A stretch of 64,000 nucleotides of DNA, taken from positions 22,390 through 86,389 of the IMG/VR virus record IMGVR_UViG_3300031992_000063. One strand, 5' to 3'. The notes below the pieces were generated by a model that was given only the letters and a program-made list of their open reading frames with translations, made no database searches and was not told the origin of the DNA. The stretch's first letter is position 1. The number at the start of each line of letters is the position of its first letter. The DNA comes from a virus. Taxonomy: Duplodnaviria; Heunggongvirae; Uroviricota; Caudoviricetes. The position numbers were made by a program, and so were the translations under genes. Positions 1 to 64,000 of the stretch are shown here, piece by piece.

Positions 1-3000
1 ACCAATTATACAACTGCTGCCACCACCGCTACTTAGAGTGGATAGTTAATTGTAACAAGTGGTGATAGTTCTAATAATGTAGCTATTGAATTATATAGAA
101 ATAGCAGTGCCTCATGGCAAATTTATAATTCTAGTGGAGAATTATAGTTTAATAATAATTATACTACAGCAGCTTAGACAACTTATTCTCGTAATGCGCT
201 TAAATTAAGTTATAATACTGGTAATGCAACATTTGCAGGGACAGTAACTGCTACTGGAGGTTTCAGCGGCAGTCTCACTGGTAATGCTACTACCGCTGGT
301 TCAGCAGGAAAATTAACTTATCAATCTAAAATTAATACTTTAGAAGCATTAGATGCTTTCCATGAAGCTTAGACTTTTAAAGTCGCTACTCTTGCTTATT
401 TAGAAGGACATTCAGGTACACTTACTAAAAATGATGGTATAATTATTTCAGTTCCTTGGAGTGAATCATACGGCCATTAGTTTTATGTTGATGATAATAG
501 TTATTAGTTACATCATAGATTTTTACGGCCAGTAACAGTTAATGATGTTTCTACTCCTACTTGGGCCGATTGGGTTTAGATTATTGATAGCTCTAATTAT
601 ACAAGTTATACTGTAAAAAAAGATGGTACGGGAGCATCAGGAACTTGGGGAATTTCAATTAGCGGTAAAGCGACTACCGCTGGTACTGCAGATAAAATCA
701 GTAATTTGACTACTGCAGATTAGGCTTCTTCTGCCGCAACTTGGCGTAGAGTATGGATTTCTTATAATGATAATGTATATGGACGTCCAGCTTACACTGA
801 TAATTTAGTTTATCAAACTTCAACTAATACATTAAAAACGCCACATTTGCTAATTGAGCATGTCTCTGGCGGTTAGGCTGAAATGCATATAACATATAGC
901 ACTACAATAGATTATTGGTGGGGTGTGGGCACCGGAAATGAAAATCATGGGCTATATGATGTAAAAGCAAACAAGTGGATACTTTCTGCAGGAAGTGCTA
1001 ATACTTGGAGTTTTGTAGGAAATGCTGATACAGCAACCACTGCAACAAATCTTTCAGCAAAGCCTTCACTTGCGGCAAGCGAGAATAATATTACAGTGAC
1101 CGCTGGCGGAAAAACTAGTGATGCTTTTACTGTACCATATGCATCTAAAGCTGATACAATTAATTTAATCACTAATGAATAGTTTACTACAGATGCAGCT
1201 GGATGGTATACTGTGGCTTCATATAACTCTGCCAGTAATACAACCAGAGGAGATTTATGGTTTGCAATTTCTCATGGAGGCGGCGATATGTCTCCTTTAA
1301 GCTGCTGGATTCATTGTATTTTAACCTGGTCTACTGGTTCAATGGTTGATGCGCAATTCTTTGGTTCTAATAATTATGTTAAAGGCGTACGAATGACTAA
1401 AGATAGCGAAAAGACTTATATAGAAGTTAAATTCGGATCTTAGATAAAAAGTTCAAGTGCATTAATTGTACCAAGAAATATATTTACATCATTTAGTAAT
1501 AATTCTTATACATGGCATACTGGGGCACTTACTGCTTCCGCGTCAAATCGTACTATTGGTACAGAATATTTACATAATGGAAGTAGTATTAGTGTTTAGA
1601 ATACAATTGCCGCAAGCACGTTTATGGGACCTTTATATGGTAATGCGTCATCAGCTAGTAATATTAGCGAAAAAACTCCAATACTTGCTGCTTCTATTGA
1701 AAGTAATGAAATAAAAATTATAGATTTAGGTAACAGCGCTCCAGTTGCAGGGGCAGCGTAGCGGCATGCCATTGATTTTAGATGGTATAATTCTCACTGG
1801 GCAATAGGTAATTTACGCAGTGGTAATACTCAAAGTGCTGGATTTGGATTTAGTTATAGTAGCGATAGTGGAACAACTTATTCTAATTTAGTTACTATTT
1901 CTACCTCAGGGGAAATTACAGCGACCGGAGGATTTAGTGGTGATTTAACCGGTAATGTTAGTGGTTCTTCTGGAAGTTGTACTGGAAACGCAGCAACCGC
2001 GACAGGTATTTCAAAAGCAGGGGGCTCTACTGCTAACTTCTGGCGGGGTGACAATACTTGGTCTGATACATTAGTTGGCCCATTATATATTAACAGTACA
2101 ACAGATGCAGGTGGCACTGGTGATACGGGAGCATTAATAATTGGTAGCAAAACGGCAGAAAATATTGCCATTGATACTAATGAAGTTATGGCCCGCAACA
2201 ATAAATCTACTGCAACATTGTACCTTAATAACGATGGCGGACTAGTATCTATTGGTAGCGGTGGTTTATCGACAAGTGGAAAAATTACTAGTACATTAGA
2301 AGGTACTGCTGCTTAGTTTGGCAAGAATTCTGTATTAACAGTGACTGATAATGCTACTATTGCAAATAGAGCAGTTGATATTAAAGGAAAATTAAATTTA
2401 GATAGAGTTAGTAGTGCATCTTTTGGGCGTATTAGTTATTATTCTCCTTCCTATACAACTTGGTTTGATTATATGTCAGAGTCGGGGAATGGTAATGCGC
2501 CAACTGGCGGTAAACCAAGTACTTTAGGTAATGTAACTACTTGGGCTATTAGACATTTAATTGAACAAAATTCTGGGTACGGTTGGATTTGGGAATCATG
2601 TGCTAACGGTGCAGCTTCGGCAAATACAGTAACGCCAACGCCACGTATGGCATTAAGTTCAAATAATGGCCAACTAAGAATTGCGCCAAGTGCCTCATCT
2701 ACAACGAATGAAAGTGGCGGGTTAATTATTGATAGCTCAGTAAATGGTAGCTCTGGTAATGTAGCTCTAGAATTATGGCGTGGAAGTAATGCTTCATGGC
2801 AAATTGCTAATGAAGGCGGCAATTTATATATCCGTAATAACTGGACTACGGCCAAATAGACTTCATATACGCAAACTTCAGTTACAATTAATTATAATAC
2901 TGGTAATACAACATTCGCAGGAACAGTAACTGCAACTAAAGGCTTTAGTGGCCCATTAACTGGTAATGTTACTGGAAACGTTAGCGGCTCTTCTGGTTCA

Positions 3001-3675
3001 TGTACTGGTAACGCAGCAACTGCGACTACAGCTACTTATATTAAATGTACTGATACTCGCAATACTGAACTTAATCCTACGGATCTGAATGCAGCTACAG
3101 GCGTGCGTTTTGATTTTAAAGCAAAAGGTACTATTAGCTTAACCGCTACTGATCCTTACGCAGGAGTAATGTCATTTCGCCCTTACGCCAGTAATAGCGA
3201 CTGGTCAGGTGGCAATGCTCATCAATTAGCGTTTAATAGTGAAGGACTACATTGGCGTAATGGCGGCGCATCTTGGGGAAATTGGAATTAGATATTAGAT
3301 AGTAGTAATACATATGCAGCTGACGCCAATGGCTCTACTATTTCTCTTTCTTGGGGTGGCACAGCAACTTTAGCTACTATTAAAGGCGCTACTGTAAAAA
3401 TAACAATGCCAAATAATCCTAATACTGATTCTTCTGTTAAACAATCTTCCTCCACCTTACAAAACAAATGGCGCAAAGTAATACTTGGTTATAGTGAATA
3501 TGCTGCTTCTAACACAGCTGTAGGAGATGCCGTAACCAATGTTACATATATGGCATAGGATGTTGCGGTTTAGCCGCATACTGGCGCGATGCGCGCTAAT
3601 TCTTACAAAGTAACCGACAACGTAACTCTCCAATGGAACTCCACCGATAGTTCACTAGATTTCGTATTCGCATAA
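1..3675 (+). CDS. Tail fibre / receptor-binding protein, 5'-partial, more than 1200 codons; TAG read as sense
   Basis: Frame 1 is open from nt 1 to TAA at 3673-3675 and is interrupted only by about 19 TAG codons. Gly/Ser/Thr/Asn-rich repetitive tail-fibre composition with duplicated modules such as ...SASWQI.N..G.L.F.NN.TTA.(TAG)T.Y... The ORF track splits it into fragments 883..1182, 1213..1443, 2341..2859 and 3103..3291, all in the same frame. Confidence 0.75.
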
Positions 3676-3690
3676 GGATGGTGAATTCAT

Positions 3691-4026
3691 ATGTACACAT
3701 TACAGCTTGCTGATGGTTCAGCAATAGAAAATTTAAGGCGCTTAAATCCAAGCACTTTTATATTAGATGATACTGGCGCGAATATCTATGCCCGTCTATC
3801 TGATAGTAATCTTGAATTCGCCACCTTACTAAATGGGGACGAATTGGATGATGTGCTTATTGATTATACATTATAGAATTATACTGTCTAGGGAGGAACA
3901 ATCCGTTTTAGGATTGCTCCTCTCTAGGCTTTGGAAGAGCAAGAAAAACATAAGATAGAGCGAGAAAGATTGAAGAGAAATCATTGGTATATGGCCTTGA
4001 GAGTGGAAAAGGAGATGGGGTTGTGA
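3691..4026 (+). CDS. Small tail-associated protein (about 111 aa) with 3 in-frame TAG
   Basis: ATG 3691 in frame 1 reads through TAG three times to TGA at 4024-4026. Its stop overlaps the next gene's GTG start (GTGA junction). Contains a 17-bp hairpin. Confidence 0.45.
3885..3930 (+). other. 17-bp imperfect hairpin inside the 3691..4026 gene
   Basis: CTAGGGAGGAACAATCC-GTTTTA-GGATTGCTCCTCTCTAG. Confidence 0.4.
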
Positions 4027-6419
4027 GCTTACGTTTATGGGCGCCATTAAATGGCGACTTGCGGCAGATTGGAGCTTCTAATGCAGTATTAACGAATGAT
4101 GGAGCTACTGTTGATAATAACGGGAAAATTGGTAAATGTTATTCATTTGCTAATACTCATATTATAGTTGATAGCACTGATATTCAAGATATTTTATCAT
4201 CAACAACTTAGCCATTTTCAATGGCTTGTTGGATATATTTAAACAGCGATGAAACTGATAGAGTTATTATATTTGGAAATTATAGCGCCAATCCTTTTGT
4301 AAACTGGGAATTAGCTGCAAATTGTACTTAGCGTTTATGCGCGGGAGGTACAAGTAATTATGCTAATCGTACTAATAGTACTGTAGTTCCAAAAACTACT
4401 TGGACACATATTGCGGTAACATACAACGGAGCTACTACTACTTTCTATTAGAATGGTACTTCTGTTGGTAGTGTTAATGGCGTAAATACATTAACAACCA
4501 AAACAGCAAGTTCTAGATTTTATTTAGGCAGCGACGTTCGCAATGATGCTACGCGGTTAAAGGGAAAAATGAATGATTTTAGATTTTACGATCATTGCCT
4601 TTCTGCCGCTGAAGTTAAGGAAATTAGTTAGGGGCTGGTATTGCATTATAAGTTGGATGGAGGGGTGTTTGGAAATCCAAATCTATTAACCAATACAGAA
4701 AGATTAGATGCTAATGTTACCAAACCTTCAGGAGTGACAATTACTTCAAATGGATACAATAATTTTACTACCGCTACATATAATAATACATCTGGTACTT
4801 CATATCATGAATTATTAAGTTGGAGTGGGAAAGTAACGGTTTCAGCAAATGAAGTATATACTGCTTCATTTTATGCTAAATCTCCAACATCTGCTACATT
4901 AACTACCTATTTTTATAACAATACTTCTGGAGTAGTTTAGAATCAACTAGCAAAATCTTCTACCGGAGTAACTAGTAATGGTAGCGATGGAGTAATTTCT
5001 ATGGCATTAACTCCAAATTGGCAACGATATTGGATTACTTGGACGTTTAATTCTGTAGCAACATCTGCTACGAAAACTTTACTTTTTCGTCTTTTAAAGG
5101 GCTAGGGTGAAGTCTCAGTATGTGGTATTAAACTTGAAAAGGGTAATGCCGCGACTCCTTGGTGTCCCGCAGATAGCGAGCTATCAATTGATAGGACAAT
5201 TGTTGAAGATAGTAGTGGCTATAATCACAATGCCATATCCAATGGCTCCGCTGTAGTAACTCTAGATTCTGATACTCCTAAATATTCAGCTTCTACAAAA
5301 TTTATATCTGGTTCTAGAATAGCGATGCCCGTTGCTTCATCTACATGTCTGCCCACAGACGCTATTACGGTCAGTATATGGTATAAATCATCCGGTGGTA
5401 CTGCTCGATTTTTATCATGCACTGAAGGCGGCGGTTGGAACTTTGAAGTCAATTCTTCTAAAGCTTCTTTTCCCTTTTATATAAAAGGAAAAGGATATGG
5501 TCGTGTTATTGCTACTTAGAACTTCTATTCAGATAACATATGGCATATGATAACAGCATCATATAATGGAGTGAGTACTGCTAAAATTTATTTAGATGGT
5601 TAGTTAAATAATACGGCTACTATTACTAGCGGATGGGAAAATATACCGATTTCATATGCTACCTCTACTCCATTAACTCTTGGGGCAGAAGCTTAGACAA
5701 TCGCATCTCCAATTGCGGGAACTTATGTAGGCAATTTGAGTGATTTAAGAATATATTGTACTGCATTAAGCGATGATGCGGTACTTGAACTATATCACAC
5801 TGGCGCAAAAGTAGACAATAAAGCCAATATTCACACATATGAGATTAATGAAAATGGCGCGAATAAATTAACCAAAACTGGCATCTTATATGATAATATG
5901 ATAGAATCTATTAAAGTTCTGCCAGACGGAAGTTATTGGCAACTTCTCTTATTTCATTACGTAGATAACGGCAATAACCTTTTCACTTCTTCCAATGCCA
6001 CCAATTGTAACGACTTCGGTTTATATAGCCGCCTAAAAGATATAAATAATTTTACCTATAATGGAAAATATGAGTTCTATGTAATCCAAGATGATATAGA
6101 ATACCGATGGACACAAACAAACCAGCCAACCGCTTCTTCAGTTTCAGGATTAACTACTGTTAGTGGCTATGCCAACCCAGTTAATGGTCTAGCTAAAGCA
6201 AGCCAATCATATACATATATTGGCTATGGTACTTGGTGGGGTGCTTGCGGTGCGTGGACTAAATATTCAACTGGCGGAAAAACTGGTATTCCAGGTTTTG
6301 GCACTCATGATGTCAATGGTATGTGTACGCGTTATTTGGCATTGTATGCACGAATAGAAAAACCAGACGCAAAATTATCAAATCAAACTGCTAATAGTTT
6401 TGAATTTATAGAACTCTAA
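4023..6419 (+). CDS. Tail fibre / receptor-binding protein with two LamG (concanavalin A-like lectin) domains; TAG read as sense
   Basis: Frame 3 is open from GTG 4023 (RBS AAAGGAG 9 nt upstream) to TAA at 6417-6419, with about 9 in-frame TAG. LamG signatures are WTHIAVTYNGATTTFY(TAG)NG...RFYLGSD...FRFYDHCLSAAEV and a second copy ...ITVSIWYKSSGG...KIYLDG... The ORF track fragments 3984, 4641, 5325 and 5736 are all in frame 3. Confidence 0.75.
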
Positions 6420-6422
6420 TAT

Positions 6423-6452
6423 TTGACAATTCATTAACTAATATGATATAAT
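6423..6452 (+). promoter_or_regulatory. Consensus sigma70/SigA-type promoter (TTGACA - 18 nt - TGaTATAAT)
   Basis: Member of the promoter family repeated about 23 times in this window. Confidence 0.6.
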
Positions 6453-6543
6453 ATAATTATAGTAAAGGGCTGCTGCTTCGCGCCGGTCGCTTTACTGAAC
6501 CTATAAGGGGTGTATAGGCCCCTTATTATTTTAATAAGGGGGG

Positions 6544-6702
6544 ATGACTTATAGCGTAGTTAAAATCAACCGTTATTCAAGGAAGTTTGAGAGTAACGGA
6601 TACGACATATACAACGGACTTATCGGCAACAGAAATGTCTACGTCTTTAATGAAAATAAATACTGGTGGCACTGGAGCAGATTAGACCAACGCAGGAATT
6701 AA
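6544..6702 (+). CDS. Small ORF (52 aa) downstream of a strong RBS; frame 1
   Basis: AAGGGGGG followed by ATG 6544. It overlaps the open 5' end of the frame-2 tail-fibre gene. This could be a real leader gene or an alternative-frame artefact. Confidence 0.25.
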   Translation: MTYSVVKINRYSRKFESNGYDIYNGLIGNRNVYVFNENKYWWHWSRLDQRRN

Positions 6703-9004
6703 TTTTTATAATGGTACAACATTAACTGGACATATGGGTAGTAGTAATACAGTTGTAGGAATTTACGGAGCTGACTCAATAGTTTTACGTCCAGGTGGAG
6801 CATCGGGAAATTCAACCAAAGGATTAAAATTATCTGCATCTAGTTTATTACCATAGCCCGCTAATACAATTGATCTCGGTGGTACTAGCAATTATTGGAA
6901 AACCGCATATTTAAGTGATATATATTTGTCAAGCGCTACCGCCTCATAGGCGATTGTTACGGATGCGGATAAGAAATTAGTAAGTAAACAATATACTCAA
7001 GACAACGTCGCATCCACTCTTGTATCTAGAGACGCAAGTGGTGATTTTAGTGCTCACACTATTACAGCGGCATTAAATGGTAATGCCTCAACTGCAACTA
7101 AACTTGCTGCCGCATGCACTATTTGGGGACATTCTTTTGATGGTAGTGGAGATATAGATGGTAATCCTATATTAAAAAATAGTGGTTCACGCTATCATTA
7201 TATTTATATTAAATAGCATAATACAGATAATACTGTCGGGGCTATAATGTACGATACTGGTAATGCTACCAATGTTACAGCCGGCCATTGGTATTTTTAT
7301 TCATATAGTCCAAAAGCAACAGCCGATAGTGGAACAAGTGGTCATTTTGAACGTTATCATTTACCAGCAGTAGATATAGGACGAACCAGCGATAAAACTT
7401 ATCAAATATTAACTGATAAATCTGTAGTTACAGTAGCATAGGGCGGTACTGGTATAACTACAGCTACATATAAAAATGCTATTATTGCGGGTAATGCCAG
7501 TACTGTGACAAATGCTTTTTAGGCTATTCGCACTAATAATGGAGCTTTTTATGCTACTGCGTAGGATGGAGCACCAAGTTTTGGCACATTACCAGTCGCA
7601 TAGGGCGGCACTGGCGCAACAAGTGCGGGTGCTGCTTATTCCAATATTAAGAATGGTAATTTTTTGTCTTGTAGTACCGCAATAGATGATGCCGCAAAAG
7701 TAGCTAGTTATACTGGTTTTGCACTAAAAACTGGAATAACTATAAGTATTAAATTTACACTATAGAATACCGCTGCAAATCCTACTTTAAATGTTAATGG
7801 TACCGGGGCAAAAGCAATTTATTGTAATGGAACAAGAGTAACCACTAAAGGTTTAGCACAAAATTACATTTATAGATTAATGTATGATGGAACTGATTGG
7901 CAAATTATAAATCCATAGAATAATTTAATTGGAACATGTGATACTGCAGTAGATACCACTGCTAAAACTTTAGATATTCCAGGATTTATACCATATACCG
8001 GAGCAACAGTATGGATTCAATTTACTAATAATAATAGTACTGCCACTCCAACTTTAAATATTAATGGTTATGGAGCGAAAAATATTTATAATGCTGGTGG
8101 ATAGACACGTACTCAATGGTATGTTTTTAATAAGAATCAATATCAAATTTTCATGTATGATGGTACTAAATTTAATATGACTGGTAATACTTTAAGACGT
8201 GAAATCTCTTTAGGAACTACTAGCTCACATGGATATGAAACAATCTTTTTAGGAAATAATATAGTTTCTACATCTCAAAATGGTATGACAGGAGTATTAG
8301 GATTATATAATGCCAAAACAAATGTTTTAAGAATTACAGCTGAAAAAAATAATTCTACTACTAATCGTTATTGGTATTTGCCTGATTTAAATTCTAATCG
8401 TTATTTTGTTACGCGTAATGCAGACGGTAGCCTAGGGAGTGAATCATAGCCAGTATATATTAGCGCTCACGCGGCAGTTAGCCTTTGTACTGCCACCCTT
8501 GATCTCGTCTATCCTGTCGGTTCTATCTACATTTCCACGGTTGCTGACAATCCGGGTGGCGGCGCAGATGCTATTTTTCCGAATACAACATGGGTGGCAT
8601 TTGGAAAAGGTAGAATGCTTATTGGATATGATGATGCACAAGGTAGCACCTTTGGTACTGGTGGCGCAGAAGGCGGAAGTACGACAAAATCGCTTGTTGA
8701 CGTTAATCTTCCTAGCCATTAGCATTTAATTAGTAGTGATAAAGTATCTACTAATAGTACTGGAGCACACCAACATAAAGGTTATAATGACTGGGTAGCA
8801 ACCACAAACGGAGGTTCTGGTCGTTTAACTGGCCAACAGAGCGGTTCTTCAAATACTTCAAATCCTATTACTCAATCTGCTGGCGATCATTCTCATACAG
8901 TTTCTGGTGTAACTGATTTTACTCCAGCAGAAGGCTCTGGTGCAGTTCCCTTTGATGTAATGAACCCTTATGTTGTAGTTTATATGTGGAAACGTACCGT
9001 GTAA
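6650..9004 (+). CDS. Tail fibre protein with a C-terminal HxH needle-type domain; TAG read as sense; N-terminus uncertain
   Basis: Frame 2 is open from 6548 to TAA at 9002-9004 with about 13 in-frame TAG. The first ATG is at 6650. Contains ...VA(TAG)GGTGITTA... and ...VA(TAG)GGTGATSAGAA... tail-fibre motifs. The C-terminal ...GAHQHKG...AGDHSHTVSG... HxH motifs resemble T4 gp37 and lambda Stf tips. Confidence 0.7.
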
Positions 9005-9020
9005 AAGGAGGACTTAATAA

Positions 9021-9551
9021 ATGATTAAAATTAACAATTTAGAACTTCAAGAAATATCTTGTTCCTATACAGATTCTACTTTACGAATTGTTGCGGATAT
9101 TTAGAATATAACTCTCCAAGAGCTTGAATCTTACTTTTCTTTTAATACCGATGCTACCATTGAACAATATATTAATGATACCCTTATCAATAAATGGTAT
9201 TATAAGGAATTTAAATCAATTGGTTATGAAAAAACAGAAACTGGGTGGCATATCAATTTAACTCTTGAAGCCTATGTTATCGCTCAAGACAATATTACCG
9301 ATATATATAATTTACTTCAAGAAAAAGAAGACGCTCTTCTAGAGATTGCTTCTTTAATAGACACATCAGACACTCAAACCAATAAAATTAACGAAGCAAT
9401 TGAAAATGTTAATAAACAGATTGAAGAGTTAAAAAATTCAATATTAAAACGATTTAATGAATTACAACAAACAATTTATAACTTAAGTAATAACCAAACA
9501 CGATTAACTACTCGTGTAACCAATCTTGAGTTAAATCAAGGAGGTCGTTAA
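9021..9551 (+). CDS. Tail-associated hypothetical protein (176 aa), C-terminal coiled coil, 1 in-frame TAG
   Basis: RBS AAGGAGG followed by ATG 9021. Frame 3 runs to TAA at 9549-9551 with one TAG at codon 30. Missing from the ORF track because the TAG splits it. Confidence 0.55.
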
Positions 9552-9552
9552 T

Positions 9553-9660
9553 ATGGTTCAAATTTATGTACGACGTATCCGTGAGAAAAAAATGACATTG
9601 CAAGATGTACCATAGAAATGGCGCGAACAAGTTAAAACATATCTTGAAAATAATTAATTA
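9553..9660 (+). CDS. XkdX-like small phage protein (35 aa), 1 in-frame TAG
   Basis: ATG 9553 lies 1 nt after the previous stop, with RBS AAGGAGG. MVQIYVRRIREKKMTLQDVP(TAG)KWREQVKTYLENN resembles the XkdX family that follows tail-fibre genes in Bacillus phages. Confidence 0.45.
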
Positions 9661-9699
9661 AAATTAATTCTAACCTCACATCTTATATATAGAACTTCT

Positions 9700-9737
9700 A
9701 TGCCTAAAAGTTAAAAAGCTTTTAGGCATAATTTTTA
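9700..9737 (+). terminator. Rho-independent terminator
   Basis: ATGCCTAAAAG-TTAAAA-AGCTTTTAGGCAT followed by AATTTTT. Confidence 0.6.
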
Positions 9738-9752
9738 AGGAGGAAAAGGAGA

Positions 9753-10715
9753 ATGGAGTATACACATAAAAGTTGGGCAAATGGTGAAGTAATCACCGCG
9801 GCAGCACTAAATAATATTGAAGACGGAGTGAAGCGCGCAAACGATGCTGTTGATGGTATGGTAGCCAATGGAGTTTCTTCTAATTCACTAAATATTAATA
9901 ATAAAATTACCGGTACCAATGATGGTATTTTAACAGTAGATAAGAAATTAATAGTTGGAAATAATGATAGTAGCTCTACAACAGTAGTTAGTTTAAAAGG
10001 AATCCTTGAAACTAATAGTGAGATTATATTACCGTCAACTTAGTCTGACAATGCTAATTCTGCTACAAGTAAATCATATGTGGATAGTGAAATTAACAAT
10101 AAAATCGCTAATGCTCTTAATGATTATCAAGTGAAATCAATTAGTGTAGGACAAACTGGTGGAATTTCCACTTCAACTACTGATAAAGTAGTAACTTTAA
10201 CGCTTGCTACTGCTTCGGATAAACAATTGGGTGGAATCAAAGTAGGTAAAAATTTAACAATAGATAACGGTGTATTAAGTGGTGGTTATTCTGCTGCTGA
10301 GCCTTATATGGATGAAAATAATCCTGGGGCAGATGGATTAATGACAGCGAGCGATAAAGCAAAATTAACCAGTATCGCCGCAGGAGCAACAGCAAATATT
10401 GGTACTGTTACTGGCATCAGGATAAATAGCGATAGAGCCTATGCTCCAGAAGCAAGTGGCTAGGTAAATATTCAAGGAATAGTAACCGGAATTAAGGTAA
10501 GCAATAACACTATTCTTTCTCCAAATCCAGAAGCAACCGGTGAAGATATCGGTGTCGTTGATATTAGCAGCCACTTTTCTACTAAAGCTAATATCGCTAG
10601 CCCAACTTTTACCGGCACCGCTACTTTTGAGAAAATTAAAATCGGTAATTACGAACTTGACGAAACAAAACTATCACAATTACTTGCACTGCTTGAAAAT
10701 AATGGAGGCGAATAA
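9753..10715 (+). CDS. Tail fibre-like protein with the 'GLMxAxDKxKL' phage tail repeat (320 aa), 2 in-frame TAG
   Basis: RBS GGAGGAAAAGGAG followed by ATG 9753. The frame is continuous through TAG at 10041 and 10461 to TAA. Motif ...ADGLMTASDKAKLTSIAAGATAN... Confidence 0.65.
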
Positions 10716-10717
10716 TT

Positions 10718-10909
10718 ATGACTATAATGTCTAAACGCGGTTCATCTGACAACGTTCTAACATACGAACACATCTGCGACACCGTAGATGACTTACAAAC
10801 GATTGACCCTAAATACATAACTCTCGGCTCCGTCGCAATTGTTCTTAAAGGCGCGGCCGGACTTGAAGTTTATATGGCTACTTCTGATAAAGAATGGATT
10901 CATCTATAA
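10718..10909 (+). CDS. Hypothetical protein (63 aa)
   Basis: ORF track entry. RBS GGAGG. Confidence 0.5.
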   Translation: MTIMSKRGSSDNVLTYEHICDTVDDLQTIDPKYITLGSVAIVLKGAAGLEVYMATSDKEWIHL

Positions 10910-10922
10910 GGAGGAATAATAT

Positions 10923-12845
10923 ATGGATATTATTGATGTAATGCTTGCGAAAGCATTGTCTCCGCAAGGATAGGTTGAATCTTATGCGCGGCAATCTGAA
11001 ACAGCAGTAGCCAATGCGAATAGCGCCGTTGCCGCCATTGATAGTATTACGCAACAGACCAATACAAACAATACAAAATCATAGGAAACTCTCGCGGCGG
11101 CAGAGCAAGCATTAGAGAATGCTTCTGCCGCAGAAGAGCGTATTCAAGCGGCGCTAGACTCAATTCAAGGTTCTTCTACAGAGCAAATTGATGAAGAAAT
11201 TGATAAAATTGCGTTAAGTCTTGCCGCGACTGCTAATGGCTCTAAATTGACGCTTACTACGCCCTCTGGCGCGAAAAAAGAAGTAGAAGGATGGGCAATG
11301 CCGCAACAGCAGCAGCAAACCTTGTATTCTACCACCGGTTCTCACACCGATGGCGCAATGACGCAGAAGGCAGTTACTGATGCCTTAACTTCTTTAGACA
11401 ATAAAATTAAAACCAGCGGTGGCACAAGTAGTGGTGGCGTCAGCAATCTCGGTACTGATGCCGCAGGGCGTATCGTAGTAGTTGGCGCAGATGGTAATAT
11501 CATTGCTGGTGATATCACCGAAGCCGCTATTGTTCAGGCGCTAATTAAAGCAGGTACATATACCGCAGATGGCACTCTTGGTCTTACTATTGACTATGAA
11601 AATAAATCTTTTGAGCGTACCCAAGATGCTATTGGTTTGCGCGCAGGAGAAAACTTTGATGGTTATGCTATGTATGGCGGCAGAATGCGTTGTAATGTAC
11701 GAGATGATGGTACAATCACTGCCTTCTATGGAGATTTAAATTATAAAGAAGATGGCTCTAATGGGCAGGTTATGATTTATCAACCCAAGTTCTATTACCA
11801 GCGTTCTTTTGTCAAGGAAACGCCATCAGCTCACGGAACTATTATTCGGCGCGAAAATCTTATACTTTCCGCGCAGGAGCGAGTAGGCTTCCAACTTCAT
11901 CCTTTGTTTAAATCTGGCGATGAAGAACTAGATTATGTATTACTTCCTGCTTATGAAGGTAGTGTATATGATGCTAGTGAAAGTGCCTATCTTCTAAATA
12001 ACGAAAGCACTGTGGATATCGCCCAAGACAAATTGAGTTCTATTGCCGGTGCGAAGCCTTTTAATGGCACACATATGTCCTTAACAGTAGATATGGTTAA
12101 AGCACTCGCCGCAAATCGCGGTGCTGGTTGGCAACTAACTAATGCCGAATCCGAGTCCGCTCTACAAATGCTAGAAACAGTTGAGTTCGGTTCTATGAAC
12201 GGACAAGCCGCATTAGAGAAAGGTCTTACAGAAATCAACCGTGCCAATTCAACAGATTGTAGCGCAATTACTGGTTCTACTTCAAGCTTAGGTAATACTA
12301 CTGGCGCGGCGGAATCCACTGTAATTGACCGCGATGGCACTAGAACAACCTCTTCTGTTGCCGGTTCTCGCGCAATTAGCTACCGTGGTATGGAAAATCC
12401 TTGGGGTGAAATGTGGAGACTTATTGGTAATGGAGAAATCCAGGGCAATGGAAATACTCTCGGCGGCGTTCCTTATATCAATGGTAACCCGCTTAATATT
12501 CACCTTCCTCACGCATCTTCTGCTTGGATTTCTGCTATGGGATATCAAAATCTTAAATACGATTGGATGTATCTTCCAATTGAATGTGCTACAAGCGCGA
12601 ATAGCGCAGTTCCAGTAGGCGATGCTCTCTGGACTACTCAAAATCTTAATGCTACTAACCTCTTAGCAGTTGGCGGTTCAATTAATGCGAATGATGCCGC
12701 AGGCCCATTCTATTATAGCGCTGACATCGGTATGACAAGTGAAATTCGTTATTTTAATGGGCGCATTATGTTTGTGCCAACAAAGAACTCCATTTATGAT
12801 GCTAATATCACTAAATGGCGCGCGCACTATAAGGAGGGACAGTAA
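10923..12845 (+). CDS. Receptor-binding tail protein (about 640 aa), 2 in-frame TAG near the N-terminus
   Basis: RBS AAGGAGGA followed by ATG 10923. It is in the same frame as ORF 11247..12845 and joined to it through TAG codons at about 10974 and 11082. Confidence 0.65.
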
Positions 12846-12846
12846 T

Positions 12847-13092
12847 ATGATAGATTATGGAAGACAGTTTGGCTTTGTTGAGCCGCAAGAAGTAGAATTT
12901 ACAGATACTTCTGTATTTGTTGCTTCTAATATTCAGCCTAAAAATAAAAATGTAGAAGACTTTCAAATTAATGGATACGAATATGACCTTGTACAATATA
13001 CAAAGGATGAATATTTAATGAAGCAAGCCAATAGTATTGCCGCCTTACAACAAGAACTCGCCGCGGCAAAGATATTATTGGGGGTGGAGTAA
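12847..13092 (+). CDS. Hypothetical small tail-associated protein (81 aa)
   Basis: ATG 1 nt after the upstream stop, with RBS AAGGAGGG. Confidence 0.5.
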   Translation: MIDYGRQFGFVEPQEVEFTDTSVFVASNIQPKNKNVEDFQINGYEYDLVQYTKDEYLMKQANSIAALQQELAAAKILLGVE

Positions 13093-13095
13093 TCA

Positions 13096-13506
13096 ATGAC
13101 TTTAATTGAACTCGCGCGCAAATTGCGCCCATATATAGAAAAAGCGGCTTTATCTTTATCAGATGAAGATGCGCTAGAAGCCGTTGATTTATTTCCCCGC
13201 TGGGATGTTAATCACGGCGAATATGTAAAAGATGATAAAGTGAGATTTGAGGGCGTATTATATAAATGTCTTCAACAGCATTTTCCATAGGCAGGTTGGG
13301 CGCCAACATTGGCACCAAGCCTATGGACGAAAGTACTTATTCCAGATGAAAATGTTATTCCTGAATGGGAGCAGCCCGATAGCACTAATCCTTATATGAA
13401 AGGCGATAAGGTAATGTTTGATGGGAAAGTATATGAAAGTGCTATTGATAATAATATTTGGTCGCCCACTGCTTATCCAGCCGGCTGGGCAGAGGTAAAT
13501 ATTTGA
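13096..13506 (+). CDS. Tandem CBM5/12-type carbohydrate (chitin)-binding domain protein (136 aa), 1 in-frame TAG
   Basis: ORFs 13096..13290 and 13309..13506 share a frame and are joined by TAG. Two repeats of the ChtBD3 pattern: ...VKDDKVRFEGVLYKCLQQHFP(TAG)AGWAPTLAPSLW... and ...YMKGDKVMFDGKVYESA...AGW. Confidence 0.65.
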
Positions 13507-13531
13507 CTTTTTCCTAAATTTATAATATAAT
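13503..13531 (+). promoter_or_regulatory. Consensus promoter (TTGACT-17-TATAAT)
   Basis: Promoter family member. The upstream gene's TGA stop lies inside AATATTTGACT. Confidence 0.55.
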
Positions 13532-13562
13532 AATTATACAATGAAGGAAAGGAGAAAAGAAT

Positions 13563-13844
13563 ATGAAGCAGAGAATTAATATTACAGTAGATGAAAATGA
13601 TGAAGTTGAGCGTCTATTTCTAACTTATAATTCATATATGAGTATGCTTCAATATCTTGCCAACACGGATATGGGCAGTACCCCCGTATATGATAAGAAA
13701 TGGAAAGAAGCATCAGACCTTTGGGTCCAATTGGATAAGAAAAAGCGCGAAATTGAACTTAAATACAAGCCCGCCGGAGACTGGGATAGTTATGAATTTG
13801 ATTTTGAAAATCAGCAGGTGGTGTTTGTAAAAGATGAGGCTTGA
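13563..13844 (+). CDS. Hypothetical protein (93 aa)
   Basis: ORF track entry. RBS GGAGA. Confidence 0.5.
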   Translation: MKQRINITVDENDEVERLFLTYNSYMSMLQYLANTDMGSTPVYDKKWKEASDLWVQLDKKKREIELKYKPAGDWDSYEFDFENQQVVFVKDEA

Positions 13845-15132
13845 TTTCTCCGATTAGATTATAAAGATGTATATGCGCGAAGACCCCGAAGCGACTTGTA
13901 GAAATATTACTTTTTAGGTAACGGATGATTGTTGCTTGAATTGTAGCTATTGCTATTAGACACACAAGGGTCATCGTATGATGAGTAAAGAAACCGCGAA
14001 AGAAATAGTAGATTTATTGTTTAAATTGTATGACGAAAACAATGAAGATACTGTCATAAATCATCATACATATGGTATTGTTTTGGACTTTATCGGCGGC
14101 GAACCATTTATGAATATTGATATCATATCTTTCGTTACTGAATACTTTATTCAGGAATGCGTTCGCCGCGACCATATTTGGCTTACTAATTTTCGTGTAT
14201 CTATGAGTTCCAATGGATTATTATATTTTGAGCCAAAAGTCTAGGAATACTTGCGTAAGTATAAAGACTTTGTTAGCTTAAATATAACAATTGATGGACC
14301 GAAAGAAATACATGATACTTGCCGCAAAGATTTTAGCGGCGAGGGTAGTTTTGATAGGTCAATAAAGGCATGGGAACATTGGTATCATGAGGTAAAGGTA
14401 AATATGCCAGATACAAAAGTAACGATTGCGCCCGAAAACCTATCCTAGCTTGAGTCAACATTTGATTTCTTTCTAGCCAATGGCTGTACTACTATTCACG
14501 CAAATCCAATCTTTGAGCATCCTTGGACTATTCGTGAGGCAAGTGAATATTATCATATATTAATTCGCCTTGCGGATAAACTATTAAAGGTTGAAGGCGC
14601 GGAAAGTTCCCTATTCTCCGACTTTAAAGGTAAGCCTTTGCCGCCAGAGGATACTAATAACTATTGCGGCGGCACTGCGGCAATGTTGGCTTTTGACCCA
14701 GATGGCAAAGCATATCCTTGCTTGCGCTATATGGCAAGTTCACTTTCACCAGAACGGGCGCCACTTGTAATTGGAGATACGCATGGAATATATAATACAC
14801 CAGAATACAAAGCAATATATGATGATATGAAGGCGGTAACGCGGCAATCGCAATCTTTACAAGAATGTTTAGATTGCCCTGTCGCATCCGGTTGTGCGTG
14901 GTGCTCGGCAGAAAACTACAATGAATTCGGCACCTATAACAAACGCTCTATTAACATATGTTGGATGCATCGCGCCGAAGCACTTGCGAATGTATATTAT
15001 TGGAATAAGTATTATAAATTACATAATATCAAAGATACATTCCCATTATATCTACCTAGAAATATAGCGGAAAAAATAATTACAAATCACGAATATAATG
15101 AGTTATATATATTATCACACTCTAATATTTGA
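13834..15132 (+). CDS. Radical SAM / SPASM-domain protein (anSME/peptide-maturase-like, about 432 aa) with 5 in-frame TAG
   Basis: ATG 13834 overlaps the upstream stop in an ATGA junction. Frame 1 is continuous through TAG at 13855, 13915, 13957, 14245 and 14446 to TGA at 15130-15132. CxxxCxxC = ...ITF(TAG)VTDDCCLNCSYCY(TAG)THKG. GGEP motif LDFIGGEPFMN. SPASM-like CGGTAAM...YPC and CLDCPVASGCAWCSAEN. Confidence 0.7.
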
Positions 15133-15157
15133 CTTTTGTAGAAATTTCTGCTATAAT
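15129..15157 (+). promoter_or_regulatory. Consensus promoter (TTGACT-17-TATAAT)
   Basis: Promoter family member. The rSAM gene's TGA stop lies inside AATATTTGACT. Confidence 0.55.
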
Positions 15158-15227
15158 ATATACAGAAAGTGGGTAAGGAACCAACTTTCTAAAAAATAAT
15201 TTTCATAACATAAGGAGGTTATGAGGT

Positions 15228-15566
15228 ATGAAGTATTATTCTGAAAAACTTCATAAGGTCTTTGACACCGTCGAAGCTTGTCAGCGTGCGGAGTTTGAAG
15301 AAAAGGAAAAGGAAAATCTTGAAAAAATCCAGAAGGAAAAGGCTCTAAGGGAAGCTAAGGAGCGCAAGGAAAAGGAAGCCGCAGAGCGTAAAGCTATGGC
15401 TGATAAGGTTGAGACTGCGCGCAAAGCTTATCTTGAAGCACAGAAAGCTTATAGGACTGAACTAGAAGCATTCTGCCAGAAGTATGGCACCTATCATTAT
15501 ACAGTGAGTGATGCCGATGAGGTTCCTTCTCTATTTGATGCTTTCAAGTATGCCTTTACTTGGTAA
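15228..15566 (+). CDS. Charged coiled-coil hypothetical protein (112 aa)
   Basis: ORF track entry. RBS AAGGAGG. Confidence 0.55.
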   Translation: MKYYSEKLHKVFDTVEACQRAEFEEKEKENLEKIQKEKALREAKERKEKEAAERKAMADKVETARKAYLEAQKAYRTELEAFCQKYGTYHYTVSDADEVPSLFDAFKYAFTW

Positions 15567-15605
15567 GTAAGGCTTAGGACTGAGCCTTATCAGTCCAACT
15601 TTCTT

Positions 15606-15694
15606 AGCCCCTTAGTTGAATGGCACAACAGCTGACTCTAAATCAGTAAGTGGGATTGACCCCGCGGGTGAGCGTTCGAGTCGCTCAGGGGCCG
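15606..15694 (+). tRNA. Candidate amber-suppressor tRNA, anticodon CUA (reads UAG); isotype undetermined
   Basis: Cloverleaf: AGCCCCT / TA / D stem GTTG-AATGGCA-CAAC / anticodon stem GCTGA, loop CTCTAAA (U33, CUA, A37), TCAGT / 22-nt variable region with GTGGG-ATTGAC-CCCGC helix / T arm GAGCG-TTCGAGT-CGCTC / AGGGGCC / G73. A1-C72 is unpaired. Confidence 0.6.
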
Positions 15695-15781
15695 CGTGGG
15701 AAGCGGACGGCTAGCTACCGAAACGAGATAAGGATGCCCTATCATCCAGCCAAATTTTATTTCTATAGGGAGGAATATAAA

Positions 15782-16450
15782 ATGACGGGATTTATCTATG
15801 TAATTACAAATGATGTAAATGGAAAGTAGTATGTTGGAAAAACTACTGATACTTTAGCCGGACGATTTAGTGACCATTGTAAAGATTCGGTTTTATCTAA
15901 ATGTAAAGGAAGACCTTTATATTATGCTATGAATAAATATGGGAAAGAACATTTTCATATTTCGTAGTTAGAAGAATGTGAACTAGATATTTTACCAGAA
16001 AGAGAATAGTTTTGGATAAAAGAATTAGATACTTATCATAATGGTTATAATGCCACTCTTGGAGGAGAAGGCAAGCAATATTATGATTATAATCTATTCG
16101 TTCAAGATTTTAATAATGGTATGAATATTAAAGAAATTGCTTAGAAATATCATTGTGGTACAGAAACAGTAAGCAAGGCTTTGCGAAAGGCGGGATTAGA
16201 TACTTTTCGCGGAAGTAAATATAATGCTCGTTCAAATAGGATTCCAATATTACAATTTTCGATGGATGATAATTTTTTACAGGAATTTGACTCAATTTGG
16301 ACAGCCGCTAAGTGGATAATGGAAAATCATTTTACCACCTCTACTAATCAAGGTCAAGTATAGAGTAATATTAGCGGAGCAGCGCGATAGATAGGATATA
16401 GAAAATCAGCATATGGATTTAAGTGGCGGCTAAAAGAAGAAGAAAATTAA
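15782..16450 (+). CDS. GIY-YIG homing endonuclease (I-TevI/Seg-like) with 6 in-frame TAG
   Basis: RBS GGGAGG followed by ATG 15782. GFIYVITNDVNGK(TAG)YVGKT...FHIS(TAG)LEECE...ERE(TAG)FWIKELDTYHNGYNATLGG, a C-terminal HTH (KEIA(TAG)KY...) and ...YGFKWRLKEEEN. Frame 2 is continuous to TAA at 16448-16450. Confidence 0.75.
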
Positions 16451-16515
16451 ATTAATTCGACACATACAGCAAACTTTGATGAAATAACTGGAAATTATCA
16501 GCGTGTCGAGTATTT

Positions 16516-16586
16516 GCGCCATTCGTATAGCGGTAATATGTCTGCCTTCCAAGCAGATGCGGCGGGTTCGAGTCTCGCATGGCGCT
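16516..16586 (+). tRNA. tRNA-Gly(TCC)
   Basis: GCGCCAT acceptor, D stem GTAT/ATGT, anticodon loop CTTCCAA, T arm GCGGG-TTCGAGT-CTCGC. Confidence 0.7.
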
Positions 16587-16696
16587 TTAATAAATTGGGA
16601 CGCTTCACCTAGCCAAAGCCGTTAATCGAGGCTATAAGTATCGATTGGAGTGAAGCAAATTTTACCTGTTGGGAGAAGGCTTGGGTAAAATATTTT

Positions 16697-16894
16697 ATGC
16701 GGTGGCGAAATAATTTTATGAAACAATCTGAAGCATATGAGTTATTGCGAAAAGAATATCTTTCAAAATTACAAGATATTGGTTGCGATGGATGTATAGC
16801 AGAATATTACTGCATTGAGAATCATCTCCGAACAGACCGTTTTCCGCAAAAGGACTGCTCTGAAAAACTTAAAGATTACCTTCAACGGTTGTAA
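16697..16894 (+). CDS. Hypothetical protein (65 aa)
   Basis: ORF track entry. Confidence 0.45.
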   Translation: MRWRNNFMKQSEAYELLRKEYLSKLQDIGCDGCIAEYYCIENHLRTDRFPQKDCSEKLKDYLQRL

Positions 16895-17027
16895 TTAAAA
16901 GGAGATAAATCTATGAGTGAAAAGCAATGTCCTCACTATGTTGATAGCCACTCTTGCTATTGGTGTATTTTTAAAAATACCGAAAATTGCCCGAAGCAAG
17001 AGCAATCTGAAATGATGAGGTGGCAAA

Positions 17028-17201
17028 ATGGCAATAATATTGAAGTGTGTTGATGTTCCTGTAGCATGTGCTGTATGTCCCTTTGCAGAACGTATGGATA
17101 ATATGAGAACATATTGTAAATGGTATCCAACAGAACGACCAACATGTGATGGAGAGGAAATTCCAGAATATTGTCCGATTGAGCAAGTTGTATGTGAGTA
17201 A
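17028..17201 (+). CDS. Small Cys-rich (zinc-ribbon-like) protein (57 aa)
   Basis: ATG 17028 reads MAIILKCVDVPVACAVCPF...CKWYPTERPTCDGEEIPEYCPIEQVVCE. A second Cys-rich ORF, 16913..17053, precedes it. Confidence 0.35.
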   Translation: MAIILKCVDVPVACAVCPFAERMDNMRTYCKWYPTERPTCDGEEIPEYCPIEQVVCE

Positions 17202-17203
17202 AT

Positions 17204-17291
17204 GACACTATGGCCGAGTTGGTATGGCACCGTCCTGCTAAGACGAGGTCATCTGTAAAAGGGTGCGAAGGTTCAAGTCCTTCTGGTGTCG
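17204..17291 (+). tRNA. tRNA-Ser(GCT), class II
   Basis: Anticodon loop CTGCTAA, long variable arm, T arm GAAGG-TTCAAGT-CCTTC, G73. Confidence 0.65.
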
Positions 17292-17540
17292 TTCGAGTCC
17301 CTCACTATCTCGGCGCAAAAAGTGAGAACGCAGGCAAGCACGTATGCTACCCGGGAGCCACAACCCCGTAAGTCAGCCTAGGATGACAGAGCGTGAGAAC
17401 CAGCGTTAGGTTACTAGAGAAAATATAACGACGAATTTGATGTTCCGTAAAAACATTCCGTAGGCCCACACGAAAATGAGGACGTAATGGCGACACGAAG
17501 ATTCGCTAGCGGACTTAGGAGTTGCGAACCTAGGTGGCCG
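17292..17540 (+). ncRNA. About 250-nt non-coding spacer; begins with a tRNA 3'-half-like fragment (TTCGAGTCCCTCAC)
   Basis: No ORF and no cloverleaf. Contains repeated TTCCGTA motifs. Confidence 0.25.
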
Positions 17541-17600
17541 TGATTTCCCATAATTTGAACGCTAACGCAATTAGACAAGTAAAATTATGGGATTTTTATT
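17541..17600 (+). terminator. Rho-independent terminator
   Basis: 10-bp stem CCCATAATTT...AAATTATGGG followed by ATTTTTATTTG. Confidence 0.55.
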
Positions 17601-17627
17601 TGACTTTTTCTGAAATTGTAGTATAAT
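17600..17627 (+). promoter_or_regulatory. Consensus promoter (TTGACT-16/17-TATAAT)
   Basis: Promoter family member. Followed by the conserved TATAGAAAGTGAGGGAGAG leader. Confidence 0.55.
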
Positions 17628-17651
17628 TATTATAGAAAGTGAGGGAGAGAA

Positions 17652-17819
17652 ATGGAAAGATTTACACTTGAATATGAACTTGATAATGATAGGGTTTCTA
17701 TTGAAAGATATAGAGAACAAGGTGAACCTCTTCGTTATGCAGAATATTGTGAAGCTTTTGTAGCTTTTATGACTGCGATTGGATATCCCCAGATAAAACA
17801 AGTATTTGACAAAGAATGA
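17652..17819 (+). CDS. Small hypothetical protein (55 aa)
   Basis: ATG 6 nt after a GGGAGAGA leader. Ends TGA at 17817-17819. Confidence 0.35.
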   Translation: MERFTLEYELDNDRVSIERYREQGEPLRYAEYCEAFVAFMTAIGYPQIKQVFDKE

Positions 17820-17834
17820 AAATTGAGGTATAAT
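17806..17834 (+). promoter_or_regulatory. Perfect consensus promoter TTGACA-17-TATAAT driving the tRNA array
   Basis: TTGACA at 17806-17811 and TATAAT at 17829-17834, immediately upstream of tRNA-Ile. Confidence 0.6.
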
Positions 17835-17847
17835 AAATATACCGAAA

Positions 17848-17921
17848 CGGGCACTAGCTCAGTTGGTGAGAGCATCGGTCTTATAAACCGGTGGTCCTTG
17901 GTTCGAATCCAAGGTGCCCGA
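17848..17921 (+). tRNA. tRNA-Ile(TAT), AUA-reading
   Basis: CGGGCAC acceptor, GCTC-AGTTGGTGA-GAGC, anticodon loop CTTATAA, CTTGG-TTCGAAT-CCAAG. Confidence 0.6.
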
Positions 17922-17927
17922 TTATAA

Positions 17928-18001
17928 TGGGGTGTAGCCAAGTAGGCGAAGGCACGAGACTTTGACTCTCGGATGCGTAGGTTCGAGCCCTACCACCCCA
18001 G
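17928..18001 (+). tRNA. tRNA-Gln(TTG)
   Basis: U1-A72, G73, anticodon loop CTTTGAC, GTAGG-TTCGAGC-CCTAC. Confidence 0.65.
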
Positions 18002-18006
18002 CTTAT

Positions 18007-18082
18007 GACCCCTTAGTCCAACCAGGCAGCAGACAATAGACTTAAAATCTATCAAGTATGGGTTCGAATCCCATAGGGGTTA
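18007..18082 (+). tRNA. Class-I-shaped tRNA with Leu-type anticodon TAA (reads UUA/UUG); A73
   Basis: GACCCCT acceptor, anticodon arm ATAGA-CTTAAAA-TCTAT, 5-nt variable loop, ATGGG-TTCGAAT-CCCAT. Confidence 0.45.
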
Positions 18083-18960
18083 CTTGTCATAGGCAGGGAA
18101 GCACGATACCCTGACGTGCCCGGGTCACGAAAGCTACTGTGTGCTAGTGGATATGACATCGGCTGAAAAACGAGAAGGCATGGGAAAATAGATTGGTAGT
18201 CCCGGGCAGTTATTAGGGTAACTCCCTAAACTGCAGAGGAAGCGGCTTCATCTACCGCTCTCGTCACATAGTGTAGGCCGTTAGTCTCGGAGAGACCGAG
18301 GATAAATAAGCGAGGCCGCTCTGTGAAGCGGGTTGCGACGAGCAACCTCCGTGGATACACGACCCACGTAAAAAAGGTGCCGCGCTGATAGACCGCAAGT
18401 TCGCAATAGTCTATCATCTGGAGCAATGACAGGACTTTATGCGTGAAACTAAGCTCCTCGGCATCCTCACCAATTTGAGGGGAGAAATCCAAAAAATGGG
18501 ATGGAACGCATACGCTGAGTAAAACTGCGTAACAAAAAGAGAAAGTAAGACGCTCAATAATGGTCTACAAGAAGCGCAAACTGTATGGCTTTGCATGTGC
18601 CAGATTGCTCGGCGCTTAATAAAAGAGGAGCAAAGTAAGTGCTAGTATTCCATAAAATGGGAATGAATGGTTCTCATTGCTAGCAATTCGCCCAATATAG
18701 CTCAAAGGCGAGAGCAACGTTCGCGGAGATGCAGTTCGAGTCTGCTGAGGGCTTCGCGCGAATATATCGGCAACTGATATAATGATTAACAAGAAGTTGC
18801 GGCCGTATCTCAGGGTCGTTCTGGGAAGAGGGAAAATATTAGTTTTGGGTTGTAGGTTCGACCCCTACTACACTGGGCAAAGCGCTCGGTGTAATCGAGA
18901 GGAATACCATAAAACTAATACGGCTTAGCTAGCCTGACCTCGGTCAGCTTGATAGCTACA
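18083..18960 (+). ncRNA. About 880-nt structured non-coding region (unidentified large RNA candidate)
   Basis: No ORF longer than 90 aa on the + strand; only spurious minus-strand ORFs. Dense local helices. An RNase P P4-like GUCCCGGGC at about 18199. A tRNA-like fragment (GCUCAAAGGCGAGAGC D arm plus GCAG-UUCGAGU-CUGC T arm) at about 18690-18750. A T-arm-like GUAGG-UUCGACC-CCUAC at about 18845. Confidence 0.3.
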
Positions 18961-18966
18961 AGTTGA

Positions 18967-19039
18967 CCTCTTTATAGCAGAATAGTGTAGAGGTCTAGCA
19001 CGATTGGTTCATATCCAATAGACATAGGTTCAAATCCTG
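18967..19039 (+). tRNA. tRNA-Met/Ile2(CAT)
   Basis: Anticodon loop TTCATAT, ATAGG-TTCAAAT-CCTGT. A1-A72 mismatch. Confidence 0.55.
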
Positions 19040-19158
19040 TTTCTGCAATCGGCTTCATAAATCATATGAACGCCTCCATAATAAATAAGAACTTTGGCCT
19101 TCTGTTCTCCTTTTAACAAAGGCTTGGGAAGGCACAATATTATACTGGATGTGATAAT

Positions 19159-19812
19159 ATGACATTTAATGTTACAGCTCAAGCTAATCTTGGCGTAGCC
19201 AATGTACAAATTCAGTATGATGGGTAGAAGCGATTAAAGTTGAGAATAATGTGCGGAAAAAAGTCTATATATTATGACCCCGTATCCAATATGGTAATAC
19301 CATTAACATTCGGAAATGGCACATATTCATTTCGACTGTATGAAAATACCATTGGTAATTCATATAAACTAATTGCTTCAAGGTCACGTTCTATTCATAT
19401 GAAGGATGTTAATGCCTATAAATTAAATGCTAACTATTTTGTTAATTTTGATGAAGCTTCCTCCTTCTTTCAAATTGCGAAAAAATTAAGAGATTGGACC
19501 GCAATTAAGAATTATATTAGTAATAATTTTAGATACGATTATATCAAAGCCTTAACTGCACCAAAATCTAAAAATCTAGTGCCTCCAGACTTAGAAAAAG
19601 TTTTTTCAGAGAAAAGTGGTATTTGTGACGGACTTGCGGCATTAACTGTAGCATTCGCGCGCATCTGCGGCATTCCTGCTACATTAGTAATGGGAAAGGC
19701 AGACAGAAATGCACATGCTTGGGTAAAAGTTGGCGATGAATTATTTGATCCTACTTATGTTATCCAACGGCGCAGAACAAAAATTAAATATGTAGAAGAA
19801 CGTGAGTATTAA
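19159..19812 (+). CDS. Transglutaminase-like cysteine peptidase domain protein (about 217 aa), 1 in-frame TAG
   Basis: ATG 19159 is in frame with ORF 19240..19812 through TAG at about 19225. Cys, His and Asp are present in GICDGLAAL...NAHAWVKVGDELFDPTYV. Confidence 0.5.
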
Positions 19813-19816
19813 TTAT

Positions 19817-19844
19817 TTGACTTTCTTACAAATTATGTTATAAT
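19817..19844 (+). promoter_or_regulatory. Consensus promoter (TTGACT-16-TGtTATAAT)
   Basis: Promoter family member, immediately upstream of the interrupted tRNA. Confidence 0.55.
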
Positions 19845-19864
19845 ATATTTGTAAGAAAGGGAAT

Positions 19865-20028
19865 GGCCCTATAGCTCAGTTGGTAGAGCATGCGGCTGGT
19901 CAGAATAGCCAAGTAGTAAGGCATACCATCCCAAGAGAATTATTCTCGTAAGAAGGTAATCGCAAGTGCAATTCTTGCTTCTGGCGCCATTAACCGCAGT
20001 GTCGTAGGTTCAAGTCCTACTGGGGCCG
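19865..20028 (+). tRNA. Interrupted tRNA: canonical acceptor, D, T and anticodon stems with an about 91-nt structured insertion in the anticodon loop; anticodon undetermined
   Basis: GGCCCTA / TA / GCTC-AGTTGGTA-GAGC / A / TGCGG [98 nt] CCGCA / GTGTC / GTAGG-TTCAAGT-CCTAC / TGGGGCC / G. The insert contains nested helices GAGAA-TTA-TTCTC and GCAAG-TGCAATT-CTTGC. Confidence 0.5.
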
Positions 20029-20075
20029 AACATCTTTCATCATCTTCAAACATCTTTTAACATCTTTCAATCACC
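20029..20075 (+). repeat. Four tandem copies of an 8-11 nt unit (ACATCTTTCA / CATCTTCAA / ACATCTTTTA / ACATCTTTCAA)
   Basis: Direct repeats between two tRNAs, followed by the hairpin GGCGC-GAGA-GCGCC. Confidence 0.5.
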
Positions 20076-20097
20076 TCTAGGCGCGAGAGCGCCACTT

Positions 20098-20169
20098 GGG
20101 CCTATCGTCCAATGGTTAGGACTCTAGACTGTTAATCTAGGTATCTTGGTTCGAATCCAAGTGGGCCCG
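20098..20169 (+). tRNA. tRNA-Asn(GTT)
   Basis: GGGCCTA acceptor, GTCC-AATGGTTA-GGAC, anticodon loop CTGTTAA, CTTGG-TTCGAAT-CCAAG. Confidence 0.7.
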
Positions 20170-20173
20170 CTTT

Positions 20174-20288
20174 AAAGACACATCAGCAACTCTTATTTGC
20201 TTCAGGAGCCCGTTAAGTGTTGGTCCAAATCCAGCCCGTCCTGCGTAGGACGGTAGCCCAATAGTAGAGGCGCGGTTATAAGTGTGTC
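20174..20288 (+). ncRNA. About 115-nt structured element closed by an 8-bp long-range stem (AAGACACA...TGTGTCTT)
   Basis: Contains the hairpin CCGTCC-TGCGTA-GGACGG. No canonical cloverleaf. Confidence 0.3.
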
Positions 20289-20296
20289 TTGTTCTT

Positions 20297-20369
20297 GGGT
20301 TGATAGTGATAATGGTTAGCACTTCTGCCTTGCAAGCAGAGAGTCAGGGTTCAATTCCCTGTCGATCCA
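20297..20369 (+). tRNA. tRNA-Ala(TGC)
   Basis: G3-U70 present, anticodon loop CTTGCAA, CAGGG-TTCAATT-CCCTG, A73. Confidence 0.65.
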
Positions 20370-20434
20370 CTTCGAAAGACATGACGGTCATTCGATATTT
20401 TTCAGCAGGGAACTGGAACCGCCCTGCTCCCCTT

Positions 20435-20506
20435 GACCTTATCGTATAATGGTTATTACGCTAGCTTGTCACGCTAGTAATCGCAGTTCAATTCTGCGTA
20501 AGGTCG
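20435..20506 (+). tRNA. tRNA-Asp(GTC)
   Basis: GACCTTA/TAAGGTC acceptor, anticodon loop TTGTCAC, CGCAG-TTCAATT-CTGCG, G73. Confidence 0.65.
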
Positions 20507-20517
20507 TTTGTCTTAGC

Positions 20518-21153
20518 ACGTAGACATTAAATATTCGTGTCGGCCCGGACTCTGTGACTGTAAACACAGGCAACCGTTAACACGGATTTAGCACTTCAAC
20601 TACCACTGGCGTGATTGGGAGGAGTGTTTATGGATGAACTTCCTAAACTATACTCCATAATCAAACGCGATATGTGGCTTGCGGAAAACGGTATATAAAG
20701 AAGCGAAGCAAAGTGCAGTTTCATCTTCAGCCAGAGATCTGGTGGCGTAAAGGCATCGTCGTAATTAGTATAAATGTTGCTCGGCAACCACGCAACCCGG
20801 CCGTGGGCAGAATAGCTGGGGTAAATTGAAGATGAAAATCCTCAGCTCATGTGCGTGCTACCCACGGGTAACACAATAGTCGTGAGTTGGATGGGACCGT
20901 ATTGCGGCAACGGTATATAAAGACGCATCGCATAAGCTCAGCTTGCCCGTTGGGATCTTAAGAGCGAGTAGCGAAAGTACTCAACAAAGAATGCTCCCAA
21001 CTCCGATTCTCCTAGACATGAGTGGTTGGATTACACGGTGAGAGTCCGTGATAAACACCAATAAAAGGTCTATTGCGCGCAAGGGTTTGTAGGTAGTTCC
21101 TCCTTCTGAGGGAAAAACCTTCTTATCTTACAATTATAAGGAGAATATAAGTA
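20518..21153 (+). ncRNA. About 635-nt non-coding structured region containing a duplicated about 35-nt motif
   Basis: No + strand ORF. TTGCGGaAAACGGTATATAAAGAaGC..CAG at about 20676 and TTGCGGcAACGGTATATAAAGAcGC..CAG at about 20905, about 228 nt apart. Confidence 0.3.
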
Positions 21154-21690
21154 ATGGACGCAAGACTTAAGATTCTACCACCTTGGACTATCGTTATTCG
21201 TAAGTTTGAGGCTCTATTTGACGGCGACCCACAGATTGCTTTTAATACAGATTTTTCCGGTTCTCACCCAACAGTTGTACTTGCCTGTAACAATGGCGAT
21301 AAAGTAAATGCTCTTTGCCAGATTTTGCCAGATGAAATTAAGTTTGGTAATGTTACACTAAAGGTTATGGTTGATGGTACTCCATCTAATCGTGTTTTCA
21401 CAAGTAAGGTTGAACTATTTAATACTGCTTTTAGCGGCAATCCTGCCTTTGCTTATGCCGTATGTCCTGCAGAAGAAGGCTATCAGTGGATTGGCACTAC
21501 CTATGTAGTATTTAACAACTGTGTAGTGCAGTTTGCCGCAGATAATCTAAATGACTGTCACGGCATTATTAGTACCTTATATGAAACTATTGCCGAAGAA
21601 CTTCTAACAGGCCCGGCAACAGAAGGCGTATTCTATAATACAAATGTAGAGCGCGCTAATCTTGGTAAGCCACTCGGTGAATGGCCGTAA
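21154..21690 (+). CDS. Hypothetical protein (178 aa)
   Basis: ORF track entry. RBS AAGGAG. Confidence 0.55.
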   Translation: MDARLKILPPWTIVIRKFEALFDGDPQIAFNTDFSGSHPTVVLACNNGDKVNALCQILPDEIKFGNVTLKVMVDGTPSNRVFTSKVELFNTAFSGNPAFAYAVCPAEEGYQWIGTTYVVFNNCVVQFAADNLNDCHGIISTLYETIAEELLTGPATEGVFYNTNVERANLGKPLGEWP

Positions 21691-22330
21691 ATTTAAAAAT
21701 AATGACACTTACAGCAACTTTTTGGAACAAGATTTTCTGTATAAAAATTTTATAAAGGTGTCATGATAGTTTAGACGCTTACAGCAACTATTTAATACAA
21801 TTTGTGCCATATTTTTACAAATAATATTGTGCGTCTAGATTTTTAGCCATTGCGAGGATAGTTGCCCGCAACATCCTACGTTTTATCATATGAAATGGCT
21901 CGCGCGATTGCTGACGGCAGTAGAGCGCGCGTTATAAATATCGGAACTTGCCGTTTCCTTGCCATACGGTGGTAGTTCCGTTCAAGGCAGAAAACCTGCG
22001 GTCCAGCTGGACGCGATGATGGCTAGTTTGGGGTTTTACGCCACGCTTTTAGGAAGCGCAACCCGCTAGAACGAGATTCTAGCACGCCTCTCCCTATCCC
22101 TATACGCCTCTTAACAATGCGCACCACATAGGGCATTCTGTTAGAGCCTTACACGCCTCTTAACAATGCGGACCAAGTAAGGACATTTAGTCTCGATTAG
22201 TAAAACTTGTATACCGGTTACCTCTAAGCTAAGTTACGAGTTATAGGCTTTAATAAATATAGGAGCAATGAGCGGCTACTTTGCTTAATATTCGGCCCGC
22301 TGACGAGCGTCTATGACAAATCCTATATTT
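21691..22330 (+). ncRNA. About 640-nt non-coding region with two pairs of direct repeats
   Basis: AC(A/G)CTTACAGCAACT(T/A)TTT at about 21705 and 21770. ACGCCTCTTAACAATGCG(C/G)ACCA at about 22105 and 22152. GC-rich hairpins such as CGCGCG...CGCGCG. Confidence 0.3.
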
Positions 22331-22332
22331 AT

Positions 22333-22411
22333 GCCCGAGTGGCGGAATGGCAGACGCGCCTGACTCAAAATCAGGTTCGTAAGAGTGTGGGTTCAAGTCC
22401 CACCCCGGGCA
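22333..22411 (+). tRNA. tRNA-Leu(CAA), class II
   Basis: Anticodon loop CTCAAAA, 11-nt variable arm, GTGGG-TTCAAGT-CCCAC, A73. Confidence 0.7.
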
Positions 22412-22429
22412 CTTTAAAGGAGTGATTAT

Positions 22430-22858
22430 ATGAAAATACTACGAATACTTTTGTTGGCTTTAATTTTTACCTTTATCCCAGTCGGTTCTGCCGCAGCAGC
22501 GCCATCAAGAACAACCGAAAATGCTATTGTTCTCTCGCCGGACTATTAGTTTGAAATAGCAGAAGAGAATGAAGAGTGGCCTGAAATTTTAGAACTCATA
22601 GACGAAACATCAGAAGAATATGAGTTAATTGAGGCTATTAAGGTTAATATTGATGTGCCATGTGAATGGCTATATGTAAAGCTCGTTTATCCGCTTACGA
22701 CAGAGCAAGAACCGTTTGTACTTATTGTTAATGATAATAAGGAAATTACTAAACAGGAAATTGGCTTTGATGAGGATGGACGAGCTTGTATTGATTTCAT
22801 TAACTATGATACTGGCGAATATTGGATTTGTTTTTATGTTCTAATCGCAGAATAAATT
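22430..22858 (+). CDS. Secreted small protein (signal peptide; about 142 aa), 1 in-frame TAG
   Basis: RBS AAAGGAG followed by ATG 22430, reading MKILRILLLALIFTFIPVGSAAAAPS... It is in frame with ORF 22655..22855 through TAG at about 22547 and ends TAA. Confidence 0.5.
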
Positions 22859-22860
22859 AT

Positions 22861-22888
22861 TTGACTTTTATAAAAAATATGTTATAAT
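22861..22888 (+). promoter_or_regulatory. Consensus promoter (TTGACT-16-TGtTATAAT)
   Basis: Promoter family member, upstream of tRNA-Thr. Confidence 0.55.
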
Positions 22889-22946
22889 ATAATTGTAATA
22901 AAGGGAAAGATAATATTTATGCTGGCCCGTGTGATGGCCAGTAAAT

Positions 22947-23018
22947 GCTCCTATCGTACAACGGCTAGTACTGCTGCCTTGTAAGCAGCAAATGGCGGTT
23001 CGAATCCGTCTGGGAGCT
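22947..23018 (+). tRNA. tRNA-Thr(TGT)
   Basis: Anticodon loop CTTGTAA, GGCGG-TTCGAAT-CCGTC. Confidence 0.65.
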
Positions 23019-23111
23019 TTGTAATTTAGGGAACAAGTTACCGTAAAAGACTTGCGCGCACAGCGGACCTGTAACGGGGAGAGGAGGTCGTAAATATCCC
23101 CTTTCCGCCAT

Positions 23112-23186
23112 GCGCCATTAGCACAGTGGTAATGCAGCTGACTCTTAATCAGCGAATTCTGGGTTCGAATCCCTGATGGCGCACCA
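23112..23186 (+). tRNA. tRNA-Lys(CTT) with encoded CCA
   Basis: GCGCCAT/ATGGCGC acceptor, anticodon loop CTCTTAA, TTCGAAT T loop, ACCA at the 3' end. Confidence 0.65.
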
Positions 23187-23399
23187 TTAAATGACAATAC
23201 ATTACCCTCTACACTGTGTAGAGATGGAGTGTGAGTCGCACCTACGGGGTGTCTGGGTCCTAATGTAGCACCAGATAGTAGGAGTTAATCGCCCTATAAG
23301 GCTCACTAAGTCATTCATTTTATATTATATGGAACTAATTCACTCAGAGTTCCTGCGGTTCAAGAGTGAGGCTTGCGGCGCCTTAGACCGCTATTATAT
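23187..23399 (+). ncRNA. Structured spacer with several hairpins, including an about 75-nt element closed by the GTGAGTC/GGCTCAC stem
   Basis: CTCTACA-CTG-TGTAGAG and GGAACT...AGTTCC hairpins. No cloverleaf. Confidence 0.2.
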
Positions 23400-23508
23400 G
23401 CGGTGGTATCCAAGTAGACAAAGGGGCCAGCCGGTAAGTCTGGTGCCTGCGCCGGTATGCTAGCTAAACCGTAGGCTTCGCAGGTGCAAATCCTGACCCG
23501 CCGCACCA
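23400..23508 (+). ncRNA. tRNA-like gene (106 nt plus encoded CCA) with tRNA acceptor, D and T arms but a non-canonical, enlarged anticodon/variable region
   Basis: GCGGTGG...CCGCCGC-A-CCA acceptor. D arm TCCA-AGTAGACAA-AGGG (tRNA-Gln-like). T-like arm GCAGG-TGCAAAT-CCTG. Internal helices GCCAG/CTGGT and GCCTGCG/CGTAGGC. Confidence 0.35.
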
Positions 23509-23511
23509 TAT

Positions 23512-23584
23512 GCCTCTGTAGCTCAGTTGGAAGAGCACGTCCTTGGTAAGGACGAGGTCCCGAGTTCAAGTCTCGGCGGCGGCT
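23512..23584 (+). tRNA. tRNA-Thr(GGT)
   Basis: GCTC-AGTTGGAA-GAGC, anticodon loop TTGGTAA, CCGAG-TTCAAGT-CTCGG. Confidence 0.6.
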
Positions 23585-23828
23585 TTGGGTACTATTCCCC
23601 TTCCAAAGAATAGTCGTAGGACTAAGCCGGGTGGAAAGAAATCCGTGGCACAATACCGGTGTATAACGTTAGACCCAGGTAGGTTAAGGTTGCAGGTATG
23701 GGAAAACTGCGTAAAATGAATGTCGCCTTATGTTAGTGCCTCATGCGTAGACGTGTCGCTTTAGCTCATCAAGATAGCAGAGGTGTGGTGTGGTAGACCA
23801 CAGGGATGGAACCCTAAATTTACTATAC

Positions 23829-23901
23829 GCTCCTGTAGCGCAGTTGGTAGCGCAACGGACTTTTAATCCGTGTGTCGTGGGTTCGATTCCCACCAGGGGC
23901 A
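23829..23901 (+). tRNA. tRNA-Lys(TTT)
   Basis: GCGC-AGTTGGTA-GCGC, anticodon loop CTTTTAA, GTGGG-TTCGATT-CCCAC. Coordinate cross-checked against ORF 23790. Confidence 0.7.
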
Positions 23902-24003
23902 CGATGCTCGTTAATAGGGACGAGTATGATGGGTTCGCGGCCATCATTCCTATTCGGTTATTTTTGGTACCGGTTTATACGTAAGCCAAAACTGGTACGG
24001 CCT

Positions 24004-24074
24004 AGGAGCATAGCGTAATGGTAGCGTATCGGTCTCCAAAACCGTTGGTCTAGGTTCGAATCCTAGTGCTCCTG
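24004..24074 (+). tRNA. tRNA-Trp(CCA)
   Basis: AGGAGCA/TGCTCCT acceptor, anticodon loop CTCCAAA, CTAGG-TTCGAAT-CCTAG. Confidence 0.6.
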
Positions 24075-24244
24075 TTATCTAGTACAACAGCATAGCGTAC
24101 CAGGGAGACCTCTTATTACAGGCTCGGTTAGCCACGAGTCCAAGGGTAAGATTGGAATTCGACCCACGCTTCCTGCGCTCCGAGGTTAGCCCGCGGCTGG
24201 TGGTGTGGCAACCATTTGGCTATGGGTATTAGCAGGAGCTAATA

Positions 24245-24273
24245 TTTGACAATTACTAAAATTATGTTATAAT
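24245..24273 (+). promoter_or_regulatory. Consensus promoter (TTGACA-17-TGtTATAAT)
   Basis: Promoter family member. Confidence 0.55.
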
Positions 24274-24307
24274 TTATTTGTAAGAAAGAAAGAAAGGGAA
24301 TTAAAGT

Positions 24308-24529
24308 ATGAGAATTACACCCTGTCCTAAATGTGGAAGAATTCCTAAAATTGTTGAGTGCTGTCGGGCAAAAAATGGAGCAAGACGTAGAATTGTTTTT
24401 TGCCCTAATCTCTGTATTATTTGTACTCCTCGTGTATATTACACTTCTTTTACCTTTATCGGTGACGGAGATGACAACGCTGTTTATAAACTGTGGAATG
24501 AGAAAGTGAGGGCAAGTAAGAATGCGTGA
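24308..24529 (+). CDS. Cys-rich small protein, possibly Lar-family restriction-alleviation-like (73 aa)
   Basis: CPKCG...C..C plus a C-terminal ...AVYKLWNEK resembling the Lar-family ...AWNRR tail. Confidence 0.35.
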   Translation: MRITPCPKCGRIPKIVECCRAKNGARRRIVFCPNLCIICTPRVYYTSFTFIGDGDDNAVYKLWNEKVRASKNA

Positions 24530-24725
24530 TCCCAATCGTATTGATAAGTTTTGTAATGAACTCGCGCAGCTCTGGCACAAGGTTCCAGATTGGCGTTTTG
24601 GTCAGCTTATGTGTAATCTTCTTGGAGAATATACGAGAGCCACGAAGAAAGACCCTTTCTTTCCAGAAGATAATGAACTAATGAATTTTTTCAAAAACTA
24701 CTTTAGGAGAGATACCGATGAATAA
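24522..24725 (+). CDS. Hypothetical protein (67 aa)
   Basis: ORF track entry, overlapping the upstream stop. Confidence 0.45.
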   Translation: MRDPNRIDKFCNELAQLWHKVPDWRFGQLMCNLLGEYTRATKKDPFFPEDNELMNFFKNYFRRDTDE

Positions 24726-24969
24726 TGAAGTAATTAATAGTATGGATGTTGATGAATTACGAAATTATGCGTTTCATCTTCAAGAACTTGATGACGCAAG
24801 ACGGCAGTATATTGGCGCCCAAAGGGATATGATTGATATCCTTCAACAGCTTTATAATTGCCAGCTATATCGTGATGATAGTAATGTGAAACTTAATTCT
24901 AAATTAGCCATTGTTCAACGACTCCAAGAAGAATTAACGACAAAATATTCAGAAAAGCCTGTGAAATAA
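24718..24969 (+). CDS. Hypothetical protein (83 aa)
   Basis: ORF track entry. Confidence 0.45.
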   Translation: MNNEVINSMDVDELRNYAFHLQELDDARRQYIGAQRDMIDILQQLYNCQLYRDDSNVKLNSKLAIVQRLQEELTTKYSEKPVK

Positions 24970-25186
24970 TAATGACCATTACAGAATCCACCTGATATGG
25001 CTGTGGCTACAAGGCGCGGAAAGGTGGCGGCAATCTCTAGCCCGAGCAAGTTGAAATGATATACACCCTTGGGATGAAATGCATCACTAATGTAAGAGTG
25101 AGATATCACGTGAGAACGTATAGATATATAATGTAGCCGTGCTCCCAGTGGCATGTACCGTAACGTTGGACACTGGGCAAGCTTGT

Positions 25187-25257
25187 AGGAAACTGGTGTA
25201 ATGGTAACACACCCGGCTCCAACCCGGCAGATTAGCGTTCAAGTCGTTAGTTTCCTG
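25187..25257 (+). tRNA. tRNA-Trp(CCA), second copy
   Basis: GTGT-AATGGTA-ACAC, anticodon loop CTCCAAC, TAGCG-TTCAAGT-CGTTA. Confidence 0.55.
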
Positions 25258-25331
25258 TTTTAAGACTCGTGCAGCAACACTATTATTTGTAATTGACTTT
25301 TAATCAATCCGACAGAACGAGTCTTGTATAT

Positions 25332-25405
25332 GCCCGAGTAATCGAATTGGCATAGATATCTGGCTTAGAACCAGAGTTTTGTGGGTTCAACTCCCTCCTC
25401 GGGTA
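25332..25405 (+). tRNA. Class-I-shaped tRNA with Leu-type anticodon TAG (reads CUA/CUG); A73; acceptor identical to tRNA-Leu(CAA)
   Basis: GCCCGAG acceptor, anticodon arm TCTGG-CTTAGAA-CCAGA, 5-nt variable loop (GTTTT), GTGGG-TTCAACT-CCCTC. Confidence 0.45.
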
Positions 25406-25424
25406 CTTAATTTGGAGGTTAAAT

Positions 25425-25730
25425 ATGAATAAATATCCAATAATCACTTTATGCGGTAGTACTCGCTTTAAGGAGGACTTTGAGCGTGTTAATCGCGAAC
25501 TTACACTTCAGGGTAATATTGTTATTAGTGTTGGTTGCTTTGGTCATTCTGGTGATGTTTTTTCAGAGGCCGACAAGGTAATGCTTGATGATATTCATAA
25601 ACGCAAGATTGATATGGCTGACGCGATTTATGTAATCAATAAGAATGGTTATATTGGTGAAAGCACGAAGAGTGAAATTAAATATGCATTGGAGCATCAT
25701 AAAGCAGTAATGTTTATGGAGGCGCCATGA
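25425..25730 (+). CDS. Nucleoside 2-deoxyribosyltransferase-like / DUF4406-like protein (101 aa)
   Basis: ...ITLCGSTRF...ADAIYVINKNGYIGESTKSEIKYALEHHKAV. Confidence 0.4.
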   Translation: MNKYPIITLCGSTRFKEDFERVNRELTLQGNIVISVGCFGHSGDVFSEADKVMLDDIHKRKIDMADAIYVINKNGYIGESTKSEIKYALEHHKAVMFMEAP

Positions 25731-25972
25731 GGAAAGGCAGGGGCATTGACCATAATTGGCAAGTATGTAAATATCTTGGTGATATTGCCTTATATGCTAG
25801 ATGTAAATGTGGTTTTTATTATTCTTGTTCTTCCAGTAAACGCAATGAAGATGGAACTTGGAGTTTTGAGCAAGAAATTACAAAATTATATCACTATTGT
25901 CCTAACTGTGGCGCTCATAAAAAATATTATAACGAAACGCCGCAACAAGTAAATAAATATCTCTGGGAGTGA
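25727..25972 (+). CDS. Zinc-ribbon hypothetical protein (81 aa)
   Basis: CKCG...YHYCPNCGAHK. Confidence 0.45.
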   Translation: MRKGRGIDHNWQVCKYLGDIALYARCKCGFYYSCSSSKRNEDGTWSFEQEITKLYHYCPNCGAHKKYYNETPQQVNKYLWE

Positions 25973-25976
25973 TAGT

Positions 25977-26261
25977 ATGAGAGCTACTGCTGAAAAACGC
26001 CATAACGATTGGAAAAAAGCTATCCGTAAACGCCATATTGATAGGATAACAAGTTTTCCTGGCTCAGATGACTTATATGACAACCTCCATCAGTATTCCA
26101 AGAACAAAGTACATTGTTCTTGCCCTATATGCCGCGCGAAAACTAATAATAAAGATGGAAAAGGTTGGGCTCCAGTTAAAAATTGGTCTAGACATGATAA
26201 GCGCCAATTTGAATCAATGGAAAATCAAATACTTGACAATGAAGAGGAAAATGTGATATAA
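25977..26261 (+). CDS. Zinc-ribbon hypothetical protein (94 aa)
   Basis: CSCPICRAK. Confidence 0.45.
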   Translation: MRATAEKRHNDWKKAIRKRHIDRITSFPGSDDLYDNLHQYSKNKVHCSCPICRAKTNNKDGKGWAPVKNWSRHDKRQFESMENQILDNEEENVI

Positions 26262-26275
26262 TAATTATAGTGAAA

Positions 26276-26292
26276 GGAGGAAACTCCTTTTT
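26276..26292 (+). terminator. Rho-independent terminator
   Basis: GGAG-GAAA-CTCC followed by TTTTT. Confidence 0.5.
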
Positions 26293-26295
26293 ATC

Positions 26296-26364
26296 GAGGA
26301 TGTAGTGTAATGGTAACACGGGTCGCTTGGGACGACCAGTAGGCGTTCGAGTCGCACATCTTCG
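26296..26364 (+). tRNA. tRNA-Pro(TGG) with irregular T stem
   Basis: GTGT-AATGGTA-ACAC D arm (paralogous to Trp copy 2), anticodon arm GGTCG-CTTGGGA-CGACC, TTCGAGT T loop. Confidence 0.45.
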
Positions 26365-26369
26365 ACTTA

Positions 26370-26467
26370 TAGACCATTACAGCAATATTTTATGGGTAAA
26401 AGAAAACTTCTGAAAATAAGTTAACTGAAAGGGTTCAAGTCCCTTAAATAAATGGTCTAGTTTTTTT
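26370..26467 (+). ncRNA. tRNA-like element closed by a 9-bp stem, with a T-arm mimic (AAGGG-TTCAAGT-CCCTT), ending in a T7 run
   Basis: TAGACCATT...AAATGGTCTA long-range stem followed by GTTTTTTT. Possibly a terminator. Confidence 0.3.
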
Positions 26468-26480
26468 AAGGAGAAAATAA

Positions 26481-26615
26481 ATGAAACGATTTTGTATTTT
26501 TCATCGGTATAGGTTTAATTACTACTTAGTTACATTTAACTAGAAACAATTAATTGTTTGGTTTAGATGTACTAAATGTGGAAAAGAACGCGTAAAATGC
26601 TTTGAAGGAGAATAA
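26481..26615 (+). CDS. Small zinc-ribbon protein (44 aa), 1 in-frame TAG
   Basis: RBS AAGGAGA followed by ATG, then CxxxH...CTKCGKERVKC. Ends TAA immediately before the RBS of ORF 26621. Confidence 0.35.
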
Positions 26616-26620
26616 CAAGC

Positions 26621-26863
26621 ATGAAAGAAAATAAGTATGAAATTCATGTAGATGATATCGAACCATTTGTTAATGAAGTATATAGCGGATTTAAAATTTT
26701 ATGGAGCGGTAATATTGGTTGGGGAGAATATACTCTTTATAAAAAGATTGGAAATGACGATGAATGGTTTTGGGATGATGAATGCATGGAAAATCCTAAA
26801 GGCGATAAAGCATTTTTAAAATTATTACTTAATGATTTTGCTACTCAAATCGAGGTAAAATAA
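26621..26863 (+). CDS. Hypothetical protein (80 aa)
   Basis: ORF track entry. RBS GAAGGAG. Confidence 0.5.
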   Translation: MKENKYEIHVDDIEPFVNEVYSGFKILWSGNIGWGEYTLYKKIGNDDEWFWDDECMENPKGDKAFLKLLLNDFATQIEVK

Positions 26864-27310
26864 ATGAAATTATATACATCATACTGGGCGCAAGTTCGTA
26901 ATTTTCCAACAAACTTAATTGTTCTAAATACAACCATTTGGCCGCCTCGATGGTACAATGTGGGTGGAATAGATAAGCGTGGAGTAATTAGTCTTCATTG
27001 TGAACCATTGCGTCCGGGCCATTCATGTGATGGCTTATGTGATGGGCGTTGCGAACCGCGGCATCCGCAAGACTGCGCTTTTCTGCGCGAATACCGTAAG
27101 CAACTTGATGCCATTGATTTTGATGACTTTATACAGCATCTACTTGATTTATAGGCTCGCTTGCTTGAAGATTTTCCAGACAGAAAAGAATTAGATTTCG
27201 CTTTCATCTTCTTTGAAAAATATGATAATCCGTGTAGTGAGCGATGGGCAGTTCAAGATTGGCTTCGCGCGCACGGAGTTGAAATTGAAGAATGGCATCC
27301 TAATATTTGA
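26864..27310 (+). CDS. Cys-rich hypothetical protein (148 aa), 1 in-frame TAG
   Basis: ORF 26864..27154 continues in frame through TAG at 27152 to TGA at 27308-27310, which is embedded in the next promoter's -35. Confidence 0.5.
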
Positions 27311-27334
27311 CTTTTTGTAAAAATTCTGATATAA
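27306..27334 (+). promoter_or_regulatory. Consensus promoter (TTGACT-17-TGaTATAAT)
   Basis: Promoter family member. Followed by the TATAGAAAGTGAGGGAAAG leader. Confidence 0.55.
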
Positions 27335-27360
27335 TTTTTATAGAAAGTGAGGGAAAGAAC

Positions 27361-27723
27361 ATGTATAAGTATAGTATGGTATCTCATAGTCGCAGAAAGC
27401 ATCAACGTTGGCTTAATCGTTATTGTCGCTATGTAAATAGAGTAATAGAAGAAGACTCATTGTGGCGTGGCCGCTTCTATATTACACAACTTCAGTCAGA
27501 TATGGAATGGTTTGAAGATGGTAGCGGCGGTATTATTCATGCTCTTATCCAGATGAAAGATAGAAAGACTGACATTACTTTTGAAAAGTGGTATGACGGC
27601 CTTGATATGACTTGGGAATTTTGGATTGATTTTAATAATTTTATTGTCAATAAAGTAAGAGTTTGGGAAGAAAAGCCTAATCCTTATGATAATATAATTG
27701 ATTATAGAAAGAGGGCAAAGTAA
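27361..27723 (+). CDS. Hypothetical protein (120 aa)
   Basis: ATG 27361 after the GAGGGAAAG leader. The ORF track 27307 start is upstream of the promoter. Confidence 0.5.
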   Translation: MYKYSMVSHSRRKHQRWLNRYCRYVNRVIEEDSLWRGRFYITQLQSDMEWFEDGSGGIIHALIQMKDRKTDITFEKWYDGLDMTWEFWIDFNNFIVNKVRVWEEKPNPYDNIIDYRKRAK

Positions 27724-27724
27724 T

Positions 27725-27958
27725 ATGTATTATATGTATAAAGTTTGTTATTATGATTCTTACAGCGATGAAGAAAAATACAGCAAGGGAATTGTGTGTG
27801 CGACTAATTATGGGACCGCCGCAGACCGTGTAATTCATTCTTATGGAGAAGATAATGTATTGAATCTCTTTCTTAAAGAAATGATGACCAGCAGTATGGA
27901 TGATAAGGATTATTGCCTCTCCGAAGAGGATATTAAGTCCGTCTTTGAAGAAGAATAA
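27725..27958 (+). CDS. Hypothetical protein (77 aa)
   Basis: ATG 2 nt after the upstream stop, in frame with ORF 27698. Confidence 0.45.
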   Translation: MYYMYKVCYYDSYSDEEKYSKGIVCATNYGTAADRVIHSYGEDNVLNLFLKEMMTSSMDDKDYCLSEEDIKSVFEEE

Positions 27959-27959
27959 T

Positions 27960-28341
27960 ATACACCGCTAGATGGGTACAAGCGGTATAAAAGTATGCAA
28001 CCATCTCTCATAAGTAGGGAATAGGAAGTTTGAATCCAGCTATATGAGATGAATCCTGAAGCCCATGACTCTAAGGGACGATGCGTGAATGGCACTACTC
28101 AACCTTTTTCCTAAAATAGTAGCCTAAAAAGAGTCTGAAACGCTAGGTAGCCGAGCAGCGGCATAGGCTCGTTAAATATTTGCCGTATTCAAGCCGAGAT
28201 ACCAGCCACTCGGCTATATAAATCAACGACTGTGTATCATAGGTGTGATGGCGGCGGCACCTAAAATCGCCACCGTGCGGCGCCAGTGGGATAATGTAGC
28301 ATCAACCCTACAAAAGTTGCCCCTTTAAGACTGGCAGACGA
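27960..28341 (+). ncRNA. About 380-nt non-coding structured region (unidentified)
   Basis: No ORF. GC-rich hairpins ACCGCT...AGCGGT and CGGCGGCACC...GGTGCGGCGCC. Confidence 0.25.
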
Positions 28342-28372
28342 TCGGCGGCAAGAAATTGCCGCCTCTTTTTTA
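28342..28372 (+). terminator. Rho-independent terminator
   Basis: GGCGGCAAGAAATTGCCGCC followed by TCTTTTTTATTTG. Confidence 0.6.
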
Positions 28373-28400
28373 TTTGACTTTTTAAAAAATTATGATATAA
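28373..28400 (+). promoter_or_regulatory. Consensus promoter (TTGACT-16-TGaTATAAT)
   Basis: Promoter family member. Confidence 0.55.
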
Positions 28401-28426
28401 TTTTTATATAAGAAAGGGGAACAAAT

Positions 28427-28657
28427 ATGAGTAATAAAATTTATGATATTTTTAACCCAAATTCTGATTATAATAAATATGTTATTGAAAAGGTTAATAA
28501 AGAATTTATTGATAATAGAGAATGCTTTGTATGTAAACATTGTATAGATATATCTGATGATAGGAATACTTGTCATTTATGTGAATATACGCATGATTTA
28601 TTACCAAAAGAATTAACATGTTTACTTTGGGAATTGGAGGAAGAAAATGAATCTTAA
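28427..28657 (+). CDS. Cys-rich zinc-finger protein (76 aa)
   Basis: CFVCKHC...CHLCEY. Confidence 0.5.
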   Translation: MSNKIYDIFNPNSDYNKYVIEKVNKEFIDNRECFVCKHCIDISDDRNTCHLCEYTHDLLPKELTCLLWELEEENES

Positions 28658-29459
28658 TATTTATACAGAAGAAATGGCAAAATCGGCACTAGATAAGGCA
28701 TTCTTTATTGATAAAATTCCGGGCGCAAAATGCGTAATTGATTTTGGTTGTGCTGATGGCGCGATGATTAGATTTTTAGCGCCACTGTTCCCATCTATTG
28801 AGTTCTTTGGATATGATAGTAATGACGAACTTATTGAAATGGGCGAACAGGCGCTGTCAGAAGAAATTAGCAATGTATCATTTTGGCGAAAGGGAGAACT
28901 ACCTAGGATGATACATTGGATAAAAGACTCGTATTCTATGAATGAAGTTTGTCTTAATTTTTCATCCGTGCTGCATGAAGTATTTTCATTTAATAATGGT
29001 ATTGACGAAATTAAAACTCTGATTAAAGAAATTACACCTAAATATATTACTATTCGTGATATGTATTGGCATGCAGGGCCAGGCGTTAATTATCTAAGAT
29101 GCCAGGAAAAACGCATCAGAGAAGCGGTTCTGCCGCAATACCTTGAAGAATATGAAAATCATTTTGACTACATTCATAGCCCGAAAAATATTACTCACTT
29201 CCTTATGAAATATCAGTGGAAAGATAATGGATGGGAAGATGAATTAAAAGAAAATTATTACTCTTGGGATATCAATGATTTGCTTAAAATTGTTGATAAT
29301 GTTGAGTATGATAAAGAACATGGCGACCAGACTTGCTATGACCTTGTATTTTCTAACTATTACCAGCTTCCATATCTTACAGAAAAATGGCTTAACGAAT
29401 ATGGAATTTACAATGTAAACGCGCATACGCACGCGCAGTTTATTCTTAGGAGGATGTAA
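28647..29459 (+). CDS. Class I SAM-dependent methyltransferase (270 aa)
   Basis: Motif I VIDFGCADGAMI. Confidence 0.55.
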   Translation: MNLNIYTEEMAKSALDKAFFIDKIPGAKCVIDFGCADGAMIRFLAPLFPSIEFFGYDSNDELIEMGEQALSEEISNVSFWRKGELPRMIHWIKDSYSMNEVCLNFSSVLHEVFSFNNGIDEIKTLIKEITPKYITIRDMYWHAGPGVNYLRCQEKRIREAVLPQYLEEYENHFDYIHSPKNITHFLMKYQWKDNGWEDELKENYYSWDINDLLKIVDNVEYDKEHGDQTCYDLVFSNYYQLPYLTEKWLNEYGIYNVNAHTHAQFILRRM

Positions 29460-29460
29460 T

Positions 29461-29991
29461 ATGGCAACTTTATATATTCTATGCGGTCCCAGCGGATGCG
29501 GAAAAACTACTTGGGCGTGGAAATTTATGGGCGATGACATAGATGTCCGTTATGTTTCCCGCGATGAAATTCGTTTTAGTATGCTTAAAGAAGATGAAGA
29601 TTATTTTGCTCACGAGAAGGAAGTGTTCCGTAAGTTCGTAGGAACAATCGCGCAGACGCTTATTGATGACTTTGATGTAATTGCCGATGCTACTCATCTT
29701 ACAGAGGCTTCACGCAAAAAGCTTATTCGCGCAATTGATGAATATATCACGGACTATTCCATTACCTATGTAGTATTTTATACTCCAATTCAAAAGTGCT
29801 ATGAGAATGACGCTACTAGAACTGGAATAAGATATGTAGGAGAGCAGGTAATTCAAGGAATGTTCCGTTCCTTCAAGGCGCCGACTCTTAAAGAAGATTC
29901 TCGCGCAATTAAGATTATTGAAGTTGGAGAAGGAAAAGAAGATTTTTCCTATTTGATTGAACCTTATAGAAAGGAGTATGAAGATGACTAA
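29461..29991 (+). CDS. P-loop kinase (polynucleotide kinase-like, 176 aa)
   Basis: Walker A LYILCGPSGCGKTT. Adjacent to the phosphoesterase, mirroring the T4 Pnk domain pair. Confidence 0.55.
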   Translation: MATLYILCGPSGCGKTTWAWKFMGDDIDVRYVSRDEIRFSMLKEDEDYFAHEKEVFRKFVGTIAQTLIDDFDVIADATHLTEASRKKLIRAIDEYITDYSITYVVFYTPIQKCYENDATRTGIRYVGEQVIQGMFRSFKAPTLKEDSRAIKIIEVGEGKEDFSYLIEPYRKEYEDD

Positions 29992-30553
29992 TATTTGGCT
30001 TACATCGGATTTACACCTAATGCACTCTAAGTCCTTCCTTTGGGAACCTCGCGGCTTTTCTTCTACGGAAGAAATGTGCGAAGCTATCGTAGAAAGATGG
30101 AATTCGGTTGTTGATAAAGGAGATTTGGTATATAACCTTGGTGATATTGCGCTTTCAGATACAGATGCGGCAATTCCTTATCTTCAGCGGCTTAATGGTT
30201 ATCAGGTATGGCTTAGGGGCAACCACGATACTGATAATCGTGTAAATAAAGTGCTTGACGCTTGCCCCAACATTCATCTTCTTGGCACGCCTGACACTTC
30301 CTATGCTACTGTAATTAAATCGGGTAAGTGGCATTTTTATCTTTCTCACTATCCTACTTATACTTGTAATAATGAGCCTTGGCGCAAGGTAGCAAATCTT
30401 TGCGGCCATAGTCATACGCAGGATAAATGGGCAGATTGGGATAAAATGTGCTACCATGTAGAAATGGACGCGCATAATTGTTATCCAGTAAATCTGGAAG
30501 AAATTAAAAATGACATTTACGAGAAGCGTATTCAAGAGCAGACAAATATTTGA
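29957..30553 (+). CDS. Calcineurin-like metallophosphoesterase (198 aa)
   Basis: DLHLMH, GDIA, GNHD and GHSH motifs. Confidence 0.65.
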   Translation: MNLIERSMKMTNIWLTSDLHLMHSKSFLWEPRGFSSTEEMCEAIVERWNSVVDKGDLVYNLGDIALSDTDAAIPYLQRLNGYQVWLRGNHDTDNRVNKVLDACPNIHLLGTPDTSYATVIKSGKWHFYLSHYPTYTCNNEPWRKVANLCGHSHTQDKWADWDKMCYHVEMDAHNCYPVNLEEIKNDIYEKRIQEQTNI

Positions 30554-30577
30554 CTTCTACTGAAATTATAGTATAAT
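30550..30577 (+). promoter_or_regulatory. Consensus promoter (TTGACT-16-TATAAT)
   Basis: Promoter family member. The phosphoesterase gene's TGA lies inside AATATTTGACT. Confidence 0.55.
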
Positions 30578-30638
30578 ATATACATAAAGAAAAAACCTAC
30601 GGCCTTGTATAAGGCTAAGATGAAAAGGAGAAAATAAA

Positions 30639-32132
30639 ATGAGTGAATTTCTTAATGCGATGAAGAGCGAATTTAACTACGGCTATACTGAGAACGGCGG
30701 TATCAAGCATACTTCAACTTTGAATAGCGTGCTTGATATGTTTGCTATGGGTGGCTCTATGCGTAATCGTCCGGAAGAGGATATTATTCGTATGTTTAAG
30801 AAGGCATACGAAGAAGATGCTACTCTTGCTCTAAAGTGCCTCTTCTATCTGCGCGATTGCCGCGGCGGCCAGGGACAGCGTCGTTTCTTCCGCATCTGCT
30901 TCAAGTGGCTTGCTGACCATCACTGCGCTGAGGTGGTCCATCTAATTCCTTTTGTAGCAACCTACGGGCGCTATGATGACCTTTATACTCTGTTTGGTAC
31001 TGCTTGTCAGACCGATATGCTTGAATACTTTGAAAAGGTAATTAAGCAGAATGAGGACCATCTTGTATATAAGTGGCTTCCTTCTATCAATACTTCCTCT
31101 TACGAAACCCAGAAGCGCGGTCGTATCATCGCTACTTGGCTTGGTATGACTGAACGCCAGTATCGTAAGATGCTGTCTGAAGGCCGTAAGGCTTGTAAGC
31201 TTGTTGAAACTCTCATGAGCCAGCAGCGCTGGAATGAGATTGAATTTAATAAGCTACCCTCTCGCGCAGGTATTCTGTATAAGAAGGCGTTCATGCGCCG
31301 TGAAGAAACCAGAGAACGCTATGCTGCGTTTATGGATAGCAAGGAAACCAAGGTTAATGCTGGCGTGCTTAACCCCGTAGATATCGCACACCAGATTTTC
31401 AACAGCTACAATCCCTCTAAGACCGAACGAAAGGCTTGGGATAAGTATTGGGAATGTCTTCCCGACTACTACAACGGTCGCGAAGAGCCTGGCATTGCTG
31501 TTGTAGATGTTAGCGGCAGTATGTTTGGAACTCCTATAGAAGCGGCAGTCTCTCTTGGCGCTTATATCGCAGAACGCGGATATGGTCCTTTCAAGAACCA
31601 TTTCATTACTTTCAGCGGCAATCCCGAACTTATTGAGTTTAGTGGAATTGATTTGTATGATAAGTTTGTTCGCGCGCAGAGAGCAGACTGGGGCGGTAAT
31701 ACAAATATTGAGGCGGTTTTTGACCTGCTTCTAAATACCGCAATTAAGTCTCACATGTCAGCAGATAAGATGCCCAAGACTCTGTATATCTTCTCTGACA
31801 TGGAGTTTGACCACTGTATGACTTATGGCCCTGTTGTTTATGACCGTTGGGTTAGCGGTAATGCTATCATCGATGAAAAGCGGCTTCTTACTGTCATTGA
31901 AGCACAGGCAGAAAAGTGGACACGAAATGGCTATGAACTTCCTCGTGTAATCTTCTGGAACCTTAATGCTCGTCATGACAACATCCCCGCACTTGGTGGT
32001 AGATTCTCATATGTAAGTGGCTTCTCACCCGTTATGATTTCTACTATCCTTGGCGGCAAGGATGGATGGGACCTATGCCTTGAAAAGCTTAATAGTGATA
32101 GATACAGCGTAATTGCTAGTGTCTTAGTATAA
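30639..32132 (+). CDS. DUF2828-like protein with vWA/MIDAS domain (497 aa)
   Basis: MIDAS motif VVDVSGSM. Large helical N-terminal domain. Confidence 0.55.
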   Translation: MSEFLNAMKSEFNYGYTENGGIKHTSTLNSVLDMFAMGGSMRNRPEEDIIRMFKKAYEEDATLALKCLFYLRDCRGGQGQRRFFRICFKWLADHHCAEVVHLIPFVATYGRYDDLYTLFGTACQTDMLEYFEKVIKQNEDHLVYKWLPSINTSSYETQKRGRIIATWLGMTERQYRKMLSEGRKACKLVETLMSQQRWNEIEFNKLPSRAGILYKKAFMRREETRERYAAFMDSKETKVNAGVLNPVDIAHQIFNSYNPSKTERKAWDKYWECLPDYYNGREEPGIAVVDVSGSMFGTPIEAAVSLGAYIAERGYGPFKNHFITFSGNPELIEFSGIDLYDKFVRAQRADWGGNTNIEAVFDLLLNTAIKSHMSADKMPKTLYIFSDMEFDHCMTYGPVVYDRWVSGNAIIDEKRLLTVIEAQAEKWTRNGYELPRVIFWNLNARHDNIPALGGRFSYVSGFSPVMISTILGGKDGWDLCLEKLNSDRYSVIASVLV

Positions 32133-32145
32133 TTGGAGGATGTAA

Positions 32146-32547
32146 ATGATTAACATTCACGCAGGCCAGAGAGTCCTGTATAAACATAATGGACAGTGGA
32201 GGGTTGGAGAATTGGATTCAATCCCCCCTGTCATTAATGAAAAAGGTCTATTTGTCTATGTTATTCCACACGAATTTATTGGGAAGCCAAAAGACGAAGT
32301 TGCTTATGTTGAAGACGCGGAAATTAATAATCTATATTTAGATGCCAAGCCAGTAGAAGATTGGATGGCAGAATATAATCAGCTAATTTCAATGAATGAT
32401 TATATAGATATTGTTAATGACGAAGACTTTGACAAGAATGCCGAAAACGCATATGTATCTGATGGAGAATATTATTATTATTCAATTAACAAATTCACAG
32501 AACAGTGGCTTAAAAAGCAACCATTTGCTTATGTAGTGAGGTTTTAA
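32146..32547 (+). CDS. Hypothetical protein (133 aa)
   Basis: ORF track entry. RBS GGAGGA. Confidence 0.5.
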   Translation: MINIHAGQRVLYKHNGQWRVGELDSIPPVINEKGLFVYVIPHEFIGKPKDEVAYVEDAEINNLYLDAKPVEDWMAEYNQLISMNDYIDIVNDEDFDKNAENAYVSDGEYYYYSINKFTEQWLKKQPFAYVVRF

Positions 32548-32548
32548 T

Positions 32549-33175
32549 ATGGATAATAAACTAACATTTCATAAAATATTAAAGCATTGGAAAACAATTC
32601 GTATTCATAGAAAATGGGTAAGACATTATTGTCATATTGCCGGTATTACTTGGCGCGGAATTACTCATGACCTATCTAAATATTCGCCAACAGAATTTTT
32701 TGAATCCGCGCGCTATTGGACAGGAACACATTCGCCTATTGAAGAAGTGAAGCGAGAGAAAGGAGTATCTCGCGCCTGGCTTCATCATCGCGGCAGAAAC
32801 ACACATCATTGGGCGTATTGGGCAGATAATTTTAGTGAAGGATTTGTCATCCACCCTATGCCAATGGATGACTTTGTAGAAATGGTGTGTGATTTTCTTG
32901 GAGCCGGACGGGCATATTCAGGAAAGTGCTTTTCTTATAGCAACGAGCGCAGTTGGTGGCTCAAAGAGCGCGATGGCGGCAATGCCGCTATGAACCCAAT
33001 TAATAAGAAAATGTTAGATATAATTTTCTCTGACCTAGAATACGCCGAAAATCATCTAATATCTGGTTGCCCTACTAGTCTTATCACGATGGGGCCTGAA
33101 GATTTAATCAAAACCGGATATTTCCAAGAGATTTGGCGCACATGTATGAAAGAGTATGAAAATAGTCAAGTATAA
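32549..33175 (+). CDS. Hypothetical protein (208 aa), His-rich (possible HD-type hydrolase)
   Basis: ITHDLSKY...WLHHRGRNTHHW. Confidence 0.4.
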   Translation: MDNKLTFHKILKHWKTIRIHRKWVRHYCHIAGITWRGITHDLSKYSPTEFFESARYWTGTHSPIEEVKREKGVSRAWLHHRGRNTHHWAYWADNFSEGFVIHPMPMDDFVEMVCDFLGAGRAYSGKCFSYSNERSWWLKERDGGNAAMNPINKKMLDIIFSDLEYAENHLISGCPTSLITMGPEDLIKTGYFQEIWRTCMKEYENSQV

Positions 33176-33179
33176 TACT

Positions 33180-33208
33180 TGACTATTTTTAATTTTATGT
33201 TATAATTT
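33180..33208 (+). promoter_or_regulatory. Consensus promoter (TTGACT-17-TGtTATAAT)
   Basis: Promoter family member. Confidence 0.55.
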
Positions 33209-33234
33209 TTATGTAAGAAAGAGAGGGAGAGAAA

Positions 33235-33960
33235 ATGGCAGTAGCGCGTTCGTATGAAAAGTTTGAGATTCAGGGTGAGCCTTTTAAAGAGTCTGGGCGT
33301 TGGTATGTAAATGTTATGGCGCCGAAGGGTCTTAAAAAGGTGCGTTGGTATTCTGACGCCGAGCGTGCTGCCCAAGATAGGAAGGCAGGAGTAGAAGAAT
33401 CAGTATTTGACTTCAATGCCAAGCACGCATTTGGTTTTGATGAAGCCGGATATATTACAATTTATAAGGGCAACACCGAAGAAATTCGCGATTGGGCGCA
33501 GTCAGTATGGCCGCCTCGCGCTTGGTACAATTTGATTTTTGATTTCTATACTCCTTCTAGTATGGAAGTTAAGGATTTGCCCGCCTCTATTACCCCAATT
33601 AAACTGACTTGGGAAGAAGTACAAGACGAAGGATATCATATTAAGCCTTACGACACAGTAAGAGAATATGTACTTTCTCTTATCAAAGATAACTATGGCG
33701 CGGAAAGTACATTTCAAGGCACGCCCAATACTTGGATTGAAAGAGACTTGGTGGTATATTCTAAACAGACTGCTAATAATAGTTATGGAGAAAAGCATAC
33801 TTACATGCTTATGGATGCTAACCAAAATTTTTATCAGTGGGCAACCAATGCTAAAAATTATGATGTTGGTACCACAATAAAATTGAAGATGAAAATAAAA
33901 AGTCATACAGTTGTAGATAATGTTAAAACAACAATTGTATGGTATTGTAAGGAGATTTAA
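33235..33960 (+). CDS. Hypothetical protein (241 aa)
   Basis: ORF track entry. Confidence 0.5.
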   Translation: MAVARSYEKFEIQGEPFKESGRWYVNVMAPKGLKKVRWYSDAERAAQDRKAGVEESVFDFNAKHAFGFDEAGYITIYKGNTEEIRDWAQSVWPPRAWYNLIFDFYTPSSMEVKDLPASITPIKLTWEEVQDEGYHIKPYDTVREYVLSLIKDNYGAESTFQGTPNTWIERDLVVYSKQTANNSYGEKHTYMLMDANQNFYQWATNAKNYDVGTTIKLKMKIKSHTVVDNVKTTIVWYCKEI

Positions 33961-33961
33961 A

Positions 33962-34159
33962 ATGGTTATATTAGCATAGTATTATAATGGCTCTATTCAT
34001 AGATGTGAATGCGGCGCATTATTAGGCTATACACCAGAAGATATTAATGAAGGACAATTTATATATTGCCCTGTATGTCATATAAGATAGAAAACAATGA
34101 TGAACTTAAACTATGATGGACTAATTACAGAGGAGAAAAAGAATGACACTGTGGTTTGA
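33962..34159 (+). CDS. Small zinc-ribbon protein (65 aa), 2 in-frame TAG
   Basis: ATG overlaps the upstream TAA. CECG...CPVCH. Reads through 2 TAG to TGA and overlaps the start of ORF 34143. Confidence 0.3.
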
Positions 34160-34379
34160 AAATAGTTTGGGCGATATGCGCCAAGTGGCTCATTGCGATA
34201 CTTGGGAAGAAGTTAACCTATCAATACAAGATTTTATTGAGCAGGCTAATGCCGCAAAGGCTCCTGGCGCGCCAAAATTTAAAGTTTATTATATGAGAAG
34301 TTGGAAAGATAATACTACCGGAATGACAAAAATTGATATTGGTAGTTGGAGTGAATTCTTTTATGTAAGTGAGGAATAA
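34143..34379 (+). CDS. Hypothetical protein (78 aa)
   Basis: ORF track entry. RBS GAGGAG. Confidence 0.5.
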   Translation: MTLWFENSLGDMRQVAHCDTWEEVNLSIQDFIEQANAAKAPGAPKFKVYYMRSWKDNTTGMTKIDIGSWSEFFYVSEE

Positions 34380-34381
34380 AA

Positions 34382-34651
34382 ATGATTGTAAGCGCAGCAG
34401 TTCGGATATTTGATTTAAAGCAAAATAAAATTTGGGATATTCCGTGTCATCGGCATTGGCAAGCATTCTATATTCTAAAAGAATTTAACTATGTTAAGAA
34501 TGTAGATTATAAGGAAATAGCCCAGGGTTTTCTTGATGAAGAAGATAACTTCTATGACCGAGTTGCCGCATATAAACATGCTTGGCAATGTAGCCAAATT
34601 AAAGAAGAAGAATATAAGCCACGCGAACTCTTTAGTGAAGATTTGTGGTAA
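34382..34651 (+). CDS. Hypothetical protein (89 aa)
   Basis: ORF track entry. Confidence 0.5.
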   Translation: MIVSAAVRIFDLKQNKIWDIPCHRHWQAFYILKEFNYVKNVDYKEIAQGFLDEEDNFYDRVAAYKHAWQCSQIKEEEYKPRELFSEDLW

Positions 34652-34673
34652 GTAATTGACTTTTTCTAAAATT
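34645..34673 (+). promoter_or_regulatory. Consensus promoter (TTGACT-17-TGtTATAAT)
   Basis: Promoter family member. Confidence 0.55.
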
Positions 34674-34715
34674 ATGTTATAATATATCTATAAGAAAGGA
34701 AAGGAATGAAAATAA

Positions 34716-36092
34716 ATGAGCGTACATTGTGGTTATATTATTCAGGTAAAGGACCTTCGTCCGCATCCCAATGCTGACCGGCTTCAACTTCTTCATATAT
34801 TTGAGACCGATACTTGCGTTGGACTGGATGTAAAGGTTGGAGATATTGGCATGTATGTGCCTGCCGATATCAAGCTCGGAGAGCGTTTTTGTCAGGTAAA
34901 TGGACTTCTGCGGCAGAAAGATGAAAATGGAAACCCTATCGGAAATGGTTATCTTGACCCGCAGAAGCGTAATGTAAAGGCAATCAATCTGCGCGGACAG
35001 CGGTCGGATGGTATCTATCTACCTATCACTTCTCTAATGGATTTTTGTAAGATTTCCGACCTAAAGGTTGGCGACCAAATTACTGTTCTTAATGGTGAAA
35101 CCATTTGTGAGAAGTACATTCCGCGTGTTAATCCTGCTCGCGCCGGCTCTATGCCGCATCTTAAGGGAGTAAAGAAGAATATTTGTCCTCTGTTCGCAGA
35201 ACATGTAGAGACCGAGCAGCTTGCTTATAATCTTGATAAGTTTCATACTGGCGATATCGTACAGCTAACCCTCAAGATGCATGGTACCTCTCAGCGCACT
35301 GGTAATCTGCCAGTAATTCATGAACGCAAGCAGAACTTTATTCAGAAACTATTTCATCGTCCTGTAAAGACCTACACCGAATATGAAAACATTACCGGTA
35401 CTCGTCGTGTAGTTCTCGCGGGCGAACGCAAGGGTGGATTTTATGAAAGCGATGATTTTCGCTATGCTATGGCTGCTAAGTTTGACGGTAAACTTCCTCG
35501 CGGCATTACTGTCTACTATGAAGTGGTGGGTTTCCAGGGACCTAACGGCGCTTCAATTATGGGCCAAGTCGCTAATAGCAAGATTAAAGACAAGGCATTC
35601 GCACAGCAATACGGAGAAATGACTACCTTCTCTTATGGATGCGTACAAGACCATAAGTATGAAATGGAAGAACCTCTTGAGACTGGCGTATATCATCCTT
35701 GTTGCGAACTTTATGTTTATCGTATCACTATGACCAATGAAGATGGATTTGTAATGGAATTCTCTCCTGACCAGATTAAGCTTTGTTGCGAACAGTGGGG
35801 CGTAAATGTTGTTCCTGAATTTGAGCGCTTTATTATTCCTGACGGTGTAAATCCGGGAGAATATGTAGTGCGTAAGGTTGAAGAGTACTATGATGGCCCT
35901 GACCCTATCGGAAAGACTCATGTGCGTGAAGGCGTAGTTGCTCGTATTTGTAATCGGTCTAACTTTGCGGTGTATAAGCATAAGAACTTCTCCTTCAAGG
36001 TACTGGAAGGCATTGCGAAGGATGAAGCAGCCGCACCTGATATGGAAGAAGCGCAGGAAATTGTTGAGGAAGATAATAATGAATCAATGTGA
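34716..36092 (+). CDS. RNA ligase (Rnl2-like nucleotidyltransferase) with N-terminal tRNA-binding OB domain (458 aa)
   Basis: N-terminus GYIIQVKDLRPHPNADRLQLLHI...VGDIGMYVPADIKLG resembles the tRNA_bind/EMAP fold. Motif I KMHGTS = KxHG. Confidence 0.55.
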   Translation: MSVHCGYIIQVKDLRPHPNADRLQLLHIFETDTCVGLDVKVGDIGMYVPADIKLGERFCQVNGLLRQKDENGNPIGNGYLDPQKRNVKAINLRGQRSDGIYLPITSLMDFCKISDLKVGDQITVLNGETICEKYIPRVNPARAGSMPHLKGVKKNICPLFAEHVETEQLAYNLDKFHTGDIVQLTLKMHGTSQRTGNLPVIHERKQNFIQKLFHRPVKTYTEYENITGTRRVVLAGERKGGFYESDDFRYAMAAKFDGKLPRGITVYYEVVGFQGPNGASIMGQVANSKIKDKAFAQQYGEMTTFSYGCVQDHKYEMEEPLETGVYHPCCELYVYRITMTNEDGFVMEFSPDQIKLCCEQWGVNVVPEFERFIIPDGVNPGEYVVRKVEEYYDGPDPIGKTHVREGVVARICNRSNFAVYKHKNFSFKVLEGIAKDEAAAPDMEEAQEIVEEDNNESM

Positions 36093-36231
36093 TAAATGCC
36101 CTTATCTTAAAGACCAATTTGGCAATTTCGTAATGTGCGTTAAAACATCCCGTTTTATAAATTGGGAATATTGGAACAATATTGAACCAGAAGATTGTCC
36201 TTTAAAAGAGGAGGCCAAAGAACTTGAATAA
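36079..36231 (+). CDS. Small Cys-rich protein (50 aa)
   Basis: ATG 36079 with RBS GAGGAAG. Internal start within ORF 35938..36231. Confidence 0.4.
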   Translation: MNQCDKCPYLKDQFGNFVMCVKTSRFINWEYWNNIEPEDCPLKEEAKELE

Positions 36232-36409
36232 AATATGGTTTGGATGGCTTCATATTCCTGGTGGCGGCGTCGCTTGCGCGAAAATCTGTAATTACGACAA
36301 AGCCACCCAAACTTGTACTCTTATATTTAGTGGCGGCTTTACAGTGATAGAAGTGCCATTTAAAGATATGGAACCTATTAATGGATGTAAATTACCTTGG
36401 GAGGATTAA
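36224..36409 (+). CDS. Hypothetical protein (61 aa)
   Basis: ORF track entry. Confidence 0.45.
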   Translation: MNKIWFGWLHIPGGGVACAKICNYDKATQTCTLIFSGGFTVIEVPFKDMEPINGCKLPWED

Positions 36410-36537
36410 AAAATGACTAACGAAGTTCTTATTAAAAAGTATCAAGCAAGAATTAACCTACTAAATGCCCGTGATGCAGAAGGCAATCGCGGCATTGTCA
36501 ACAAACTTAAAAGAAAGATTCGGAGGCTTGAAAAGTA

Positions 36538-37470
36538 ATGGGACTATTAATTTTAGCTTTCTTCGCACTTATTAGTGGCTTTATTGCCGCCGCAGTGGTT
36601 GACAGAAGGCGACATCCTTCATTGAAGATTGCTTTGCCGCTAATAGGCATTGTACTTGCCGTTATTTTGGCAATTTGCGCTTGTATTTCATATGTTCCTA
36701 CTGGATATACTGGTATCGTAACTACCTTTGGTAAGGTACATGATGAAGTGCTTGACGCAGGAATTAAGTTCCATGCGCCGTGGGACAATGTAATTAAAAT
36801 GGATAATCGTGAACAGAAAGTTTCCTTTAGCCTACAAGCTTTCTCATCTGATATCCAAGAAGTATCTATTGCTGGGTCTGTTAATTTAAATATTAACAAG
36901 ACCGTAGCAATGGATTTATATAAAAATGTCGGTACGGATTATCTTAATATTATTGCGATGCCGCGTATCCTTGAGGATGTAAAGACAGTATTTAGTCAGT
37001 ATACTGCTGAAAACCTTATTGCCGAGCGCAATACTCTATCAGTTAAAATTGCTAATTTGCTTAGTGAAGATTTAAAGAAACAGGGCTTAAATATTATTAG
37101 TGTAGCAATTGAAGATGTAGATTTCTCTGATGCTTATACAAATAGTGTAGAAGCAAAGCAGGTTGCTACACAGGAAAAGCAGCGCGCTCAGACGCAGCAG
37201 GAGCAGCAGACTATGGAAGCTACACAGAAAGCCGAACGCGACCGCATTGCCGCGCAGGCCGCCGCAGATGTGGCTAAGATTGAAGCAGACGCAAAAGCTT
37301 ATGCTATTCAGGTTGAGGCAGAAGCAAAGGCAGAAGCCAATAAGAAAATGAACCAGTCGCTAACGCCTGAACTAATTGAATATACAAAAATTAATACATG
37401 GAATGGACAACTGCCCACAATTACTGGCGGGGCAACTCCTATTATTAATCTCACCGAAGAGGGCGAATAA
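36538..37470 (+). CDS. SPFH/band-7 (prohibitin/HflC-like) membrane protein (310 aa)
   Basis: N-terminal TM, SPFH core ...TGYTGIVTTFGKVHDEVLDAGIKFHAPWDNV..., Ala/Gln/Glu-rich C-terminal coiled coil. Confidence 0.65.
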   Translation: MGLLILAFFALISGFIAAAVVDRRRHPSLKIALPLIGIVLAVILAICACISYVPTGYTGIVTTFGKVHDEVLDAGIKFHAPWDNVIKMDNREQKVSFSLQAFSSDIQEVSIAGSVNLNINKTVAMDLYKNVGTDYLNIIAMPRILEDVKTVFSQYTAENLIAERNTLSVKIANLLSEDLKKQGLNIISVAIEDVDFSDAYTNSVEAKQVATQEKQRAQTQQEQQTMEATQKAERDRIAAQAAADVAKIEADAKAYAIQVEAEAKAEANKKMNQSLTPELIEYTKINTWNGQLPTITGGATPIINLTEEGE

Positions 37471-37484
37471 TGCCCTCTTTTTAT
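37457..37484 (+). terminator. Rho-independent terminator
   Basis: GAGGGCGAATAATGCCCTC followed by TTTTTATTTG. Confidence 0.6.
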
Positions 37485-37511
37485 TTGACTTTTTTTAGAA
37501 CTATGTTATAA
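37484..37511 (+). promoter_or_regulatory. Consensus promoter (TTGACT-16-TGtTATAAT)
   Basis: Promoter family member. Confidence 0.55.
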
Positions 37512-37543
37512 TTAAATTATGAGGTGAAGAAATATGAAACAGG

Positions 37544-38389
37544 ATGAGAATAATGCATAATATATATTATTTTACAGACATACATGGCATCCGTGCATTA
37601 TATGATGCCATAATAGAATATTGCTTTAAAGAAGATGATAGTCCCACTATTATTTTCGGCGGCGATGCTATTGACAGAGGAACAGATGGATATAGCATTA
37701 TGAAAGAAATGCTTGACAATCCAAATATTATTTATCTCAAAGGCAATCATGAAGATATTTTTATCAAGGCGGCGCGGCAACTTAAAGAAAAATTTGATTT
37801 TACAAATACTACTCGCGAACGCGCTTATACTGTATTAAAATCAACAATGATGTTTGATTATAAATATAATGATATCCAGCTTTCAATTAATAACGGTGGG
37901 ATGGAAACATTAACAGATTGGATAATGGATGGAATGCCAATGGATGTTGTAGAAAAAATTGACAATCTTCCTTATACACTTAGTTATGAGCATTATGATT
38001 TTTGTCATGCAGGTGGAGTTTATCCTACTTTTATGCGCGTAAATGAGTGTGAATATCACGAGATTACACCAGATAAAGATGATACAGATTTTCTATTATG
38101 GGATAGACATGCCTTTAGTTATGGATGGGCGCCCGGTAGAACATGTATTCATGGGCATACTCCTACTAGTGTATTATTGCGGCATTTCGGAAAAGGGTGT
38201 ATTGTCGCAAAACCATATAAATATTGCGGACGTTTTAATCCAGATTATACTGGAGATAAAATTGATATGGATACAGGTGTGGCGTTTACTAATAGAATTT
38301 TTGTACTTAATGTGCTTACGGGTAAAGCACAAGGGTTTAAGCTTAAAAAAAATGGACAAGTAAAACAGATTGAAACAATTCAACTGTAA
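37544..38389 (+). CDS. Ser/Thr protein phosphatase-type metallophosphoesterase (281 aa)
   Basis: DIHG...GGDAIDRG...GNHE motifs. Confidence 0.65.
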   Translation: MRIMHNIYYFTDIHGIRALYDAIIEYCFKEDDSPTIIFGGDAIDRGTDGYSIMKEMLDNPNIIYLKGNHEDIFIKAARQLKEKFDFTNTTRERAYTVLKSTMMFDYKYNDIQLSINNGGMETLTDWIMDGMPMDVVEKIDNLPYTLSYEHYDFCHAGGVYPTFMRVNECEYHEITPDKDDTDFLLWDRHAFSYGWAPGRTCIHGHTPTSVLLRHFGKGCIVAKPYKYCGRFNPDYTGDKIDMDTGVAFTNRIFVLNVLTGKAQGFKLKKNGQVKQIETIQL

Positions 38390-38415
38390 TTTTAGAACTT
38401 ATTTATGTAGAAGAA

Positions 38416-38447
38416 GGCTGCCGAGAGGCAGTTTTATTTTTTAATTA
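38416..38447 (+). terminator. Rho-independent terminator
   Basis: GCTGCC-GAGA-GGCAGT followed by TTTATTTTTT. Confidence 0.55.
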
Positions 38448-38467
38448 TTTTTAAGAGGAGTGTTAAT

Positions 38468-40426
38468 ATGGACAAAAACTTATATATGTCAAGAAAAGGA
38501 TATACAGGATATTATATACCTTCCCCAAGTGATCCATATGTTTATTTAACTTCTCTAATGAATGATGGAATTAATTTATCTGCTCGTATTGGAAGCTTGT
38601 TTAATGCTCAACTAGGAATTACTAATTCTCCAACCGGAAATGCTTTTAATACAAATATGTTTTAGTCACCATCAAATGCAGAAGAAACAAGTCTTAATTT
38701 TTTAAAAGAAGTTGCAGCATCATAGAGGGCACATGAAATATAGTTTATAGATGCTAGAATTAAAGAATTAAAATCATTAGGGAAAATTGGCTCAGAAGAA
38801 TAGATTATTATTGATGCTTTAGAGGTTATAAAAGATAATCCTAAGAATTTTGATTATAAAACTTTTATTACAGCTTTTAACATGGTCATTACTAATCTTA
38901 ACAAGTATAAATCAAGATTACAAGGATTTAATAAAACTTCTGTTGTTAATACACCTTAGGTAAATTTAGTTTAGTAGCTAGAAACTACTTTAAATGATTT
39001 CTCATCCTATAGAGTAAATTTTACTTTACATCAAGAAGAAATGATTAGACAATTAACATTATTATTTTTATAGCGGCCAGAAGGATAGCAATTTATTGCA
39101 GCGCAAATTGGAAAAAAAGGAGTTAGTAATGTTGCAGCCGCAACCGCTATGATACAACAACAATTAGCTTAGTTTTTATATGATAAAGGCTATTTAAAAT
39201 ATAGTAAAGACGAATATTCATTTGAAAATTTTATAAAAACTATTGACAAATTAAAAACTAAATTTAACGAATTTGAAACAGATACTAATATTAATAGTAT
39301 TTACCAAGACTAGCAATTATTAGATGAAATAATACAAATGTATGGTATCACAGTAACTGATAAAGTAAGAGAATATAAACGTAATGTTTCACAAAAAGCT
39401 AAAAAAGCACTTGATAAAGTTAGAAATCAATTACAAAATGATCCTATTATAAATAAAAATAAATATTTCTAGAATCTATTAAAACATGTACACGTTGCCT
39501 GGAAACCAAATACAAACTTTGATAATAAATTAGCTTTTCATAATGAACTAGTATCTAGCTTAGCATCAGCATTTAATTCGCATAAACATTTAGGTAATCT
39601 AAATTTAGCAACAGATATGCTATTAGGCCATATTGTTATAAATAATGGTATGCCAGATGAACAGGCTAATAATATAGTATAGAATACATTAAATAGCATT
39701 TATGATGATTTATCATCTAATTCTATAGGGCATGATGCAAACAAAATTTCAAAAGAATATTTGGATCAAATGGAATAGCTTAATAATTCATTAGAAGGAT
39801 TATCACACGCATTTGTTTTTCATGAATCTAATAAATCATTTAATACATTGGAGCGAGGAAAATGGCCGCAAGCAAATGGAAAAAATATACTTTTCGGAAG
39901 AAAAAATTTAAATTTATTTAATTATATTAATTCAATTAATAATTTAGGAGCATAGTTAGGAATTAGCACTGATTGGCTAACATTCGCTGCTTATAACTTA
40001 GCAGACAATACTTTAGGCGCAATTAATAAAAATCCTCTTGAATCATACTTTGCGATTTTTGCAGGTATGCTTATGTTTGATGATTTTGCAATTATTGGTC
40101 GAGATATAGCTGAAAATTCTATGTATAATAATGTTACTAACATTCATTTATATAAATTACAGGATACTTATTTTCCAGCTTCTGTTTTTTTAGATGCAAC
40201 TTATCAAGCATTAATGGCTGGCAAAGATGCAATTCAAAGTAATATTTTAAATGGCAATGCTTTTACAGTATCTATTTAGGCTCCTAATGTACCCTATACT
40301 CGTCAGGAAGCACCTCGTCTTAAAGATAGATGGCCAGTTCTACGAGACTTTGCATAGTCACATAATAAAATTAGTATTGAATTTGCTGCAGGCTTTTTAA
40401 CTTTAATGCGTAATATATTACCGTAA
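38468..40426 (+). CDS. Large TAG-rich hypothetical protein (about 652 aa; about 20 in-frame TAG including a TAG-TAG doublet), AT-rich
   Basis: RBS AGGAGT followed by ATG 38468. Frame 2 is open to TAA at 40424-40426 and interrupted only by TAG. The ORF track shows only fragments 38468..38665 and 40067..40279 of this frame. Confidence 0.5.
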
Positions 40427-40489
40427 TAATCTCTATCCCCAAAAGGATAGAGTTTATATATAAAATCTCCCCAAAGGAGGTGAACCTCT

Positions 40490-40933
40490 ATGACCCAAGG
40501 ACAACTTGAACGCGTATTAGATTGGCTCGTACATAATTTCGTGCAAGTTCTTCTAATATTTTCCATTTTCATTCAAATCACTCCGATTAAATGGAATCCA
40601 ATTTCATCATTCGTAAAATGGATTGGTAAACTACTTACACATGATATAAATAAAAAATTAGAGAATGTTGAGGATTCCGTTGAAGAAATTAAAACGGATA
40701 TTGATGCGAATGAAAAAGACAGAATTCGTTGGGAGATTTTAGAGTTCGCAAATTCATGTAGAAATGGAATAAATCACTCACATGATGAGTTTAGGCATAT
40801 TTCCGACCTACATGATAAATATGTGAAACTTCTAAAACGAACCGACGATCAAAATGGCGTATTCAATACAGAATACGAGTGGATACAATCTATTTATAAA
40901 AAGAGACTAGATCAAAACGACTTTCTTAAATAA
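40490..40933 (+). CDS. Membrane-anchored hypothetical protein (147 aa)
   Basis: RBS GGAGGTG. N-terminal TM (LLIFSIFIQI) then coiled coil. Confidence 0.5.
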   Translation: MTQGQLERVLDWLVHNFVQVLLIFSIFIQITPIKWNPISSFVKWIGKLLTHDINKKLENVEDSVEEIKTDIDANEKDRIRWEILEFANSCRNGINHSHDEFRHISDLHDKYVKLLKRTDDQNGVFNTEYEWIQSIYKKRLDQNDFLK

Positions 40934-40962
40934 TTGACTTTTTTCTTAATTTATTATATAAT
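40934..40962 (+). promoter_or_regulatory. Consensus promoter (TTGACT-17-TATAAT)
   Basis: Promoter family member. The upstream gene ends AAATAATTGACT. Confidence 0.55.
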
Positions 40963-40995
40963 AAATTATAACAAAGAACAGGAGAGAAAGTTGTA

Positions 40996-41511
40996 ATGAT
41001 ACAGGAAAAACGTAGTGCTGAACAAATTTCAACCCTAGAAATCTATACAGATGGGTCATGTAAAAGCCTAGGAAATACTCGCTTCGGCGGGTGGAGTTTT
41101 ATCGCATTACGCGGTGGGGTGTTTCTATATAGAGCTTCCGGCTGCGAAGAAGGTACCACAAATCAGCGAATGGAATTAATGGCAATTCGCAATGCTTTAG
41201 AATTCGCGCGGCAAAACCGGCATCCCAACGAACGAACTATTATATATAGTGATTCCGCTTACGCAATTAATTGCTTTGAAAAACATTGGTATGAAACTTG
41301 GCTAAAAAACGGCTGGACTAACGCTAGAGGAGACCCAGTCGCAAATGCCAAGCTTTGGATGGAAATTATTCCATACTTTGACAATTTTTGGTATTATTTT
41401 ACAAAAGTCAAAGCACATGCCAATAATTATTGGAATAATGAGTGCGACCGTCTCGCGCAGCTTGAGGCGCAAACACTTAAAGATAATTTTAGAGGTATAA
41501 ATAATGAATAA
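40996..41511 (+). CDS. rnhA: Ribonuclease H (RNase HI-like, 171 aa)
   Basis: IYTDGSC...GGWSF...NQRMELMA...IYSDSAY...KVKAH...NECDRLA. Confidence 0.75.
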   Translation: MIQEKRSAEQISTLEIYTDGSCKSLGNTRFGGWSFIALRGGVFLYRASGCEEGTTNQRMELMAIRNALEFARQNRHPNERTIIYSDSAYAINCFEKHWYETWLKNGWTNARGDPVANAKLWMEIIPYFDNFWYYFTKVKAHANNYWNNECDRLAQLEAQTLKDNFRGINNE

Positions 41512-41824
41512 AGAAATTTATCAAGTAGAACGAGACGAGTATGCCGGGCTAATTGGAGAAATGAAGACTTCCTGTTTTGATATGGAAAAAGAATATAATG
41601 AAGATAATGTTCATATTAAACTTGTAAGCAAAAAAACAGGTCATATAATCACTGAACGTATCATTGATGCAGAGCAGAATGAAACCTATTATATTTACGA
41701 GCTGCCCGAAAACGATGAACGAATGGCGCCCAAAAAGATTCGGCAATATCATCTTGAAAGCAAAGAAGAAGTACAAGCCTTTTTTGACATCCTTAATAAA
41801 CTTCAAAAGGAGGGTCCTAAATGA
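41504..41824 (+). CDS. Hypothetical protein (106 aa)
   Basis: ORF track entry. Confidence 0.5.
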   Translation: MNKEIYQVERDEYAGLIGEMKTSCFDMEKEYNEDNVHIKLVSKKTGHIITERIIDAEQNETYYIYELPENDERMAPKKIRQYHLESKEEVQAFFDILNKLQKEGPK

Positions 41825-42018
41825 CGGAACTGTTTCCAGATATTAGCGAATAGTTGCGCGCTGATGCTGAAATTGCTTGGCGGCTTGCTTCCTCTTTGCC
41901 GCCTGTAAGCGCAACAAAATTTCTAGAGGCTTATACAGCCTATAATCACACTGAAGAAGAGTAGGATTATTTAAAATTTTATTTTAATATAGAAATGGAG
42001 AAAATAGAAAATGAATAA
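41821..42018 (+). CDS. Small hypothetical protein (65 aa), 2 in-frame TAG
   Basis: ATGA overlap with the upstream stop. Reads through TAG at 41851 and 41962 to TAA and overlaps ATG 42011. Confidence 0.3.
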
Positions 42019-42574
42019 AGTTATTATTATTTCTGGTAAGTCTGGCGCAGGCAAAGACATGATTGGACATTTTATGAAGGAAGAACTTGAGAAGCATCAT
42101 CAGCGAGTACTTGTTATCCATTATGCAGATGCTGTAAAATGGGTACTTCGTGATTACTTTAATTGGGATGGAAAGAAAGATGAGCGCGGGCGCACGCTTC
42201 TCCAGCATATTGGAACTGATGTAGTGCGCGCTAAGTATCCTAATTTCTGGGTAAATATTGTAGCCGATTTGGTTTCAGCTTTTGAAGATGAATTTGATGT
42301 AGCAATTATTCCAGACGCACGCTTTGAAAATGAAGTTCAGATAGTAATGGAAAAATTTCCTTCTCTTACTTGTATTAGAGTAGAACGAACAAATGCGGAT
42401 GGAACGGCTTGGGTAAATCCTGTCTTTACGCCTGAACAGTTAGTTCATCCGAGTGAAACCTCTCTAGATGATTTTTCCTTTAATTATATTGTTCATAATG
42501 AGGCTGGATTGGAAGAACTTAAAGATAGCGCGGTTGCTATTCTTGAAGACCTCAATCTAATTGAAAAGGAGTAA
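42011..42574 (+). CDS. P-loop dNMP kinase-like protein (187 aa)
   Basis: Walker A IIISGKSGAGKD. Confidence 0.5.
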   Translation: MNKVIIISGKSGAGKDMIGHFMKEELEKHHQRVLVIHYADAVKWVLRDYFNWDGKKDERGRTLLQHIGTDVVRAKYPNFWVNIVADLVSAFEDEFDVAIIPDARFENEVQIVMEKFPSLTCIRVERTNADGTAWVNPVFTPEQLVHPSETSLDDFSFNYIVHNEAGLEELKDSAVAILEDLNLIEKE

Positions 42575-42576
42575 TT

Positions 42577-43761
42577 ATGCTACTAAGAGAATTAGACCCA
42601 GAAAAGTACTGGAGTTTTCCTTCAACCTATTCAAAAGAAAAGCGCGAACTTGAACTAAGTAAAATGATTAACTCCGGTTTATATAGTTTTCAGCTCAAAA
42701 CAGACGGGAACTATAGTGCTTTTATCTGTGATTTTGATGGAGATAAGCGTATTATTAGTCGCGGCGTTAGCACTGTTACTAAAGAATTCGGCCGCATTGA
42801 AGATAGACTATTCTTCTTTAATGCGGTTGCTGCCGCATTTGATAAGCCCACACGCATTATGGGTGAAGTATATTATGATAAAGGAATTGACAGAAATGTT
42901 GGTTCTGTATTGCGCGCGAGTCCAATAAAATCAAAGAGCATTCAAGACTCAGAGTTTTATATTGAAGCATCTAAAAATATCAAATTTTCAGCTAAAGATA
43001 AGCGAGATATTGAGAACAATGAGTTTCGCAATCAAAAGCTTAAGTGGCGTATTTTTGATATCTGGTTTTATGATGGGCAGGACTTAATGAATACGCCTTG
43101 GATTGAGCGGCAGAAATATGTTAAGGCTGCCGCGGAGCGCATTAATCATCCTTTGGTAACTTATGTTCATTATTATCCAATGGATGAAAACTTTTATGAT
43201 AAACTTAATATGATATTTTCTGCGGGAGGAGAAGGTGTTGTTTGCTACAAGAATTCTGGATTACCAGAACCAGGTAAGCGAACCGCACATAAGACTCTCA
43301 AAGTGAAGCGAGAACTTGAGAACCTTATTGACTGTGTAATTACAGGCACTGAACCCGCCGCTGAAGATTATAGCGGAAAAGATGTTGGTACATGGATGTA
43401 TTGGCGAGACACCCGTACTGGCGAAAAACTACAGGGACAACTGTTTGGTGATTATCAATCTGGGCGCACGATTAAACCAATTAGCCGTGGTGCGTATATG
43501 GAATGGCCCGGAGCCATCTATGTAAGCGTATATGATAATAATCATCAACTACAACAGTTATGTAAAGTTGCCGGTTTAACGGATGATTTTAAAGAACAAT
43601 TAAAGAATAACTTTAATGAATGGTATTTATGCCCGGTTACTATTGGCGGCATGGCCCTTAGTAATGCGAATGGCTTAAGTATCCGCCACCCTTACTTAAA
43701 ATCAATTCGTAAAGGCGATATTTCCCCTGAAGATTGTACGCTATCAAAAATTATTAACTAA
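42577..43761 (+). CDS. ATP-dependent DNA ligase (394 aa)
   Basis: Motif I KTDGN (KxDG), III MGEVYY, IV EGVVCYK, V LKVK. Confidence 0.6.
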   Translation: MLLRELDPEKYWSFPSTYSKEKRELELSKMINSGLYSFQLKTDGNYSAFICDFDGDKRIISRGVSTVTKEFGRIEDRLFFFNAVAAAFDKPTRIMGEVYYDKGIDRNVGSVLRASPIKSKSIQDSEFYIEASKNIKFSAKDKRDIENNEFRNQKLKWRIFDIWFYDGQDLMNTPWIERQKYVKAAAERINHPLVTYVHYYPMDENFYDKLNMIFSAGGEGVVCYKNSGLPEPGKRTAHKTLKVKRELENLIDCVITGTEPAAEDYSGKDVGTWMYWRDTRTGEKLQGQLFGDYQSGRTIKPISRGAYMEWPGAIYVSVYDNNHQLQQLCKVAGLTDDFKEQLKNNFNEWYLCPVTIGGMALSNANGLSIRHPYLKSIRKGDISPEDCTLSKIIN

Positions 43762-43790
43762 GCATTTTTAAAAAATGCTGAGGAGGACTT

Positions 43791-44396
43791 ATGGATTTAG
43801 AAGAACTATTTGGCTCGGTAGAAAAATATGGTTTTGATCCAGTAATGTATCAGTATTTTCATCAGCTTCTAGATAATAGAACAATTGTTATGAATGAATA
43901 TGTAACTGATGCTACTGTAGAAAAGGTATTCCTTCCAATGCGTGAATTTGAAAAGGACGATTCAAAAGACCCCGTCACGATTATATTAAATTCTTGCGGT
44001 GGCGATGTATCAAATGGTTTCTACCTAGCCCAATATATTTCTCAGTATTCCAAACCATTACATATTATCGTTCCAGGAATTGCCGCAAGTATGGCAGGAA
44101 TTATTCTTGCTGGCGGCGGGAAAAATGAGAATGTAACAAGATATTGTTTCCCAGCGTCATATGTATTACTACATGATGGATATGTCGCTTTGGAGTCTAG
44201 TGAAGCACGAACCGCGGATGACATTATGGATTTTAATAAACGAGTAGATGCTGATATTCGTCAATTTATTATTGACAATACTAACATTAGTGCCGAGTTA
44301 TATGATAAACATGCTCGTCAGCAGTGGTTTATCAAATCAACCGAGATGAAAGAACTTGGACTAATTGATCGCATTTACGGAGTTGATGATAAATGA
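43791..44396 (+). CDS. clpP: ClpP-family serine protease (201 aa)
   Basis: ClpP/S14 core ...ILNSCGGDVSNGFYLAQYI...HIIVPGIAASMAGIILAGG... Confidence 0.65.
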   Translation: MDLEELFGSVEKYGFDPVMYQYFHQLLDNRTIVMNEYVTDATVEKVFLPMREFEKDDSKDPVTIILNSCGGDVSNGFYLAQYISQYSKPLHIIVPGIAASMAGIILAGGGKNENVTRYCFPASYVLLHDGYVALESSEARTADDIMDFNKRVDADIRQFIIDNTNISAELYDKHARQQWFIKSTEMKELGLIDRIYGVDDK

Positions 44397-45631
44397 TTAA
44401 ACATTGGGCAGATACATCTGCTGTTTTACATTGGAACGCGGCTGAAGCTCAGGTAGCTATCAGCCCTTTAACTTTATCTGAATTAGAACATATTAAAACC
44501 AATGATCATGCTTCTTAGGAATTAAAATATAATGCTCGTGAGGCAATTAGGAAAATTGTTAGCGGTGCTTGCTATTCTGTGATTACATCTAATAATCATA
44601 AAATAGATAAGATGCTTAAAAAATATAATTTCCTAAGTGATATCAATGACCATCGTATCCTTTGCGCCGCAGAATTATATGCGGAAGAAAATGGAGAAGA
44701 TGTTATATTCATGACTTGCGATGCCGCTCAATACACATTCGCGCTACAAATGCCTCGTTTAATGGCAGTTTATACAGCCAACGAGAAGCCAAAGGAAGAT
44801 GAATGGTGTGGTTGGGCAAAATACTATCCTGATGATAATGAATTATCAATGTTATACTCTGATCCAAAGATAAATATACTTAAGGCTAAAAATAATGAGT
44901 TTTGCGAAATTTATAAAAACAGTGAATTAAAAGATATCCTATTCTGGACGGGTAATGAATATCGGCCTTTAAAATATAAAGAAATGAAAAATCCATATCT
45001 TAATGAAATTTTAAAACCACGCAATCTAGAATAGAAAATGGCATTTGATTTATTGTAGAATAAAAATATAAGAGTAAAATTATTAACATCTGCTTGGGGT
45101 GGTGGAAAAACTCTTATTGCTTTAACATATGGACTTGAATAGGTTGGAAAAGGTAATTTTAAAAAATTATTATTTATTCGCAATAATATCATAGTTGCTA
45201 ATACTAATGACATAGGTTTTTTGCCAGGAGACTTGCGTGAAAAAATGTCAATTTGGGGAGGTCCTTTAACAGACCATCTAGGTGGGCAGGAAATGCTAGA
45301 TTCTCTTATTGATTCTGGTATAATTGAAATTTTTCCATTATCACATATTAGAGGAAGGTCAATTAAAGATACTATTGTCATTTGCGATGAATGTGAAAAT
45401 ATGGATGATAAATTAGTTACATTACTCATGAGTCGTATTGAGGACGGCAGCGAATTAATTTTTTGCGGAGATGTAGCTCAAATAGACTCTCATAAGTTTG
45501 AACAAAACAATGGAATACGGTCAATGATATGTCATTTAAATGATGACCCTTTATTTGGCATGGTTAAGTTATTAAAATCAGAGCGTGGTCCCGTTGCAGC
45601 ATTGTGTGATAAAATGAGACCACCAGTTTAA
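44393..45631 (+). CDS. PhoH2-like protein (N-terminal PIN domain plus C-terminal PhoH ATPase, about 412 aa) with 4 in-frame TAG
   Basis: ATGA overlap start. ORFs 44579..45034 and 45221..45631 are in frame with the intervening segments through TAG codons. PhoH part GGGKTLIALTYGLE(TAG)VGKG...GFLPGDLREKM...IFCGDVAQIDS. Confidence 0.6.
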
Positions 45632-45634
45632 TAC

Positions 45635-45663
45635 TTGACTTTTTAATATGAATATGATATAAT
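45635..45663 (+). promoter_or_regulatory. Consensus promoter (TTGACT-17-TGaTATAAT)
   Basis: Promoter family member. Confidence 0.55.
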
Positions 45664-45756
45664 TATAAAAAGGGGAAGCGGGAGAGTAATTAACTCCTGA
45701 GATAATGTTGCTCACTCAACAAGCCCTTATTTTAACACTTAGTGAGGAGTGATAAT

Positions 45757-46572
45757 ATGTGGAAAATTTATAAGCACACTTTTCCAAATGGAAAGATTTA
45801 TATAGGACAAACTAAAAAAAGTTTATTAGCACGTTTTCAAAATGGACGAGGATATAAGAGCTGTCCGTTAATGTAGCGAGCAATTGATAAGTATGGATGG
45901 GAAAATGTTACTACTGAATTATTAGAAGATAAAATCCCCACCTTGGAAGCCGCTAATGAAAGGGAATAGTATTATATAGAATTATATGACGCTACAAACC
46001 CAATGATTGGATATAATATTTCTCCAGGTGGAGGAATTCTTTCTATAATAGATTATGACGCTATTTATCAAGAATGGATAAGTCACCCAGAACTTGGAGT
46101 AAAGGCAATAGCCACCAAATTAAATTATGATAGAAATACTATTGCCCGAGCCTTAGATGCCTACGGAGTTGATATTGCTGATAGAATGTCGCGTGTAGCC
46201 TCTTCTATTAGTCAATCATAGCGTAAATATGACCGTACGGCAATTTATAATGCTTGGAAAATTACACCAGATTATAAAACCCTTATGAAACAATTTAATT
46301 GCTCGGTAGATACCATTAGAAGGGCTCTTAAGGAAAATAATGTTTCAGAACAAGAAAGGCGCACTTTTGGCTAGCTTAATCAATAGGGATGCAATCGTAA
46401 AAAAATTAATCAGTATGATCTAAATGGAAACTTTATACAAACTTTCAATAGTATAGCAGAAGCTAACCTTTCATTAGGCAAGCAACCAAATTCTTCTAAT
46501 ATTATAAGCGCATGTAAAGGAAGACGTAAAACTGCCTATGGTTATAAATGGGCTTATTCAGAAAACATTTGA
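45757..46572 (+). CDS. GIY-YIG homing endonuclease, second copy (about 271 aa), with 5 in-frame TAG
   Basis: RBS GAGGAG followed by ATG 45757. KIYKHTFPNGKIYIGQTK...CPLM(TAG)RAIDKYGWE...ERE(TAG)YYIELYDATNPMIGYNISPGG, a C-terminal NUMOD-like DNA-binding region and ...YGYKWAYSENI. Ends TGA at 46570-46572. Confidence 0.7.
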
Positions 46573-46576
46573 CAAG

Positions 46577-46608
46577 TGGGCGCCATTTTGGCGCCCACTT
46601 TTTTATTT
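46577..46608 (+). terminator. Rho-independent terminator
   Basis: AAGTGGGCGCC-ATTTT-GGCGCCCACTT followed by TTTTTATTTG. Confidence 0.65.
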
Positions 46609-46636
46609 GACTTTTTTCTAAATTTAAGGTATAATA
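46608..46636 (+). promoter_or_regulatory. Consensus promoter (TTGACT-17-TATAAT)
   Basis: Promoter family member. Confidence 0.55.
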
Positions 46637-46669
46637 AAAGAAAAAAGGAGAAATATTGGGAGGAATAAT

Positions 46670-46825
46670 ATGAAGGATTTATATGACAAGATGATTGACG
46701 AATATTTTAATCGTCATCCAGATGCCGGACTTGCTTGGTGGATGCTACCATTAGACCAGCAGCCAGAAGACTTTAAGCAGGAGATGTATGACATTCTTTG
46801 GGACTTGACACATAAGGAGGAATAA
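46670..46825 (+). CDS. Small hypothetical protein (51 aa)
   Basis: RBS GGGAGGAATAAT followed by ATG. Ends TAA just before the RBS of ORF 46827. Confidence 0.35.
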   Translation: MKDLYDKMIDEYFNRHPDAGLAWWMLPLDQQPEDFKQEMYDILWDLTHKEE

Positions 46826-46826
46826 T

Positions 46827-47378
46827 ATGAAAATTTATTTAGCCGGCCCTATCTTTACCTATGGCGATTTGCTTCGTAATACTGAATGGGCAAAGAAAAT
46901 TCGTGATGCTATTCCAGATGTTGATTTATATTCTCCCGTGGAAAATACCGATATTAACGGTGTTGAAGGAAAGAAGAAGTTTGCTGGTTCTCAGGAAATT
47001 GCGAATGGCGATAATATTCGCTTAAACGCAACAGATATTCTTATTGCCTGTATAGACGGAGATGTTTTGCCTAGTGGTACTTGCGCCGAAATTGGTAAAT
47101 TTCATGAGAAAATTGAGCGTGGCGACCATAAATATATTGTTGGTATCTGTACAGATAATAGGCAAATGTATTTAACACATAGCGAAGCAAAGGACAAAGG
47201 TGGCGCTGCCGCATTAGGAGAACAGCAATACAGCTATCAAAACTTATATGTAACCGGACTTATCAAACAAGGCGGTATTCTCGTATCAAATATAGAAGAT
47301 GCTATTGCTTTTGTAAAGGAAAAAGAATATGAATTTGATACAACTATGCCTAATGAGTCCGTGTCAGATTGGAGGTAA
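46827..47378 (+). CDS. Nucleoside 2-deoxyribosyltransferase (183 aa)
   Basis: MKIYLAGPIFTYGDL...ILIACIDGDVLPSGTCAEIGKF. Confidence 0.65.
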   Translation: MKIYLAGPIFTYGDLLRNTEWAKKIRDAIPDVDLYSPVENTDINGVEGKKKFAGSQEIANGDNIRLNATDILIACIDGDVLPSGTCAEIGKFHEKIERGDHKYIVGICTDNRQMYLTHSEAKDKGGAAALGEQQYSYQNLYVTGLIKQGGILVSNIEDAIAFVKEKEYEFDTTMPNESVSDWR

Positions 47379-47380
47379 AT

Positions 47381-47770
47381 ATGAATATAAATACGACAGA
47401 TAAAGTTTAGACTGGAGAGTCAACTGCAGGAACTAGTACAAGTACAACTTATACTTACGGTAATCCTTCTTATCGCGCTGAAAAAGGTTGGGAGTGCCCT
47501 CGCTGCGGCCGCATTAATGCACCTTGGGTAAGATAGTGCGATTGTATCAGAAATAATTGGAATGTCACTTGCGATGATACCACTGGTGATGATTGGTGGA
47601 AAAAATATGTAACTTGCACGAGTAACGATACTTTTAAAATTCACCCCTACGAAATAACATATACTACGGCCCATAATCCTATTGTTGGTGGTAGTGATTA
47701 TTGGGATAATACAGAAAAAATATGGTCTAATGTATTAAAAAATGTAAGTAATATAAAGGAAGTTTATTAA
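47381..47770 (+). CDS. Zinc-ribbon protein (about 129 aa), 2 in-frame TAG
   Basis: RBS GGAGGT followed by ATG. GWECPRCGRINAPWVR(TAG)CDC. Ends TAA 2 nt before ATG 47773. Confidence 0.4.
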
Positions 47771-47772
47771 AT

Positions 47773-48219
47773 ATGAACGATATTATTCATTTACAATTAA
47801 ACAACTGGTTTTCTGGGCGCGATTATCCATCAGAAGAACCGTTCATTTATTGGATTTCAAATAATAAATTCTGCGATGATGAATGGTGTAAGGAAAATCA
47901 GCTCTGCGTAAATGCCGCATACCTTGATGCTTCAATTAACTGGTGTATTGCGGCACCGCGTGCTTGGGTAGAAGAACATTGTCCTATTATTCTATCTGAA
48001 GGTAATTTTACTTATTTTACACAGCAATCTTATTGGAATGATGAAATAGATAAAGCAGAATGGAAAACAATCCAGCATGTTAAGTGGTATTCTGAATTTA
48101 TCGTACGCGGAAATGAAGGACGGTGGGGTACTCACTTTCCAGAATATAAAGAAGAAAATTATGGTGTTCATTGGGAAGTAGAAGATGAAGATGGACATTA
48201 TTATGTAGAAGGAGACTAA
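47773..48219 (+). CDS. Hypothetical protein (148 aa)
   Basis: ORF track entry. Confidence 0.5.
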   Translation: MNDIIHLQLNNWFSGRDYPSEEPFIYWISNNKFCDDEWCKENQLCVNAAYLDASINWCIAAPRAWVEEHCPIILSEGNFTYFTQQSYWNDEIDKAEWKTIQHVKWYSEFIVRGNEGRWGTHFPEYKEENYGVHWEVEDEDGHYYVEGD

Positions 48220-48225
48220 TTTATT

Positions 48226-49518
48226 ATGAGTAATTTAATTTATGAAGTAAACGACAAACCAAAGACAATGAAAGAATATCTAGGATATTCATTTCAGGTT
48301 CTATTTTCTTGTATCACAGCAACACTACTAATTGCGCTAATTTGCGGCACAAATCTTAGTGCGGGTTTAGTCGCCGCAGGTATCTCTACGATTTTCTTTC
48401 TCTGTATCACAAAATTCTCTGCGCCGATTGTTATCTCTAATAGTGGAGCTACTGTTAGTGCTGTTATTGGCGCAATTATGCTATGTAGCGGAGTAGAAAA
48501 GAATTTGCTTGGTGTAATGTTCGGCGGACTCACAATTGCTATTATTTATTGTCTCGCCGCAGTAGCTATTAAAAAATTTGGCATTGGTTGGATAACAAAA
48601 TTAATTACACCAGTAATGTCTGGCGCAATTATTCTTATTATCTCTATTCAACTTGGCTTTTTTATTCCTACTTACGCGCAGGTTAATGGAGTTTATTCTC
48701 CTCTTGGCGTAGGAATTACTTTCCTTAGTATGCTATTTGTACTACTATTTGCTTTTTATGGAAAAGGGTTAATGAAGAGATGGCCTATCCTATTCGGCGT
48801 ACTTTGTAGTTATATTGTTTGTATTATTTTAACTGTTACGAATGTTGCTGATTTAGTTAATCTTAATCACTTTAAAAATATACAACTCTTTATGGTTCCT
48901 GACTTTGCGTTCTTCCACATTAATTTCAATACTTTTGACTGGTCAGTAATGCCACAAATTTTACTCAGCTTTACATTAGTAGCCCTTGGCGCGCTTGCTG
49001 AACACCTTGGCGATATGATTAATGCTTCCAATATTTGTGAAAGAAATTTCTTAGAGACACCTGGCTTACAGAAAACATTAGTCGGCGATGGAATTGGCTC
49101 ATTTATTGGCACAATTATCGGCGCACAACCTAATACCACTTATACAGAAAACCTATCAACTATTCTTATTAGCAAATGTGCTAGTGTCTATGTCACGCTT
49201 CTTGCCGCAATTGAGCTAATTTTACTAGGCTTCTTTGGTCCATTTAATAGTTTTATTCAAGCACTTCCTAATGCTACCTTCGCAGGTGCATCCATTTGCT
49301 GCTATGGTATGATTGGCGCATCAGCTATTAAATTTCTAAAGCAAACCAATATCAATTTTAATAATGAAAAAACTATTTGGATTTTCGCGGTAATGTTGAT
49401 GGTTGGTACTTCTGGTTTATCCATTAACTATCGCTCATTTGGAATTAGCGGCATTTGTCTAGCAATTATTACTGGCATTATTCTTAACTTAATTATTAAG
49501 GAGAAAGAAAATGTATAA
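48226..49518 (+). CDS. Nucleobase permease (NCS2/AzgA-like membrane transporter, 430 aa)
   Basis: About 12 predicted TM helices with NCS2-type glycine-rich segments. Confidence 0.5.
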   Translation: MSNLIYEVNDKPKTMKEYLGYSFQVLFSCITATLLIALICGTNLSAGLVAAGISTIFFLCITKFSAPIVISNSGATVSAVIGAIMLCSGVEKNLLGVMFGGLTIAIIYCLAAVAIKKFGIGWITKLITPVMSGAIILIISIQLGFFIPTYAQVNGVYSPLGVGITFLSMLFVLLFAFYGKGLMKRWPILFGVLCSYIVCIILTVTNVADLVNLNHFKNIQLFMVPDFAFFHINFNTFDWSVMPQILLSFTLVALGALAEHLGDMINASNICERNFLETPGLQKTLVGDGIGSFIGTIIGAQPNTTYTENLSTILISKCASVYVTLLAAIELILLGFFGPFNSFIQALPNATFAGASICCYGMIGASAIKFLKQTNINFNNEKTIWIFAVMLMVGTSGLSINYRSFGISGICLAIITGIILNLIIKEKENV

Positions 49519-49792
49519 CTCTTTATTTGAAATTCAACGCGCATGGCCGCTTGGCACAGTAGTTGCTGAAGAGCCTATATTTCAGCGCTTCTATTGTGCT
49601 GATGAGATTACATTTAATAAAATTAAAGAATGGTTTAATGGCGATGAAGTAAAACAAACTTCTCCACATCATGTCACGGTTACACGATTATCAAAAAAAA
49701 CTATAGAAGGATATCTGTATAATGGCGAACAATGGTTTCCTATGACACAAAATGGTACGGAATGGTCTATTTATATACCAGAGGAGTTTTAA
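49511..49792 (+). CDS. Hypothetical protein (93 aa)
   Basis: ORF track entry. Confidence 0.5.
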   Translation: MYNSLFEIQRAWPLGTVVAEEPIFQRFYCADEITFNKIKEWFNGDEVKQTSPHHVTVTRLSKKTIEGYLYNGEQWFPMTQNGTEWSIYIPEEF

Positions 49793-49794
49793 TA

Positions 49795-50004
49795 ATGTGC
49801 GGATTTGGTAATAGAACCTGTGGAATATGTGCTAATGCCAATGGTTGCCTTGCTTCCATGAATGACGACTATTTCTGCCTCGCTTCTAAACAAGAAGTAC
49901 AAAAGCGTTTAGAAGAAGGCCACTATGCTGATGATACATTGATTATGAAACAATATTTAGAAATTCCGGATGATTATATTAAATCATGTATGGCATGGGC
50001 ATAA
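49795..50004 (+). CDS. Cys-rich hypothetical protein (69 aa)
   Basis: Internal ATG of ORF 49732..50004, placed right after the upstream stop. MCGFGNRTCGICANANGC. Confidence 0.4.
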   Translation: MCGFGNRTCGICANANGCLASMNDDYFCLASKQEVQKRLEEGHYADDTLIMKQYLEIPDDYIKSCMAWA

Positions 50005-50006
50005 AT

Positions 50007-50040
50007 AGTAGGAGCTCAAACAATTGAGCTCCTATTATTT
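50007..50040 (+). terminator. Rho-independent terminator
   Basis: AGGAGCTC-AAACAATT-GAGCTCCT followed by ATTATTTG. Confidence 0.55.
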
Positions 50041-50066
50041 GACTTTTTCTAAAATTATGTTATAAT
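50038..50066 (+). promoter_or_regulatory. Consensus promoter (TTGACT-17-TGtTATAAT)
   Basis: Promoter family member. Confidence 0.55.
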
Positions 50067-50090
50067 AATTATAGAAAAAAGGAAAGGAGA

Positions 50091-50426
50091 ATGAAAATGG
50101 GTTTGGATATTTATATTTTCAAAGCTCGTACCAAGAAAGCATTTGAGGCCGATAATTGGTATAATTCCGATGCAGTACAAGAAGTATATTATGCTAGAAA
50201 ATTCTGGGACCTTCTAAGCGCAGCGTCATTCATTGATATAAATAATGATTGCGGCGAATATCTTGAACTTTCGCGCGAAAATGTTGAAGAACTGATTGAA
50301 ATTGCTACCCATAATGAAGATTATTTTGGTGGCTTTGAGACAGTACCTCGCTTATGCGAGATTCTGCGAGATTTTGAAGAAACCGAAGAAAACGGCTATC
50401 ATTATTATATGGAGTTTGATTACTAA
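50091..50426 (+). CDS. Hypothetical protein (111 aa)
   Basis: ORF track entry. RBS AAGGAGA. Confidence 0.5.
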   Translation: MKMGLDIYIFKARTKKAFEADNWYNSDAVQEVYYARKFWDLLSAASFIDINNDCGEYLELSRENVEELIEIATHNEDYFGGFETVPRLCEILRDFEETEENGYHYYMEFDY

Positions 50427-50905
50427 TGACATTTAAAGATTGTGCTAAATATTATCCCCTTGATTATACTTATGTTGGAGATTATAGTTTAAACGAAACT
50501 TATACGAAGGACCAGCTTGATTCAGATACGATTGCTGAGGCGCTTGAATGGAATGATGAGAGCGCAATCCCGTTTATCGTATATGATGCTGCCACACAAA
50601 AATTTGAGAATTGGTATTATGCTTTTTGGTGTGTAAAAGGTTATCTTAATGAAACCTATGAAATGGATGGATTTTATCCAGCAACGAATAGTGAGTCTTT
50701 TGGATGGGAAAAAGTAGACCCAAATAGCATTATTTACGCACCAGACGATGAACTCGCAAATGAATTGGGCTTCGGGCCGGATATGGGAAAAAATGATGAT
50801 TTTCGGCGCGAACAGGTTGCGTATGGATTTGATGTAGAAGCTTATACAAACGGAACCATCTTTACTACTCGTGAAAAACTAGAAAAATTTTTAAGTGAAG
50901 AATAA
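50426..50905 (+). CDS. Hypothetical acidic protein (159 aa)
   Basis: ORF track entry. Confidence 0.5.
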   Translation: MTFKDCAKYYPLDYTYVGDYSLNETYTKDQLDSDTIAEALEWNDESAIPFIVYDAATQKFENWYYAFWCVKGYLNETYEMDGFYPATNSESFGWEKVDPNSIIYAPDDELANELGFGPDMGKNDDFRREQVAYGFDVEAYTNGTIFTTREKLEKFLSEE

Positions 50906-50977
50906 TTTTATATTACCTATTCTATAAGAGTAGGTAATTTACTATACCCAAGTTTATGCCAATGAGGCAGGTAGAAA

Positions 50978-51199
50978 ATGACAAGAGATATTATAAATGA
51001 ATTTGAGCTATTTATTTATCAGCAAGGATGGACGCAAACTGACGCGGCAGAGAAAATCGGGTGTTCACAAGAACATTTAAGTAGGATTTTTCGTAGATTA
51101 AGAAATCCATCAGCAAAATTACTAGATAGAATGGAAATATTACTAGAGGAGCAACGATATGGCGAATTACGCAAATCAAAAAAGGATGGATATTCTTAA
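50978..51199 (+). CDS. Helix-turn-helix transcriptional regulator (73 aa)
   Basis: ...WTQTDAAEKIGCSQEHLSRIFRR... (XRE-like). Confidence 0.55.
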   Translation: MTRDIINEFELFIYQQGWTQTDAAEKIGCSQEHLSRIFRRLRNPSAKLLDRMEILLEEQRYGELRKSKKDGYS

Positions 51200-51521
51200 T
51201 GCGGATTTGTTAGAGCATAAGAAAAATACAGAAACGGACGGGTATTATTATCCTATGGATTATAAATATATAGATGCCGCCGCGTCAGAATTGAATGGCA
51301 ATGCCTTTAAGATTTGGCTTTATTTACTCCGATGGCGAAATAAAGGATATGTATTTTTCTCTCCCGCAGCAATTGAACATGCTATGGGTATCAAAAAGTC
51401 TAGTGTCAGCGACTCTGTCGCAGAACTTAAAAGAAAAGGAGTTATAATAGAAGATGCTGAGAGCCCGAATAAATTATATTTTAATGCCGTGCCTGATACA
51501 TGGCGCCAAAAATATGATTAA
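51159..51521 (+). CDS. Replication initiator-like winged-helix protein (120 aa)
   Basis: Winged-helix-type segment. Placed immediately upstream of the iteron array. Confidence 0.4.
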   Translation: MANYANQKRMDILNADLLEHKKNTETDGYYYPMDYKYIDAAASELNGNAFKIWLYLLRWRNKGYVFFSPAAIEHAMGIKKSSVSDSVAELKRKGVIIEDAESPNKLYFNAVPDTWRQKYD

Positions 51522-51524
51522 CGA

Positions 51525-51665
51525 TTTTCGTACCATTCATTCCGAAAATCGTACCATTCACTTTTATTGATACGAAAATCGTACCATTCGCGTCCGAAAA
51601 CCGTACCAATCAGTACGAAAACCGTTCCATTCGTCCGAAAATCGTACCAATGGTCCGAAAAACCT
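51525..51665 (+). repeat. Iteron array: about 6 direct repeats of about 19-21 nt, (C/A)CGAAAA(T/C)CGTACCA(T/A)T(C/G)
   Basis: ccgaaaatcgtaccattca / acgaaaatcgtaccattcg / ccgaaaaccgtaccaatca / acgaaaaccgttccattcg / ccgaaaatcgtaccaatgg / ccgaaaaacc. Confidence 0.6.
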
Positions 51666-51740
51666 GGGAGTAATATTAATATATAATTAATATATAAATA
51701 ATAAAAATAATAATATTTAAATAATGATATGGCGCTGCGC
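51666..51740 (+). other. AT-rich DNA-unwinding element adjacent to the iterons; together a candidate origin of replication
   Basis: taatattaatatataattaatatataaataataaaaataataatatttaaataatgatat. Confidence 0.5.
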
Positions 51741-51891
51741 GCAGAGGAGAACAATATGTGCCAAATTATAACAACTGGTTTTTGCCCTTACGCAGATAAT
51801 GAAGAAGGAATAACATGCGATGATTGTCCGTGGTCTGAGCCTGATAAGGAAACCGAATTTTTTAAAAAATATTTTGAGGAGCTAGAAAAAT

Positions 51892-52185
51892 ATGCTAGAA
51901 AAAATTAAAGCATGGCTTATTCATAAATTAGGTGGATATACATATAAATATACAATTGAGCCAAAGGTAATACATTCAACTTATCCAATTAAATTGTGTA
52001 AAACAATAATTACATATAGAGATGATTATCCTTTAACAGAAATTGAACTGGCGCACCAAGCCGCCATACAGATTGCGGATGCTATTATACGGGACCGCCT
52101 CTACGAATATGAAGAAGAAACTGATATGCTCCGTGAAGGAATGCATGTACGCCACTATACAGTTTATATCGCAGCTAAACATTGA
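51892..52185 (+). CDS. Hypothetical protein (97 aa)
   Basis: ORF track entry. A 49-aa Cys-rich ORF, 51757..51906, precedes it. Confidence 0.45.
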   Translation: MLEKIKAWLIHKLGGYTYKYTIEPKVIHSTYPIKLCKTIITYRDDYPLTEIELAHQAAIQIADAIIRDRLYEYEEETDMLREGMHVRHYTVYIAAKH

Positions 52186-52210
52186 CTTTTAATTTAAATT
52201 GAAGTATAAT
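52183..52210 (+). promoter_or_regulatory. Consensus promoter (TTGACT-16-TATAAT)
   Basis: Promoter family member. Confidence 0.55.
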
Positions 52211-52240
52211 ATAAAAAAGAGGAAAGAGGATAAAGTAGAA

Positions 52241-52516
52241 ATGATTGATCGTGAGAAAGTTATTAAAGGGTTGGAGTCTTGTGCAAAATGGATGGGAGAA
52301 AATGATGATAATGCTTGTAATAGTTGCCCTTATCATCATAGTCACTTCAGTTATGATGACAATAATTGTATTGCCATAGTTAATAATGATGCTATTACCC
52401 TACTGAAAGAACAGAAAACCTCGCGAAGCAATATTTCCAAAAAGCAGATGGAAGGTTGGTTGAAAGATAGACAGTATAGCGAATGGGCTAATAGAGCACA
52501 TGAGATGGGTGTATGA
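52241..52516 (+). CDS. Cys/His-rich hypothetical protein (about 91 aa)
   Basis: ATG 52241 downstream of the promoter. The ORF track start at 52199 precedes the transcription start. Confidence 0.45.
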   Translation: MIDREKVIKGLESCAKWMGENDDNACNSCPYHHSHFSYDDNNCIAIVNNDAITLLKEQKTSRSNISKKQMEGWLKDRQYSEWANRAHEMGV

Positions 52517-52525
52517 GGAAGTGAA

Positions 52526-52834
52526 ATGGGAATGAGTGCAACAGAGAATGTTATCAATGATTTGAACACGGCAAAATTCATATTGGGCAATACGCAGATA
52601 ACACTTACTCGAGAACTACGCATCAGAATTGGGCAGGCTATAAATAGCGCCATTGATTTGCTGGAAGAGCAGAAACCTGTTGAGCCAATAGATATTATAG
52701 ATGAAAAATATCCTGTAGGAGATAGCAATAGATATAAAGGATATCGTTGCGGTAAATGCCAAGAAATTATTTCATGGGATGCTAATTACTGCCCCTATTG
52801 CGGGAGAAAGGTGAAGTGGGAATGCGCGAACTAA
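52526..52834 (+). CDS. Zinc-ribbon protein (102 aa)
   Basis: CGKCQ...CPYCGRK. Confidence 0.45.
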   Translation: MGMSATENVINDLNTAKFILGNTQITLTRELRIRIGQAINSAIDLLEEQKPVEPIDIIDEKYPVGDSNRYKGYRCGKCQEIISWDANYCPYCGRKVKWECAN

Positions 52835-53121
52835 TTTATCGAGATGACTGCGACCTCAATGCGCCATCACTGGATAGAGATGGTATGATACGCGACCTAA
52901 TGAATGAATATTCTTTAAATTGGGACGAATGCGATGAAGAAAAAGTCTTTGAGTTCGCAAAAGAACTTATGGAGAAAGCACAAAATATAATTGATACTGC
53001 ACCAACAATCGCTACTGATGAAGTTATGGCATATAAATGCCCTGAATGTAGAGTGGTAAGTATCTTATATAATCCAGAGTATGAATCATACTGCCCGAAT
53101 TGCGACATAAGGAGAAGATAA
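52798..53121 (+). CDS. Zinc-ribbon protein (107 aa)
   Basis: CPECR...CPNCD. Confidence 0.45.
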   Translation: MREKGEVGMRELIYRDDCDLNAPSLDRDGMIRDLMNEYSLNWDECDEEKVFEFAKELMEKAQNIIDTAPTIATDEVMAYKCPECRVVSILYNPEYESYCPNCDIRRR

Positions 53122-53459
53122 TGGAAATATTAGTTGATTATGGTCCTGTTACGGAAGCAGGAATATTAGGAATATTAATAATAGCTATAGCTACCTTTAC
53201 ATTTATGATTGGTCTTGCGGGAATGTTTTTTGAACACGAAAAAGTTGGAATTATTTGTTTATCAATATTTATAATACTTGTAGTAGTTGGTATTACTTTT
53301 AAAACGAATCTATATGAAATTCCTACAGGTAAATATAAATACATAGTAGAAATTACAGATGAAAATAAATACAAAGAATTAGTACAAAAAGATTATACAT
53401 TCGTACGCGTGTATGATAATAGAGAGATTTATACAATTGTAGGAGATGAACTTAAATGA
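53100..53459 (+). CDS. Two-TM membrane protein (119 aa)
   Basis: ORF track entry. Hydrophobic N-terminal half. Confidence 0.5.
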   Translation: MRHKEKIMEILVDYGPVTEAGILGILIIAIATFTFMIGLAGMFFEHEKVGIICLSIFIILVVVGITFKTNLYEIPTGKYKYIVEITDENKYKELVQKDYTFVRVYDNREIYTIVGDELK

Positions 53460-53746
53460 AAGTAATTGCTAGACCACTTGGAACTGGTAAAACACGAGAA
53501 CTAATGGAAGCCGCCATTGAAGCCGATGGTATGATTCTAACAACCAATAAGCGAGCTTTGGCCGCAAAAGCGCAGGCATACGGCTTTGACTCTTTAGACA
53601 TTATTGACCTAGCAGATGTACTTTATGGTAATTTTGACCCAGAAAAACCTCTATTTATTCATAAACTAGAAGATGTAGCAGAAGAATATATTTCAAAGGA
53701 CTTTAACCTAAAACTTGCTGGCTTTAGCATTAGAATGGGAGAATAA
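53456..53746 (+). CDS. Hypothetical protein (96 aa)
   Basis: ORF track entry. Confidence 0.5.
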   Translation: MKVIARPLGTGKTRELMEAAIEADGMILTTNKRALAAKAQAYGFDSLDIIDLADVLYGNFDPEKPLFIHKLEDVAEEYISKDFNLKLAGFSIRMGE

Positions 53747-53747
53747 T

Positions 53748-54116
53748 ATGTACGATTATAGAAGAGCAATAACTAACGATATTAAAGAATATATTAATGA
53801 TAATCAGATGTTCCAAGAACCAGATGAAACATATGATGACTACATTCAGCGGCTTGAAGAAGACCTCTGGGATGTAGATGAGATTACTGGTAATGGTCCG
53901 TTCTACTATGCTTCCGAAGAAGAATGCGAAGATTATGTAGGACATGGACTTAGATACCTTGTTGAAGTGCTAACAGATTGGGATTTAGAACTGGCAAAGA
54001 ATGAGAATTTTCATGGTGCGCCCGCGCGCTATCTAGACTGTTTAATTAGATGTTATCTTCTTTATGAATGTATTGAAAAGGCGGTGAATGAACTTGGATA
54101 CACCTTTGAAATATAA
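53748..54116 (+). CDS. Hypothetical acidic protein (about 122 aa)
   Basis: ATG with RBS GGGAGAATAAT. Internal start of ORF 53715. Confidence 0.45.
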   Translation: MYDYRRAITNDIKEYINDNQMFQEPDETYDDYIQRLEEDLWDVDEITGNGPFYYASEEECEDYVGHGLRYLVEVLTDWDLELAKNENFHGAPARYLDCLIRCYLLYECIEKAVNELGYTFEI

Positions 54117-54264
54117 TTTAGAACTTGAAAAAGACAAAAGATGTTGGCTTTATAAATATGGATGCCCATGTCGTACCGCAGTATGCTGGGGATTACCTGA
54201 CGACGGATGCCCAGTATATGAGTGGTTTAAGCAAGTCATTGAATATCAGAAGCAATTAAGTAAT

Positions 54265-54292
54265 TGACTTTTAATAAAATTATGATATAATA
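54265..54292 (+). promoter_or_regulatory. Consensus promoter (TTGACT-16-TGaTATAAT)
   Basis: Promoter family member. Confidence 0.55.
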
Positions 54293-54323
54293 TATGTATA
54301 AGAAAAAGGAAAGGAGTGAGTAA

Positions 54324-56189
54324 ATGTCCCAGTCATATGATATTAACTCTATTCAAAGTTTAGACTTCCGCGAAGGTGTCCGTACTAGAATTCAGATGTA
54401 TCTTGGAAGCGATGATAACGAAGGAACTTATCAGGCATTAAAAGAGATTATCAATAACAGTACTGATGAAGCGCTTGCGGGATATGGCAAAAAGATAATA
54501 ATTACTTTAGAGCCCGCCACTAACGGTATCAGCGTTAGAGATTATGGGCGCGGAGTTCCATTCGGTATTAGAGAAGATGGAGAGAACGTACTTGTCTCTA
54601 TCTTTACTAAATCACATACTGGCGGCAAGTTCTCACATGATGCTTATAAGAATGCTTCAGGATTAAATGGAATTGGCGGTTCGTGCGTTTGTCTTTCCTC
54701 TACACGATTTGAAGTTACTAGTATTCGTGATGGAGCAAAGGCAACAGCAACCTTCAATAAAGGGATTTTGGATAGTTATGAAGAAAGAAAAGTGAGTGGT
54801 CTAAAAAATGGCACTTATATTTTCTTCATTCCAGACCCTGAAGTATTCTCAAATGGTCCAATTGGTTATGATTTTAACCGAATCTGTCAGGATATTAAAG
54901 ATATTTCATATCTTTATCCAGGCATTGAATTTATAGTATCAAATGAAAATGATGAGAAAACTTATTGCGCGAAAAATGGTATTATTGATTTTGTCGCTGA
55001 GAATGTAAAAAAGCCGCTTCAAAAAAGTATTATTACAGGTTCGGCGACAGATGGTACCGACAGTTTGGAGATTGCTTTTCAATGGGGCACGAAGCATGAA
55101 ACCAGTTATGTTTTTGTCAACGGTCTTAGATGTCCCGAGGGTGGTAGTCCAATTACTGGTGCGAGAAGCGCAATCACCAAGACATTCAATACACTTGCGA
55201 ATGCCTCCTTTGATGGTGAATATATTCGTAAGAATCTATTTTATGTAATTAATTGTAAAGTAGAAAATCCATCTTTTGCGAATCAGACCAAGTCTAAAAT
55301 CAATAACGCCTCATTACGAACCTTAGCTTCAACCGCATTCTCCAACGCGCTTAAAGATATGGCAACTCAGCATTCAAATGAATTTAATGCGATTGTAGAA
55401 ATGCTTCGTAAAATTGAGAAGGCGGAAGCCGCCGCGACAAAAGCAAGAGATGCCATTCTTAATATGGAGAAAAAGGAAACCGAACAGCGTAAGCGTAAGG
55501 TTACTTCTTCAGATAAATATAAGGATTGTGAAAAGCACTGTCAAGATTCAATGCTAATTATTTGTGAAGGTAATTCCGCATTAGGTGGCCTGATGCCCGC
55601 GCGTGATGTTAAGACAGAAGCATTATATGCTGTGCGCGGTAAGGTTAAAAACTTGATGAAGCATCCGCTAGATGAATGCCTGGAAAATCAGGAAGTCTCT
55701 GATATCATTATGGCGCTTGGATGCGGCATTCAGGAAAGGTATAGTAGTAAGAAACTTAATTATGGAAAAGTCGCGATTGCGGTTGACGCAGACGTTGACG
55801 GCTATAATATTATGTGCCTTATTACAACTCTCTTCTATGTCCTAATGCCGAAATTCATTGAAGAAGGAAGACTTGGTTGGCTGCGGGCGCCCCTTTACAG
55901 ATTGAGTAAAGGAAAGCAGCATGTATATGCGTATGATGAGGATGAGCTTACAGAATTAAGAAAAACTCATGCTGGATGGGAGCAATCAAGATACAAAGGA
56001 TTGGGGGAGATGCGCGCTGAGGATATGGAGGAGTCTATGCTTCATCCGAAAAATAGGCGGCTGGATATTCTTACAATTGGCGATGCTGAAGCTGCGGCAG
56101 ATTGTTTACAAATGTTGATGGGCACGGAAGTTGAAGGGCGCCGAGACTTCTTATTTGAGAACGTGGATTTTAGTATTTTGAATAATTAA
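54324..56189 (+). CDS. Type II DNA topoisomerase, ATPase plus TOPRIM subunit (GyrB/ParE-like; T4 gp39/gp60-like), 621 aa
   Basis: GHKL ...INNSTDEALAGYGKKIIITLEP...VRDYGRGVP... and TOPRIM ...MLIICEGNSALGG... Confidence 0.75.
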   Translation: MSQSYDINSIQSLDFREGVRTRIQMYLGSDDNEGTYQALKEIINNSTDEALAGYGKKIIITLEPATNGISVRDYGRGVPFGIREDGENVLVSIFTKSHTGGKFSHDAYKNASGLNGIGGSCVCLSSTRFEVTSIRDGAKATATFNKGILDSYEERKVSGLKNGTYIFFIPDPEVFSNGPIGYDFNRICQDIKDISYLYPGIEFIVSNENDEKTYCAKNGIIDFVAENVKKPLQKSIITGSATDGTDSLEIAFQWGTKHETSYVFVNGLRCPEGGSPITGARSAITKTFNTLANASFDGEYIRKNLFYVINCKVENPSFANQTKSKINNASLRTLASTAFSNALKDMATQHSNEFNAIVEMLRKIEKAEAAATKARDAILNMEKKETEQRKRKVTSSDKYKDCEKHCQDSMLIICEGNSALGGLMPARDVKTEALYAVRGKVKNLMKHPLDECLENQEVSDIIMALGCGIQERYSSKKLNYGKVAIAVDADVDGYNIMCLITTLFYVLMPKFIEEGRLGWLRAPLYRLSKGKQHVYAYDEDELTELRKTHAGWEQSRYKGLGEMRAEDMEESMLHPKNRRLDILTIGDAEAAADCLQMLMGTEVEGRRDFLFENVDFSILNN

Positions 56190-56208
56190 ATTTTTATGGA
56201 GATAAAAT

Positions 56209-56724
56209 ATGAAAACTGGACTTTGCGGATTATATAGATTTAAAAATAAGCAAGGTGAAATTATTTATATTGGTAAGGCTGATGATATTCATAAACGATT
56301 AAAAGGGCATAAACATCTTGAACCAGAACAATATCAAGAGGTATCAACTATTGAATATGCTATAGTTAATAATAAAGCAGATAGAGATATTATAGAGACT
56401 ATGTTAATTTCACAAATTAATCCCAAATATAATACAACACAAAAGTATACAGAACAAGCAAGTTTAATAATAGATGGAGAGATAATGCTTTTATGGCAAA
56501 AAGTTGATCCCAAAGAATATAATTTTCAAGCAAAGAAAAAAGAACATAGAGGCACAGGAGTACAAGGTCGTCCACGTATAGAAGTACCACCATTATTTTA
56601 CGAGTTATATCCTAAATGGAAAAATGGTGAAATAACAGCCACTGCTATGGCAAAAGAAGTTGGTTTAACTCACTGTACATTTTATCGTCGTGTAAAAGAA
56701 TATGAAGCTACTTTAAATAAGTAA
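56209..56724 (+). CDS. GIY-YIG nuclease with C-terminal HTH (171 aa), AT-rich, no TAG
   Basis: GLYRFKNKQGEIIYIGKADDIHKRLKGH...ETMLISQINPKYNT. C-terminal ...ITATAMAKEVGLTHCTFYRRVKEY. Confidence 0.65.
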   Translation: MKTGLCGLYRFKNKQGEIIYIGKADDIHKRLKGHKHLEPEQYQEVSTIEYAIVNNKADRDIIETMLISQINPKYNTTQKYTEQASLIIDGEIMLLWQKVDPKEYNFQAKKKEHRGTGVQGRPRIEVPPLFYELYPKWKNGEITATAMAKEVGLTHCTFYRRVKEYEATLNK

Positions 56725-56758
56725 GAAGTTCCCTTATTTAAGAATATGAATTTTAGTA

Positions 56759-57928
56759 TTGAGAATAATTAAGATGGATAATAAATATTACGTTTACAAA
56801 TATTATATTAATGACCAATTATTATATGTAGGACGAACTAATAACTTTATAGAACGATTTAAACAGCATTTGCGGGAAAATTCAGAATATAATAAAGTAA
56901 CTAGAATTGATATAGCCACTTTTGATTTAGATGGCGATATGATGTTATATGAAAAATATTATATTACGAAATTTCATCCGCCTTTAAATAAGAAGGATAT
57001 GCAATTTTCTAGTCCATCTTTTAAATTACCTGAACCTGAATGGATAAGTTATACTAGAGAAGAATTTGATAATATTTCCTCTCAATATAAAAAAAATAAC
57101 TATGGAAAACTCGTAGAAAACAAAATTAAATTATCAAAAATTATTCTCCCAGATAATACAGTTAAAATTCCTGGTAATATCCCGTTATCTTGGTTTAAAC
57201 AGTTTGATATGAATACACAAGTATTTAATTATAATGAAAAATATAGTATTTATTTTACAAGTGCCTATGATACTGCTACACCAAAAGAACAGAAAAAGAT
57301 GTATAAATGGGATAAAAATGAGATAATTAATTACTGGTGTTTAATAGCAGAAAATAAATTAGATAAAATTCCTTATATTAAAGATTATCCATATGATGCT
57401 CCAACATTAAATTTAACAATTAAAAAAAATAATTCTGACATAATGTATTGTTCTTTAGATTGGTTCAGAATCACTTTGGATAAAAATCAAGGATTTTATT
57501 ATTTTGGGCCATATTTTAAAAATAAAATTATTAGTGAAGATGGTATATTTAATATTGAAAAAGAAATTCAAGAGTATGAAATAATAGAACTATTTCATAC
57601 ACCAACAGTATCAAAAGTTTTAAAAGATGCATTGGGTAATGATGAGATTGAAGTAAAAAAAATTCTTTCTTGGAATATATTATATGTATCGTATAAAAAC
57701 AATATAATAGATACTGCCATTATTAAAATAAATTTCTTATCTACTGAAGATGATGAAACAATATTTGAAAATAATTTATTAATTATTAATCAAGAAGAGA
57801 TTTCAGATTCCGATCATATGATAGCACAAAATTATGCTCCTTGTGGTGTTTTAAGAAAATATAAAAATACTTTTATTCGTGATAAATATTTTGAAAAACT
57901 ATTAATTGACAATTCTCTAAATTTATGA
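56759..57928 (+). CDS. GIY-YIG domain protein (389 aa), very AT-rich
   Basis: YVYKYYINDQLLYVGRTNNFIERFKQH...EKYYITKFHPPLNKKD. Confidence 0.6.
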   Translation: MRIIKMDNKYYVYKYYINDQLLYVGRTNNFIERFKQHLRENSEYNKVTRIDIATFDLDGDMMLYEKYYITKFHPPLNKKDMQFSSPSFKLPEPEWISYTREEFDNISSQYKKNNYGKLVENKIKLSKIILPDNTVKIPGNIPLSWFKQFDMNTQVFNYNEKYSIYFTSAYDTATPKEQKKMYKWDKNEIINYWCLIAENKLDKIPYIKDYPYDAPTLNLTIKKNNSDIMYCSLDWFRITLDKNQGFYYFGPYFKNKIISEDGIFNIEKEIQEYEIIELFHTPTVSKVLKDALGNDEIEVKKILSWNILYVSYKNNIIDTAIIKINFLSTEDDETIFENNLLIINQEEISDSDHMIAQNYAPCGVLRKYKNTFIRDKYFEKLLIDNSLNL

Positions 57929-57934
57929 TATAAT
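57906..57934 (+). promoter_or_regulatory. Consensus promoter (TTGACA-17-TGaTATAAT)
   Basis: Promoter family member. Followed by the ATAGAAAGTGAGAAAG leader. Confidence 0.55.
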
Positions 57935-57964
57935 AAATATAGAAAGTGAGAAAGAATAATATTT

Positions 57965-58180
57965 ATGGATAAAAAAATCATAAATTATAATGTACTAGTT
58001 CGTAATGGTATGGGATGTATGAATAGACATATTCTCGAACAAAATGCTGAATATACTATTGCATATTGTACTTTACATAATAAAGAAATTAGTCAACATG
58101 GTTATGATTGTATGTCGTGTGAATATAATCCGTATTATAAAAATAAAAATATACTTAAAGGAGGCGACAGAGATGACTGA
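57965..58180 (+). CDS. Cys-rich zinc-finger protein (71 aa)
   Basis: CMNRH...CTLH...CMSCEY. Confidence 0.45.
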   Translation: MDKKIINYNVLVRNGMGCMNRHILEQNAEYTIAYCTLHNKEISQHGYDCMSCEYNPYYKNKNILKGGDRDD

Positions 58181-59339
58181 CAAAGCACAGCAAGCGTTAG
58201 AGAGTATTAAGAAAAATTTTTCAAATGCCTCTTTTACATTAAAAGATTTAAATGAGAAAAGCCAAGAACAATATTTTAGTGCTTCTTTAACTTCTTTAGT
58301 AAAAGAACATTATTTACTAAAACTTAATACTAAACCAGTAAAATATCAATTATCGAATATAAATATTGATGTTAGTGATAAATTTCTAGAAAAAGAAAAA
58401 GAAAAAGAAAAAGAAAAAGAAAAAGAAAAAGAAAAAGAAAAGGAAAAAGAAAAAGAAAAACCTATAAATAAATATCCAATTAATATATAGCTATTACATG
58501 GAGATAGTAGAATAGAATTACAACAAATTGCAAACAATTCAATAGATTGTGTTATAACAGATCCTCCATATTTTATTGATGGTATGGGTGATAACTGGCA
58601 AGTAGATAAATTAAAAGAAAAAGCTAGTAAGGCAAATGTAGTACAGTCAATGCCAGTTGGAATGAAATTTGATCCGAAACAAGGTATTGAATTACAGAAA
58701 TTTATGGAAGTAATTTCAAAAGAAATATATCGTATTTTAAAACCTGGCGGATTCTATATTAGTTTTTCTCAAGCACGATTATATCATAGAATGGCAATGG
58801 CAGTAGAAAATTGCGGATTTGAAATAAGGGATATGCTTATTTGGAAACGAGAAGGACAAGCAAAAGCATTTTCACAAAATCATTTTGTACATAAAATGAA
58901 TATTTCAGAAGAAGAAAAAGAAAAAATAATAACTTCTCTAGGAGATAGAAAAACACCGCAATTAAAGCCTCAAATTGAACCAATGGTACTAGCTCAAAAG
59001 CCAAAAGAAGGTACATTTGTACAAAATTGGTTAAAATATAATATTGGATTAATAGATACTACTCAATCTCTTGATGGAATGTTTCCTGGGAATGTAATGG
59101 AAGTACCAAAAGAAAAAAATGCAGTTGCTCATTTTACAGTAAAACCAGTTAAATTAATAGAGCATTTAATTAAAATCTTTTCTCCAGAGGGCGCGATAAT
59201 TTGTGATCCATTTTTAGGAAGTGGAACTACTGGAATAGCTTGCATACATACTAATCGTAATTTTATTGGAATTGAATTAAATGATGAATATTTTTCATTA
59301 GCAAAAGAAAGGATCGAAAAAGAGAATGGAACTAATTGA
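58173..59339 (+). CDS. DNA methyltransferase (DPPY-type N6-A/N4-C) fused through a sense TAG to an N-terminal domain carrying an (EK)13 repeat; about 388 aa
   Basis: RBS GGAGG followed by ATG 58173 ...(EK)n...PINI(TAG)LLHGDSRIELQQIANNSIDCVITDPPYF... (MTase N-terminal signature and motif IV) ...ICDPFLGSGTTGIAC (motif I). ORF 58584..59339 is in the same frame. No independent start codon lies between the TAG and the DPPY motif. Confidence 0.6.
58389..58458 (+). repeat. Hexanucleotide tandem repeat (GAAAAA/AAAGAA)x12 encoding (EK)n
   Basis: gaaaaagaaaaagaaaaa... inside the methyltransferase fusion gene. Confidence 0.7.
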
Positions 59340-60039
59340 TAAATATATTCCATTAACAAAAGAAGAAATAATCAATGATTACATAAAAATTAAAGAATAT
59401 CATCAAAAATATCTTCAATCTTATGGAATTATTATGCCAGCTGAAAATACTAATGCGGCATATCAATTGATATATTTATATCATTTTTTAGGAAAAGCAA
59501 TTCATAAAGATGTTATATCTAATTTTGTATTATCACAAAATCCTAAAGCAAGCGGAGATCAGCAGGTTCGCCATCTTGGTGCACAAAAAGGTTATTGTGT
59601 GATTTATAATGGAGAAGTGTATAATGGAGAAAAGGTAAAAAAAGGATATTATTGTTTATTTACTTTAGAAAAACCAAATCCAGCTTGGATTAACAAGCAA
59701 GAAGCTAGAGCCATTTCAATTACTACAGATGACTTTGAATTACTAAAAAAGAATTACAATAATTGTTGTGCTACTTGTGGAGCAAAAGAAGGGTCTATTC
59801 ATAGATATAGTGGTCAAAAAGTTAAATTACAAAAAGGACATTGTAATCCAAATTTACCTTTAAAAAGTGGTAATATTATTCCACAATGTCAATATTGTAA
59901 TCAAAATATATATAAAGATGATTTTATTTTTACATTAGAAGGACGACCACAAAGTATTAATAATCCGAAATATATTTTGAAAAGCTCAGAAAAAGTACAA
60001 CTGGCAATGTATGAAATTTTAAAAGAAAAATTTCAATAA
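59326..60039 (+). CDS. Putative restriction endonuclease partner of the methyltransferase (237 aa), Cys4 zinc motif
   Basis: Overlaps the methyltransferase stop. CCATCGAK...HC...CQYCN. Confidence 0.4.
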   Translation: MELIDKYIPLTKEEIINDYIKIKEYHQKYLQSYGIIMPAENTNAAYQLIYLYHFLGKAIHKDVISNFVLSQNPKASGDQQVRHLGAQKGYCVIYNGEVYNGEKVKKGYYCLFTLEKPNPAWINKQEARAISITTDDFELLKKNYNNCCATCGAKEGSIHRYSGQKVKLQKGHCNPNLPLKSGNIIPQCQYCNQNIYKDDFIFTLEGRPQSINNPKYILKSSEKVQLAMYEILKEKFQ

Positions 60040-60068
60040 TTGACAATTCTTCAAATTCATGATATAAT
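60040..60068 (+). promoter_or_regulatory. Consensus promoter (TTGACA-17-TGaTATAAT)
   Basis: Promoter family member. Confidence 0.55.
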
Positions 60069-60094
60069 AAAGTATAAAGAAAAGGAGTGAGATA

Positions 60095-62164
60095 ATGATT
60101 AAAAATGTAGACTTTCAACGCACCATTGAGGATGCATTCTTAAAGTATGGCGCATCAATTGCGCAAGAGAGGTCTTTACCTGATGTAAGAGATATGCTGA
60201 AAATTGGTTTGCGGCAGGGTCTATACGCACAATTTACCAACAAACTCACTCATAAAGATAAGTTCCAGAAGGCGCAGAAGAGCGTCGCTGCGGCAATGTC
60301 GCAATCATATGTTCACGGCGATGTAGCAATGTACGACGCTCTTATTCGCGCCGCTCGTCCTTGGTCAAGCCGCTACCCATTGGAAGATGTCCAAGGCAGC
60401 TACGGCAATCCCTCATCTCCAGATAGTCATGCTGCCGCCCGTTATGTTGAAATGAAGTCTGGCGAAATCGCTGATTATATGTTTAACGGGCTAAAGAAAA
60501 ATGCTATCACCGAATGGTATGACAACTATGATAGTACAGAACAAATTCCATCTGTATTTCCTTCTATTGGATATTGGAATATTGTTAATGGATGTCAGGG
60601 CATTGCGGTTGCTATGGCAACTTCCGTTCCTCAGTTTAACCTCAAAGAAGTGAATGATGCGTTAATTAAAATTATTAAAAATCCAGACGTATCATTTAAT
60701 GAAATTTATTGTGCCCCAGACTTCGCAACTGGCGGCCTTATCACTAATGCGGATGAAGTTAAGGAAAGCTTAAAGAATGGAAAAGGAAAATCTATTCGTT
60801 TGCGCGCAAAGATGACATATCTCCCAAAGGAACATGCGCTTCAAGCAACTGAGCTTCCATATGGTGTATTTACGAATACAGTAATGGACCAACTTGCTTC
60901 ACTAGTAAATGATAATCCAGAATATGGCATTGATAAAGTTATTGATTATACCAAGCAGGAAGCAGATATTCGTATCTATCTTTCTAAGGGACAAAATCCT
61001 GATAAAATGATTGCGAAACTTTATCATGATACCATGCTAGAAAATCATTATTCTATCAATATGATTTTGCTAGATAAAGGTCGTTTTCCAAAGGTATTTG
61101 GATGGCGCGATGCATGTGATGCTTATATTACACATATCCGTAATTGTAAGCGTAACATGATCCAGTTTGACTTGGATAAAGCACTCGCGCGCGAAAATAT
61201 CGTCAATGGATTGCTTTTAGCAGTGGCAAATATTGATGATATTGTTGCTATTATTCGTGCTTCCGAAAGTCCGAAAGAAGCCGCGGAAGCGCTTATAGCT
61301 AAATATAAGTTTAACAAGCCACAAGTTGAAGCTATTCTCGCTATGAAGCTATCGGCCCTAACAAGAATTGACGGCGTAAAATTAAATGAAGAACTGGAAG
61401 AACTTGTTAAATTTATTGCGGAATGTAGATACATATTAAATGAACCTGCCGCGTTAGATGAAAAATTGATTGAGGCATTGAATAATGTTTCGCAGAAATT
61501 TGGTGATGCTCGTAGAACAAGAGTAGAGAATATTCTTGGAGACGAAGAAGAACCAGAAGAAATTAAAGAAGAAGATGTTATTGTTCTTCAGAATGGTAAT
61601 AATATCAAGATAATTAAAAAAGGTGAAAAGTGCGGAAAGGCACAAGATGCTTTTTATAGTACAAACCTAGGGTCTTTGATATTAATTACTGACGCTGGGA
61701 AAATGTATAGTGAAACAATTCATAAAATTAAATATAATCAAGTAGTAAAACTTACAGATATATTCCCAATTGGCGCCGAAAAGCCTCTTCTTCTAATTGA
61801 TAGTCGTACATTTAATGCCTTCCAATCTATAACTTGTGTAACGAAAAATGGGTTTATTAAAAAGAGTCATACCTCTGAGTATCTTACTCGCGCAAAGAAG
61901 GGCATCGGAGTTATTAAACTAGATGATGACGCGCTAGTATCTGTTATCCTTAGTAGCGATGATGATGATAAAGTAGTTGTTGTAAGTAATACCGATTATT
62001 ATAATTGCTATTCATTGTCAGAAATTGGATACACTGGGCGTATGACAAAAGGCGTAAAAGCAATTAAACTAGATAAAGATGGTTATGTAAAACAGGCTTT
62101 CTGGACTGGTGATAATAAATATAAAATTACTGGAAGAGCAGTAAAAGGAGTAAAAAATGGATAA
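60095..62164 (+). CDS. Type II DNA topoisomerase, DNA breakage-reunion subunit (GyrA/ParC-like; T4 gp52-like), 689 aa
   Basis: ...YVHGDVAMYDALIRAARPWSSRYPL... matches the GyrA HPHGDxAxYxxxVRMAQ region. Confidence 0.75.
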   Translation: MIKNVDFQRTIEDAFLKYGASIAQERSLPDVRDMLKIGLRQGLYAQFTNKLTHKDKFQKAQKSVAAAMSQSYVHGDVAMYDALIRAARPWSSRYPLEDVQGSYGNPSSPDSHAAARYVEMKSGEIADYMFNGLKKNAITEWYDNYDSTEQIPSVFPSIGYWNIVNGCQGIAVAMATSVPQFNLKEVNDALIKIIKNPDVSFNEIYCAPDFATGGLITNADEVKESLKNGKGKSIRLRAKMTYLPKEHALQATELPYGVFTNTVMDQLASLVNDNPEYGIDKVIDYTKQEADIRIYLSKGQNPDKMIAKLYHDTMLENHYSINMILLDKGRFPKVFGWRDACDAYITHIRNCKRNMIQFDLDKALARENIVNGLLLAVANIDDIVAIIRASESPKEAAEALIAKYKFNKPQVEAILAMKLSALTRIDGVKLNEELEELVKFIAECRYILNEPAALDEKLIEALNNVSQKFGDARRTRVENILGDEEEPEEIKEEDVIVLQNGNNIKIIKKGEKCGKAQDAFYSTNLGSLILITDAGKMYSETIHKIKYNQVVKLTDIFPIGAEKPLLLIDSRTFNAFQSITCVTKNGFIKKSHTSEYLTRAKKGIGVIKLDDDALVSVILSSDDDDKVVVVSNTDYYNCYSLSEIGYTGRMTKGVKAIKLDKDGYVKQAFWTGDNKYKITGRAVKGVKNG

Positions 62165-62534
62165 AAGATACGTGGAACTGTTTAAGGAGCTCGCCAAGGC
62201 CACTGCCGTATCGGCAGAACAGGTAATGGATTATGATAGAGCTAAGAACGATGAAGAAGGGCTGAAAACCGCACAGACAATGCGCGATGATTATAACGCT
62301 CTTCACGATAAAATTAATGATGGTTCAGAACTTGATAAAGCTGATTTTGCTAAGCTACTAGTTGGCGCAATGATTATTGTAAATCAGATTCAGGACCGTC
62401 TTGCTACTTTACAGAAGGCAATGTCTGGTTATCAGACTGACCTTGTCCCCAAGCTTAATAAAATTATTGAAGCTGAAACTGAGGATGAGGTAAAGAAAAT
62501 CGCAATTGAAGAGTTTAGTATTAAGGAAGATTAA
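62157..62534 (+). CDS. Hypothetical coiled-coil protein (125 aa)
   Basis: ORF track entry. Confidence 0.5.
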   Translation: MDKRYVELFKELAKATAVSAEQVMDYDRAKNDEEGLKTAQTMRDDYNALHDKINDGSELDKADFAKLLVGAMIIVNQIQDRLATLQKAMSGYQTDLVPKLNKIIEAETEDEVKKIAIEEFSIKED

Positions 62535-62537
62535 TAC

Positions 62538-62566
62538 TTGACTTTTTAAGAAATTTATTATATAAT
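62538..62566 (+). promoter_or_regulatory. Consensus promoter (TTGACT-17-TATAAT)
   Basis: Promoter family member. Confidence 0.55.
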
Positions 62567-62614
62567 AATTACAGAACAAAGGGGAAACCCGAGAAAAAAA
62601 AAGGAGAAGAAAAA

Positions 62615-62980
62615 ATGACAGTAAATTCAGAAAAGGTACTCAATTACATGAAGGAACATTATGGCGAAGAACTCACAAAGAAGGGCATTGCGGAAGCACT
62701 AGATGTGCCATTTGCGTCTGTAACAGGCTCAATGAATGCTCTTATTAAGAATGGTTATGCGGTAACAACTCGTAAGGAAACTGTTGAGGATGCTCCCGCA
62801 ACGGAAACTCGCAAGGCTAAGACCCACGATGTACTATATCATATGCTTACAGAAGCAGGTCTAGCTTATGACCCAGTGGCTGAGGAAGCTCGTAAGGTAG
62901 CTGAGAAGGAAGCCGCAAAGGCAGCTCGTGCCGCAGAACGTGCCGCTAAGAAGGCTGCTAAGGAAGCCGCCGCAGAATAA
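62615..62980 (+). CDS. Histone-like DNA-binding protein with Ala/Lys-rich C-terminal tail (121 aa)
   Basis: ...AEKEAAKAARAAERAAKKAAKEAAAE. Confidence 0.45.
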   Translation: MTVNSEKVLNYMKEHYGEELTKKGIAEALDVPFASVTGSMNALIKNGYAVTTRKETVEDAPATETRKAKTHDVLYHMLTEAGLAYDPVAEEARKVAEKEAAKAARAAERAAKKAAKEAAAE

Positions 62981-63021
62981 TTTTAAATTAAAATAAAGAA
63001 AAGAAAAAGGAGTAAAGTAAA

Positions 63022-63918
63022 ATGAAAAGTATTGGTATTCAGTCAAAGAATCAGATGAATCTAGTTGGTAAGCTTCTAAATGTTGATTTTGGAGAGGGCA
63101 AGCTCTCTGATGGTCGTGAATATAAGCGCGCGACCGTAACAATTCGTGTAACTCAGCCAGTTGATGGTAAGGAAGAGACAAGCGAAATTCCGGTAGGTTT
63201 CTTCGCTACACCTTATACTTCTACTGGTAAGCAGAATCCGGCTTACAAGTCTCTTCTAGACCTACAGAATCTGAAGACGGCACAGAATGTTGGTATTGAT
63301 GCCGCAGACCAGGTTCGTATTACAAGTGGCGTTCTAAGTGAAAATAACTTTGTATCTCGTAGCGGTAATCTTATTACCGGTTGGCAGATTCGCGGTTCTT
63401 TCATTAATGCCGCAAAGATGGCAGATATTGCCTCATTTGTAACTGAAATTTTCATCATTGATATGCATGATGAAGAGGATAGAAATGGTGAACCTACTGG
63501 TCGTCTCGTAGTTCGCGGCGGCGTGGTTCAGTATAATAGCAAGCTAGATGTTATTGACTTTATTGTTGAAGCACCTGACAAGGTTGAATTTATTTCTCGT
63601 AATTGGGAAAATGGTACAACTGTTACAGTTAAGGGTCGTGTTCGTGTAACTTCTCATGAGACTGAAAGTTCTAGTGAGAGCAGTAGCTGGGGCGAAGATA
63701 TTCCCGATACCACGACTACTTTCGTTCGTGAGCTAATTATCACTGGTGGCGACGATGGTCCTAAGGATGAGGAATTTAGTTATGACCCTGCGGAAATCAA
63801 GAAGGCATTCAATCAGCGTAAGGCTGCGATTGAGCAGATGCAGATTGATGCTCGTGCTCGTACGAGCAAGCAGGGTGGTAGTAACCAGACTAGCGCAAAG
63901 AAGTATGATTGGGAGTAA
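63022..63918 (+). CDS. Single-stranded DNA-binding protein-like (OB folds, acidic C-terminus), 298 aa
   Basis: Acidic tail ...DDGPKDEEFSYDP. Placed next to replication genes. Confidence 0.45.
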   Translation: MKSIGIQSKNQMNLVGKLLNVDFGEGKLSDGREYKRATVTIRVTQPVDGKEETSEIPVGFFATPYTSTGKQNPAYKSLLDLQNLKTAQNVGIDAADQVRITSGVLSENNFVSRSGNLITGWQIRGSFINAAKMADIASFVTEIFIIDMHDEEDRNGEPTGRLVVRGGVVQYNSKLDVIDFIVEAPDKVEFISRNWENGTTVTVKGRVRVTSHETESSSESSSWGEDIPDTTTTFVRELIITGGDDGPKDEEFSYDPAEIKKAFNQRKAAIEQMQIDARARTSKQGGSNQTSAKKYDWE

Positions 63919-63959
63919 GGCGTAAGCCTTACCCCACTCTTTTAAGAGGTGAGATTAAA

Positions 63960-64000
63960 TGGCAGAAATTGATATCTTCTCTTTGGAACCTTCTAAGATT
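63960..64000 (+). CDS. 5' end of the next gene (MAEIDIFSLEPSKI...), truncated by the window
   Basis: ATG 63960 after a hairpin. Confidence 0.3.

What the first reader, a model, noticed from the sequence alone, without database searches (positions are those of the whole stretch)
1..16450. TAG is a sense codon: tail-fibre and other genes are continuous reading frames interrupted only by TAG
Four tail-fibre/receptor-binding genes contain about 45 in-frame TAG codons and no in-frame TAA or TGA. The genes are <1..3675, 4023..6419, about 6650..9004 and 10923..12845. Sequence on both sides of each TAG stays tail-fibre-like and in frame, and paralogous modules align across the TAG positions. The same holds for 9021..9551, the XkdX-like 9553..9660, 9753..10715, the CBM5/12 gene, the rSAM gene (5 TAG) and the GIY-YIG endonuclease (6 TAG). 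Every gene end I checked uses TAA or TGA, never TAG. This is phage stop-codon recoding: in phage precedents TAG is read as Gln via a suppressor tRNA. Genes carrying TAG would be translatable only when the suppressor is present.
Basis: partly seen in the sequence, partly recalled or inferred. Interest (0 to 1): 0.9.

Follow-up and report, generated by a model that had tools for sequence, protein, structure and literature searches.

The report
Phage reads TAG stop as glutamine

Summary
Eighteen + strand genes contain 93 in-frame TAG codons (about 62 within 1..16450) and no in-frame TAA or TGA. Codon usage stays in frame across the TAGs. Every gene model ends in TAA or TGA.

Comparison with DNA from about 60 related IMG/VR phage loci shows the window's TAG sites facing TAG, CAA or CAG. 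At three invariant PhoH columns, one also Gln in a solved Corynebacterium PhoH, TAG alternates only with Gln codons. Within the window TAG has replaced CAG.

It is unusual: it has a long variable arm like Ser, Leu and Tyr tRNAs, but a Gln-type acceptor end (A1·C72, G2-C71, G10, G73). It belongs to a conserved family in related phages.

Nucleic-acid-metabolism genes (polynucleotide kinase, ligases, RNase H, topoisomerase) are TAG-free, which fits the published model of delayed expression of recoded genes.

This is a new member of a known kind. The points of modest novelty are the shape of the suppressor tRNA and the tRNA-like inserts inside other tRNA genes.

The parts
1..3675 (+). Tail-fibre-like gene, cut by the window start. 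19 in-frame TAG, stop TAA.
   Evidence: No in-frame TAA or TGA against 175 in the other two frames. An internal paralogous module aligns across 4 TAG.
3691..4026 (+). Small gene (111 aa) with 3 in-frame TAG. Its stop TGA overlaps the GTG start of the next gene.
   Evidence: translation and upstream sequence.
4023..6419 (+). Virion structural or tail-fibre gene. 9 in-frame TAG, stop TAA.
   Evidence: PHROG hits at residues 41-200 and 216-389 span five TAG sites. Stop counts.
6635..9004 (+). Tail-fibre-like gene. 13 in-frame TAG, stop TAA.
   Evidence: phrog_24267 match at residues 604-712.
9021..9551 (+). Coiled-coil protein gene. 1 TAG, stop TAA.
9553..9657 (+). 34-codon ORF with a Shine-Dalgarno site. 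1 TAG, stop TAA. The 'XkdX-like' label is not supported.
9753..10715 (+). Tail-fibre-like gene. 2 TAG, stop TAA.
10923..12845 (+). Tail protein (phrog_5302). 2 TAG in the N-terminal 54 codons, stop TAA.
   Evidence: E 6e-47. Relatives have TAG, CAA and other sense codons at both sites.
13096..13506 (+). CBM5/12 carbohydrate-binding protein. 1 TAG, stop TGA.
   Evidence: Pfam CBM_5_12, E 2.7e-16. At the TAG site relatives have TAG 3, CAA 6, CAG 1.
13834..15132 (+). Radical SAM/SPASM peptide maturase, close to TIGR04115. 5 TAG, stop TGA.
   Evidence: At TAG sites 28, 42 and 137 relatives have only TAG, CAG or CAA.
15129..15157 (+). Sigma-70-like promoter match (TTGACT, 17 nt, TATAAT, with extended -10 TG). 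It lies upstream of the TAG-free ORF 15228..15566 and the suppressor tRNA.
   Evidence: This is a consensus match only.
15606..15694 (+). Amber suppressor tRNA(CUA). 89 nt, long variable arm, A1·C72 mismatch, G2-C71, G10, G73. No encoded CCA.
   Evidence: ARAGORN; Rfam tRNA 51.7 bits; family alignment with covariation.
15734..16450 (+). GIY-YIG homing-endonuclease-like gene. 6 TAG, stop TAA.
   Evidence: Pfam GIY-YIG at residues 3-90 spans 3 TAG.
17928..18002 (+). Phage tRNA-Gln(UUG), which reads CAA. With the CUA suppressor it covers the two Gln codons favoured in TAG-bearing genes.
38468..40426 (+). Gene of unknown function (652 aa). 17 in-frame TAG, stop TAA.
   Evidence: Only 5 clear homologues. 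AlphaFold model unusable, pLDDT 41.
44393..45631 (+). PIN-PhoH ATPase gene. 4 TAG, stop TAA. This is the main gene used to assign TAG to Gln.
45757..46572 (+). GIY-YIG/NUMOD endonuclease-like gene. 5 TAG, stop TGA.
47381..47770 (+). Small gene with 2 TAG.
   Evidence: at site 52 relatives have CAA 16, CAG 1, TAG 2.
58044..59339 (+). N4/N6 DNA methylase with an N-terminal extension. One TAG at 58488 must be read through.
   Evidence: The Pfam domain starts after the TAG. No start codon or Shine-Dalgarno site follows the TAG.

Best explanation
The window comes from a large, uncultured tailed phage that translates part of its genome in genetic code 15, where TAG means glutamine and TAA and TGA are the only stops.

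**Shown**
- TAG sits inside intact, conserved reading frames.
- TAG is never needed as a terminator.
- TAG occupies positions that are CAA or CAG in relatives.
- Within this genome TAG has taken over the share of CAG.
- The phage encodes a tRNA with anticodon CUA at 15606..15694.

**Inferred**
- The tRNA is aminoacylated with Gln by the host, either by GlnRS directly or by non-discriminating GluRS plus the amidotransferase. Its acceptor end has Gln-type features: a weak 1-72 pair, G2-C71, G10 and G73.
- It then outcompetes release factor 1 at UAG.
- Nucleic-acid-metabolism genes contain no TAG and can be translated on entry.
- Tail-fibre, tail, maturase, homing-endonuclease, PhoH and some unknown genes give full-length protein only once the suppressor has accumulated. 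That would delay their expression.
For: **Reading frames**
- No in-frame TAA or TGA in the 12 largest TAG genes; the other frames of the four longest carry them at 6.7-9%.
- The annotated frame is kept in 80 of 84 windows after a TAG, against 9 of 38 after true stops.
- + strand coding density in 1..16450 is 93% with TAG as sense, 74% under code 11.
- Pfam, PHROG and NCBIfam matches run across TAG sites.

**Termination**
- All 64 gene models end in TAA or TGA.

**Gln assignment**
- PhoH alignment columns 227, 235 and 376 hold only TAG, CAA or CAG in 38 sequences.
- PDB 3B85 has Gln at the first of these.
- A Gln profile fits best by more than 200 log units.
- In close relatives 79 of 86 sites are TAG and 7 are CAG or CAA.
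- Gln-family codon shares in TAG genes are CAA .49, CAG .12, TAG .40. In TAG-free genes they are CAA .45, CAG .55.
- Q+TAG makes up 3.66% of codons in TAG genes; Q makes up 3.10% in TAG-free genes.

**Suppressor tRNA**
- Detected.
- In 14 family members, 18 of 20 cloverleaf pairs covary and the 1-72 pair is never G-C. G2 and G10 are invariant. G73 is present in 12 of 14.
- A genuine phage tRNA-Gln(UUG) in L078 has the same acceptor stem and G73 as the L047 and L057 suppressors.
- The Gln identity set comes from the review PMC9976931.

**Split between gene classes**
- There are 0 TAG in 9449 codons of 47 TAG-free gene models. Among those annotated are polynucleotide kinase, phosphoesterase, RNA and DNA ligases, RNase H, topoisomerase II and a protease.
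- TAG makes up 1.3% of codons in TAG-bearing genes.

**Precedent**
- Borges et al., bioRxiv 10.1101/2021.08.26.457843.
- The abstract of PMC9523058 reports proteomic support for code 15 in crAss-like phages.
Against: - There is no protein-level evidence for this phage.
- The suppressor has a long variable arm plus G73. These are the main determinants for SerRS, so some Ser insertion cannot be excluded.
- Three elements of the E. coli Gln identity set are absent from the window copy: it has C3-G70 rather than G3-C70, A36 and A38.
- The division into early and late genes is not clean. PhoH, two homing endonucleases, a DNA methylase and an rSAM enzyme also carry TAG, while a head-maturation protease and a third GIY-YIG gene do not.
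- Expression timing was not measured.
- The host is unknown, so its genetic code is assumed to be standard.
- Only 64 kb of the genome is visible. Another suppressor, a release factor or a synthetase could lie elsewhere.
Confidence: 0.92

Rival explanations
1. TAG is a sense codon, but the class II-shaped tRNA(CUA) is charged by SerRS. TAG would then be read as Ser, or as a Gln/Ser mixture.
For: - The tRNA has a 5-bp variable-arm stem and G73.
- Ser codons do occur opposite some TAG sites: 15 of 392. They were 9 of 51 in the reciprocal comparison at 60-80% identity.
Against: - Gln codons dominate opposite TAG: 153 of 392 overall and 73 of 101 at 60-97% identity. The Ser profile fits about 250-380 log units worse.
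- Invariant Gln columns in PhoH carry TAG.
- Bacterial tRNA-Ser keeps G1-C72, whereas the family never has G-C at 1-72.
- Replacing acceptor-helix pairs converts an amber tRNA-Ser to Gln acceptance (PMC9976931).
Confidence: 0.06
2. TAG means Gln, but the decoding tRNA is a different, ordinary-shaped suppressor encoded outside the window. The long tRNA(CUA) would then have another role or a minor one.
For: - Related phages carry 73-76-nt tRNA(CUA) genes, for example in L029, L032, L062 and L065.
- L051, which is 98% identical to the window over the shared region, has a second 76-nt tRNA(CUA) that the window lacks.
- Only part of the genome is visible.
Against: - The long form is conserved in at least 14 distinct sequences with full cloverleaf covariation.
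- It sits downstream of the rSAM homologue in L051/L054, L056, L057/L059 and L060 as well as in the window.
- It is the only CUA tRNA among 20 tRNA genes in the window.
- Its acceptor end is Gln-like.
Confidence: 0.12
3. The TAGs are real stops. The genes would then be pseudogenes or gene fragments, or the TAGs would be assembly or sequencing errors.
For: Under code 11 the region does break into 33 ORF fragments.
Against: - Only TAG interrupts the frames, never TAA or TGA. Chance probability is 1e-24 to 1e-40 per long gene.
- Coding signal continues in the same frame after each TAG.
- 79 of 86 TAGs are conserved in independent assemblies.
- No gene needs TAG as its terminator.
Confidence: 0.01
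4. TAG encodes pyrrolysine. ARAGORN labels the tRNA 'tRNA-Pyl'.
For: The label is given automatically to any CUA anticodon.
Against: - From my own knowledge, tRNA-Pyl has a 3-nt variable loop, a small D loop without G18G19 and a 6-bp anticodon stem.
- This tRNA has G18G19, a TTCGA T loop, a 5-bp anticodon stem and a long variable arm.
- TAG aligns with Gln, not Lys.
- No pyl genes were found among the window's annotated ORFs.
Confidence: 0.01

Closest known systems
Code-15 (TAG to Gln) phages: crAss-like, Lak, Garnet, Agate and others (Borges et al., bioRxiv 10.1101/2021.08.26.457843; Peters et al., PMC9523058)
   Same: - In-frame TAG in structural and other genes.
- TAG aligns with Gln.
- A phage-encoded tRNA(CUA).
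- A low-GC genome in which TAG is not used as a stop.
- A set of genes compatible with the standard code.
   Different: - A different, uncultured lineage. The best GenBank phage match to PhoH is 31% identical and there is no megablast match.
- Heavy Shine-Dalgarno use points to a host that uses Shine-Dalgarno sites, probably Bacillota.
- No release factor or synthetase in the visible 64 kb.
- The suppressor has a long variable arm.
phAss-1 / Phassvirus group of TAG-recoded gut phages (PMC10607447)
   Same: - A large genome with a tRNA array.
- TAG in virion genes and several DNA-processing genes.
- tRNA-Sup-CTA genes.
- No dedicated synthetase.
- Gln inferred from alignments.
   Different: No detectable sequence relationship was tested or seen here. 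phAss-1 has three tRNA-Sup genes, which tRNAscan-SE assigns to Gln.
Laboratory amber suppressors converted to Gln identity (E. coli amber tRNA-Ser with altered 1-72 and 3-70 pairs; PMC9976931, its ref. 82)
   Same: A class II body with a long variable arm, a CUA anticodon and a weakened first base pair, which gives acceptance by GlnRS.
   Different: - Those are engineered mutants of a cellular tRNA-Ser.
- This is a natural, conserved phage family.
- It has a 4-bp D stem, a 7-nt D loop and a conserved YUGA variable-arm loop.
Theta (HDV-like) ribozymes 3' of phage suppressor tRNAs (PMC10879173)
   Same: The context is the same: an amber suppressor tRNA in a recoded gut phage.
   Different: No HDV-like Rfam match at E <= 1 anywhere in 15000..27000. 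The theta motif itself may not be in Rfam.
allo-tRNAs (8/4 or 9/3 acceptor/T branch, long variable arm; PMC5389517)
   Same: Unusual tRNAs with a long variable arm, some with stop anticodons, found in bacteria and phages.
   Different: The window tRNA has the canonical 7/5 acceptor/T-stem layout.

Membership tests
Code-15 (TAG to Gln) recoded phage | In-frame TAG inside otherwise intact, conserved genes, with no other in-frame stops | tested here: met
   93 TAG in 18 genes. No in-frame TAA or TGA in the 12 largest or in any gene model. HMM matches span TAG sites.
Code-15 (TAG to Gln) recoded phage | TAG is not used as a terminator | tested here: met
   All gene models end in TAA (50, counting the small ORF at 9553) or TGA (14). 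The one ambiguous case, the TAG at 58488 in the methylase gene, has no restart signal after it.
Code-15 (TAG to Gln) recoded phage | TAG positions correspond to Gln in homologues | tested here: met
   Codons were read from the DNA of relatives, so the result does not depend on how a database translated them.
Code-15 (TAG to Gln) recoded phage | Phage-encoded suppressor tRNA with anticodon CUA | tested here: met
   tRNA at 15606..15694: ARAGORN and Rfam, 51.7 bits.
Code-15 (TAG to Gln) recoded phage | Recoded codons concentrated in structural, lysis or late genes, with early genes compatible with the standard code | tested here: inconclusive
   Tail and fibre genes are rich in TAG. Polynucleotide kinase, ligases, RNase H and topoisomerase II have none. 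However, PhoH, the methylase, two endonucleases and the rSAM gene also carry TAG. No lysis genes were identified and timing is unknown.
Code-15 (TAG to Gln) recoded phage | The host uses the standard code | not testable with these tools
   Host unknown. Shine-Dalgarno sites precede 55 of 63 genes, which only suggests a host that uses them.
Code-15 (TAG to Gln) recoded phage | Peptides with Gln at TAG | not testable with these tools
   Needs proteomics.
Bacterial tRNA-Gln identity (E. coli set: G73, U1-A72, G2-C71, G3-C70, G10, U35, G36, A37, U38; PMC9976931) | Weak 1-72 pair, G73, G2-C71, G10, U35 and A37 | tested here: met
   The window copy has A1·C72, G73, G2-C71, G10, U35 and A37. Across the family, 1-72 is UA 5, AU 4, AC 3, GU 2.
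Bacterial tRNA-Gln identity (E. coli set: G73, U1-A72, G2-C71, G3-C70, G10, U35, G36, A37, U38; PMC9976931) | G3-C70, G36, U38 and a short variable loop | tested here: not met
   The window copy has C3-G70, A36 (forced by the CUA anticodon), A38 and a variable region of about 22 nt. It is therefore Gln-like at the acceptor end but not a standard tRNA-Gln.
Bacterial tRNA-Ser (class II) | Long variable arm and G73 | tested here: met
Bacterial tRNA-Ser (class II) | Conserved G1-C72 (with G2-C71) | tested here: not met
   The 1-72 pair is never G-C in 14 family members. The rule comes from PMC9976931.
Bacterial tRNA-Tyr / tRNA-Leu (class II) | Discriminator A73 | tested here: not met
   G73 in the window copy and in 12 of 14 relatives.
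tRNA-Pyl | Short variable loop, small D loop lacking G18G19, 6-bp anticodon stem (from my own knowledge) | tested here: not met
   G18G19 are present, the anticodon stem is 5 bp and the variable arm is long.

The most novel reading that the evidence does not exclude
The long-variable-arm tRNA(CUA) may be a distinct, conserved class of natural amber suppressor. It combines a class II-shaped body, a Gln-type acceptor end and a conserved YUGA loop on the extra arm.

The extra arm could be a functional handle rather than a relic. Possible roles:
- recognition by a phage or host factor that controls when the tRNA is charged or processed;
- protection from host anticodon nucleases;
- deliberate dual Gln/Ser decoding.

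Together with the tRNA-like elements nested after nucleotide 34 of other tRNA genes in this lineage, this would point to an unusual tRNA biology tied to the code switch.
Probability: 0.2. Interest if true: 0.6.

Novelty: new member of a known kind. Interest (0 to 1): 0.3.

Why it matters
- **Annotation.** With code 11 this region breaks into 33 fragments, and the tail-fibre and receptor-binding genes are lost. Those genes are the ones needed for host prediction. Public gene callers already translate this lineage's PhoH with Gln at TAG (P0001), so the recoding itself is not news.
- **Biology.** The window is a clean example of two codon dialects in one genome. TAG takes the place of CAG only in one gene class. 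This supports the published idea that recoding delays or gates expression of part of the phage genome.
- **The one element that could repay experiments.** The suppressor tRNA is a natural class II-shaped tRNA that evolution appears to have pushed to Gln identity. It would be useful for understanding how host synthetases are co-opted, and possibly as a scaffold for orthogonal suppressors.

Tried and rejected
- **GenBank phages.** Megablast of 40000..64000 against the phage collection found nothing. tblastn of PhoH gave at most 31% identity. There is no named relative.
- **Single-protein locus searches.** The searches for the 38468..40426 gene and the rSAM gene returned only 1 and 8 loci. Most codon evidence therefore comes from PhoH neighbourhoods.
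- **Function of 38468..40426.** Only 5 clear homologues were found. The AlphaFold2 model of the 94%-identical P0121 had pLDDT 41, so no fold search was run and the function stays unknown.
- **Theta or HDV-like ribozyme 3' of the suppressor.** No Rfam match at E <= 1.
- **Origin of the suppressor by similarity to other tRNAs.** Not decisive: the best scores were spread over Asn, Leu, Ala and Gln. Only the acceptor stem shared with a tRNA-Gln(UUG) was informative.
- **Distant rSAM structures (5WGG, 4K37).** They align across the TAGs but face variable residues there, so they do not help identify the amino acid.
- **Summed ORF length on both strands as a code test.** Too noisy, because removing any stop lengthens spurious ORFs. 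I replaced it with + strand non-overlapping coverage.
- **ARAGORN intron mode.** It offers a reading in which the extra arm is an 18-nt intron. I rejected this because the canonical anticodon stem is intact and conserved.
- **Exact search for the window's tRNA insert in viral contigs.** No match.

Full report
**1. What is in the sequence**

The window has 37% GC and all convincing genes lie on the + strand. If only TAA and TGA count as stops, the first 16.4 kb resolves into 12 long ORFs. Under code 11 it gives 33 fragments. + strand coverage is 93% against 74%, and the control of freeing TGA instead gives 77%.

One gene was missed: 3691..4026, with 3 TAG.

The 12 largest TAG-bearing genes have no in-frame TAA or TGA. 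The other two frames of the four longest contain them at 6.7-9% of codons. The chance of such open frames is 1e-24 to 1e-40 per long gene.

**2. Is it coding across the TAGs?**

I trained a codon-usage model only on TAG-free genes of the window. It prefers the annotated frame in 77 of 79 windows of 40 codons before TAG sites and in 80 of 84 after them. After genuine TAA/TGA stops the same frame wins in only 9 of 38 cases.

Profile matches run straight through TAG sites:
- Radical_SAM, GIY-YIG, PhoH and CBM_5_12
- virion and tail PHROGs and phrog_1802
- TIGR04115 over residues 23-389 of the rSAM protein
- the solved rSAM enzyme 5WGG over residues 5-302

In gene 1 an N-terminal module aligns with a C-terminal copy at 57% identity (E 9e-36) across four TAG positions.

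All gene models terminate in TAA or TGA. The one place where TAG might have been a stop is 58488, upstream of the DNA-methylase domain. It is followed by CTA TTA CAT with no start codon or ribosome-binding site, so it must be read through.

**3. Which amino acid?**

Database homologues of the PIN-PhoH protein show Q at three of its four TAG positions. Those proteins could have been translated with code 15, so I went to DNA.

In 37 related IMG/VR loci the PhoH codon alignment has three columns containing only TAG, CAA and CAG:

| Column | TAG | CAA | CAG |
|---|---|---|---|
| 227 | 4 | 26 | 8 |
| 235 | 6 | 29 | 3 |
| 376 | 6 | 28 | 4 |

The window itself has TAG at the first two. About half of these loci have no TAG in PhoH at all. 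The first column is Gln in the Corynebacterium PhoH structure 3B85, from an organism with the standard code.

I then ran tblastn of all TAG-bearing window proteins against 61 loci:
- The sense codon opposite a window TAG is Gln in 153 of 392 cases overall.
- It is Gln in 73 of 101 cases at 60-97% identity.
- Scored against the substitution profile of each residue in the same alignments, Gln wins by more than 200 log-likelihood units over the next residues (K, E and S at 60-97% identity).

In relatives at least 90% identical, which come from independent assemblies, 79 of 86 sites are TAG and the remaining 7 are all CAG or CAA. This also rules out assembly error.

Inside the window the three-codon 'Gln family' splits as follows:

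| Gene class | CAA | CAG | TAG |
|---|---|---|---|
| TAG-bearing genes | .49 | .12 | .40 |
| TAG-free genes | .45 | .55 | 0 |

TAG has replaced CAG, which is a single C-to-T change. Q+TAG content is 3.66% in TAG genes, close to the 3.10% Q content of TAG-free genes.

**4. The decoder**

A tRNA with anticodon CUA lies at 15606..15694 (ARAGORN; Rfam tRNA 51.7 bits). ARAGORN's 'Pyl' label is automatic for any CUA anticodon.

The tRNA is 89 nt long because it has a long variable arm with a 5-bp stem, like bacterial Ser, Leu and Tyr tRNAs. It is not a one-off. Pattern searches recovered more than 20 tRNA(CUA) calls of 84-97 nt, alongside ordinary forms of 73-76 nt. Long forms lie downstream of the rSAM homologue in L051/L054, L056, L057/L059 and L060, as in the window.

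In an alignment of 14 long forms:
- 18 of 20 cloverleaf pairs show compensatory changes.
- The 1-72 pair is U-A (5), A-U (4), A·C (3) or G·U (2), and never G-C.
- G2 and G10 are invariant.
- Position 73 is G in 12 of 14.
- Each member can form a 4-6-bp (at least 3-bp) variable-arm stem of different sequence around a conserved YUGA loop.

The published bacterial Gln identity set is G73, U1-A72, G2-C71, G3-C70, G10, U35, G36, A37 and U38. Amidotransferases also read U1-A72. An amber tRNA-Ser was converted to Gln acceptance by changing the 1-72 and 3-70 pairs. Bacterial tRNA-Ser keeps G1-C72, while Tyr and Leu tRNAs need A73 (PMC9976931).

The phage tRNA therefore has a Gln-type acceptor end on a class II-shaped body. 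A genuine phage tRNA-Gln(UUG) in L078 has exactly the acceptor stem and discriminator of the L047 and L057 suppressors. I recall that classical su+3 tRNA-Tyr amber mutants with A1 or G at the discriminator insert Gln. That is from memory and was not checked here.

Charging with Gln is an inference. Partial Ser charging cannot be excluded from sequence.

**5. Which genes use TAG?**

No TAG in 9449 codons of 47 gene models. Those annotated include:
- polynucleotide kinase and a phosphoesterase
- a DUF2828-type RNA-binding protein
- RNA ligase and DNA ligase
- RNase H
- both topoisomerase II subunits
- nucleoside deoxyribosyltransferase
- a permease and an SPFH protein
- a head-maturation protease

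TAG at 1.3% of codons:
- the tail-fibre and tail genes
- the CBM protein
- the rSAM maturase
- two of three GIY-YIG endonucleases
- PIN-PhoH
- an unknown 652-aa protein (17 TAG)
- a DNA methylase (1 TAG)

Late-class genes also favour TTA, ATA, AAA and CCA, codons read by the phage's own tRNAs.

A near-consensus sigma-70-like promoter lies at 15129..15157. It precedes a TAG-free ORF, a hairpin at 15577..15596 and then the suppressor. This is only a consensus match.

No release factor or aminoacyl-tRNA synthetase was found in the window. The gating of TAG genes by suppressor accumulation is the published model. It is consistent with this split but was not shown here.

**6. Comparison with what is known, and verdict**

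TAG-to-Gln recoding with phage suppressor tRNAs has been described across many gut phage clades. The abstract of PMC9523058 reports proteomic support in crAss-like phages. A gene caller has already produced a full-length PhoH with Q at the TAG sites for a 99%-identical contig.

The lineage itself has no close GenBank relative. It probably infects a host that uses Shine-Dalgarno sites, which precede 55 of 63 genes.

The finding is real and correctly interpreted. It is a new member of a known kind, and I score interest at 0.3. The residual novelty lies in the class II-shaped, Gln-type suppressor family. Outside the finding, it also lies in tRNA-like elements nested after nucleotide 34 of other tRNA genes.

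Noticed in passing
L051 4514..4663 (window equivalent 17848..17921): In a contig 98% identical to the window, the tRNA-Ile(UAU) gene is split after nucleotide 34 by a 76-nt insert. The insert is itself a perfect cloverleaf tRNA(CUA) ending in CCA. The window's copy is uninterrupted. This is a tRNA nested in a tRNA and a second, mobile-looking amber suppressor.
   Followed up: partly
window 19865..20028: An Rfam tRNA hit that ARAGORN missed. It is probably a tRNA-Asn(GUU) interrupted after nucleotide 34 by a roughly 95-nt insert. The insert folds into a tRNA-like shape: a 7-bp acceptor stem, D and T arms, G73 and CCA, but no normal anticodon arm. An exact search for the insert in viral contigs found nothing. 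ARAGORN intron mode suggests more interrupted tRNA genes in related loci.
   Followed up: partly
window 29461..30553 and 34716..36092: An RNA repair and ligation gene set: polynucleotide kinase, a phosphoesterase and an ATP-dependent RNA ligase. All are TAG-free and lie next to a 20-gene tRNA array. They could reseal anticodon-loop breaks, including any left by excision of the nested tRNA-like inserts. This is speculation.
   Followed up: no
window 15162..15224; 22098..22134 and 22147..22183: A match to the Rfam cow-rumen-4 RNA motif (63.8 bits) lies just upstream of ORF 15228..15566, between the rSAM gene and the suppressor tRNA. One abiF RNA motif match (37.9 bits) and a weaker second copy lie inside the tRNA array.
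   Followed up: no
window 13834..15132: The rSAM/SPASM enzyme is closest to the 'CXXX-repeat target' peptide maturases (TIGR04115, 334 bits against a cut-off of 350). Neither flanking small ORF (13563..13844, 15228..15566) has CXXX repeats, so its substrate is unknown. It sits next to the tail-fibre genes.
   Followed up: partly
window, all gene starts: GGAG-, GAGG- or AGGA-type Shine-Dalgarno motifs precede 55 of 63 genes, against a 10% background. This suggests a host that uses Shine-Dalgarno sites (probably Bacillota) rather than Bacteroidota.
   Followed up: partly
variable arm of window 15606..15694 and 13 relatives (alignment A1): The loop of the long variable arm keeps a YUGA motif in almost all members while the stem sequence changes. 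This hints that the extra arm is recognised by something.
   Followed up: partly
L046 3842..3931 and 4060..4131: A related 166-kb phage contig carries both a long tRNA(CUA) and a tRNA with anticodon UUA, an ochre-type suppressor.
   Followed up: no
window 48226..49518 and 36538..37470: The phage encodes a xanthine/uracil permease family protein (Pfam E 2e-54) and an SPFH/Band 7 protein. Both are TAG-free. They are unusual auxiliary genes.
   Followed up: no
window 58380..58460: A run of AAAGAA/AAAAAG repeats encodes a (KE)n linker between an N-terminal domain and the DNA methylase domain. The single TAG of this gene lies just after it.
   Followed up: partly
window 56774..57928: A third GIY-YIG endonuclease-like gene has no TAG, unlike the two others (6 and 5 TAG). 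Mobile endonuclease genes in one genome therefore differ in their code dialect.
   Followed up: no

What the first reader, a model, noticed from the sequence alone, without database searches (positions are those of the whole stretch)
6423..62566. About 23 copies of one near-perfect promoter plus a conserved leader, with upstream stop codons built into the -35
The element (A/T)ATTTGACTTTTT - N11-12 - T(G)nTATAAT recurs about 23 times. Copies lie near 6423, 13503, 15129, 17600, 17806, 19817, 22861, 24245, 27306, 28373, 30550, 33180, 34645, 37484, 40934, 45635, 46608, 50038, 52183, 54265, 57906, 60040 and 62538. Spacing is about 17 nt and the -10 is often extended. Several copies are followed by a conserved initial transcribed sequence, TATAGAAAGTGAGGGA(G/A)AG, at about 17631, 27340 and 57940, and a weaker TATRTAAGAAAGG elsewhere. 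In at least six cases the upstream gene ends ...AAT ATT TGA CTT, so the TGA stop is part of TTGACT and a C-terminal Asn-Ile is dictated by the promoter UP region. This points to a single host sigma-A-dependent regulon with unusually uniform promoter strength. The tRNA array and the suppressor tRNA are both driven by members of this family.
Basis: seen in the sequence. Interest (0 to 1): 0.6.

Follow-up and report, generated by a model that had tools for sequence, protein, structure and literature searches.

The report
Consensus host-type promoters in a rumen phage
The window comes from a large, uncultured phage that reads TAG as an amino acid. It carries 24 textbook-perfect bacterial promoters, about one every 2 kb on the gene strand, which most likely recruit the host's housekeeping RNA polymerase; this is a clean example of a strategy already known from other large phages.

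Summary
All are on the + strand and all lie at gene or tRNA boundaries. Shuffles predict 0.1 such sites. No + strand site has a single hexamer mismatch.

The same family occurs in every relative of useful length: more than 190 distinct copies in about 55 IMG/VR loci. The hexamers stay invariant at orthologous positions while the flanks diverge.

The extra conserved positions are the TRTG "-16 region", an A/T-only stretch 5' of the -35, an AAATT spacer block and an A/T discriminator. A short purine-rich leader follows, which is mostly the ribosome-binding site. The extended core also occurs as single promoters in unrelated Clostridia genomes, so this is a host-type sigma-A promoter.

Six upstream genes do stop at the TGA inside TTGAC, but only four end in Asn-Ile. 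The amber-suppressor tRNA lies about 475 nt downstream of one family member in 4 of 5 genomes, behind a cow-rumen-4 RNA leader.

A test for promoters as preferred recombination points (PeSL-like) was negative. No transcription data exist.

Verdict: a new member of a known kind, comparable to the early promoter arrays of SPO1 and phage K. Interest is moderate to low.

The parts
6423..6452 (+). Promoter copy, TTGACA-18-TATAAT with TGn. It precedes a structured leader and a TAG-recoded tail-fibre-like gene.
13503..13531 (+). Promoter copy, spacer 17. The upstream ORF stops at the TGA of TTGACT (ends ..AAT ATT TGA). It is the first promoter after the structural block, and its position is conserved in relatives.
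15129..15157 (+). Promoter copy, spacer 17. The upstream radical-SAM ORF stops at the TGA of the -35. It heads the unit cow-rumen-4 leader / 112-aa ORF / suppressor tRNA.
15162..15224 (+). cow-rumen-4 RNA (RF02948), the 5' leader of the transcript predicted from promoter 15129. The loop of its second hairpin carries the ribosome-binding site.
15606..15695 (+). tRNA with anticodon CUA (amber suppressor) and a long variable arm. The nearest upstream family promoter is 15129.
17600..17627 (+). Promoter copy, spacer 16, with leader ATAGAAAGTGAGGGAGAG and an ATG 24 nt after the -10.
17806..17834 (+). Promoter copy, spacer 17. tRNA-Ile starts 13 nt after the -10 (tRNA cluster Ile-Gln-Leu).
19817..19844 (+). 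Promoter copy, spacer 16. A tRNA with an insertion starts 20 nt after the -10, followed by tRNAs Asn, Ala and Asp.
22861..22888 (+). Promoter copy, spacer 16. tRNA-Thr starts 58 nt after the -10.
24246..24273 (+). Promoter copy, spacer 16, heading three small ORFs and then tRNA-Trp and tRNA-Leu.
26233..26262 (+). The upstream ORF stops at the TAA inside TATAAT. tRNA-Pro starts 32 nt after the -10.
27307..27335 (+). Promoter copy, spacer 17. The upstream ORF (read through one TAG) stops at the TGA of the -35. Leader is ATAGAAAGTGAGGGAAAG.
28374..28401 (+). Promoter copy, spacer 16. It is directly preceded by terminator-like hairpin 28344-28363, whose T-tail runs into the promoter.
30550..30577 (+). 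Promoter copy, spacer 16. The upstream metallophosphatase ORF stops at the TGA of the -35.
33179..33206 (+). Promoter copy, spacer 16. The -35 is part of a 35-nt palindrome (33157-33191).
34656..34683 (+). Promoter copy, spacer 16, upstream of an RNA-ligase-like gene. Its 28-nt core is identical to that of 50039.
37485..37512 (+). Promoter copy, spacer 16, directly preceded by terminator-like hairpin 37456-37480.
40934..40962 (+). Promoter copy, spacer 17. The upstream ORF's TAA abuts the -35. It heads the operon RNase H / dNMP kinase / DNA ligase / ClpP / PhoH.
45635..45663 (+). Promoter copy, spacer 17, upstream of a GIY-YIG-like gene that contains TAG codons.
46607..46635 (+). Promoter copy, spacer 17, directly preceded by a strong terminator-like hairpin (46574-46600).
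50039..50066 (+). Promoter copy, spacer 16, overlapped by terminator-like hairpin 50002-50041.
52182..52210 (+). Promoter copy, spacer 17. The upstream ORF stops at the TGA of the -35 (ends Lys-His).
54264..54291 (+). Promoter copy, spacer 16, upstream of gyrB. The upstream ORF stops at the TGA of the -35 (ends Ser-Asn).
57906..57934 (+). Promoter copy, spacer 17. The upstream GIY-YIG ORF stops at the TGA of TGATATAAT.
60040..60068 (+). Promoter copy, spacer 17, upstream of gyrA. The upstream ORF's TAA abuts the -35. It is present in about 17 of 29 relatives.
62538..62566 (+). Promoter copy, spacer 17. At the orthologous position the hexamers are invariant in the 19 distinct sequences from the 20 relatives that keep a perfect copy.

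Best explanation
The 24 elements are functional promoters for the host's housekeeping (sigma-A / sigma-70-type) RNA polymerase. They belong to a phage whose relatives' contigs reach about 190 kb, that reads TAG as a sense codon, and that most likely infects a Clostridia-class Firmicute.

Anatomy of each element:
- an A/T-only stretch 5' of the -35 (wwTAw)
- a perfect -35 (TTGACw, usually followed by a T-run)
- a conserved AAATT spacer block running into the Gram-positive TRTG '-16 region'
- a perfect TATAAT
- an A/T discriminator
- in most protein-coding cases, a C-free, purine-rich leader that is essentially the ribosome-binding site. The start codon lies 24-34 nt after the -10 in 13 of 24 copies, which implies a leader of roughly 17-27 nt if transcription starts about 7 nt after the -10.

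Inferred function: the elements lie about every 2 kb on the coding strand of the tRNA and DNA-metabolism part of the genome and are rare in the structural block. This gives host polymerase many independent, strong entry points without any phage factor.

Most copies abut or overlap the stop codon of the upstream gene, with no terminator between. Transcription from successive promoters would therefore add up. Four or five copies follow a terminator and start insulated units.

Shown here: the sequence pattern, its enrichment, its strand and position, its conservation, and the presence of the same core in host-class genomes. Inferred only: polymerase and sigma identity, transcription start sites, strength and timing.
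For: Enrichment and strand bias.

Extended conservation, including TRTG and the A/T discriminator: window; 136 distinct copies in relatives.

Position at gene and tRNA starts with short leaders.

Clade-wide presence on the gene strand: 159 sites against 2 on the opposite strand in 32 gyrA loci.

Purifying selection: hexamers are invariant at the orthologous site after the gyrA-adjacent ORF in 19 distinct sequences, while the flanks diverge. The gyrA promoter is kept in genomes whose GyrA is only 62-65% identical.

Host-type nature: the pattern TTGACTTTTNNNAAAATTATGNTATAAT has 25 exact matches in 185,579 species genomes. About 20 of these are in Clostridia-class MAGs, mostly as single copies, in contigs of up to 56% GC, with no tblastx similarity to the window.

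Distribution: 0.54 promoters per 10 kb on the structural, TAG-rich side of the tail-fibre-like gene against 4.0 per 10 kb on the other side, over 18 relatives.

Gene content under the promoters is of the early/middle type: gyrase, ligases, RNase H, kinases, tRNAs. The layout and gene content resemble the early region of phage K, which has 9 perfect sites on its gene strand by the same rule.
Against: There are no transcription data of any kind. The host is unknown.

Only part of the genome is in hand, so a phage-encoded sigma factor or RNA polymerase cannot be excluded.

The near-invariant TA at -3/-2 before the -35 is absent from the 25 bacterial examples. The AAATT spacer block could not be judged in them, because the search pattern required it. 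RNA polymerase may therefore not be the only reader of the element.

Consensus promoters also occur in heavily TAG-recoded regions, at 1.2 per 10 kb. This includes copy 6423 before a tail-fibre-like gene, so 'early only' is too simple.
Confidence: 0.8

Rival explanations
1. The elements are read by a phage-encoded sigma-70-family factor, or by a phage-modified polymerase, whose specificity resembles the housekeeping consensus. They would then be a middle class rather than a host-driven early class.
For: The phage-family-specific positions (TA at -3/-2 of the -35, and the AAATTT spacer block at 82-98% conservation) go beyond the two hexamers. Large Firmicute phages such as SPO1 and phage K do encode their own sigma factors (SPO1 annotation; PMC6445280).
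Against: The hexamers, spacing and TRTG are exactly the housekeeping consensus. The extended core occurs as single promoters in unrelated Clostridia genomes. No sigma factor or polymerase gene was found among the 30 window proteins scanned. Known phage sigma factors read clearly different motifs; this last point is from my own knowledge, not tested here.
Confidence: 0.08
2. The elements are, besides promoters, PeSL-like regulatory cassettes. Their roughly 60 nt of shared sequence would serve as preferred sites of homologous recombination that shuffle gene modules between related phages, and this would contribute to their uniformity.
For: Between the window and the contig of L004/L067, which shares an identical GyrA protein, 98%-identical homology begins within 14 nt of the -35 of the gyrA promoter, and the sequence upstream is unrelated. 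An 84-nt island of homology coincides with promoter 57906 between non-homologous genes. The gyrA promoter is present or absent according to which gene lies upstream. Four or five copies are terminator-promoter composites like PeSLs. PeSL definition: PMC2839356 and PMC4122927.
Against: A direct test found synteny breaks just as often at promoter-less gene junctions (0.68) as at promoter junctions (0.73) across 30 relatives. Only 4-5 of 24 copies have the adjacent stem-loop. Orthologous promoters resemble each other more than paralogous ones (the TTGACAAT subtype at gyrA), which argues against frequent exchange between copies. Any two family members align at 80-86%, so the 84-nt island is not specific.
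Confidence: 0.12
3. The extended conservation reflects an overlapping binding site for a phage-encoded regulator, such as a repressor or shut-off protein, that switches the whole promoter set together.
For: TA at -3/-2 before the -35 is present in 23 of 24 window copies and in 76-81% of copies in relatives, but is not seen in the 25 bacterial examples. The spacer block AAATTT is as conserved as the hexamers. Small HTH proteins are encoded in the window at 51159-51521 and 62615-62980.
Against: The conserved positions show no dyad symmetry or repeat structure. The A/T stretch can be explained as an UP-like element and as the source of the stop codons used by upstream genes. The AAATT block was part of the pattern that also matched bacterial genomes.
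Confidence: 0.1
4. The matches are chance occurrences in A/T-rich DNA.
For: The window is 37% G+C. Loose promoter-like matches (9 of 12 positions) are no more frequent than in shuffles.
Against: There are 18 exact matches against 0.10 expected. All 24 are on one strand, all lie at gene boundaries, and none has one mismatch. The sites are conserved in relatives.
Confidence: 0

Closest known systems
Host sigma-A early promoter arrays of large Firmicute myophages (Herelleviridae: Staphylococcus phage K / kayviruses, Bacillus phage SPO1)
   Same: Many near-consensus TTGACA-17-TATAAT promoters lie on the gene strand of an early region that also carries tRNAs and small ORFs. That region shares gene types with this window: RNA ligase, PhoH, RNase H, metallophosphatase, stomatin/SPFH and nucleotide kinase. 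By the same counting rule, phage K has 9 perfect sites on the gene strand in its first 50 kb. Kayvirus 812 is reported to have 63 putative promoters, with logos for host-sigma early promoters (PMC6445280).
   Different: The set here is all-or-none: 24 perfect sites and no one-mismatch site on the + strand. Phage K is graded (11 perfect, 27 one-mismatch) and so is SPO1 (1 perfect, 13 one-mismatch). There is no detectable DNA similarity to any deposited phage, and GyrA is under 40% identical to the best database hits. This phage recodes TAG, and one family member heads the suppressor-tRNA unit.
PeSLs (promoter-early stem-loops) of T4-type phages
   Same: Repeated strong sigma-70-like promoters with an A/T-rich upstream region lie between small variable genes. 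Some are fused to a terminator stem-loop. The promoter travels with its downstream gene (PMC2839356).
   Different: Only 4-5 of 24 copies have the stem-loop. Synteny breaks are not enriched at these promoters. The host is a Gram-positive-type organism. Most copies overlap the stop codon of the upstream gene rather than sitting in an intergenic spacer.
Extended Gram-positive promoter with the -16 region (TRTG) upstream of the -10
   Same: T-A-T-G occupies positions -5 to -2 before TATAAT (92%, 87%, 90% and 69% in 136 copies from relatives), and A/T follows the -10. That TRTG is typical of Bacillus and Gram-positive sigma-A promoters is from my own knowledge (Voskuil and Chambliss 1998; Helmann 1995; Graves and Rabinowitz 1986). 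I did not read these papers here.
   Different: The additional AAAtT block at -10 to -6 before the -10, and the TA dinucleotide 2-3 nt before the -35, are not part of that described consensus as far as I know.
TAG-recoded gut and rumen phages with suppressor tRNAs (Borges et al., bioRxiv 10.1101/2021.08.26.457843)
   Same: Structural genes are heavily TAG-recoded, a phage-encoded tRNA(CUA) is present, and most DNA-metabolism genes are TAG-free. The paper predicts Firmicutes hosts for several such clades.
   Different: That paper does not mention promoters at all: 0 occurrences of the word. I did not establish which of its named clades, if any, this phage belongs to.

Membership tests
Housekeeping sigma-70 / sigma-A promoter | -35 hexamer close to TTGACA | tested here: met
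   24 of 24 are TTGAC[T/A]
Housekeeping sigma-70 / sigma-A promoter | -10 hexamer close to TATAAT | tested here: met
   24 of 24 are TATAAT
Housekeeping sigma-70 / sigma-A promoter | Spacer of 17 +/- 1 nt | tested here: met
   Window: 16 nt in 12 copies, 17 nt in 10, 18 nt in 2. Relatives: 17 nt in 118 of 136.
Housekeeping sigma-70 / sigma-A promoter | Gram-positive extended -10 / TRTG -16 region | tested here: met
   TGn in 16 of 24 copies. TATG is the consensus at -5 to -2.
Housekeeping sigma-70 / sigma-A promoter | Location upstream of genes on the coding strand | tested here: met
   All 24 lie at gene or tRNA starts on the + strand. In the gyrA loci of relatives, 159 are on the gene strand and 2 on the other.
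Housekeeping sigma-70 / sigma-A promoter | Transcription start about 7 nt after the -10, and dependence on host sigma-A holoenzyme | not testable with these tools
   No RNA or biochemical data are available.
PeSL (T4-type promoter-early stem-loop cassette) | Strong sigma-70-like promoter with an A/T-rich upstream region | tested here: met
PeSL (T4-type promoter-early stem-loop cassette) | Adjacent stable stem-loop acting as terminator in the same cassette | tested here: not met
   Present at only 28374, 37485, 46607 and 50039, plus a palindrome at 33179. The other 19 copies abut the upstream coding sequence.
PeSL (T4-type promoter-early stem-loop cassette) | Indel and replacement boundaries between relatives concentrated at the cassettes | tested here: not met
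   Break fraction is 0.73 at promoter junctions and 0.68 at other junctions. The test is crude, and small fast-evolving genes may escape tblastx.
PeSL (T4-type promoter-early stem-loop cassette) | Mini-circles formed by recombination between cassettes | not testable with these tools
   This needs inverse PCR or deep sequencing of infected cultures.
Early (host-polymerase) promoter class of a large lytic phage | Clustered in the non-structural part of the genome | tested here: met
   23 of 24 lie in 13.5-62.6 kb. Over 18 relatives the density is 0.54 against 4.0 per 10 kb on the two sides of the tail-fibre-like gene.
Early (host-polymerase) promoter class of a large lytic phage | Activity immediately after infection, followed by shut-off | not testable with these tools
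   No expression time course is available.
Early (host-polymerase) promoter class of a large lytic phage | Distinct middle/late promoters read by a phage factor elsewhere in the genome | not tested
   Only 64 kb of the genome is in hand, together with 22-kb pieces of relatives. No second motif was searched for systematically.
cow-rumen-4 RNA (Rfam RF02948), for the leader of promoter 15129 only | Score above the family's gathering threshold with both hairpins | tested here: met
   Window: 63.8 bits against a threshold of 48.5. Four relatives: 55.9-63.1 bits. In every case the match starts just after the -10 of a family promoter.

The most novel reading that the evidence does not exclude
The promoter family may be the trigger of the phage's genetic-code switch. 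One constitutive host-type member, followed by the orphan cow-rumen-4 RNA leader and a small conserved protein, would drive the amber-suppressor tRNA. Other members sit in front of TAG-rich genes such as the tail-fibre-like gene at 6548-9004.

On this reading, timing in this phage clade is set largely after transcription, by suppressor-tRNA supply and structured leaders, and not by a cascade of promoter classes. A weaker variant is that the cassettes also act as universal gene ends (stops in all three frames in 18 of 24 copies) and so ease module exchange.
Probability: 0.2. Interest if true: 0.55.

Novelty: new member of a known kind. Interest (0 to 1): 0.3.

Why it matters
The finding supplies a ready promoter model for an uncultured clade of TAG-recoded phages (contigs up to about 190 kb in IMG/VR). 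It points to a Clostridia-class host, because the phage uses sigma-A-type promoters and strong ribosome-binding sites, which are not Bacteroidetes-type signals.

It also gives 24 precise predictions of transcription starts that rumen metatranscriptomes or 5'-end sequencing could check.

It places the amber-suppressor tRNA in a conserved unit headed by a host-type promoter and the orphan cow-rumen-4 RNA. That makes the question of when the code switch is turned on directly testable.

As a promoter family in itself, it repeats what is known from SPO1-like and K-like phages.

Tried and rejected
1. Megablast of 20 kb against deposited phages found no match. The phage could not be identified by name.

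2. PeSL-like recombination role. HSP ends looked suggestive, but the junction-by-junction synteny test showed no enrichment: 0.73 against 0.68. I kept this only as a minor rival.

3. 'Promoters only before TAG-free (early) genes'. The first gene after a promoter is usually TAG-free, but so are most genes in this region. Across all loci, TAG-rich bins still hold 1.2 promoters per 10 kb against 2.8-3.7 in TAG-poor bins. The loci are not independent. The result is a depletion, not an exclusion.

4. Three-frame stop design. 18 of 24 copies close all three frames, against a mean of 8.7 in shuffles. The test is biased, because the stop of the upstream gene is there by definition, and TGA and TAA are inherent to the two hexamers. 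I do not claim design.

5. Recent duplication or gene conversion among copies. Mean identity at non-hexamer positions is only 50% and the best pair reaches 75%. Orthologues keep their subtype. This is not a recent spread.

6. HDV-like or theta ribozyme next to the suppressor tRNA. Nothing was found at E <= 1.

7. Literature on cow-rumen-4. No paper in the library names it. The main text of the discovery paper does not discuss it, and no supplement is held.

8. The leaders of 45635 and 30550 fold no better than shuffles.


Full report
OBSERVATION

Every one of the 23 listed positions carries the element. A hexamer scan that allows one mismatch finds 24 perfect sites of TTGAC[T/A]-N16-18-TATAAT. 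The extra site is at 26233. All 24 are on the + strand. No + strand site has exactly one mismatch, while the - strand has 7 one-mismatch sites, which is the chance level.

TTGACT-N16-18-TATAAT alone has 18 matches against 0.10 expected from dinucleotide-preserving shuffles. TTGACTTTTT has 11 against 0.42. Loose promoter-like matches (9 of 12 positions) are not enriched, so the signal is a discrete family and not a general A/T effect. A two-block weight matrix trained only on related phages scores the 24 sites at 21.9-44.8 bits. The next best site scores 8.8 bits and the best - strand site 3.5 bits.

ANATOMY

Aligned on the hexamers, further positions are conserved in the window and in 136 distinct copies from relatives:
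- A/T only at -6 to -1 before the -35, with T at -3 and A at -2 in 23 of 24 window copies
- a T-run after TTGACT
- AAAtT at -10 to -6 before the -10
- T-A-T-G at -5 to -2 before the -10, which is the Gram-positive TRTG/-16 region
- A-rich, C/G-free positions after TATAAT
- a purine-rich leader almost without C that ends in AAAGGAG-type ribosome-binding sites

The start codon lies 24-34 nt after the -10 in 13 of 24 cases. The 'conserved initial transcribed sequence' is therefore essentially a minimal 5' UTR made of a ribosome-binding site.

WHAT THE WINDOW IS

All genes run on the + strand. Reading TAG as sense fuses fragmented ORFs into long genes:
- 1-3675 (19 TAG), 3954-6419 (9) and 6548-9004 (14), all tail-fibre-like
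- 38468-40426 (17 TAG)
- a PhoH-like gene, a radical-SAM gene and two GIY-YIG genes

Every inferred gene ends in TAA or TGA, but only those two codons were allowed as stops in the gene calling. At one aligned position a window TAG corresponds to CAG (Gln) in a relative.

There are 19-21 tRNA genes at 15.6-26.4 kb, including a tRNA with anticodon CUA. Genes from 27 to 64 kb encode gyrase B and A, DNA ligase, RNA ligase, kinase/phosphatase, RNase H, dNMP kinase, ClpP, a nucleoside deoxyribosyltransferase and a permease. Most are TAG-free.

No deposited phage is similar at the DNA level, and GyrA is under 40% identical to the best database hits. IMG/VR holds a whole clade of relatives: GyrA is 62-100% identical and contigs reach 190 kb.

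PLACEMENT

Twenty-three of the 24 copies lie between 13.5 and 62.6 kb, about one per 2.1 kb. One copy (6423) lies in the 13.5-kb structural block.

In 18 relatives the density is 0.54 per 10 kb on the structural side of the tail-fibre-like gene and 4.0 per 10 kb on the other side. Heavily recoded 2-kb bins hold 1.2 promoters per 10 kb against 2.8-3.7 in TAG-poor bins. The loci are not independent, so this is only indicative.

The stop codon of the upstream gene falls as follows:
- at the TGA of TTGAC in six cases: 13503, 15129, 27307, 30550, 52182 and 54264
- as a TAA ending 1-6 nt before the -35 in nine cases
- inside the spacer or the -10 in three cases

Only four of the six TGA cases end AAT ATT TGA (Asn-Ile).

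In relatives, 122 of 198 distinct promoters have the upstream stop inside or within 6 nt of the promoter. Fifty-two use the TGA of the -35, with tails AAT AAT (14), AAT ATT (8) and AAT ACT (6). However, a TGA in TTGACA and a TAA in TATAAT are inherent to any consensus promoter. The real feature is that genes are packed right up to the promoter.

Four copies (28374, 37485, 46607 and 50039) are directly preceded by a G+C-rich hairpin whose T-tail runs into the promoter. These start insulated units. The other copies are internal promoters.

CONSERVATION

In 32 gyrA loci of relatives, 159 perfect sites lie on the gene strand and 2 on the other strand.

The promoter upstream of gyrA is present, perfect, in about 17 of 29 relatives. 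This includes those with only 62-65% GyrA identity. It is absent where a different upstream gene abuts the ribosome-binding site.

At the junction after the gyrA-adjacent ORF, 20 of the 23 relatives examined keep a perfect copy. In their 19 distinct sequences the hexamers are invariant, while the upstream coding sequence and the leader diverge in sequence and length. This is purifying selection on the polymerase-contact positions.

HOST-TYPE OR PHAGE-SPECIFIC

An exact scan of one genome per bacterial species with TTGACTTTTNNNAAAATTATGNTATAAT gave 25 matches. My own estimate of the chance expectation is below about 1. About 20 of the matches are in Clostridia-class MAGs (Oscillospiraceae, Ruminococcus, Christensenella, Lachnospiraceae). 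They are mostly single copies, in contigs of up to 56% G+C. None shows tblastx similarity to the window.

The T-run, the AAATT block and TRTG are therefore features of promoters in that bacterial class. By contrast, the TA before the -35 and the purine leader are not seen in those bacterial examples and are specific to the phage family. I could not run a control pattern, because only one genome scan is allowed.

THE tRNAs AND THE SUPPRESSOR

tRNA genes start 13, 20, 58 and 32 nt after the -10 of copies 17806, 19817, 22861 and 26233.

The tRNA(CUA) at 15606 has no promoter of its own. The nearest is 15129, 477 nt upstream. That promoter is followed by:
- a match to the orphan Rfam family cow-rumen-4 at 15162-15224 (63.8 bits against a threshold of 48.5)
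- a 112-aa Lys/Glu-rich ORF
- a hairpin without a T-tail

The same order and spacing (472-476 nt) hold in L095, L096 and L118. L097 has the same parts with an insertion. Co-transcription itself is inferred.

CALIBRATION AGAINST KNOWN PHAGES

Counts by the same rule, both strands combined:

| Sequence | Perfect sites | One-mismatch sites |
|---|---|---|
| SPO1, first 50 kb (includes the host-takeover module) | 1 | 13 |
| Phage K, first 50 kb | 11 (9 on the strand of its early genes) | 27 |
| This window, 64 kb | 24 (all on the + strand) | 7 (all on the - strand) |

The early region of phage K also shares gene types with the window: stomatin/SPFH, RNA ligase, PhoH, RNase H, metallophosphatase, nucleotide kinase and tRNAs. 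The architecture is thus the known one of large Firmicute phages. What is unusual here is only the all-or-none perfection of the hexamers.

RECOMBINATION-CASSETTE IDEA

T4-type PeSLs are strong sigma-70-like promoters fused to stem-loops that mediate module shuffling (PMC2839356 and PMC4122927).

Two observations looked similar here. Homology between the window and the L004/L067 contig, whose GyrA protein is identical, begins within 14 nt of the -35 of the gyrA promoter. In addition, an 84-nt island of homology coincides with promoter 57906 between unrelated genes.

However, a junction-by-junction synteny test over 30 relatives gave break fractions of 0.73 at promoter junctions and 0.68 at other junctions. 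Only 4-5 copies have a stem-loop. Paralogous copies share only 50% identity outside the hexamers. I therefore do not file the elements as PeSLs.

CONCLUSION

The best explanation is a family of host sigma-A-type promoters with short translation leaders. They drive the tRNA and DNA-metabolism part of the genome of a TAG-recoded phage that probably infects a Clostridia-class host (confidence 0.8).

'Single regulon' and 'uniform strength' remain untested. Copy 6423, which precedes a recoded tail-fibre-like gene behind a conserved two-hairpin, terminator-like leader, shows that the set is not simply 'early'.

Novelty: a new member of a known kind.

Noticed in passing
window 1-64000 (for example 1-3675, 3954-6419, 6548-9004, 38468-40426): The phage reads TAG as a sense codon. 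Long tail-fibre-like and other genes carry 9-19 in-frame TAGs. Every inferred gene ends in TAA or TGA, though only those two were allowed as stops in the calling. A window TAG aligns with CAG (Gln) in relative L095 at the start of the 6548 gene.
   Followed up: partly
window 15129-15695; L095 10051-10614; L096 14254-14818; L097 14255-15480; L118 12030-12598: The orphan Rfam motif cow-rumen-4 is the 5' leader of a conserved unit: consensus promoter, cow-rumen-4 RNA, 112-aa Lys/Glu-rich ORF, conserved hairpin, amber-suppressor tRNA(CUA). Both hairpin loops carry UAAGGA, and the second loop is the ORF's ribosome-binding site. This suggests a regulator of the code-switch operon.
   Followed up: partly
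window 51159-51730: Candidate replication origin. Five 16-nt iterons CGAAAAYCGTWCCAWT lie at 51543-51651 (0.28 expected by chance). An extremely A/T-rich stretch follows at 51677-51730. The array sits directly downstream of an HTH_36/DnaD_N-like ORF (51159-51521).
   Followed up: partly
window 6453-6548: The leader of promoter 6423 folds into two hairpins (-33 kcal/mol, z = -2.7). The second is terminator-like and can alternatively pair with the ribosome-binding site. Both hairpins show compensatory changes in L093, L095 and L096. The tail-fibre-like gene behind it appears to start with ATA where relatives have ATG.
   Followed up: partly
window 19865-20028: A tRNA gene with a 95-nt insertion in the anticodon loop, starting 20 nt after the -10 of promoter 19817. 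The nature of the insertion is unknown, and no Rfam match was found.
   Followed up: partly
window 38414-40452: A 652-aa gene with 17 in-frame TAGs in a region of low G+C (28.6%). It is bracketed by terminator-like hairpins on both sides (38414-38435 and 40431-40452) and has no consensus promoter of its own. It looks like an insulated late-type gene inside the early region.
   Followed up: no
window 15734-16450, 45757-46572, 56774-57928: Three GIY-YIG homing-endonuclease-like genes. The first two contain 5-6 TAG codons. The third sits in the variable stretch between gyrB and gyrA, which differs in content and length among relatives.
   Followed up: partly
window 22098-22134: A marginal match to abiF RNA (RF03085): 37.9 bits against a threshold of 37.
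   Followed up: no
window 33157-33191: A 35-nt near-perfect palindrome in which the -35 of promoter 33179 (TTGACT) is mirrored by AGTCAA upstream. This is unique among the 24 copies.
   Followed up: no
L118 17903-18200; L095 16791-16928: One relative encodes a tmRNA (tag DEYNFALAA) inside its tRNA array. Another carries a cow-rumen-3 RNA (RF03083, 96.7 bits) in its tRNA region.
   Followed up: no
L046 (Lachnospiraceae contig) and L056 (Acutalibacteraceae MAG contig): Two bacterial-genome contigs carry 8-10 consensus promoters on one strand within 8 kb. L056 has the same purine leader (ATGTAAGAAGAAAGGGAAGG). They are probably other phages or mobile elements of Clostridia with the same promoter architecture. 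Neither shows tblastx similarity to the window.
   Followed up: partly
window 28647-38389 compared with phage K 11900-33729 (L120): The set of gene types is shared with the early region of Staphylococcus phage K: metallophosphatases, AAA kinase, RNA ligase, SPFH/stomatin, RNase H, PhoH and nucleotide kinase. This hints at a distant Herelleviridae-like organisation.
   Followed up: no

What the first reader, a model, noticed from the sequence alone, without database searches (positions are those of the whole stretch)
13834..59339. Two codon regimes in one genome: TAG-free early genes versus a discrete set of TAG-containing genes
Most of the 26-64 kb replication and nucleotide-metabolism genes contain zero TAG codons. 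These include topoisomerase II subunits of 621 and 689 aa, DNA ligase, RNase H, RNA ligase, ClpP, the permease and the vWA protein. TAG is concentrated in a specific set of genes. These are the tail fibres, the rSAM/SPASM gene (5), two GIY-YIG endonucleases (6 and 5), PhoH2 (4), the transglutaminase-like gene (1), the secreted 22430 gene (1), 26864..27310 (1), several small zinc-ribbon genes, the methyltransferase fusion (1) and the AT-rich 38468..40426 ORF (about 20, including a TAG-TAG doublet). A third GIY-YIG gene at 56209 has none. This bimodality fits TAG-dependent, suppressor-gated expression of late or accessory genes, and also flags which accessory genes were tuned to the recoded state.
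Basis: seen in the sequence. Interest (0 to 1): 0.7.

Follow-up and report, generated by a model that had tools for sequence, protein, structure and literature searches.

The report
TAG-as-glutamine phage with TAG-free early genes
This window comes from an uncultured rumen-type phage that reads the stop codon TAG as glutamine but keeps TAG out of its early, host-promoter-driven genes, a real and statistically strong pattern that has already been described for other recoded phages.

Summary
With TAG read as sense, coding density rises from 0.67 to 0.85. TAG aligns with Gln codons in orthologs, and no gene ends in TAG. TAG use is far from Poisson: 46 of 68 ORFs have none against 25 expected (G-test p = 9e-17). 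TAG/(TAG+CAG) per gene is bimodal, 0 in 27 genes and 0.67-1.0 in 9. In TAG-bearing genes TAG replaces CAG almost one for one. The gene-level state is conserved: topoisomerase II and ligase have 0 TAG in about 30-36 orthologs each.

Independent support comes from 24 near-consensus sigma-70 promoters on the + strand (about 2 expected). Twenty-three lie between 13.5 and 62.6 kb, where the TAG-free genes are. TAG-bearing genes in that region share operons or such promoters with TAG-free genes, so any delay must act at translation.

This is the published model for alternatively coded phages (Borges et al.), including a recoded homing endonuclease in an early region. I file it as a new member of a known kind. 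No expression timing could be tested.

Side leads: the amber suppressor tRNA has a long extra arm with a Gln-like acceptor end. It sits in a conserved promoter, cow-rumen-4 RNA, ORF, hairpin, tRNA cassette. Family-wide, TAG is specifically enriched in the first 50 codons.

The parts
706..9004 (+). Tail-fibre or baseplate-like late genes with dense in-frame TAG: 706-3675 (11 TAG), 3691-4026 (3), 3984-6419 (9), 6587-9004 (13). CAG is almost absent in them (0, 1, 2 and 1).
   Evidence: Pfam Laminin_G_3 and Gp10_C.
9021..13506 (+). Further structural-module genes with few TAG: 9021-9551 (1), 9753-10715 (2), 10923-12845 (2 TAG against 11 CAG, an intermediate gene), 13096-13506 (1, CBM_5_12).
13503..15132 (+). 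Sigma-70-type promoter 13503-13531, then the TAG-free 93-aa ORF 13563-13844, then the radical SAM gene 13834-15132 with 5 TAG.
15129..15157 (+). Near-consensus sigma-70 promoter (TTGACT-17-TGcTATAAT) heading the suppressor cassette.
   Evidence: Conserved 473-489 nt upstream of the suppressor tRNA in 8 relatives (1140 nt in L080).
15162..15224 (+). cow-rumen-4 RNA motif (RF02948), the 5' leader of the cassette. It forms two hairpins with Shine-Dalgarno-like loops. The second hairpin holds the Shine-Dalgarno sequence of the next ORF.
   Evidence: Present upstream of the suppressor in 7 of 8 relatives scanned.
15228..15566 (+). TAG-free Lys/Glu-rich 112-aa ORF between the leader RNA and the suppressor tRNA. 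Function unknown.
   Evidence: 13 orthologs, all with 0 TAG.
15577..15596 (+). Conserved hairpin GGACTGAGCC..TCAGTCC with a weak T tail, immediately 5' of the suppressor tRNA. It may be an attenuator or a processing site.
15606..15695 (+). Amber suppressor tRNA, anticodon CUA, 90 nt, with a roughly 22-nt extra arm (5-bp stem). It has an A1.C72 mismatch, G2:C71, G10 and discriminator G73. It is the first tRNA of the array.
15782..16450 (+). GIY-YIG/NUMOD homing-endonuclease-like gene with 6 in-frame TAG. The likely start is 15782.
17928..18002 (+). Phage tRNA-Gln(UUG), which reads CAA. There is no phage tRNA-Gln(CUG) in the window.
26400..63918 (+). Early-type block. 40 of 49 ORFs of at least 80 aa have no TAG, and 15 of the 24 near-consensus sigma-70 promoters lie here. 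TAG-free examples: 30639-32132, 34716-36092 (RNA ligase), 40996-41511 (RNase H), 42577-43761 (DNA ligase), 43791-44396 (ClpP), 48226-49518 (permease), 54324-56189 and 60095-62164 (topoisomerase II).
38405..40426 (+). Most TAG-dense gene: 17-18 TAG in about 652-673 codons, GC 0.28. It starts 15 nt downstream of a TAG-free phosphoesterase gene that sits behind promoter 37485. Family restricted, function unknown, fast-evolving.
44393..45631 (+). PIN-PhoH (PhoH2) gene with 4 TAG. It overlaps the TAG-free ClpP gene by 4 nt.
45635..46572 (+). Sigma-70 promoter 45635-45663 followed by the GIY-YIG/NUMOD1 gene 45742-46572 with 5 TAG. The gene is present in some relatives and absent in others.
47369..47770 (+). 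Small Cys-rich gene with 2 TAG. The TAG at codon 14 is kept as TAG in 19 of 23 orthologs. Other small TAG genes: 41821-42018 (2) and 33911-34159 (2-3).
56209..60039 (+). Low-GC (0.23-0.30) variable island between the two topoisomerase II subunit genes. It holds two TAG-free GIY-YIG genes (56209-56724, 56759-57928), the N6/N4 methyltransferase fusion 58044-59339 (one TAG at 58488, between an (EK)n linker and the catalytic domain), and the ORF 59281-60039.

Best explanation
The window belongs to a roughly 165-190 kb uncultured phage lineage that uses genetic code 15, in which TAG means Gln.

TAG is never a terminator here. It is decoded by a phage-encoded amber suppressor tRNA (15606-15695). Genes that must be translated by the unmodified host machinery right after infection are kept completely free of TAG by purifying selection. 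These are the replication, nucleotide-metabolism and RNA-repair genes, and they sit behind host-type sigma-70 promoters.

In the late structural genes and a discrete set of accessory genes, TAG is used as an ordinary Gln codon and takes the place of CAG. The accessory set is two GIY-YIG endonucleases, PIN-PhoH, a radical SAM enzyme, the 38.4-kb ORF and several small proteins. Several of these genes are co-transcribed with TAG-free genes or carry their own sigma-70-type promoter. Full-length protein from them can therefore appear only once the suppressor tRNA has accumulated, which amounts to a delay at the level of translation.

Shown here: the recoding, the Gln identity, the non-random and conserved gene-level split, the promoter association and the operon context.

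Inferred, not shown: the temporal order, and whether the delay is itself selected.
For: Recoding:
- Code-15 ORFs restore long conserved genes.
- Stops of the 68 ORFs are TAA 50, TGA 18 and TAG 0.

TAG = Gln:
- Window TAG aligns to Q 170 times, to TAG 90 times, and to the next residue (K) 24 times.
- Ortholog TAG falls opposite window Gln at 19 per 1000, against 3 per 1000 or less for every other residue.
- At codon level, at 40-70% identity, window TAG aligns to CAA 102, TAG 41 and CAG 14.
- PhoH codon 214 is Q in 38 of 40 orthologs and in PDB 3b85.
- Gln-type codons make up 3.5% of codons in TAG genes and 3.1% in TAG-free genes.

Split:
- G-test p = 9e-17; 46 zero-TAG genes against 25 expected.
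- TAG-free genes hold 162 CAG, 127 CAA and 0 TAG. About 90-100 TAG would be expected if TAG:CAG followed the Leu TTR:CTR or TTG:CTG ratio of the same genes.
- Genes with at least 2 TAG hold 77 TAG, 23 CAG and 95 CAA.
- Composition does not explain it. Off-frame TAG is 0.035 per codon in TAG-free genes and 0.048 in TAG genes, and the GC 0.23-0.30 island is TAG-poor.

Conservation:
- 0 TAG in 29-36 orthologs each of topoisomerase II A and B and ligase.
- TAG is present in most orthologs of PhoH, rSAM, the 47369 gene and the 38.4-kb ORF.
- Across 328 ORFs from 101 related loci, TAG/(TAG+CAG) is U-shaped.

Early class:
- 24 near-consensus sigma-70 promoters on the + strand against about 2 expected. 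All are intergenic, and 23 of them lie between 13.5 and 62.6 kb.
- Family-wide, 76 of 232 TAG-free ORFs have one upstream, against 11 of 93 TAG-rich ORFs (Fisher p = 8.7e-5).

Suppressor: it lies behind such a promoter in 9 family members.

Gate-like placement: the TAG share of Gln codons is 0.42 in codons 1-25, 0.37 in codons 26-50 and about 0.24 beyond codon 100. Five control codon pairs show no gradient.

Published model.
Against: - No expression or proteomic data exist for this lineage, so early, late and delay are inferences.
- The suppressor sits behind a strong host-type promoter and may be made from the first minutes. That would make any delay short.
- One tail-fibre gene (6587-9004, 13 TAG) also has a perfect sigma-70 promoter.
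- In TAG genes, TAG/(TAG+CAG) is 0.77, close to the analogous synonymous ratio TTR/(TTR+CTR) of 0.83. TAG sites are not conserved as TAG more than CAG or CAA sites are conserved. So selection for TAG is not required to explain its abundance.
- PhoH orthologs range from 0 to 8 TAG and ClpP orthologs from 0 to 3, so the class boundary is soft.
- 10923-12845 lies in the structural block but has early-like codon use.
- The suppressor's extra arm plus G73 would also suit seryl-tRNA synthetase.
- The host, its genetic code and the fate of its RF1 are unknown.
Confidence: 0.75

Rival explanations
1. Passive constraint only. TAG is a fully synonymous Gln codon once the suppressor is present. It is purged from genes needed before that point and drifts to mutational equilibrium everywhere else. 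The delay of TAG genes is a by-product with no regulatory value.
For: - TAG/(TAG+CAG) is 0.77 in TAG genes, close to TTR/(TTR+CTR) at 0.83.
- Window TAG sites are kept as TAG in only 26% of Gln-type aligned codons at 40-70% identity. CAG sites are kept at 28%.
- The TAG status of PhoH and ClpP varies among relatives.
- TAG genes share an AT-rich synonymous codon usage in general.
Against: - TAG is specifically enriched in the first 50 codons. TTG/CTG, TTA/CTA, CAA/CAG, AAA/AAG and GAA/GAG show no such gradient.
- In genes with 1-2 TAG, the first TAG lies in the first fifth of the ORF in 49 of 103 cases.
- The TAG at codon 14 of 47369-47770 is retained in 19 of 23 orthologs.
- TAG-rich genes sit behind early-type promoters, where a block at translation would matter.
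Confidence: 0.35
2. TAG is read as serine, or ambiguously, because the only suppressor in the window is a long-extra-arm tRNA with discriminator G73. Those are the main recognition features for bacterial seryl-tRNA synthetase.
For: An extra arm of about 22 nt with a 5-bp stem, plus G73, is conserved in 9 family members.
Against: - TAG aligns with Gln codons far above Ser. The rate opposite S is 1.9 per 1000 against 19 per 1000 opposite Q.
- Strictly conserved Gln sites in PhoH and rSAM are TAG in the window.
- Total Gln-type codon content is equal in the two gene classes only if TAG counts as Gln.
- Position 1:72 is always weak (U:A, A:U or A.C), as in tRNA-Gln, not the G1:C72 of bacterial tRNA-Ser.
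Confidence: 0.05
3. Mosaic origin. TAG-free genes were recently acquired from standard-code hosts or phages, and TAG genes are the long-resident part of the genome.
For: - The low-GC island 56.2-60.0 kb is variable cargo and nearly TAG-free.
- The permease, ClpP and SPFH genes look host-like.
Against: - Core replication genes are TAG-free in all 29-36 orthologs, down to about 45-55% identity. The state is therefore old and maintained.
- TAG-free genes also never end in TAG.
- The island in a near-identical strain carries a GIY-YIG gene with 4-5 TAG.
Confidence: 0.05
4. Artefact. The TAG-containing ORFs are pseudogenes or chance open frames, and TAG is an ordinary stop.
For: Some short ORFs in the tRNA array are probably spurious. 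An example is 21802-22203, with 6 TAG and an overlap with an abiF RNA hit.
Against: - Frames of 266-989 codons are free of TAA and TGA, carry Pfam domains on both sides of TAG codons, and have conserved orthologs.
- Coding density in 1-15.2 kb is 0.54 under code 11 and 0.90 under code 15.
- A CUA-anticodon tRNA is present.
Confidence: 0.01

Closest known systems
Alternatively coded (code 15, TAG to Gln) gut phages: crAss-like, Lak, and the Garnet, Amethyst, Jade, Sapphire and Agate clades (Borges et al., bioRxiv 10.1101/2021.08.26.457843)
   Same: - In-frame TAG read as Gln, and a phage suppressor tRNA(CUA).
- Structural genes recoded while replication genes stay compatible with the standard code.
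- Only part of the genes carry in-frame stops. About 32% of ORFs do here, against 26% in Sapphire and up to 71% in Garnet.
- A strongly recoded homing endonuclease inside an early region was reported for Agate phages.
- The proposed role is the same: delaying translation of late genes.
- Genome size of about 165-190 kb and a cattle-type source resemble the larger clades.
   Different: - No membership in a named clade was established, because no terminase lies in the window.
- The nearest deposited phage proteins are about 30% identical.
- The suppressor here has a long extra arm.
- Promoter-based evidence for the early class, the one-for-one replacement of CAG by TAG, and the TAG-specific 5' bias were worked out here. 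I did not find them in the text I read of that paper.
Phassvirus group (phAss-1), human-gut code-15 phages (PMC10607447)
   Same: - TAG to Gln, with 28% of ORFs carrying TAG.
- tRNA-Sup-CTA genes are present and no dedicated aminoacyl-tRNA synthetase is.
- The TAG pattern differs among orthologs of close relatives.
   Different: - A different lineage, about 136 kb, from the human gut.
- It has 2-3 suppressor tRNAs, which the authors' tRNAscan-SE analysis assigned to Gln.
- No relation to this window was detected.
T4-like phages with tRNA arrays whose late genes match the phage tRNA set
   Same: - A large tRNA array (at least 19 tRNAs) lies between the late and early modules.
- Late and TAG-bearing genes use a distinct, more AT-rich synonymous codon set.
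- The phage supplies tRNA-Gln(UUG) and tRNA(CUA) but not tRNA-Gln(CUG) in this window.
- An RNA ligase plus kinase/phosphatase set for tRNA repair is present, as are free-standing GIY-YIG endonucleases between core genes.
   Different: T4 uses the standard code. Here one of the late codons is a former stop, so the effect on early translation is all-or-none rather than graded.
Mischarging mutants of the E. coli su+3 tyrosine amber suppressor that insert glutamine (classical genetics, recalled from my own knowledge, not checked here)
   Same: A long-extra-arm tRNA with a CUA anticodon becomes a glutamine acceptor when the 1:72 pair is weakened or position 73 is changed. The phage suppressor shows a weak or mismatched 1:72 pair and G73.
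   Different: Those are laboratory mutants of tRNA-Tyr. The ancestry of the phage tRNA is unresolved and its charging is untested.

Membership tests
Code-15 (TAG to Gln) alternatively coded phage | Conserved phage genes are interrupted by in-frame TAG and restored when TAG is read as sense. | tested here: met
   Coding density rises from 0.667 to 0.853, and from 0.535 to 0.902 in the structural block. Pfam domains span TAG codons.
Code-15 (TAG to Gln) alternatively coded phage | TAG positions align with glutamine in homologs. | tested here: met
   relatives, at codon level; PDB PhoH.
Code-15 (TAG to Gln) alternatively coded phage | A phage-encoded suppressor tRNA with anticodon CUA. | tested here: met
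   15606-15695 (ARAGORN; Rfam tRNA 51.7 bits). Conserved in 9 related loci.
Code-15 (TAG to Gln) alternatively coded phage | TAG is not used as a terminator. | tested here: met
   Of 68 ORFs of at least 80 aa, none ends at or just after a TAG. Stops are TAA 50 and TGA 18.
Code-15 (TAG to Gln) alternatively coded phage | Recoded codons are concentrated in structural or late genes and depleted in early or replication genes. | tested here: met
   Promoter association.
Code-15 (TAG to Gln) alternatively coded phage | The host uses the standard code, so the code changes during infection. | not testable with these tools
   The host is unknown. Extended -10 sigma-70 promoters and strong GGAGG ribosome-binding sites suggest a Bacillota-type host. 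This is inference only.
Code-15 (TAG to Gln) alternatively coded phage | TAG-bearing proteins appear later than TAG-free ones. | not testable with these tools
   No transcriptome, ribosome-profiling or proteome data are available.
tRNA-Gln identity of the suppressor (E. coli GlnRS and GatCAB rules, from my own knowledge) | A weak or unpaired 1:72, G2:C71, discriminator G73 and G10. | tested here: met
   The window tRNA has A1.C72, G2:C71, G10 and G73. Across 8 homologs, 1:72 is U:A (5), A:U (1) or A.C (2), while G2, G10 and G73 are invariant.
tRNA-Gln identity of the suppressor (E. coli GlnRS and GatCAB rules, from my own knowledge) | G3:C70. | tested here: not met
   The window tRNA has C3:G70. 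G3:C70 occurs in L078, L101 and L086 only.
tRNA-Gln identity of the suppressor (E. coli GlnRS and GatCAB rules, from my own knowledge) | Class I architecture with a short variable loop. | tested here: not met
   A variable region of about 20-22 nt forms a 4-5 bp helix. Three different stem sequences are seen among homologs.
tRNA-Gln identity of the suppressor (E. coli GlnRS and GatCAB rules, from my own knowledge) | Closest overall sequence relative is tRNA-Gln. | tested here: inconclusive
   Global identity to co-resident tRNAs is 0.72-0.75 for several isoacceptors. Gln ranks first only in L078.
Bacterial tRNA-Ser (class II) | A long extra arm plus G73. | tested here: met
Bacterial tRNA-Ser (class II) | G1:C72, and serine inserted at the cognate codon. 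| tested here: not met
   1:72 is never G:C. TAG sites behave as Gln, not Ser.
Free-standing GIY-YIG homing endonucleases | A GIY-YIG catalytic domain with a NUMOD or HTH DNA-binding region, and presence or absence varying between core genes of relatives. | tested here: met
   Pfam. The gap after PhoH is 100-2373 bp and the gap between the topoisomerase genes is 65-3905 bp among relatives.

The most novel reading that the evidence does not exclude
The code switch itself may be a regulated device.

The amber suppressor is an atypical tRNA with a long extra arm and a Gln-type acceptor end. It sits in a cassette conserved across the family. The order is host-type promoter, cow-rumen-4 RNA (an orphan Rfam motif whose hairpins display Shine-Dalgarno-like loops), a small TAG-free ORF, a conserved hairpin, and then tRNA(CUA).

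If the leader RNA or the hairpin sets when and how much suppressor is made, this would give cow-rumen-4 a function. It would also identify the timer of the code change. The TAG-specific enrichment in the first 50 codons of TAG genes would then be selected gate codons rather than drift.
Probability: 0.2. Interest if true: 0.6.

Novelty: new member of a known kind. Interest (0 to 1): 0.3.

Why it matters
The finding adds a well-resolved example of a TAG-recoded phage. It comes from a rumen-type lineage with no close deposited relative, and the evidence is unusually clean.

- The early class can be defined independently of TAG through 24 near-consensus host-type promoters.
- TAG replaces CAG one for one in the other class.
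- The gene-level state is conserved across about 100 related loci.

Practically, such contigs must be annotated with table 15. Otherwise the structural module, homing endonucleases, PhoH2 and the radical SAM gene are fragmented.

The finding does not change the picture of how recoded phages work. The parts that could do so are side observations that need experiments: the extra-arm suppressor, its conserved cassette with cow-rumen-4 RNA, and the 5' bias of TAG.

Tried and rejected
- AlphaFold2 on the family of the 38.4-kb TAG-dense ORF (5 sequences) gave mean pLDDT 40.6. No fold search was run. Pfam gave only a sub-threshold DUF7399 hit and PHROGs gave nothing. The homolog search found only 6 family-restricted proteins without names.
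- A search for deposited relatives found none. The suppressor cassette has no blastn match, and topoisomerase II A has at most about 30% identity in GenBank phages.
- A discriminative k-mer search for a late-promoter motif upstream of TAG-rich ORFs gave only T-rich words such as CCTTATT (10 against 0). These may be terminator tails, and I did not pursue them.
- Site-level conservation of TAG was tested and not found in general.
- Ancestry of the suppressor from global tRNA similarity was inconclusive.
- PDB alignments of the radical SAM protein were uninformative about the TAG residue.
- I checked whether the methyltransferase TAG at 58488 could be a true stop followed by a restart. There is no in-frame ATG, GTG or TTG start directly after it, so read-through is the simpler reading.
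- I checked whether AT-richness alone produces TAG. This is rejected by the TAG-poor island with GC 0.23-0.30.

Full report
**What the window is.** All convincing genes lie on the + strand and GC is 37%. The layout is:
- a tail-fibre/baseplate block at 0.7-13.5 kb (Laminin_G_3, Gp10_C, CBM_5_12);
- a radical SAM gene;
- an array of at least 19 tRNAs at 15.6-26.4 kb;
- a long block of replication, nucleotide-metabolism and RNA-repair genes at 26-64 kb. These include both topoisomerase II subunits, DNA ligase, RNase H, RNA ligase, kinase/phosphatases, dNMP kinase, ClpP, PIN-PhoH, a permease and an SPFH protein.

IMG/VR holds about 100 related loci from contigs of up to 165-190 kb. GenBank phages hold nothing closer than about 30% protein identity.

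**Recoding is real and TAG means Gln.** Calling ORFs with TAA/TGA as the only stops raises coding density from 0.667 to 0.853. In the structural block it rises from 0.535 to 0.902.

I aligned window proteins to code-15 translations of the related loci.
- Window TAG lies opposite Q 170 times, opposite TAG 90 times, and opposite the next residue (K) 24 times.
- Reciprocally, ortholog TAG falls on window Gln at 19 per 1000, against 3 per 1000 or less for every other residue.

At codon level, in orthologs of 40-70% identity, window TAG aligns with CAA 102, TAG 41 and CAG 14. This evidence does not depend on how anyone translated the relatives. PhoH codon 214 is Q in 38 of 40 orthologs and in the solved PhoH 3b85. 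Gln-type codons make up 3.5% of codons in TAG genes and 3.1% in TAG-free genes, but only if TAG counts as Gln. No ORF of at least 80 aa ends in TAG; stops are TAA 50 and TGA 18.

**The observation.** Small corrections are listed in the observation check. The 68 ORFs of at least 80 aa that do not overlap tRNAs hold 93 TAG among 569 Gln-type codons. Homogeneity is rejected: G = 210.7, df 67, p = 9e-17, against a simulation maximum of 112. There are 46 TAG-free genes where 25 are expected under a binomial or a length-Poisson model (simulation maximum 39).

The sharper statistic is TAG/(TAG+CAG). It is 0 in 27 genes, 0.67-1.0 in 9 genes, and intermediate in only 4. TAG-free genes use 162 CAG and 127 CAA. 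Genes with at least 2 TAG use 77 TAG, 23 CAG and 95 CAA. So TAG takes the place of CAG and the CAA share stays the same.

Composition is not the cause. Off-frame TAG is common in both classes, at 0.035 and 0.048 per codon. The most AT-rich genes, in the 56.2-60.0 kb island with GC 0.23-0.30, are TAG-poor.

TAG-bearing genes embedded in the early block also share the AT-richer synonymous codon usage of the tail-fibre genes, even with Gln codons excluded (Mann-Whitney p = 0.0045). The phrase 'two codon regimes' therefore applies beyond TAG.

**Conservation.** Topoisomerase II A and B and DNA ligase have 0 TAG in each of 29-36 orthologs, down to about 45-55% identity. The rSAM gene, the 47369 gene and the 38.4-kb ORF family carry TAG in most relatives. 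PhoH (0-8) and ClpP (0-3) vary. Across 844 unique ORFs from the 101 loci, TAG/(TAG+CAG) is U-shaped: 159 ORFs fall below 0.1 and 66 above 0.8, out of 328 informative ORFs. Mosaic origin by recent transfer therefore does not explain the TAG-free class.

**Independent evidence for an early class.** A scan for near-consensus sigma-70 promoters required at least 11 of 12 matches to TTGACA-N16-18-TATAAT. It finds 24 on the + strand, 5 on the - strand and about 2 in shuffles. The 24 + strand sites are all intergenic, mostly 25-35 nt upstream of a start codon, and often carry an extended -10 TG. Twenty-three of the 24 lie between 13.5 and 62.6 kb. Family-wide, such a promoter lies upstream of 76 of 232 TAG-free ORFs and 11 of 93 TAG-rich ORFs (Fisher p = 8.7e-5).

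The TAG-bearing genes within this region are not separate transcription units of another type.
- PhoH overlaps ClpP by 4 nt.
- The 38.4-kb ORF starts 15 nt after a TAG-free phosphoesterase gene that sits behind promoter 37485.
- 47369 and 41821 overlap their upstream neighbours.
- GIY-YIG 45742, the methyltransferase 58044, the rSAM operon and one tail-fibre gene (6587) each have a near-consensus promoter of their own.

If these genes are expressed later than their neighbours, the block must be at translation. This is an inference from anatomy, not a measurement.

**The suppressor.** The only CUA-anticodon tRNA in the window (15606-15695) is 90 nt long, with an extra arm of about 22 nt. Homologs of 86-94 nt occur in nine related loci and are always the first tRNA after the structural block. 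The cloverleaf helices covary: 13 of 16 pairs show compensatory changes. The extra arm uses at least three different stem sequences.

The 1:72 position is always weak (U:A, A:U or A.C), and G2, G10 and G73 are invariant. These are the acceptor-end features of tRNA-Gln, not of tRNA-Ser, whose G1:C72 is absent. That fits the Gln reading of TAG, but G3:C70 and the class I shape are not met, and charging is untested. Another sub-lineage (L061, L064) has a canonical 75-nt tRNA(CUA) instead.

The suppressor lies in a conserved cassette:
- a sigma-70 promoter (15129-15157; 473-489 nt upstream of the tRNA in the window and seven of eight relatives, 1140 nt in L080);
- cow-rumen-4 RNA (15162-15224);
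- a TAG-free 112-aa ORF;
- a conserved hairpin (15577-15596);
- the tRNA itself.

**Gating or passive constraint?** Two results favour a passive reading.
- In TAG genes, TAG/(TAG+CAG) is 0.77, close to the analogous first-position synonymous ratio for Leu, TTR/(TTR+CTR) at 0.83. By the same yardstick, TAG-free genes would be expected to hold 90-100 TAG, and they hold 0.
- TAG sites turn over among TAG, CAG and CAA like synonymous sites.

One result favours selected gate codons. It comes from 234 family ORFs with Shine-Dalgarno-supported starts. There the TAG share of Gln codons is 0.42 in codons 1-25, 0.37 in codons 26-50 and about 0.24 beyond codon 100. Five control codon pairs are flat over the same range. 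In genes with 1-2 TAG, the first TAG lies in the first fifth of the ORF in 49 of 103 cases. Pseudo-replication among homologs and residual start errors are not excluded.

**Relation to what is known.** Borges et al. (bioRxiv 10.1101/2021.08.26.457843) report the following:
- TAG to Gln and TGA to Trp recoding in many gut phage clades, including clades from cattle;
- suppressor tRNAs;
- alternative code in structural and lysis genes, with replication genes compatible with the standard code;
- 26-71% of genes carrying in-frame stops;
- a strongly recoded intron homing endonuclease in an early gene;

The Phassvirus paper reports variable TAG status among orthologs. I rate it as a new member of a known kind, of modest interest. 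The suppressor cassette and the extra-arm tRNA are the leads worth an experiment.

Noticed in passing
window 15129-15695; also L078, L079, L080, L082, L083, L086, L101: The orphan Rfam motif cow-rumen-4 (RF02948) starts at the predicted transcript start of a near-consensus sigma-70 promoter. Its second hairpin contains the Shine-Dalgarno sequence of a TAG-free 112-aa ORF. It lies about 380 nt upstream of the amber suppressor tRNA, with the same order and spacing in six of the seven relatives listed (about 1050 nt in L080). A conserved hairpin, GGACTGAGCC..TCAGTCC, directly precedes the tRNA.
   Followed up: partly
window 15606-15695 and homologs in 9 loci: The amber suppressor tRNA has a long extra arm like a class II tRNA, but a Gln-like acceptor end (weak 1:72, G2, G73). 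A different sub-lineage (L061:2357-2431, L064:5327-5401) has a canonical 75-nt tRNA(CUA) with G1.U72, A73 and an encoded CCA.
   Followed up: partly
window 19865-20028: A tRNA gene with an insertion of about 91-95 nt in the anticodon loop (Rfam tRNA, 51.6 bits). ARAGORN missed it. It sits behind the sigma-70 promoter 19817-19844. The spliced anticodon could be GUU or GGU. The nature of the insertion is unknown; it is too short for a typical group I intron.
   Followed up: partly
window 56209-60039; L001:7088-10000: The space between the two topoisomerase II subunit genes is a hot spot for low-GC cargo and ranges from 65 to 3905 bp among relatives. Here it holds two TAG-free GIY-YIG genes, a methyltransferase fusion and a Cys-rich ORF. 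A strain whose flanks are 95-98% identical at the DNA level carries different cargo, including a GIY-YIG gene with 4-5 TAG and a different methyltransferase.
   Followed up: partly
window 58044-59339: The N6/N4 DNA methyltransferase is fused to an N-terminal domain of about 100 aa through an (EK)n repeat. The single TAG (58488) sits exactly between the linker and the catalytic domain, and no in-frame start codon follows it. Without suppression only the N-terminal domain would be made.
   Followed up: partly
window 13503-15132: A TAG-free 93-aa ORF (13563-13844) overlaps the start of the radical SAM gene (5 TAG), behind a sigma-70-type promoter. This could be a precursor peptide plus maturase pair.
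   Followed up: no
window 29461-30553 and 34716-36092: An AAA_33 kinase, a metallophosphatase and an RNA ligase form a T4-like tRNA-repair gene set next to a large tRNA array. All are TAG-free.
   Followed up: no
window 22098-22134 and 21802-22203: An abiF RNA motif hit (37.9 bits, just above threshold) lies inside a GC-rich stretch whose code-15 ORF has 6 TAG and is probably not coding.
   Followed up: no
L101:17903-18200; L078:16791-16928: A relative encodes a tmRNA (tag peptide DEYNFALAA) inside its tRNA array. Another relative carries a cow-rumen-3 RNA in its array.
   Followed up: no
window 38405-40426 and the syntenic genes in L035, L036, L049: A conserved genomic slot holds a gene of about 650 aa that is fast-evolving (20-23% identity between sub-lineages), mostly helical and family-restricted. 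Its TAG count ranges from 0 to 25 among relatives. Function unknown.
   Followed up: partly
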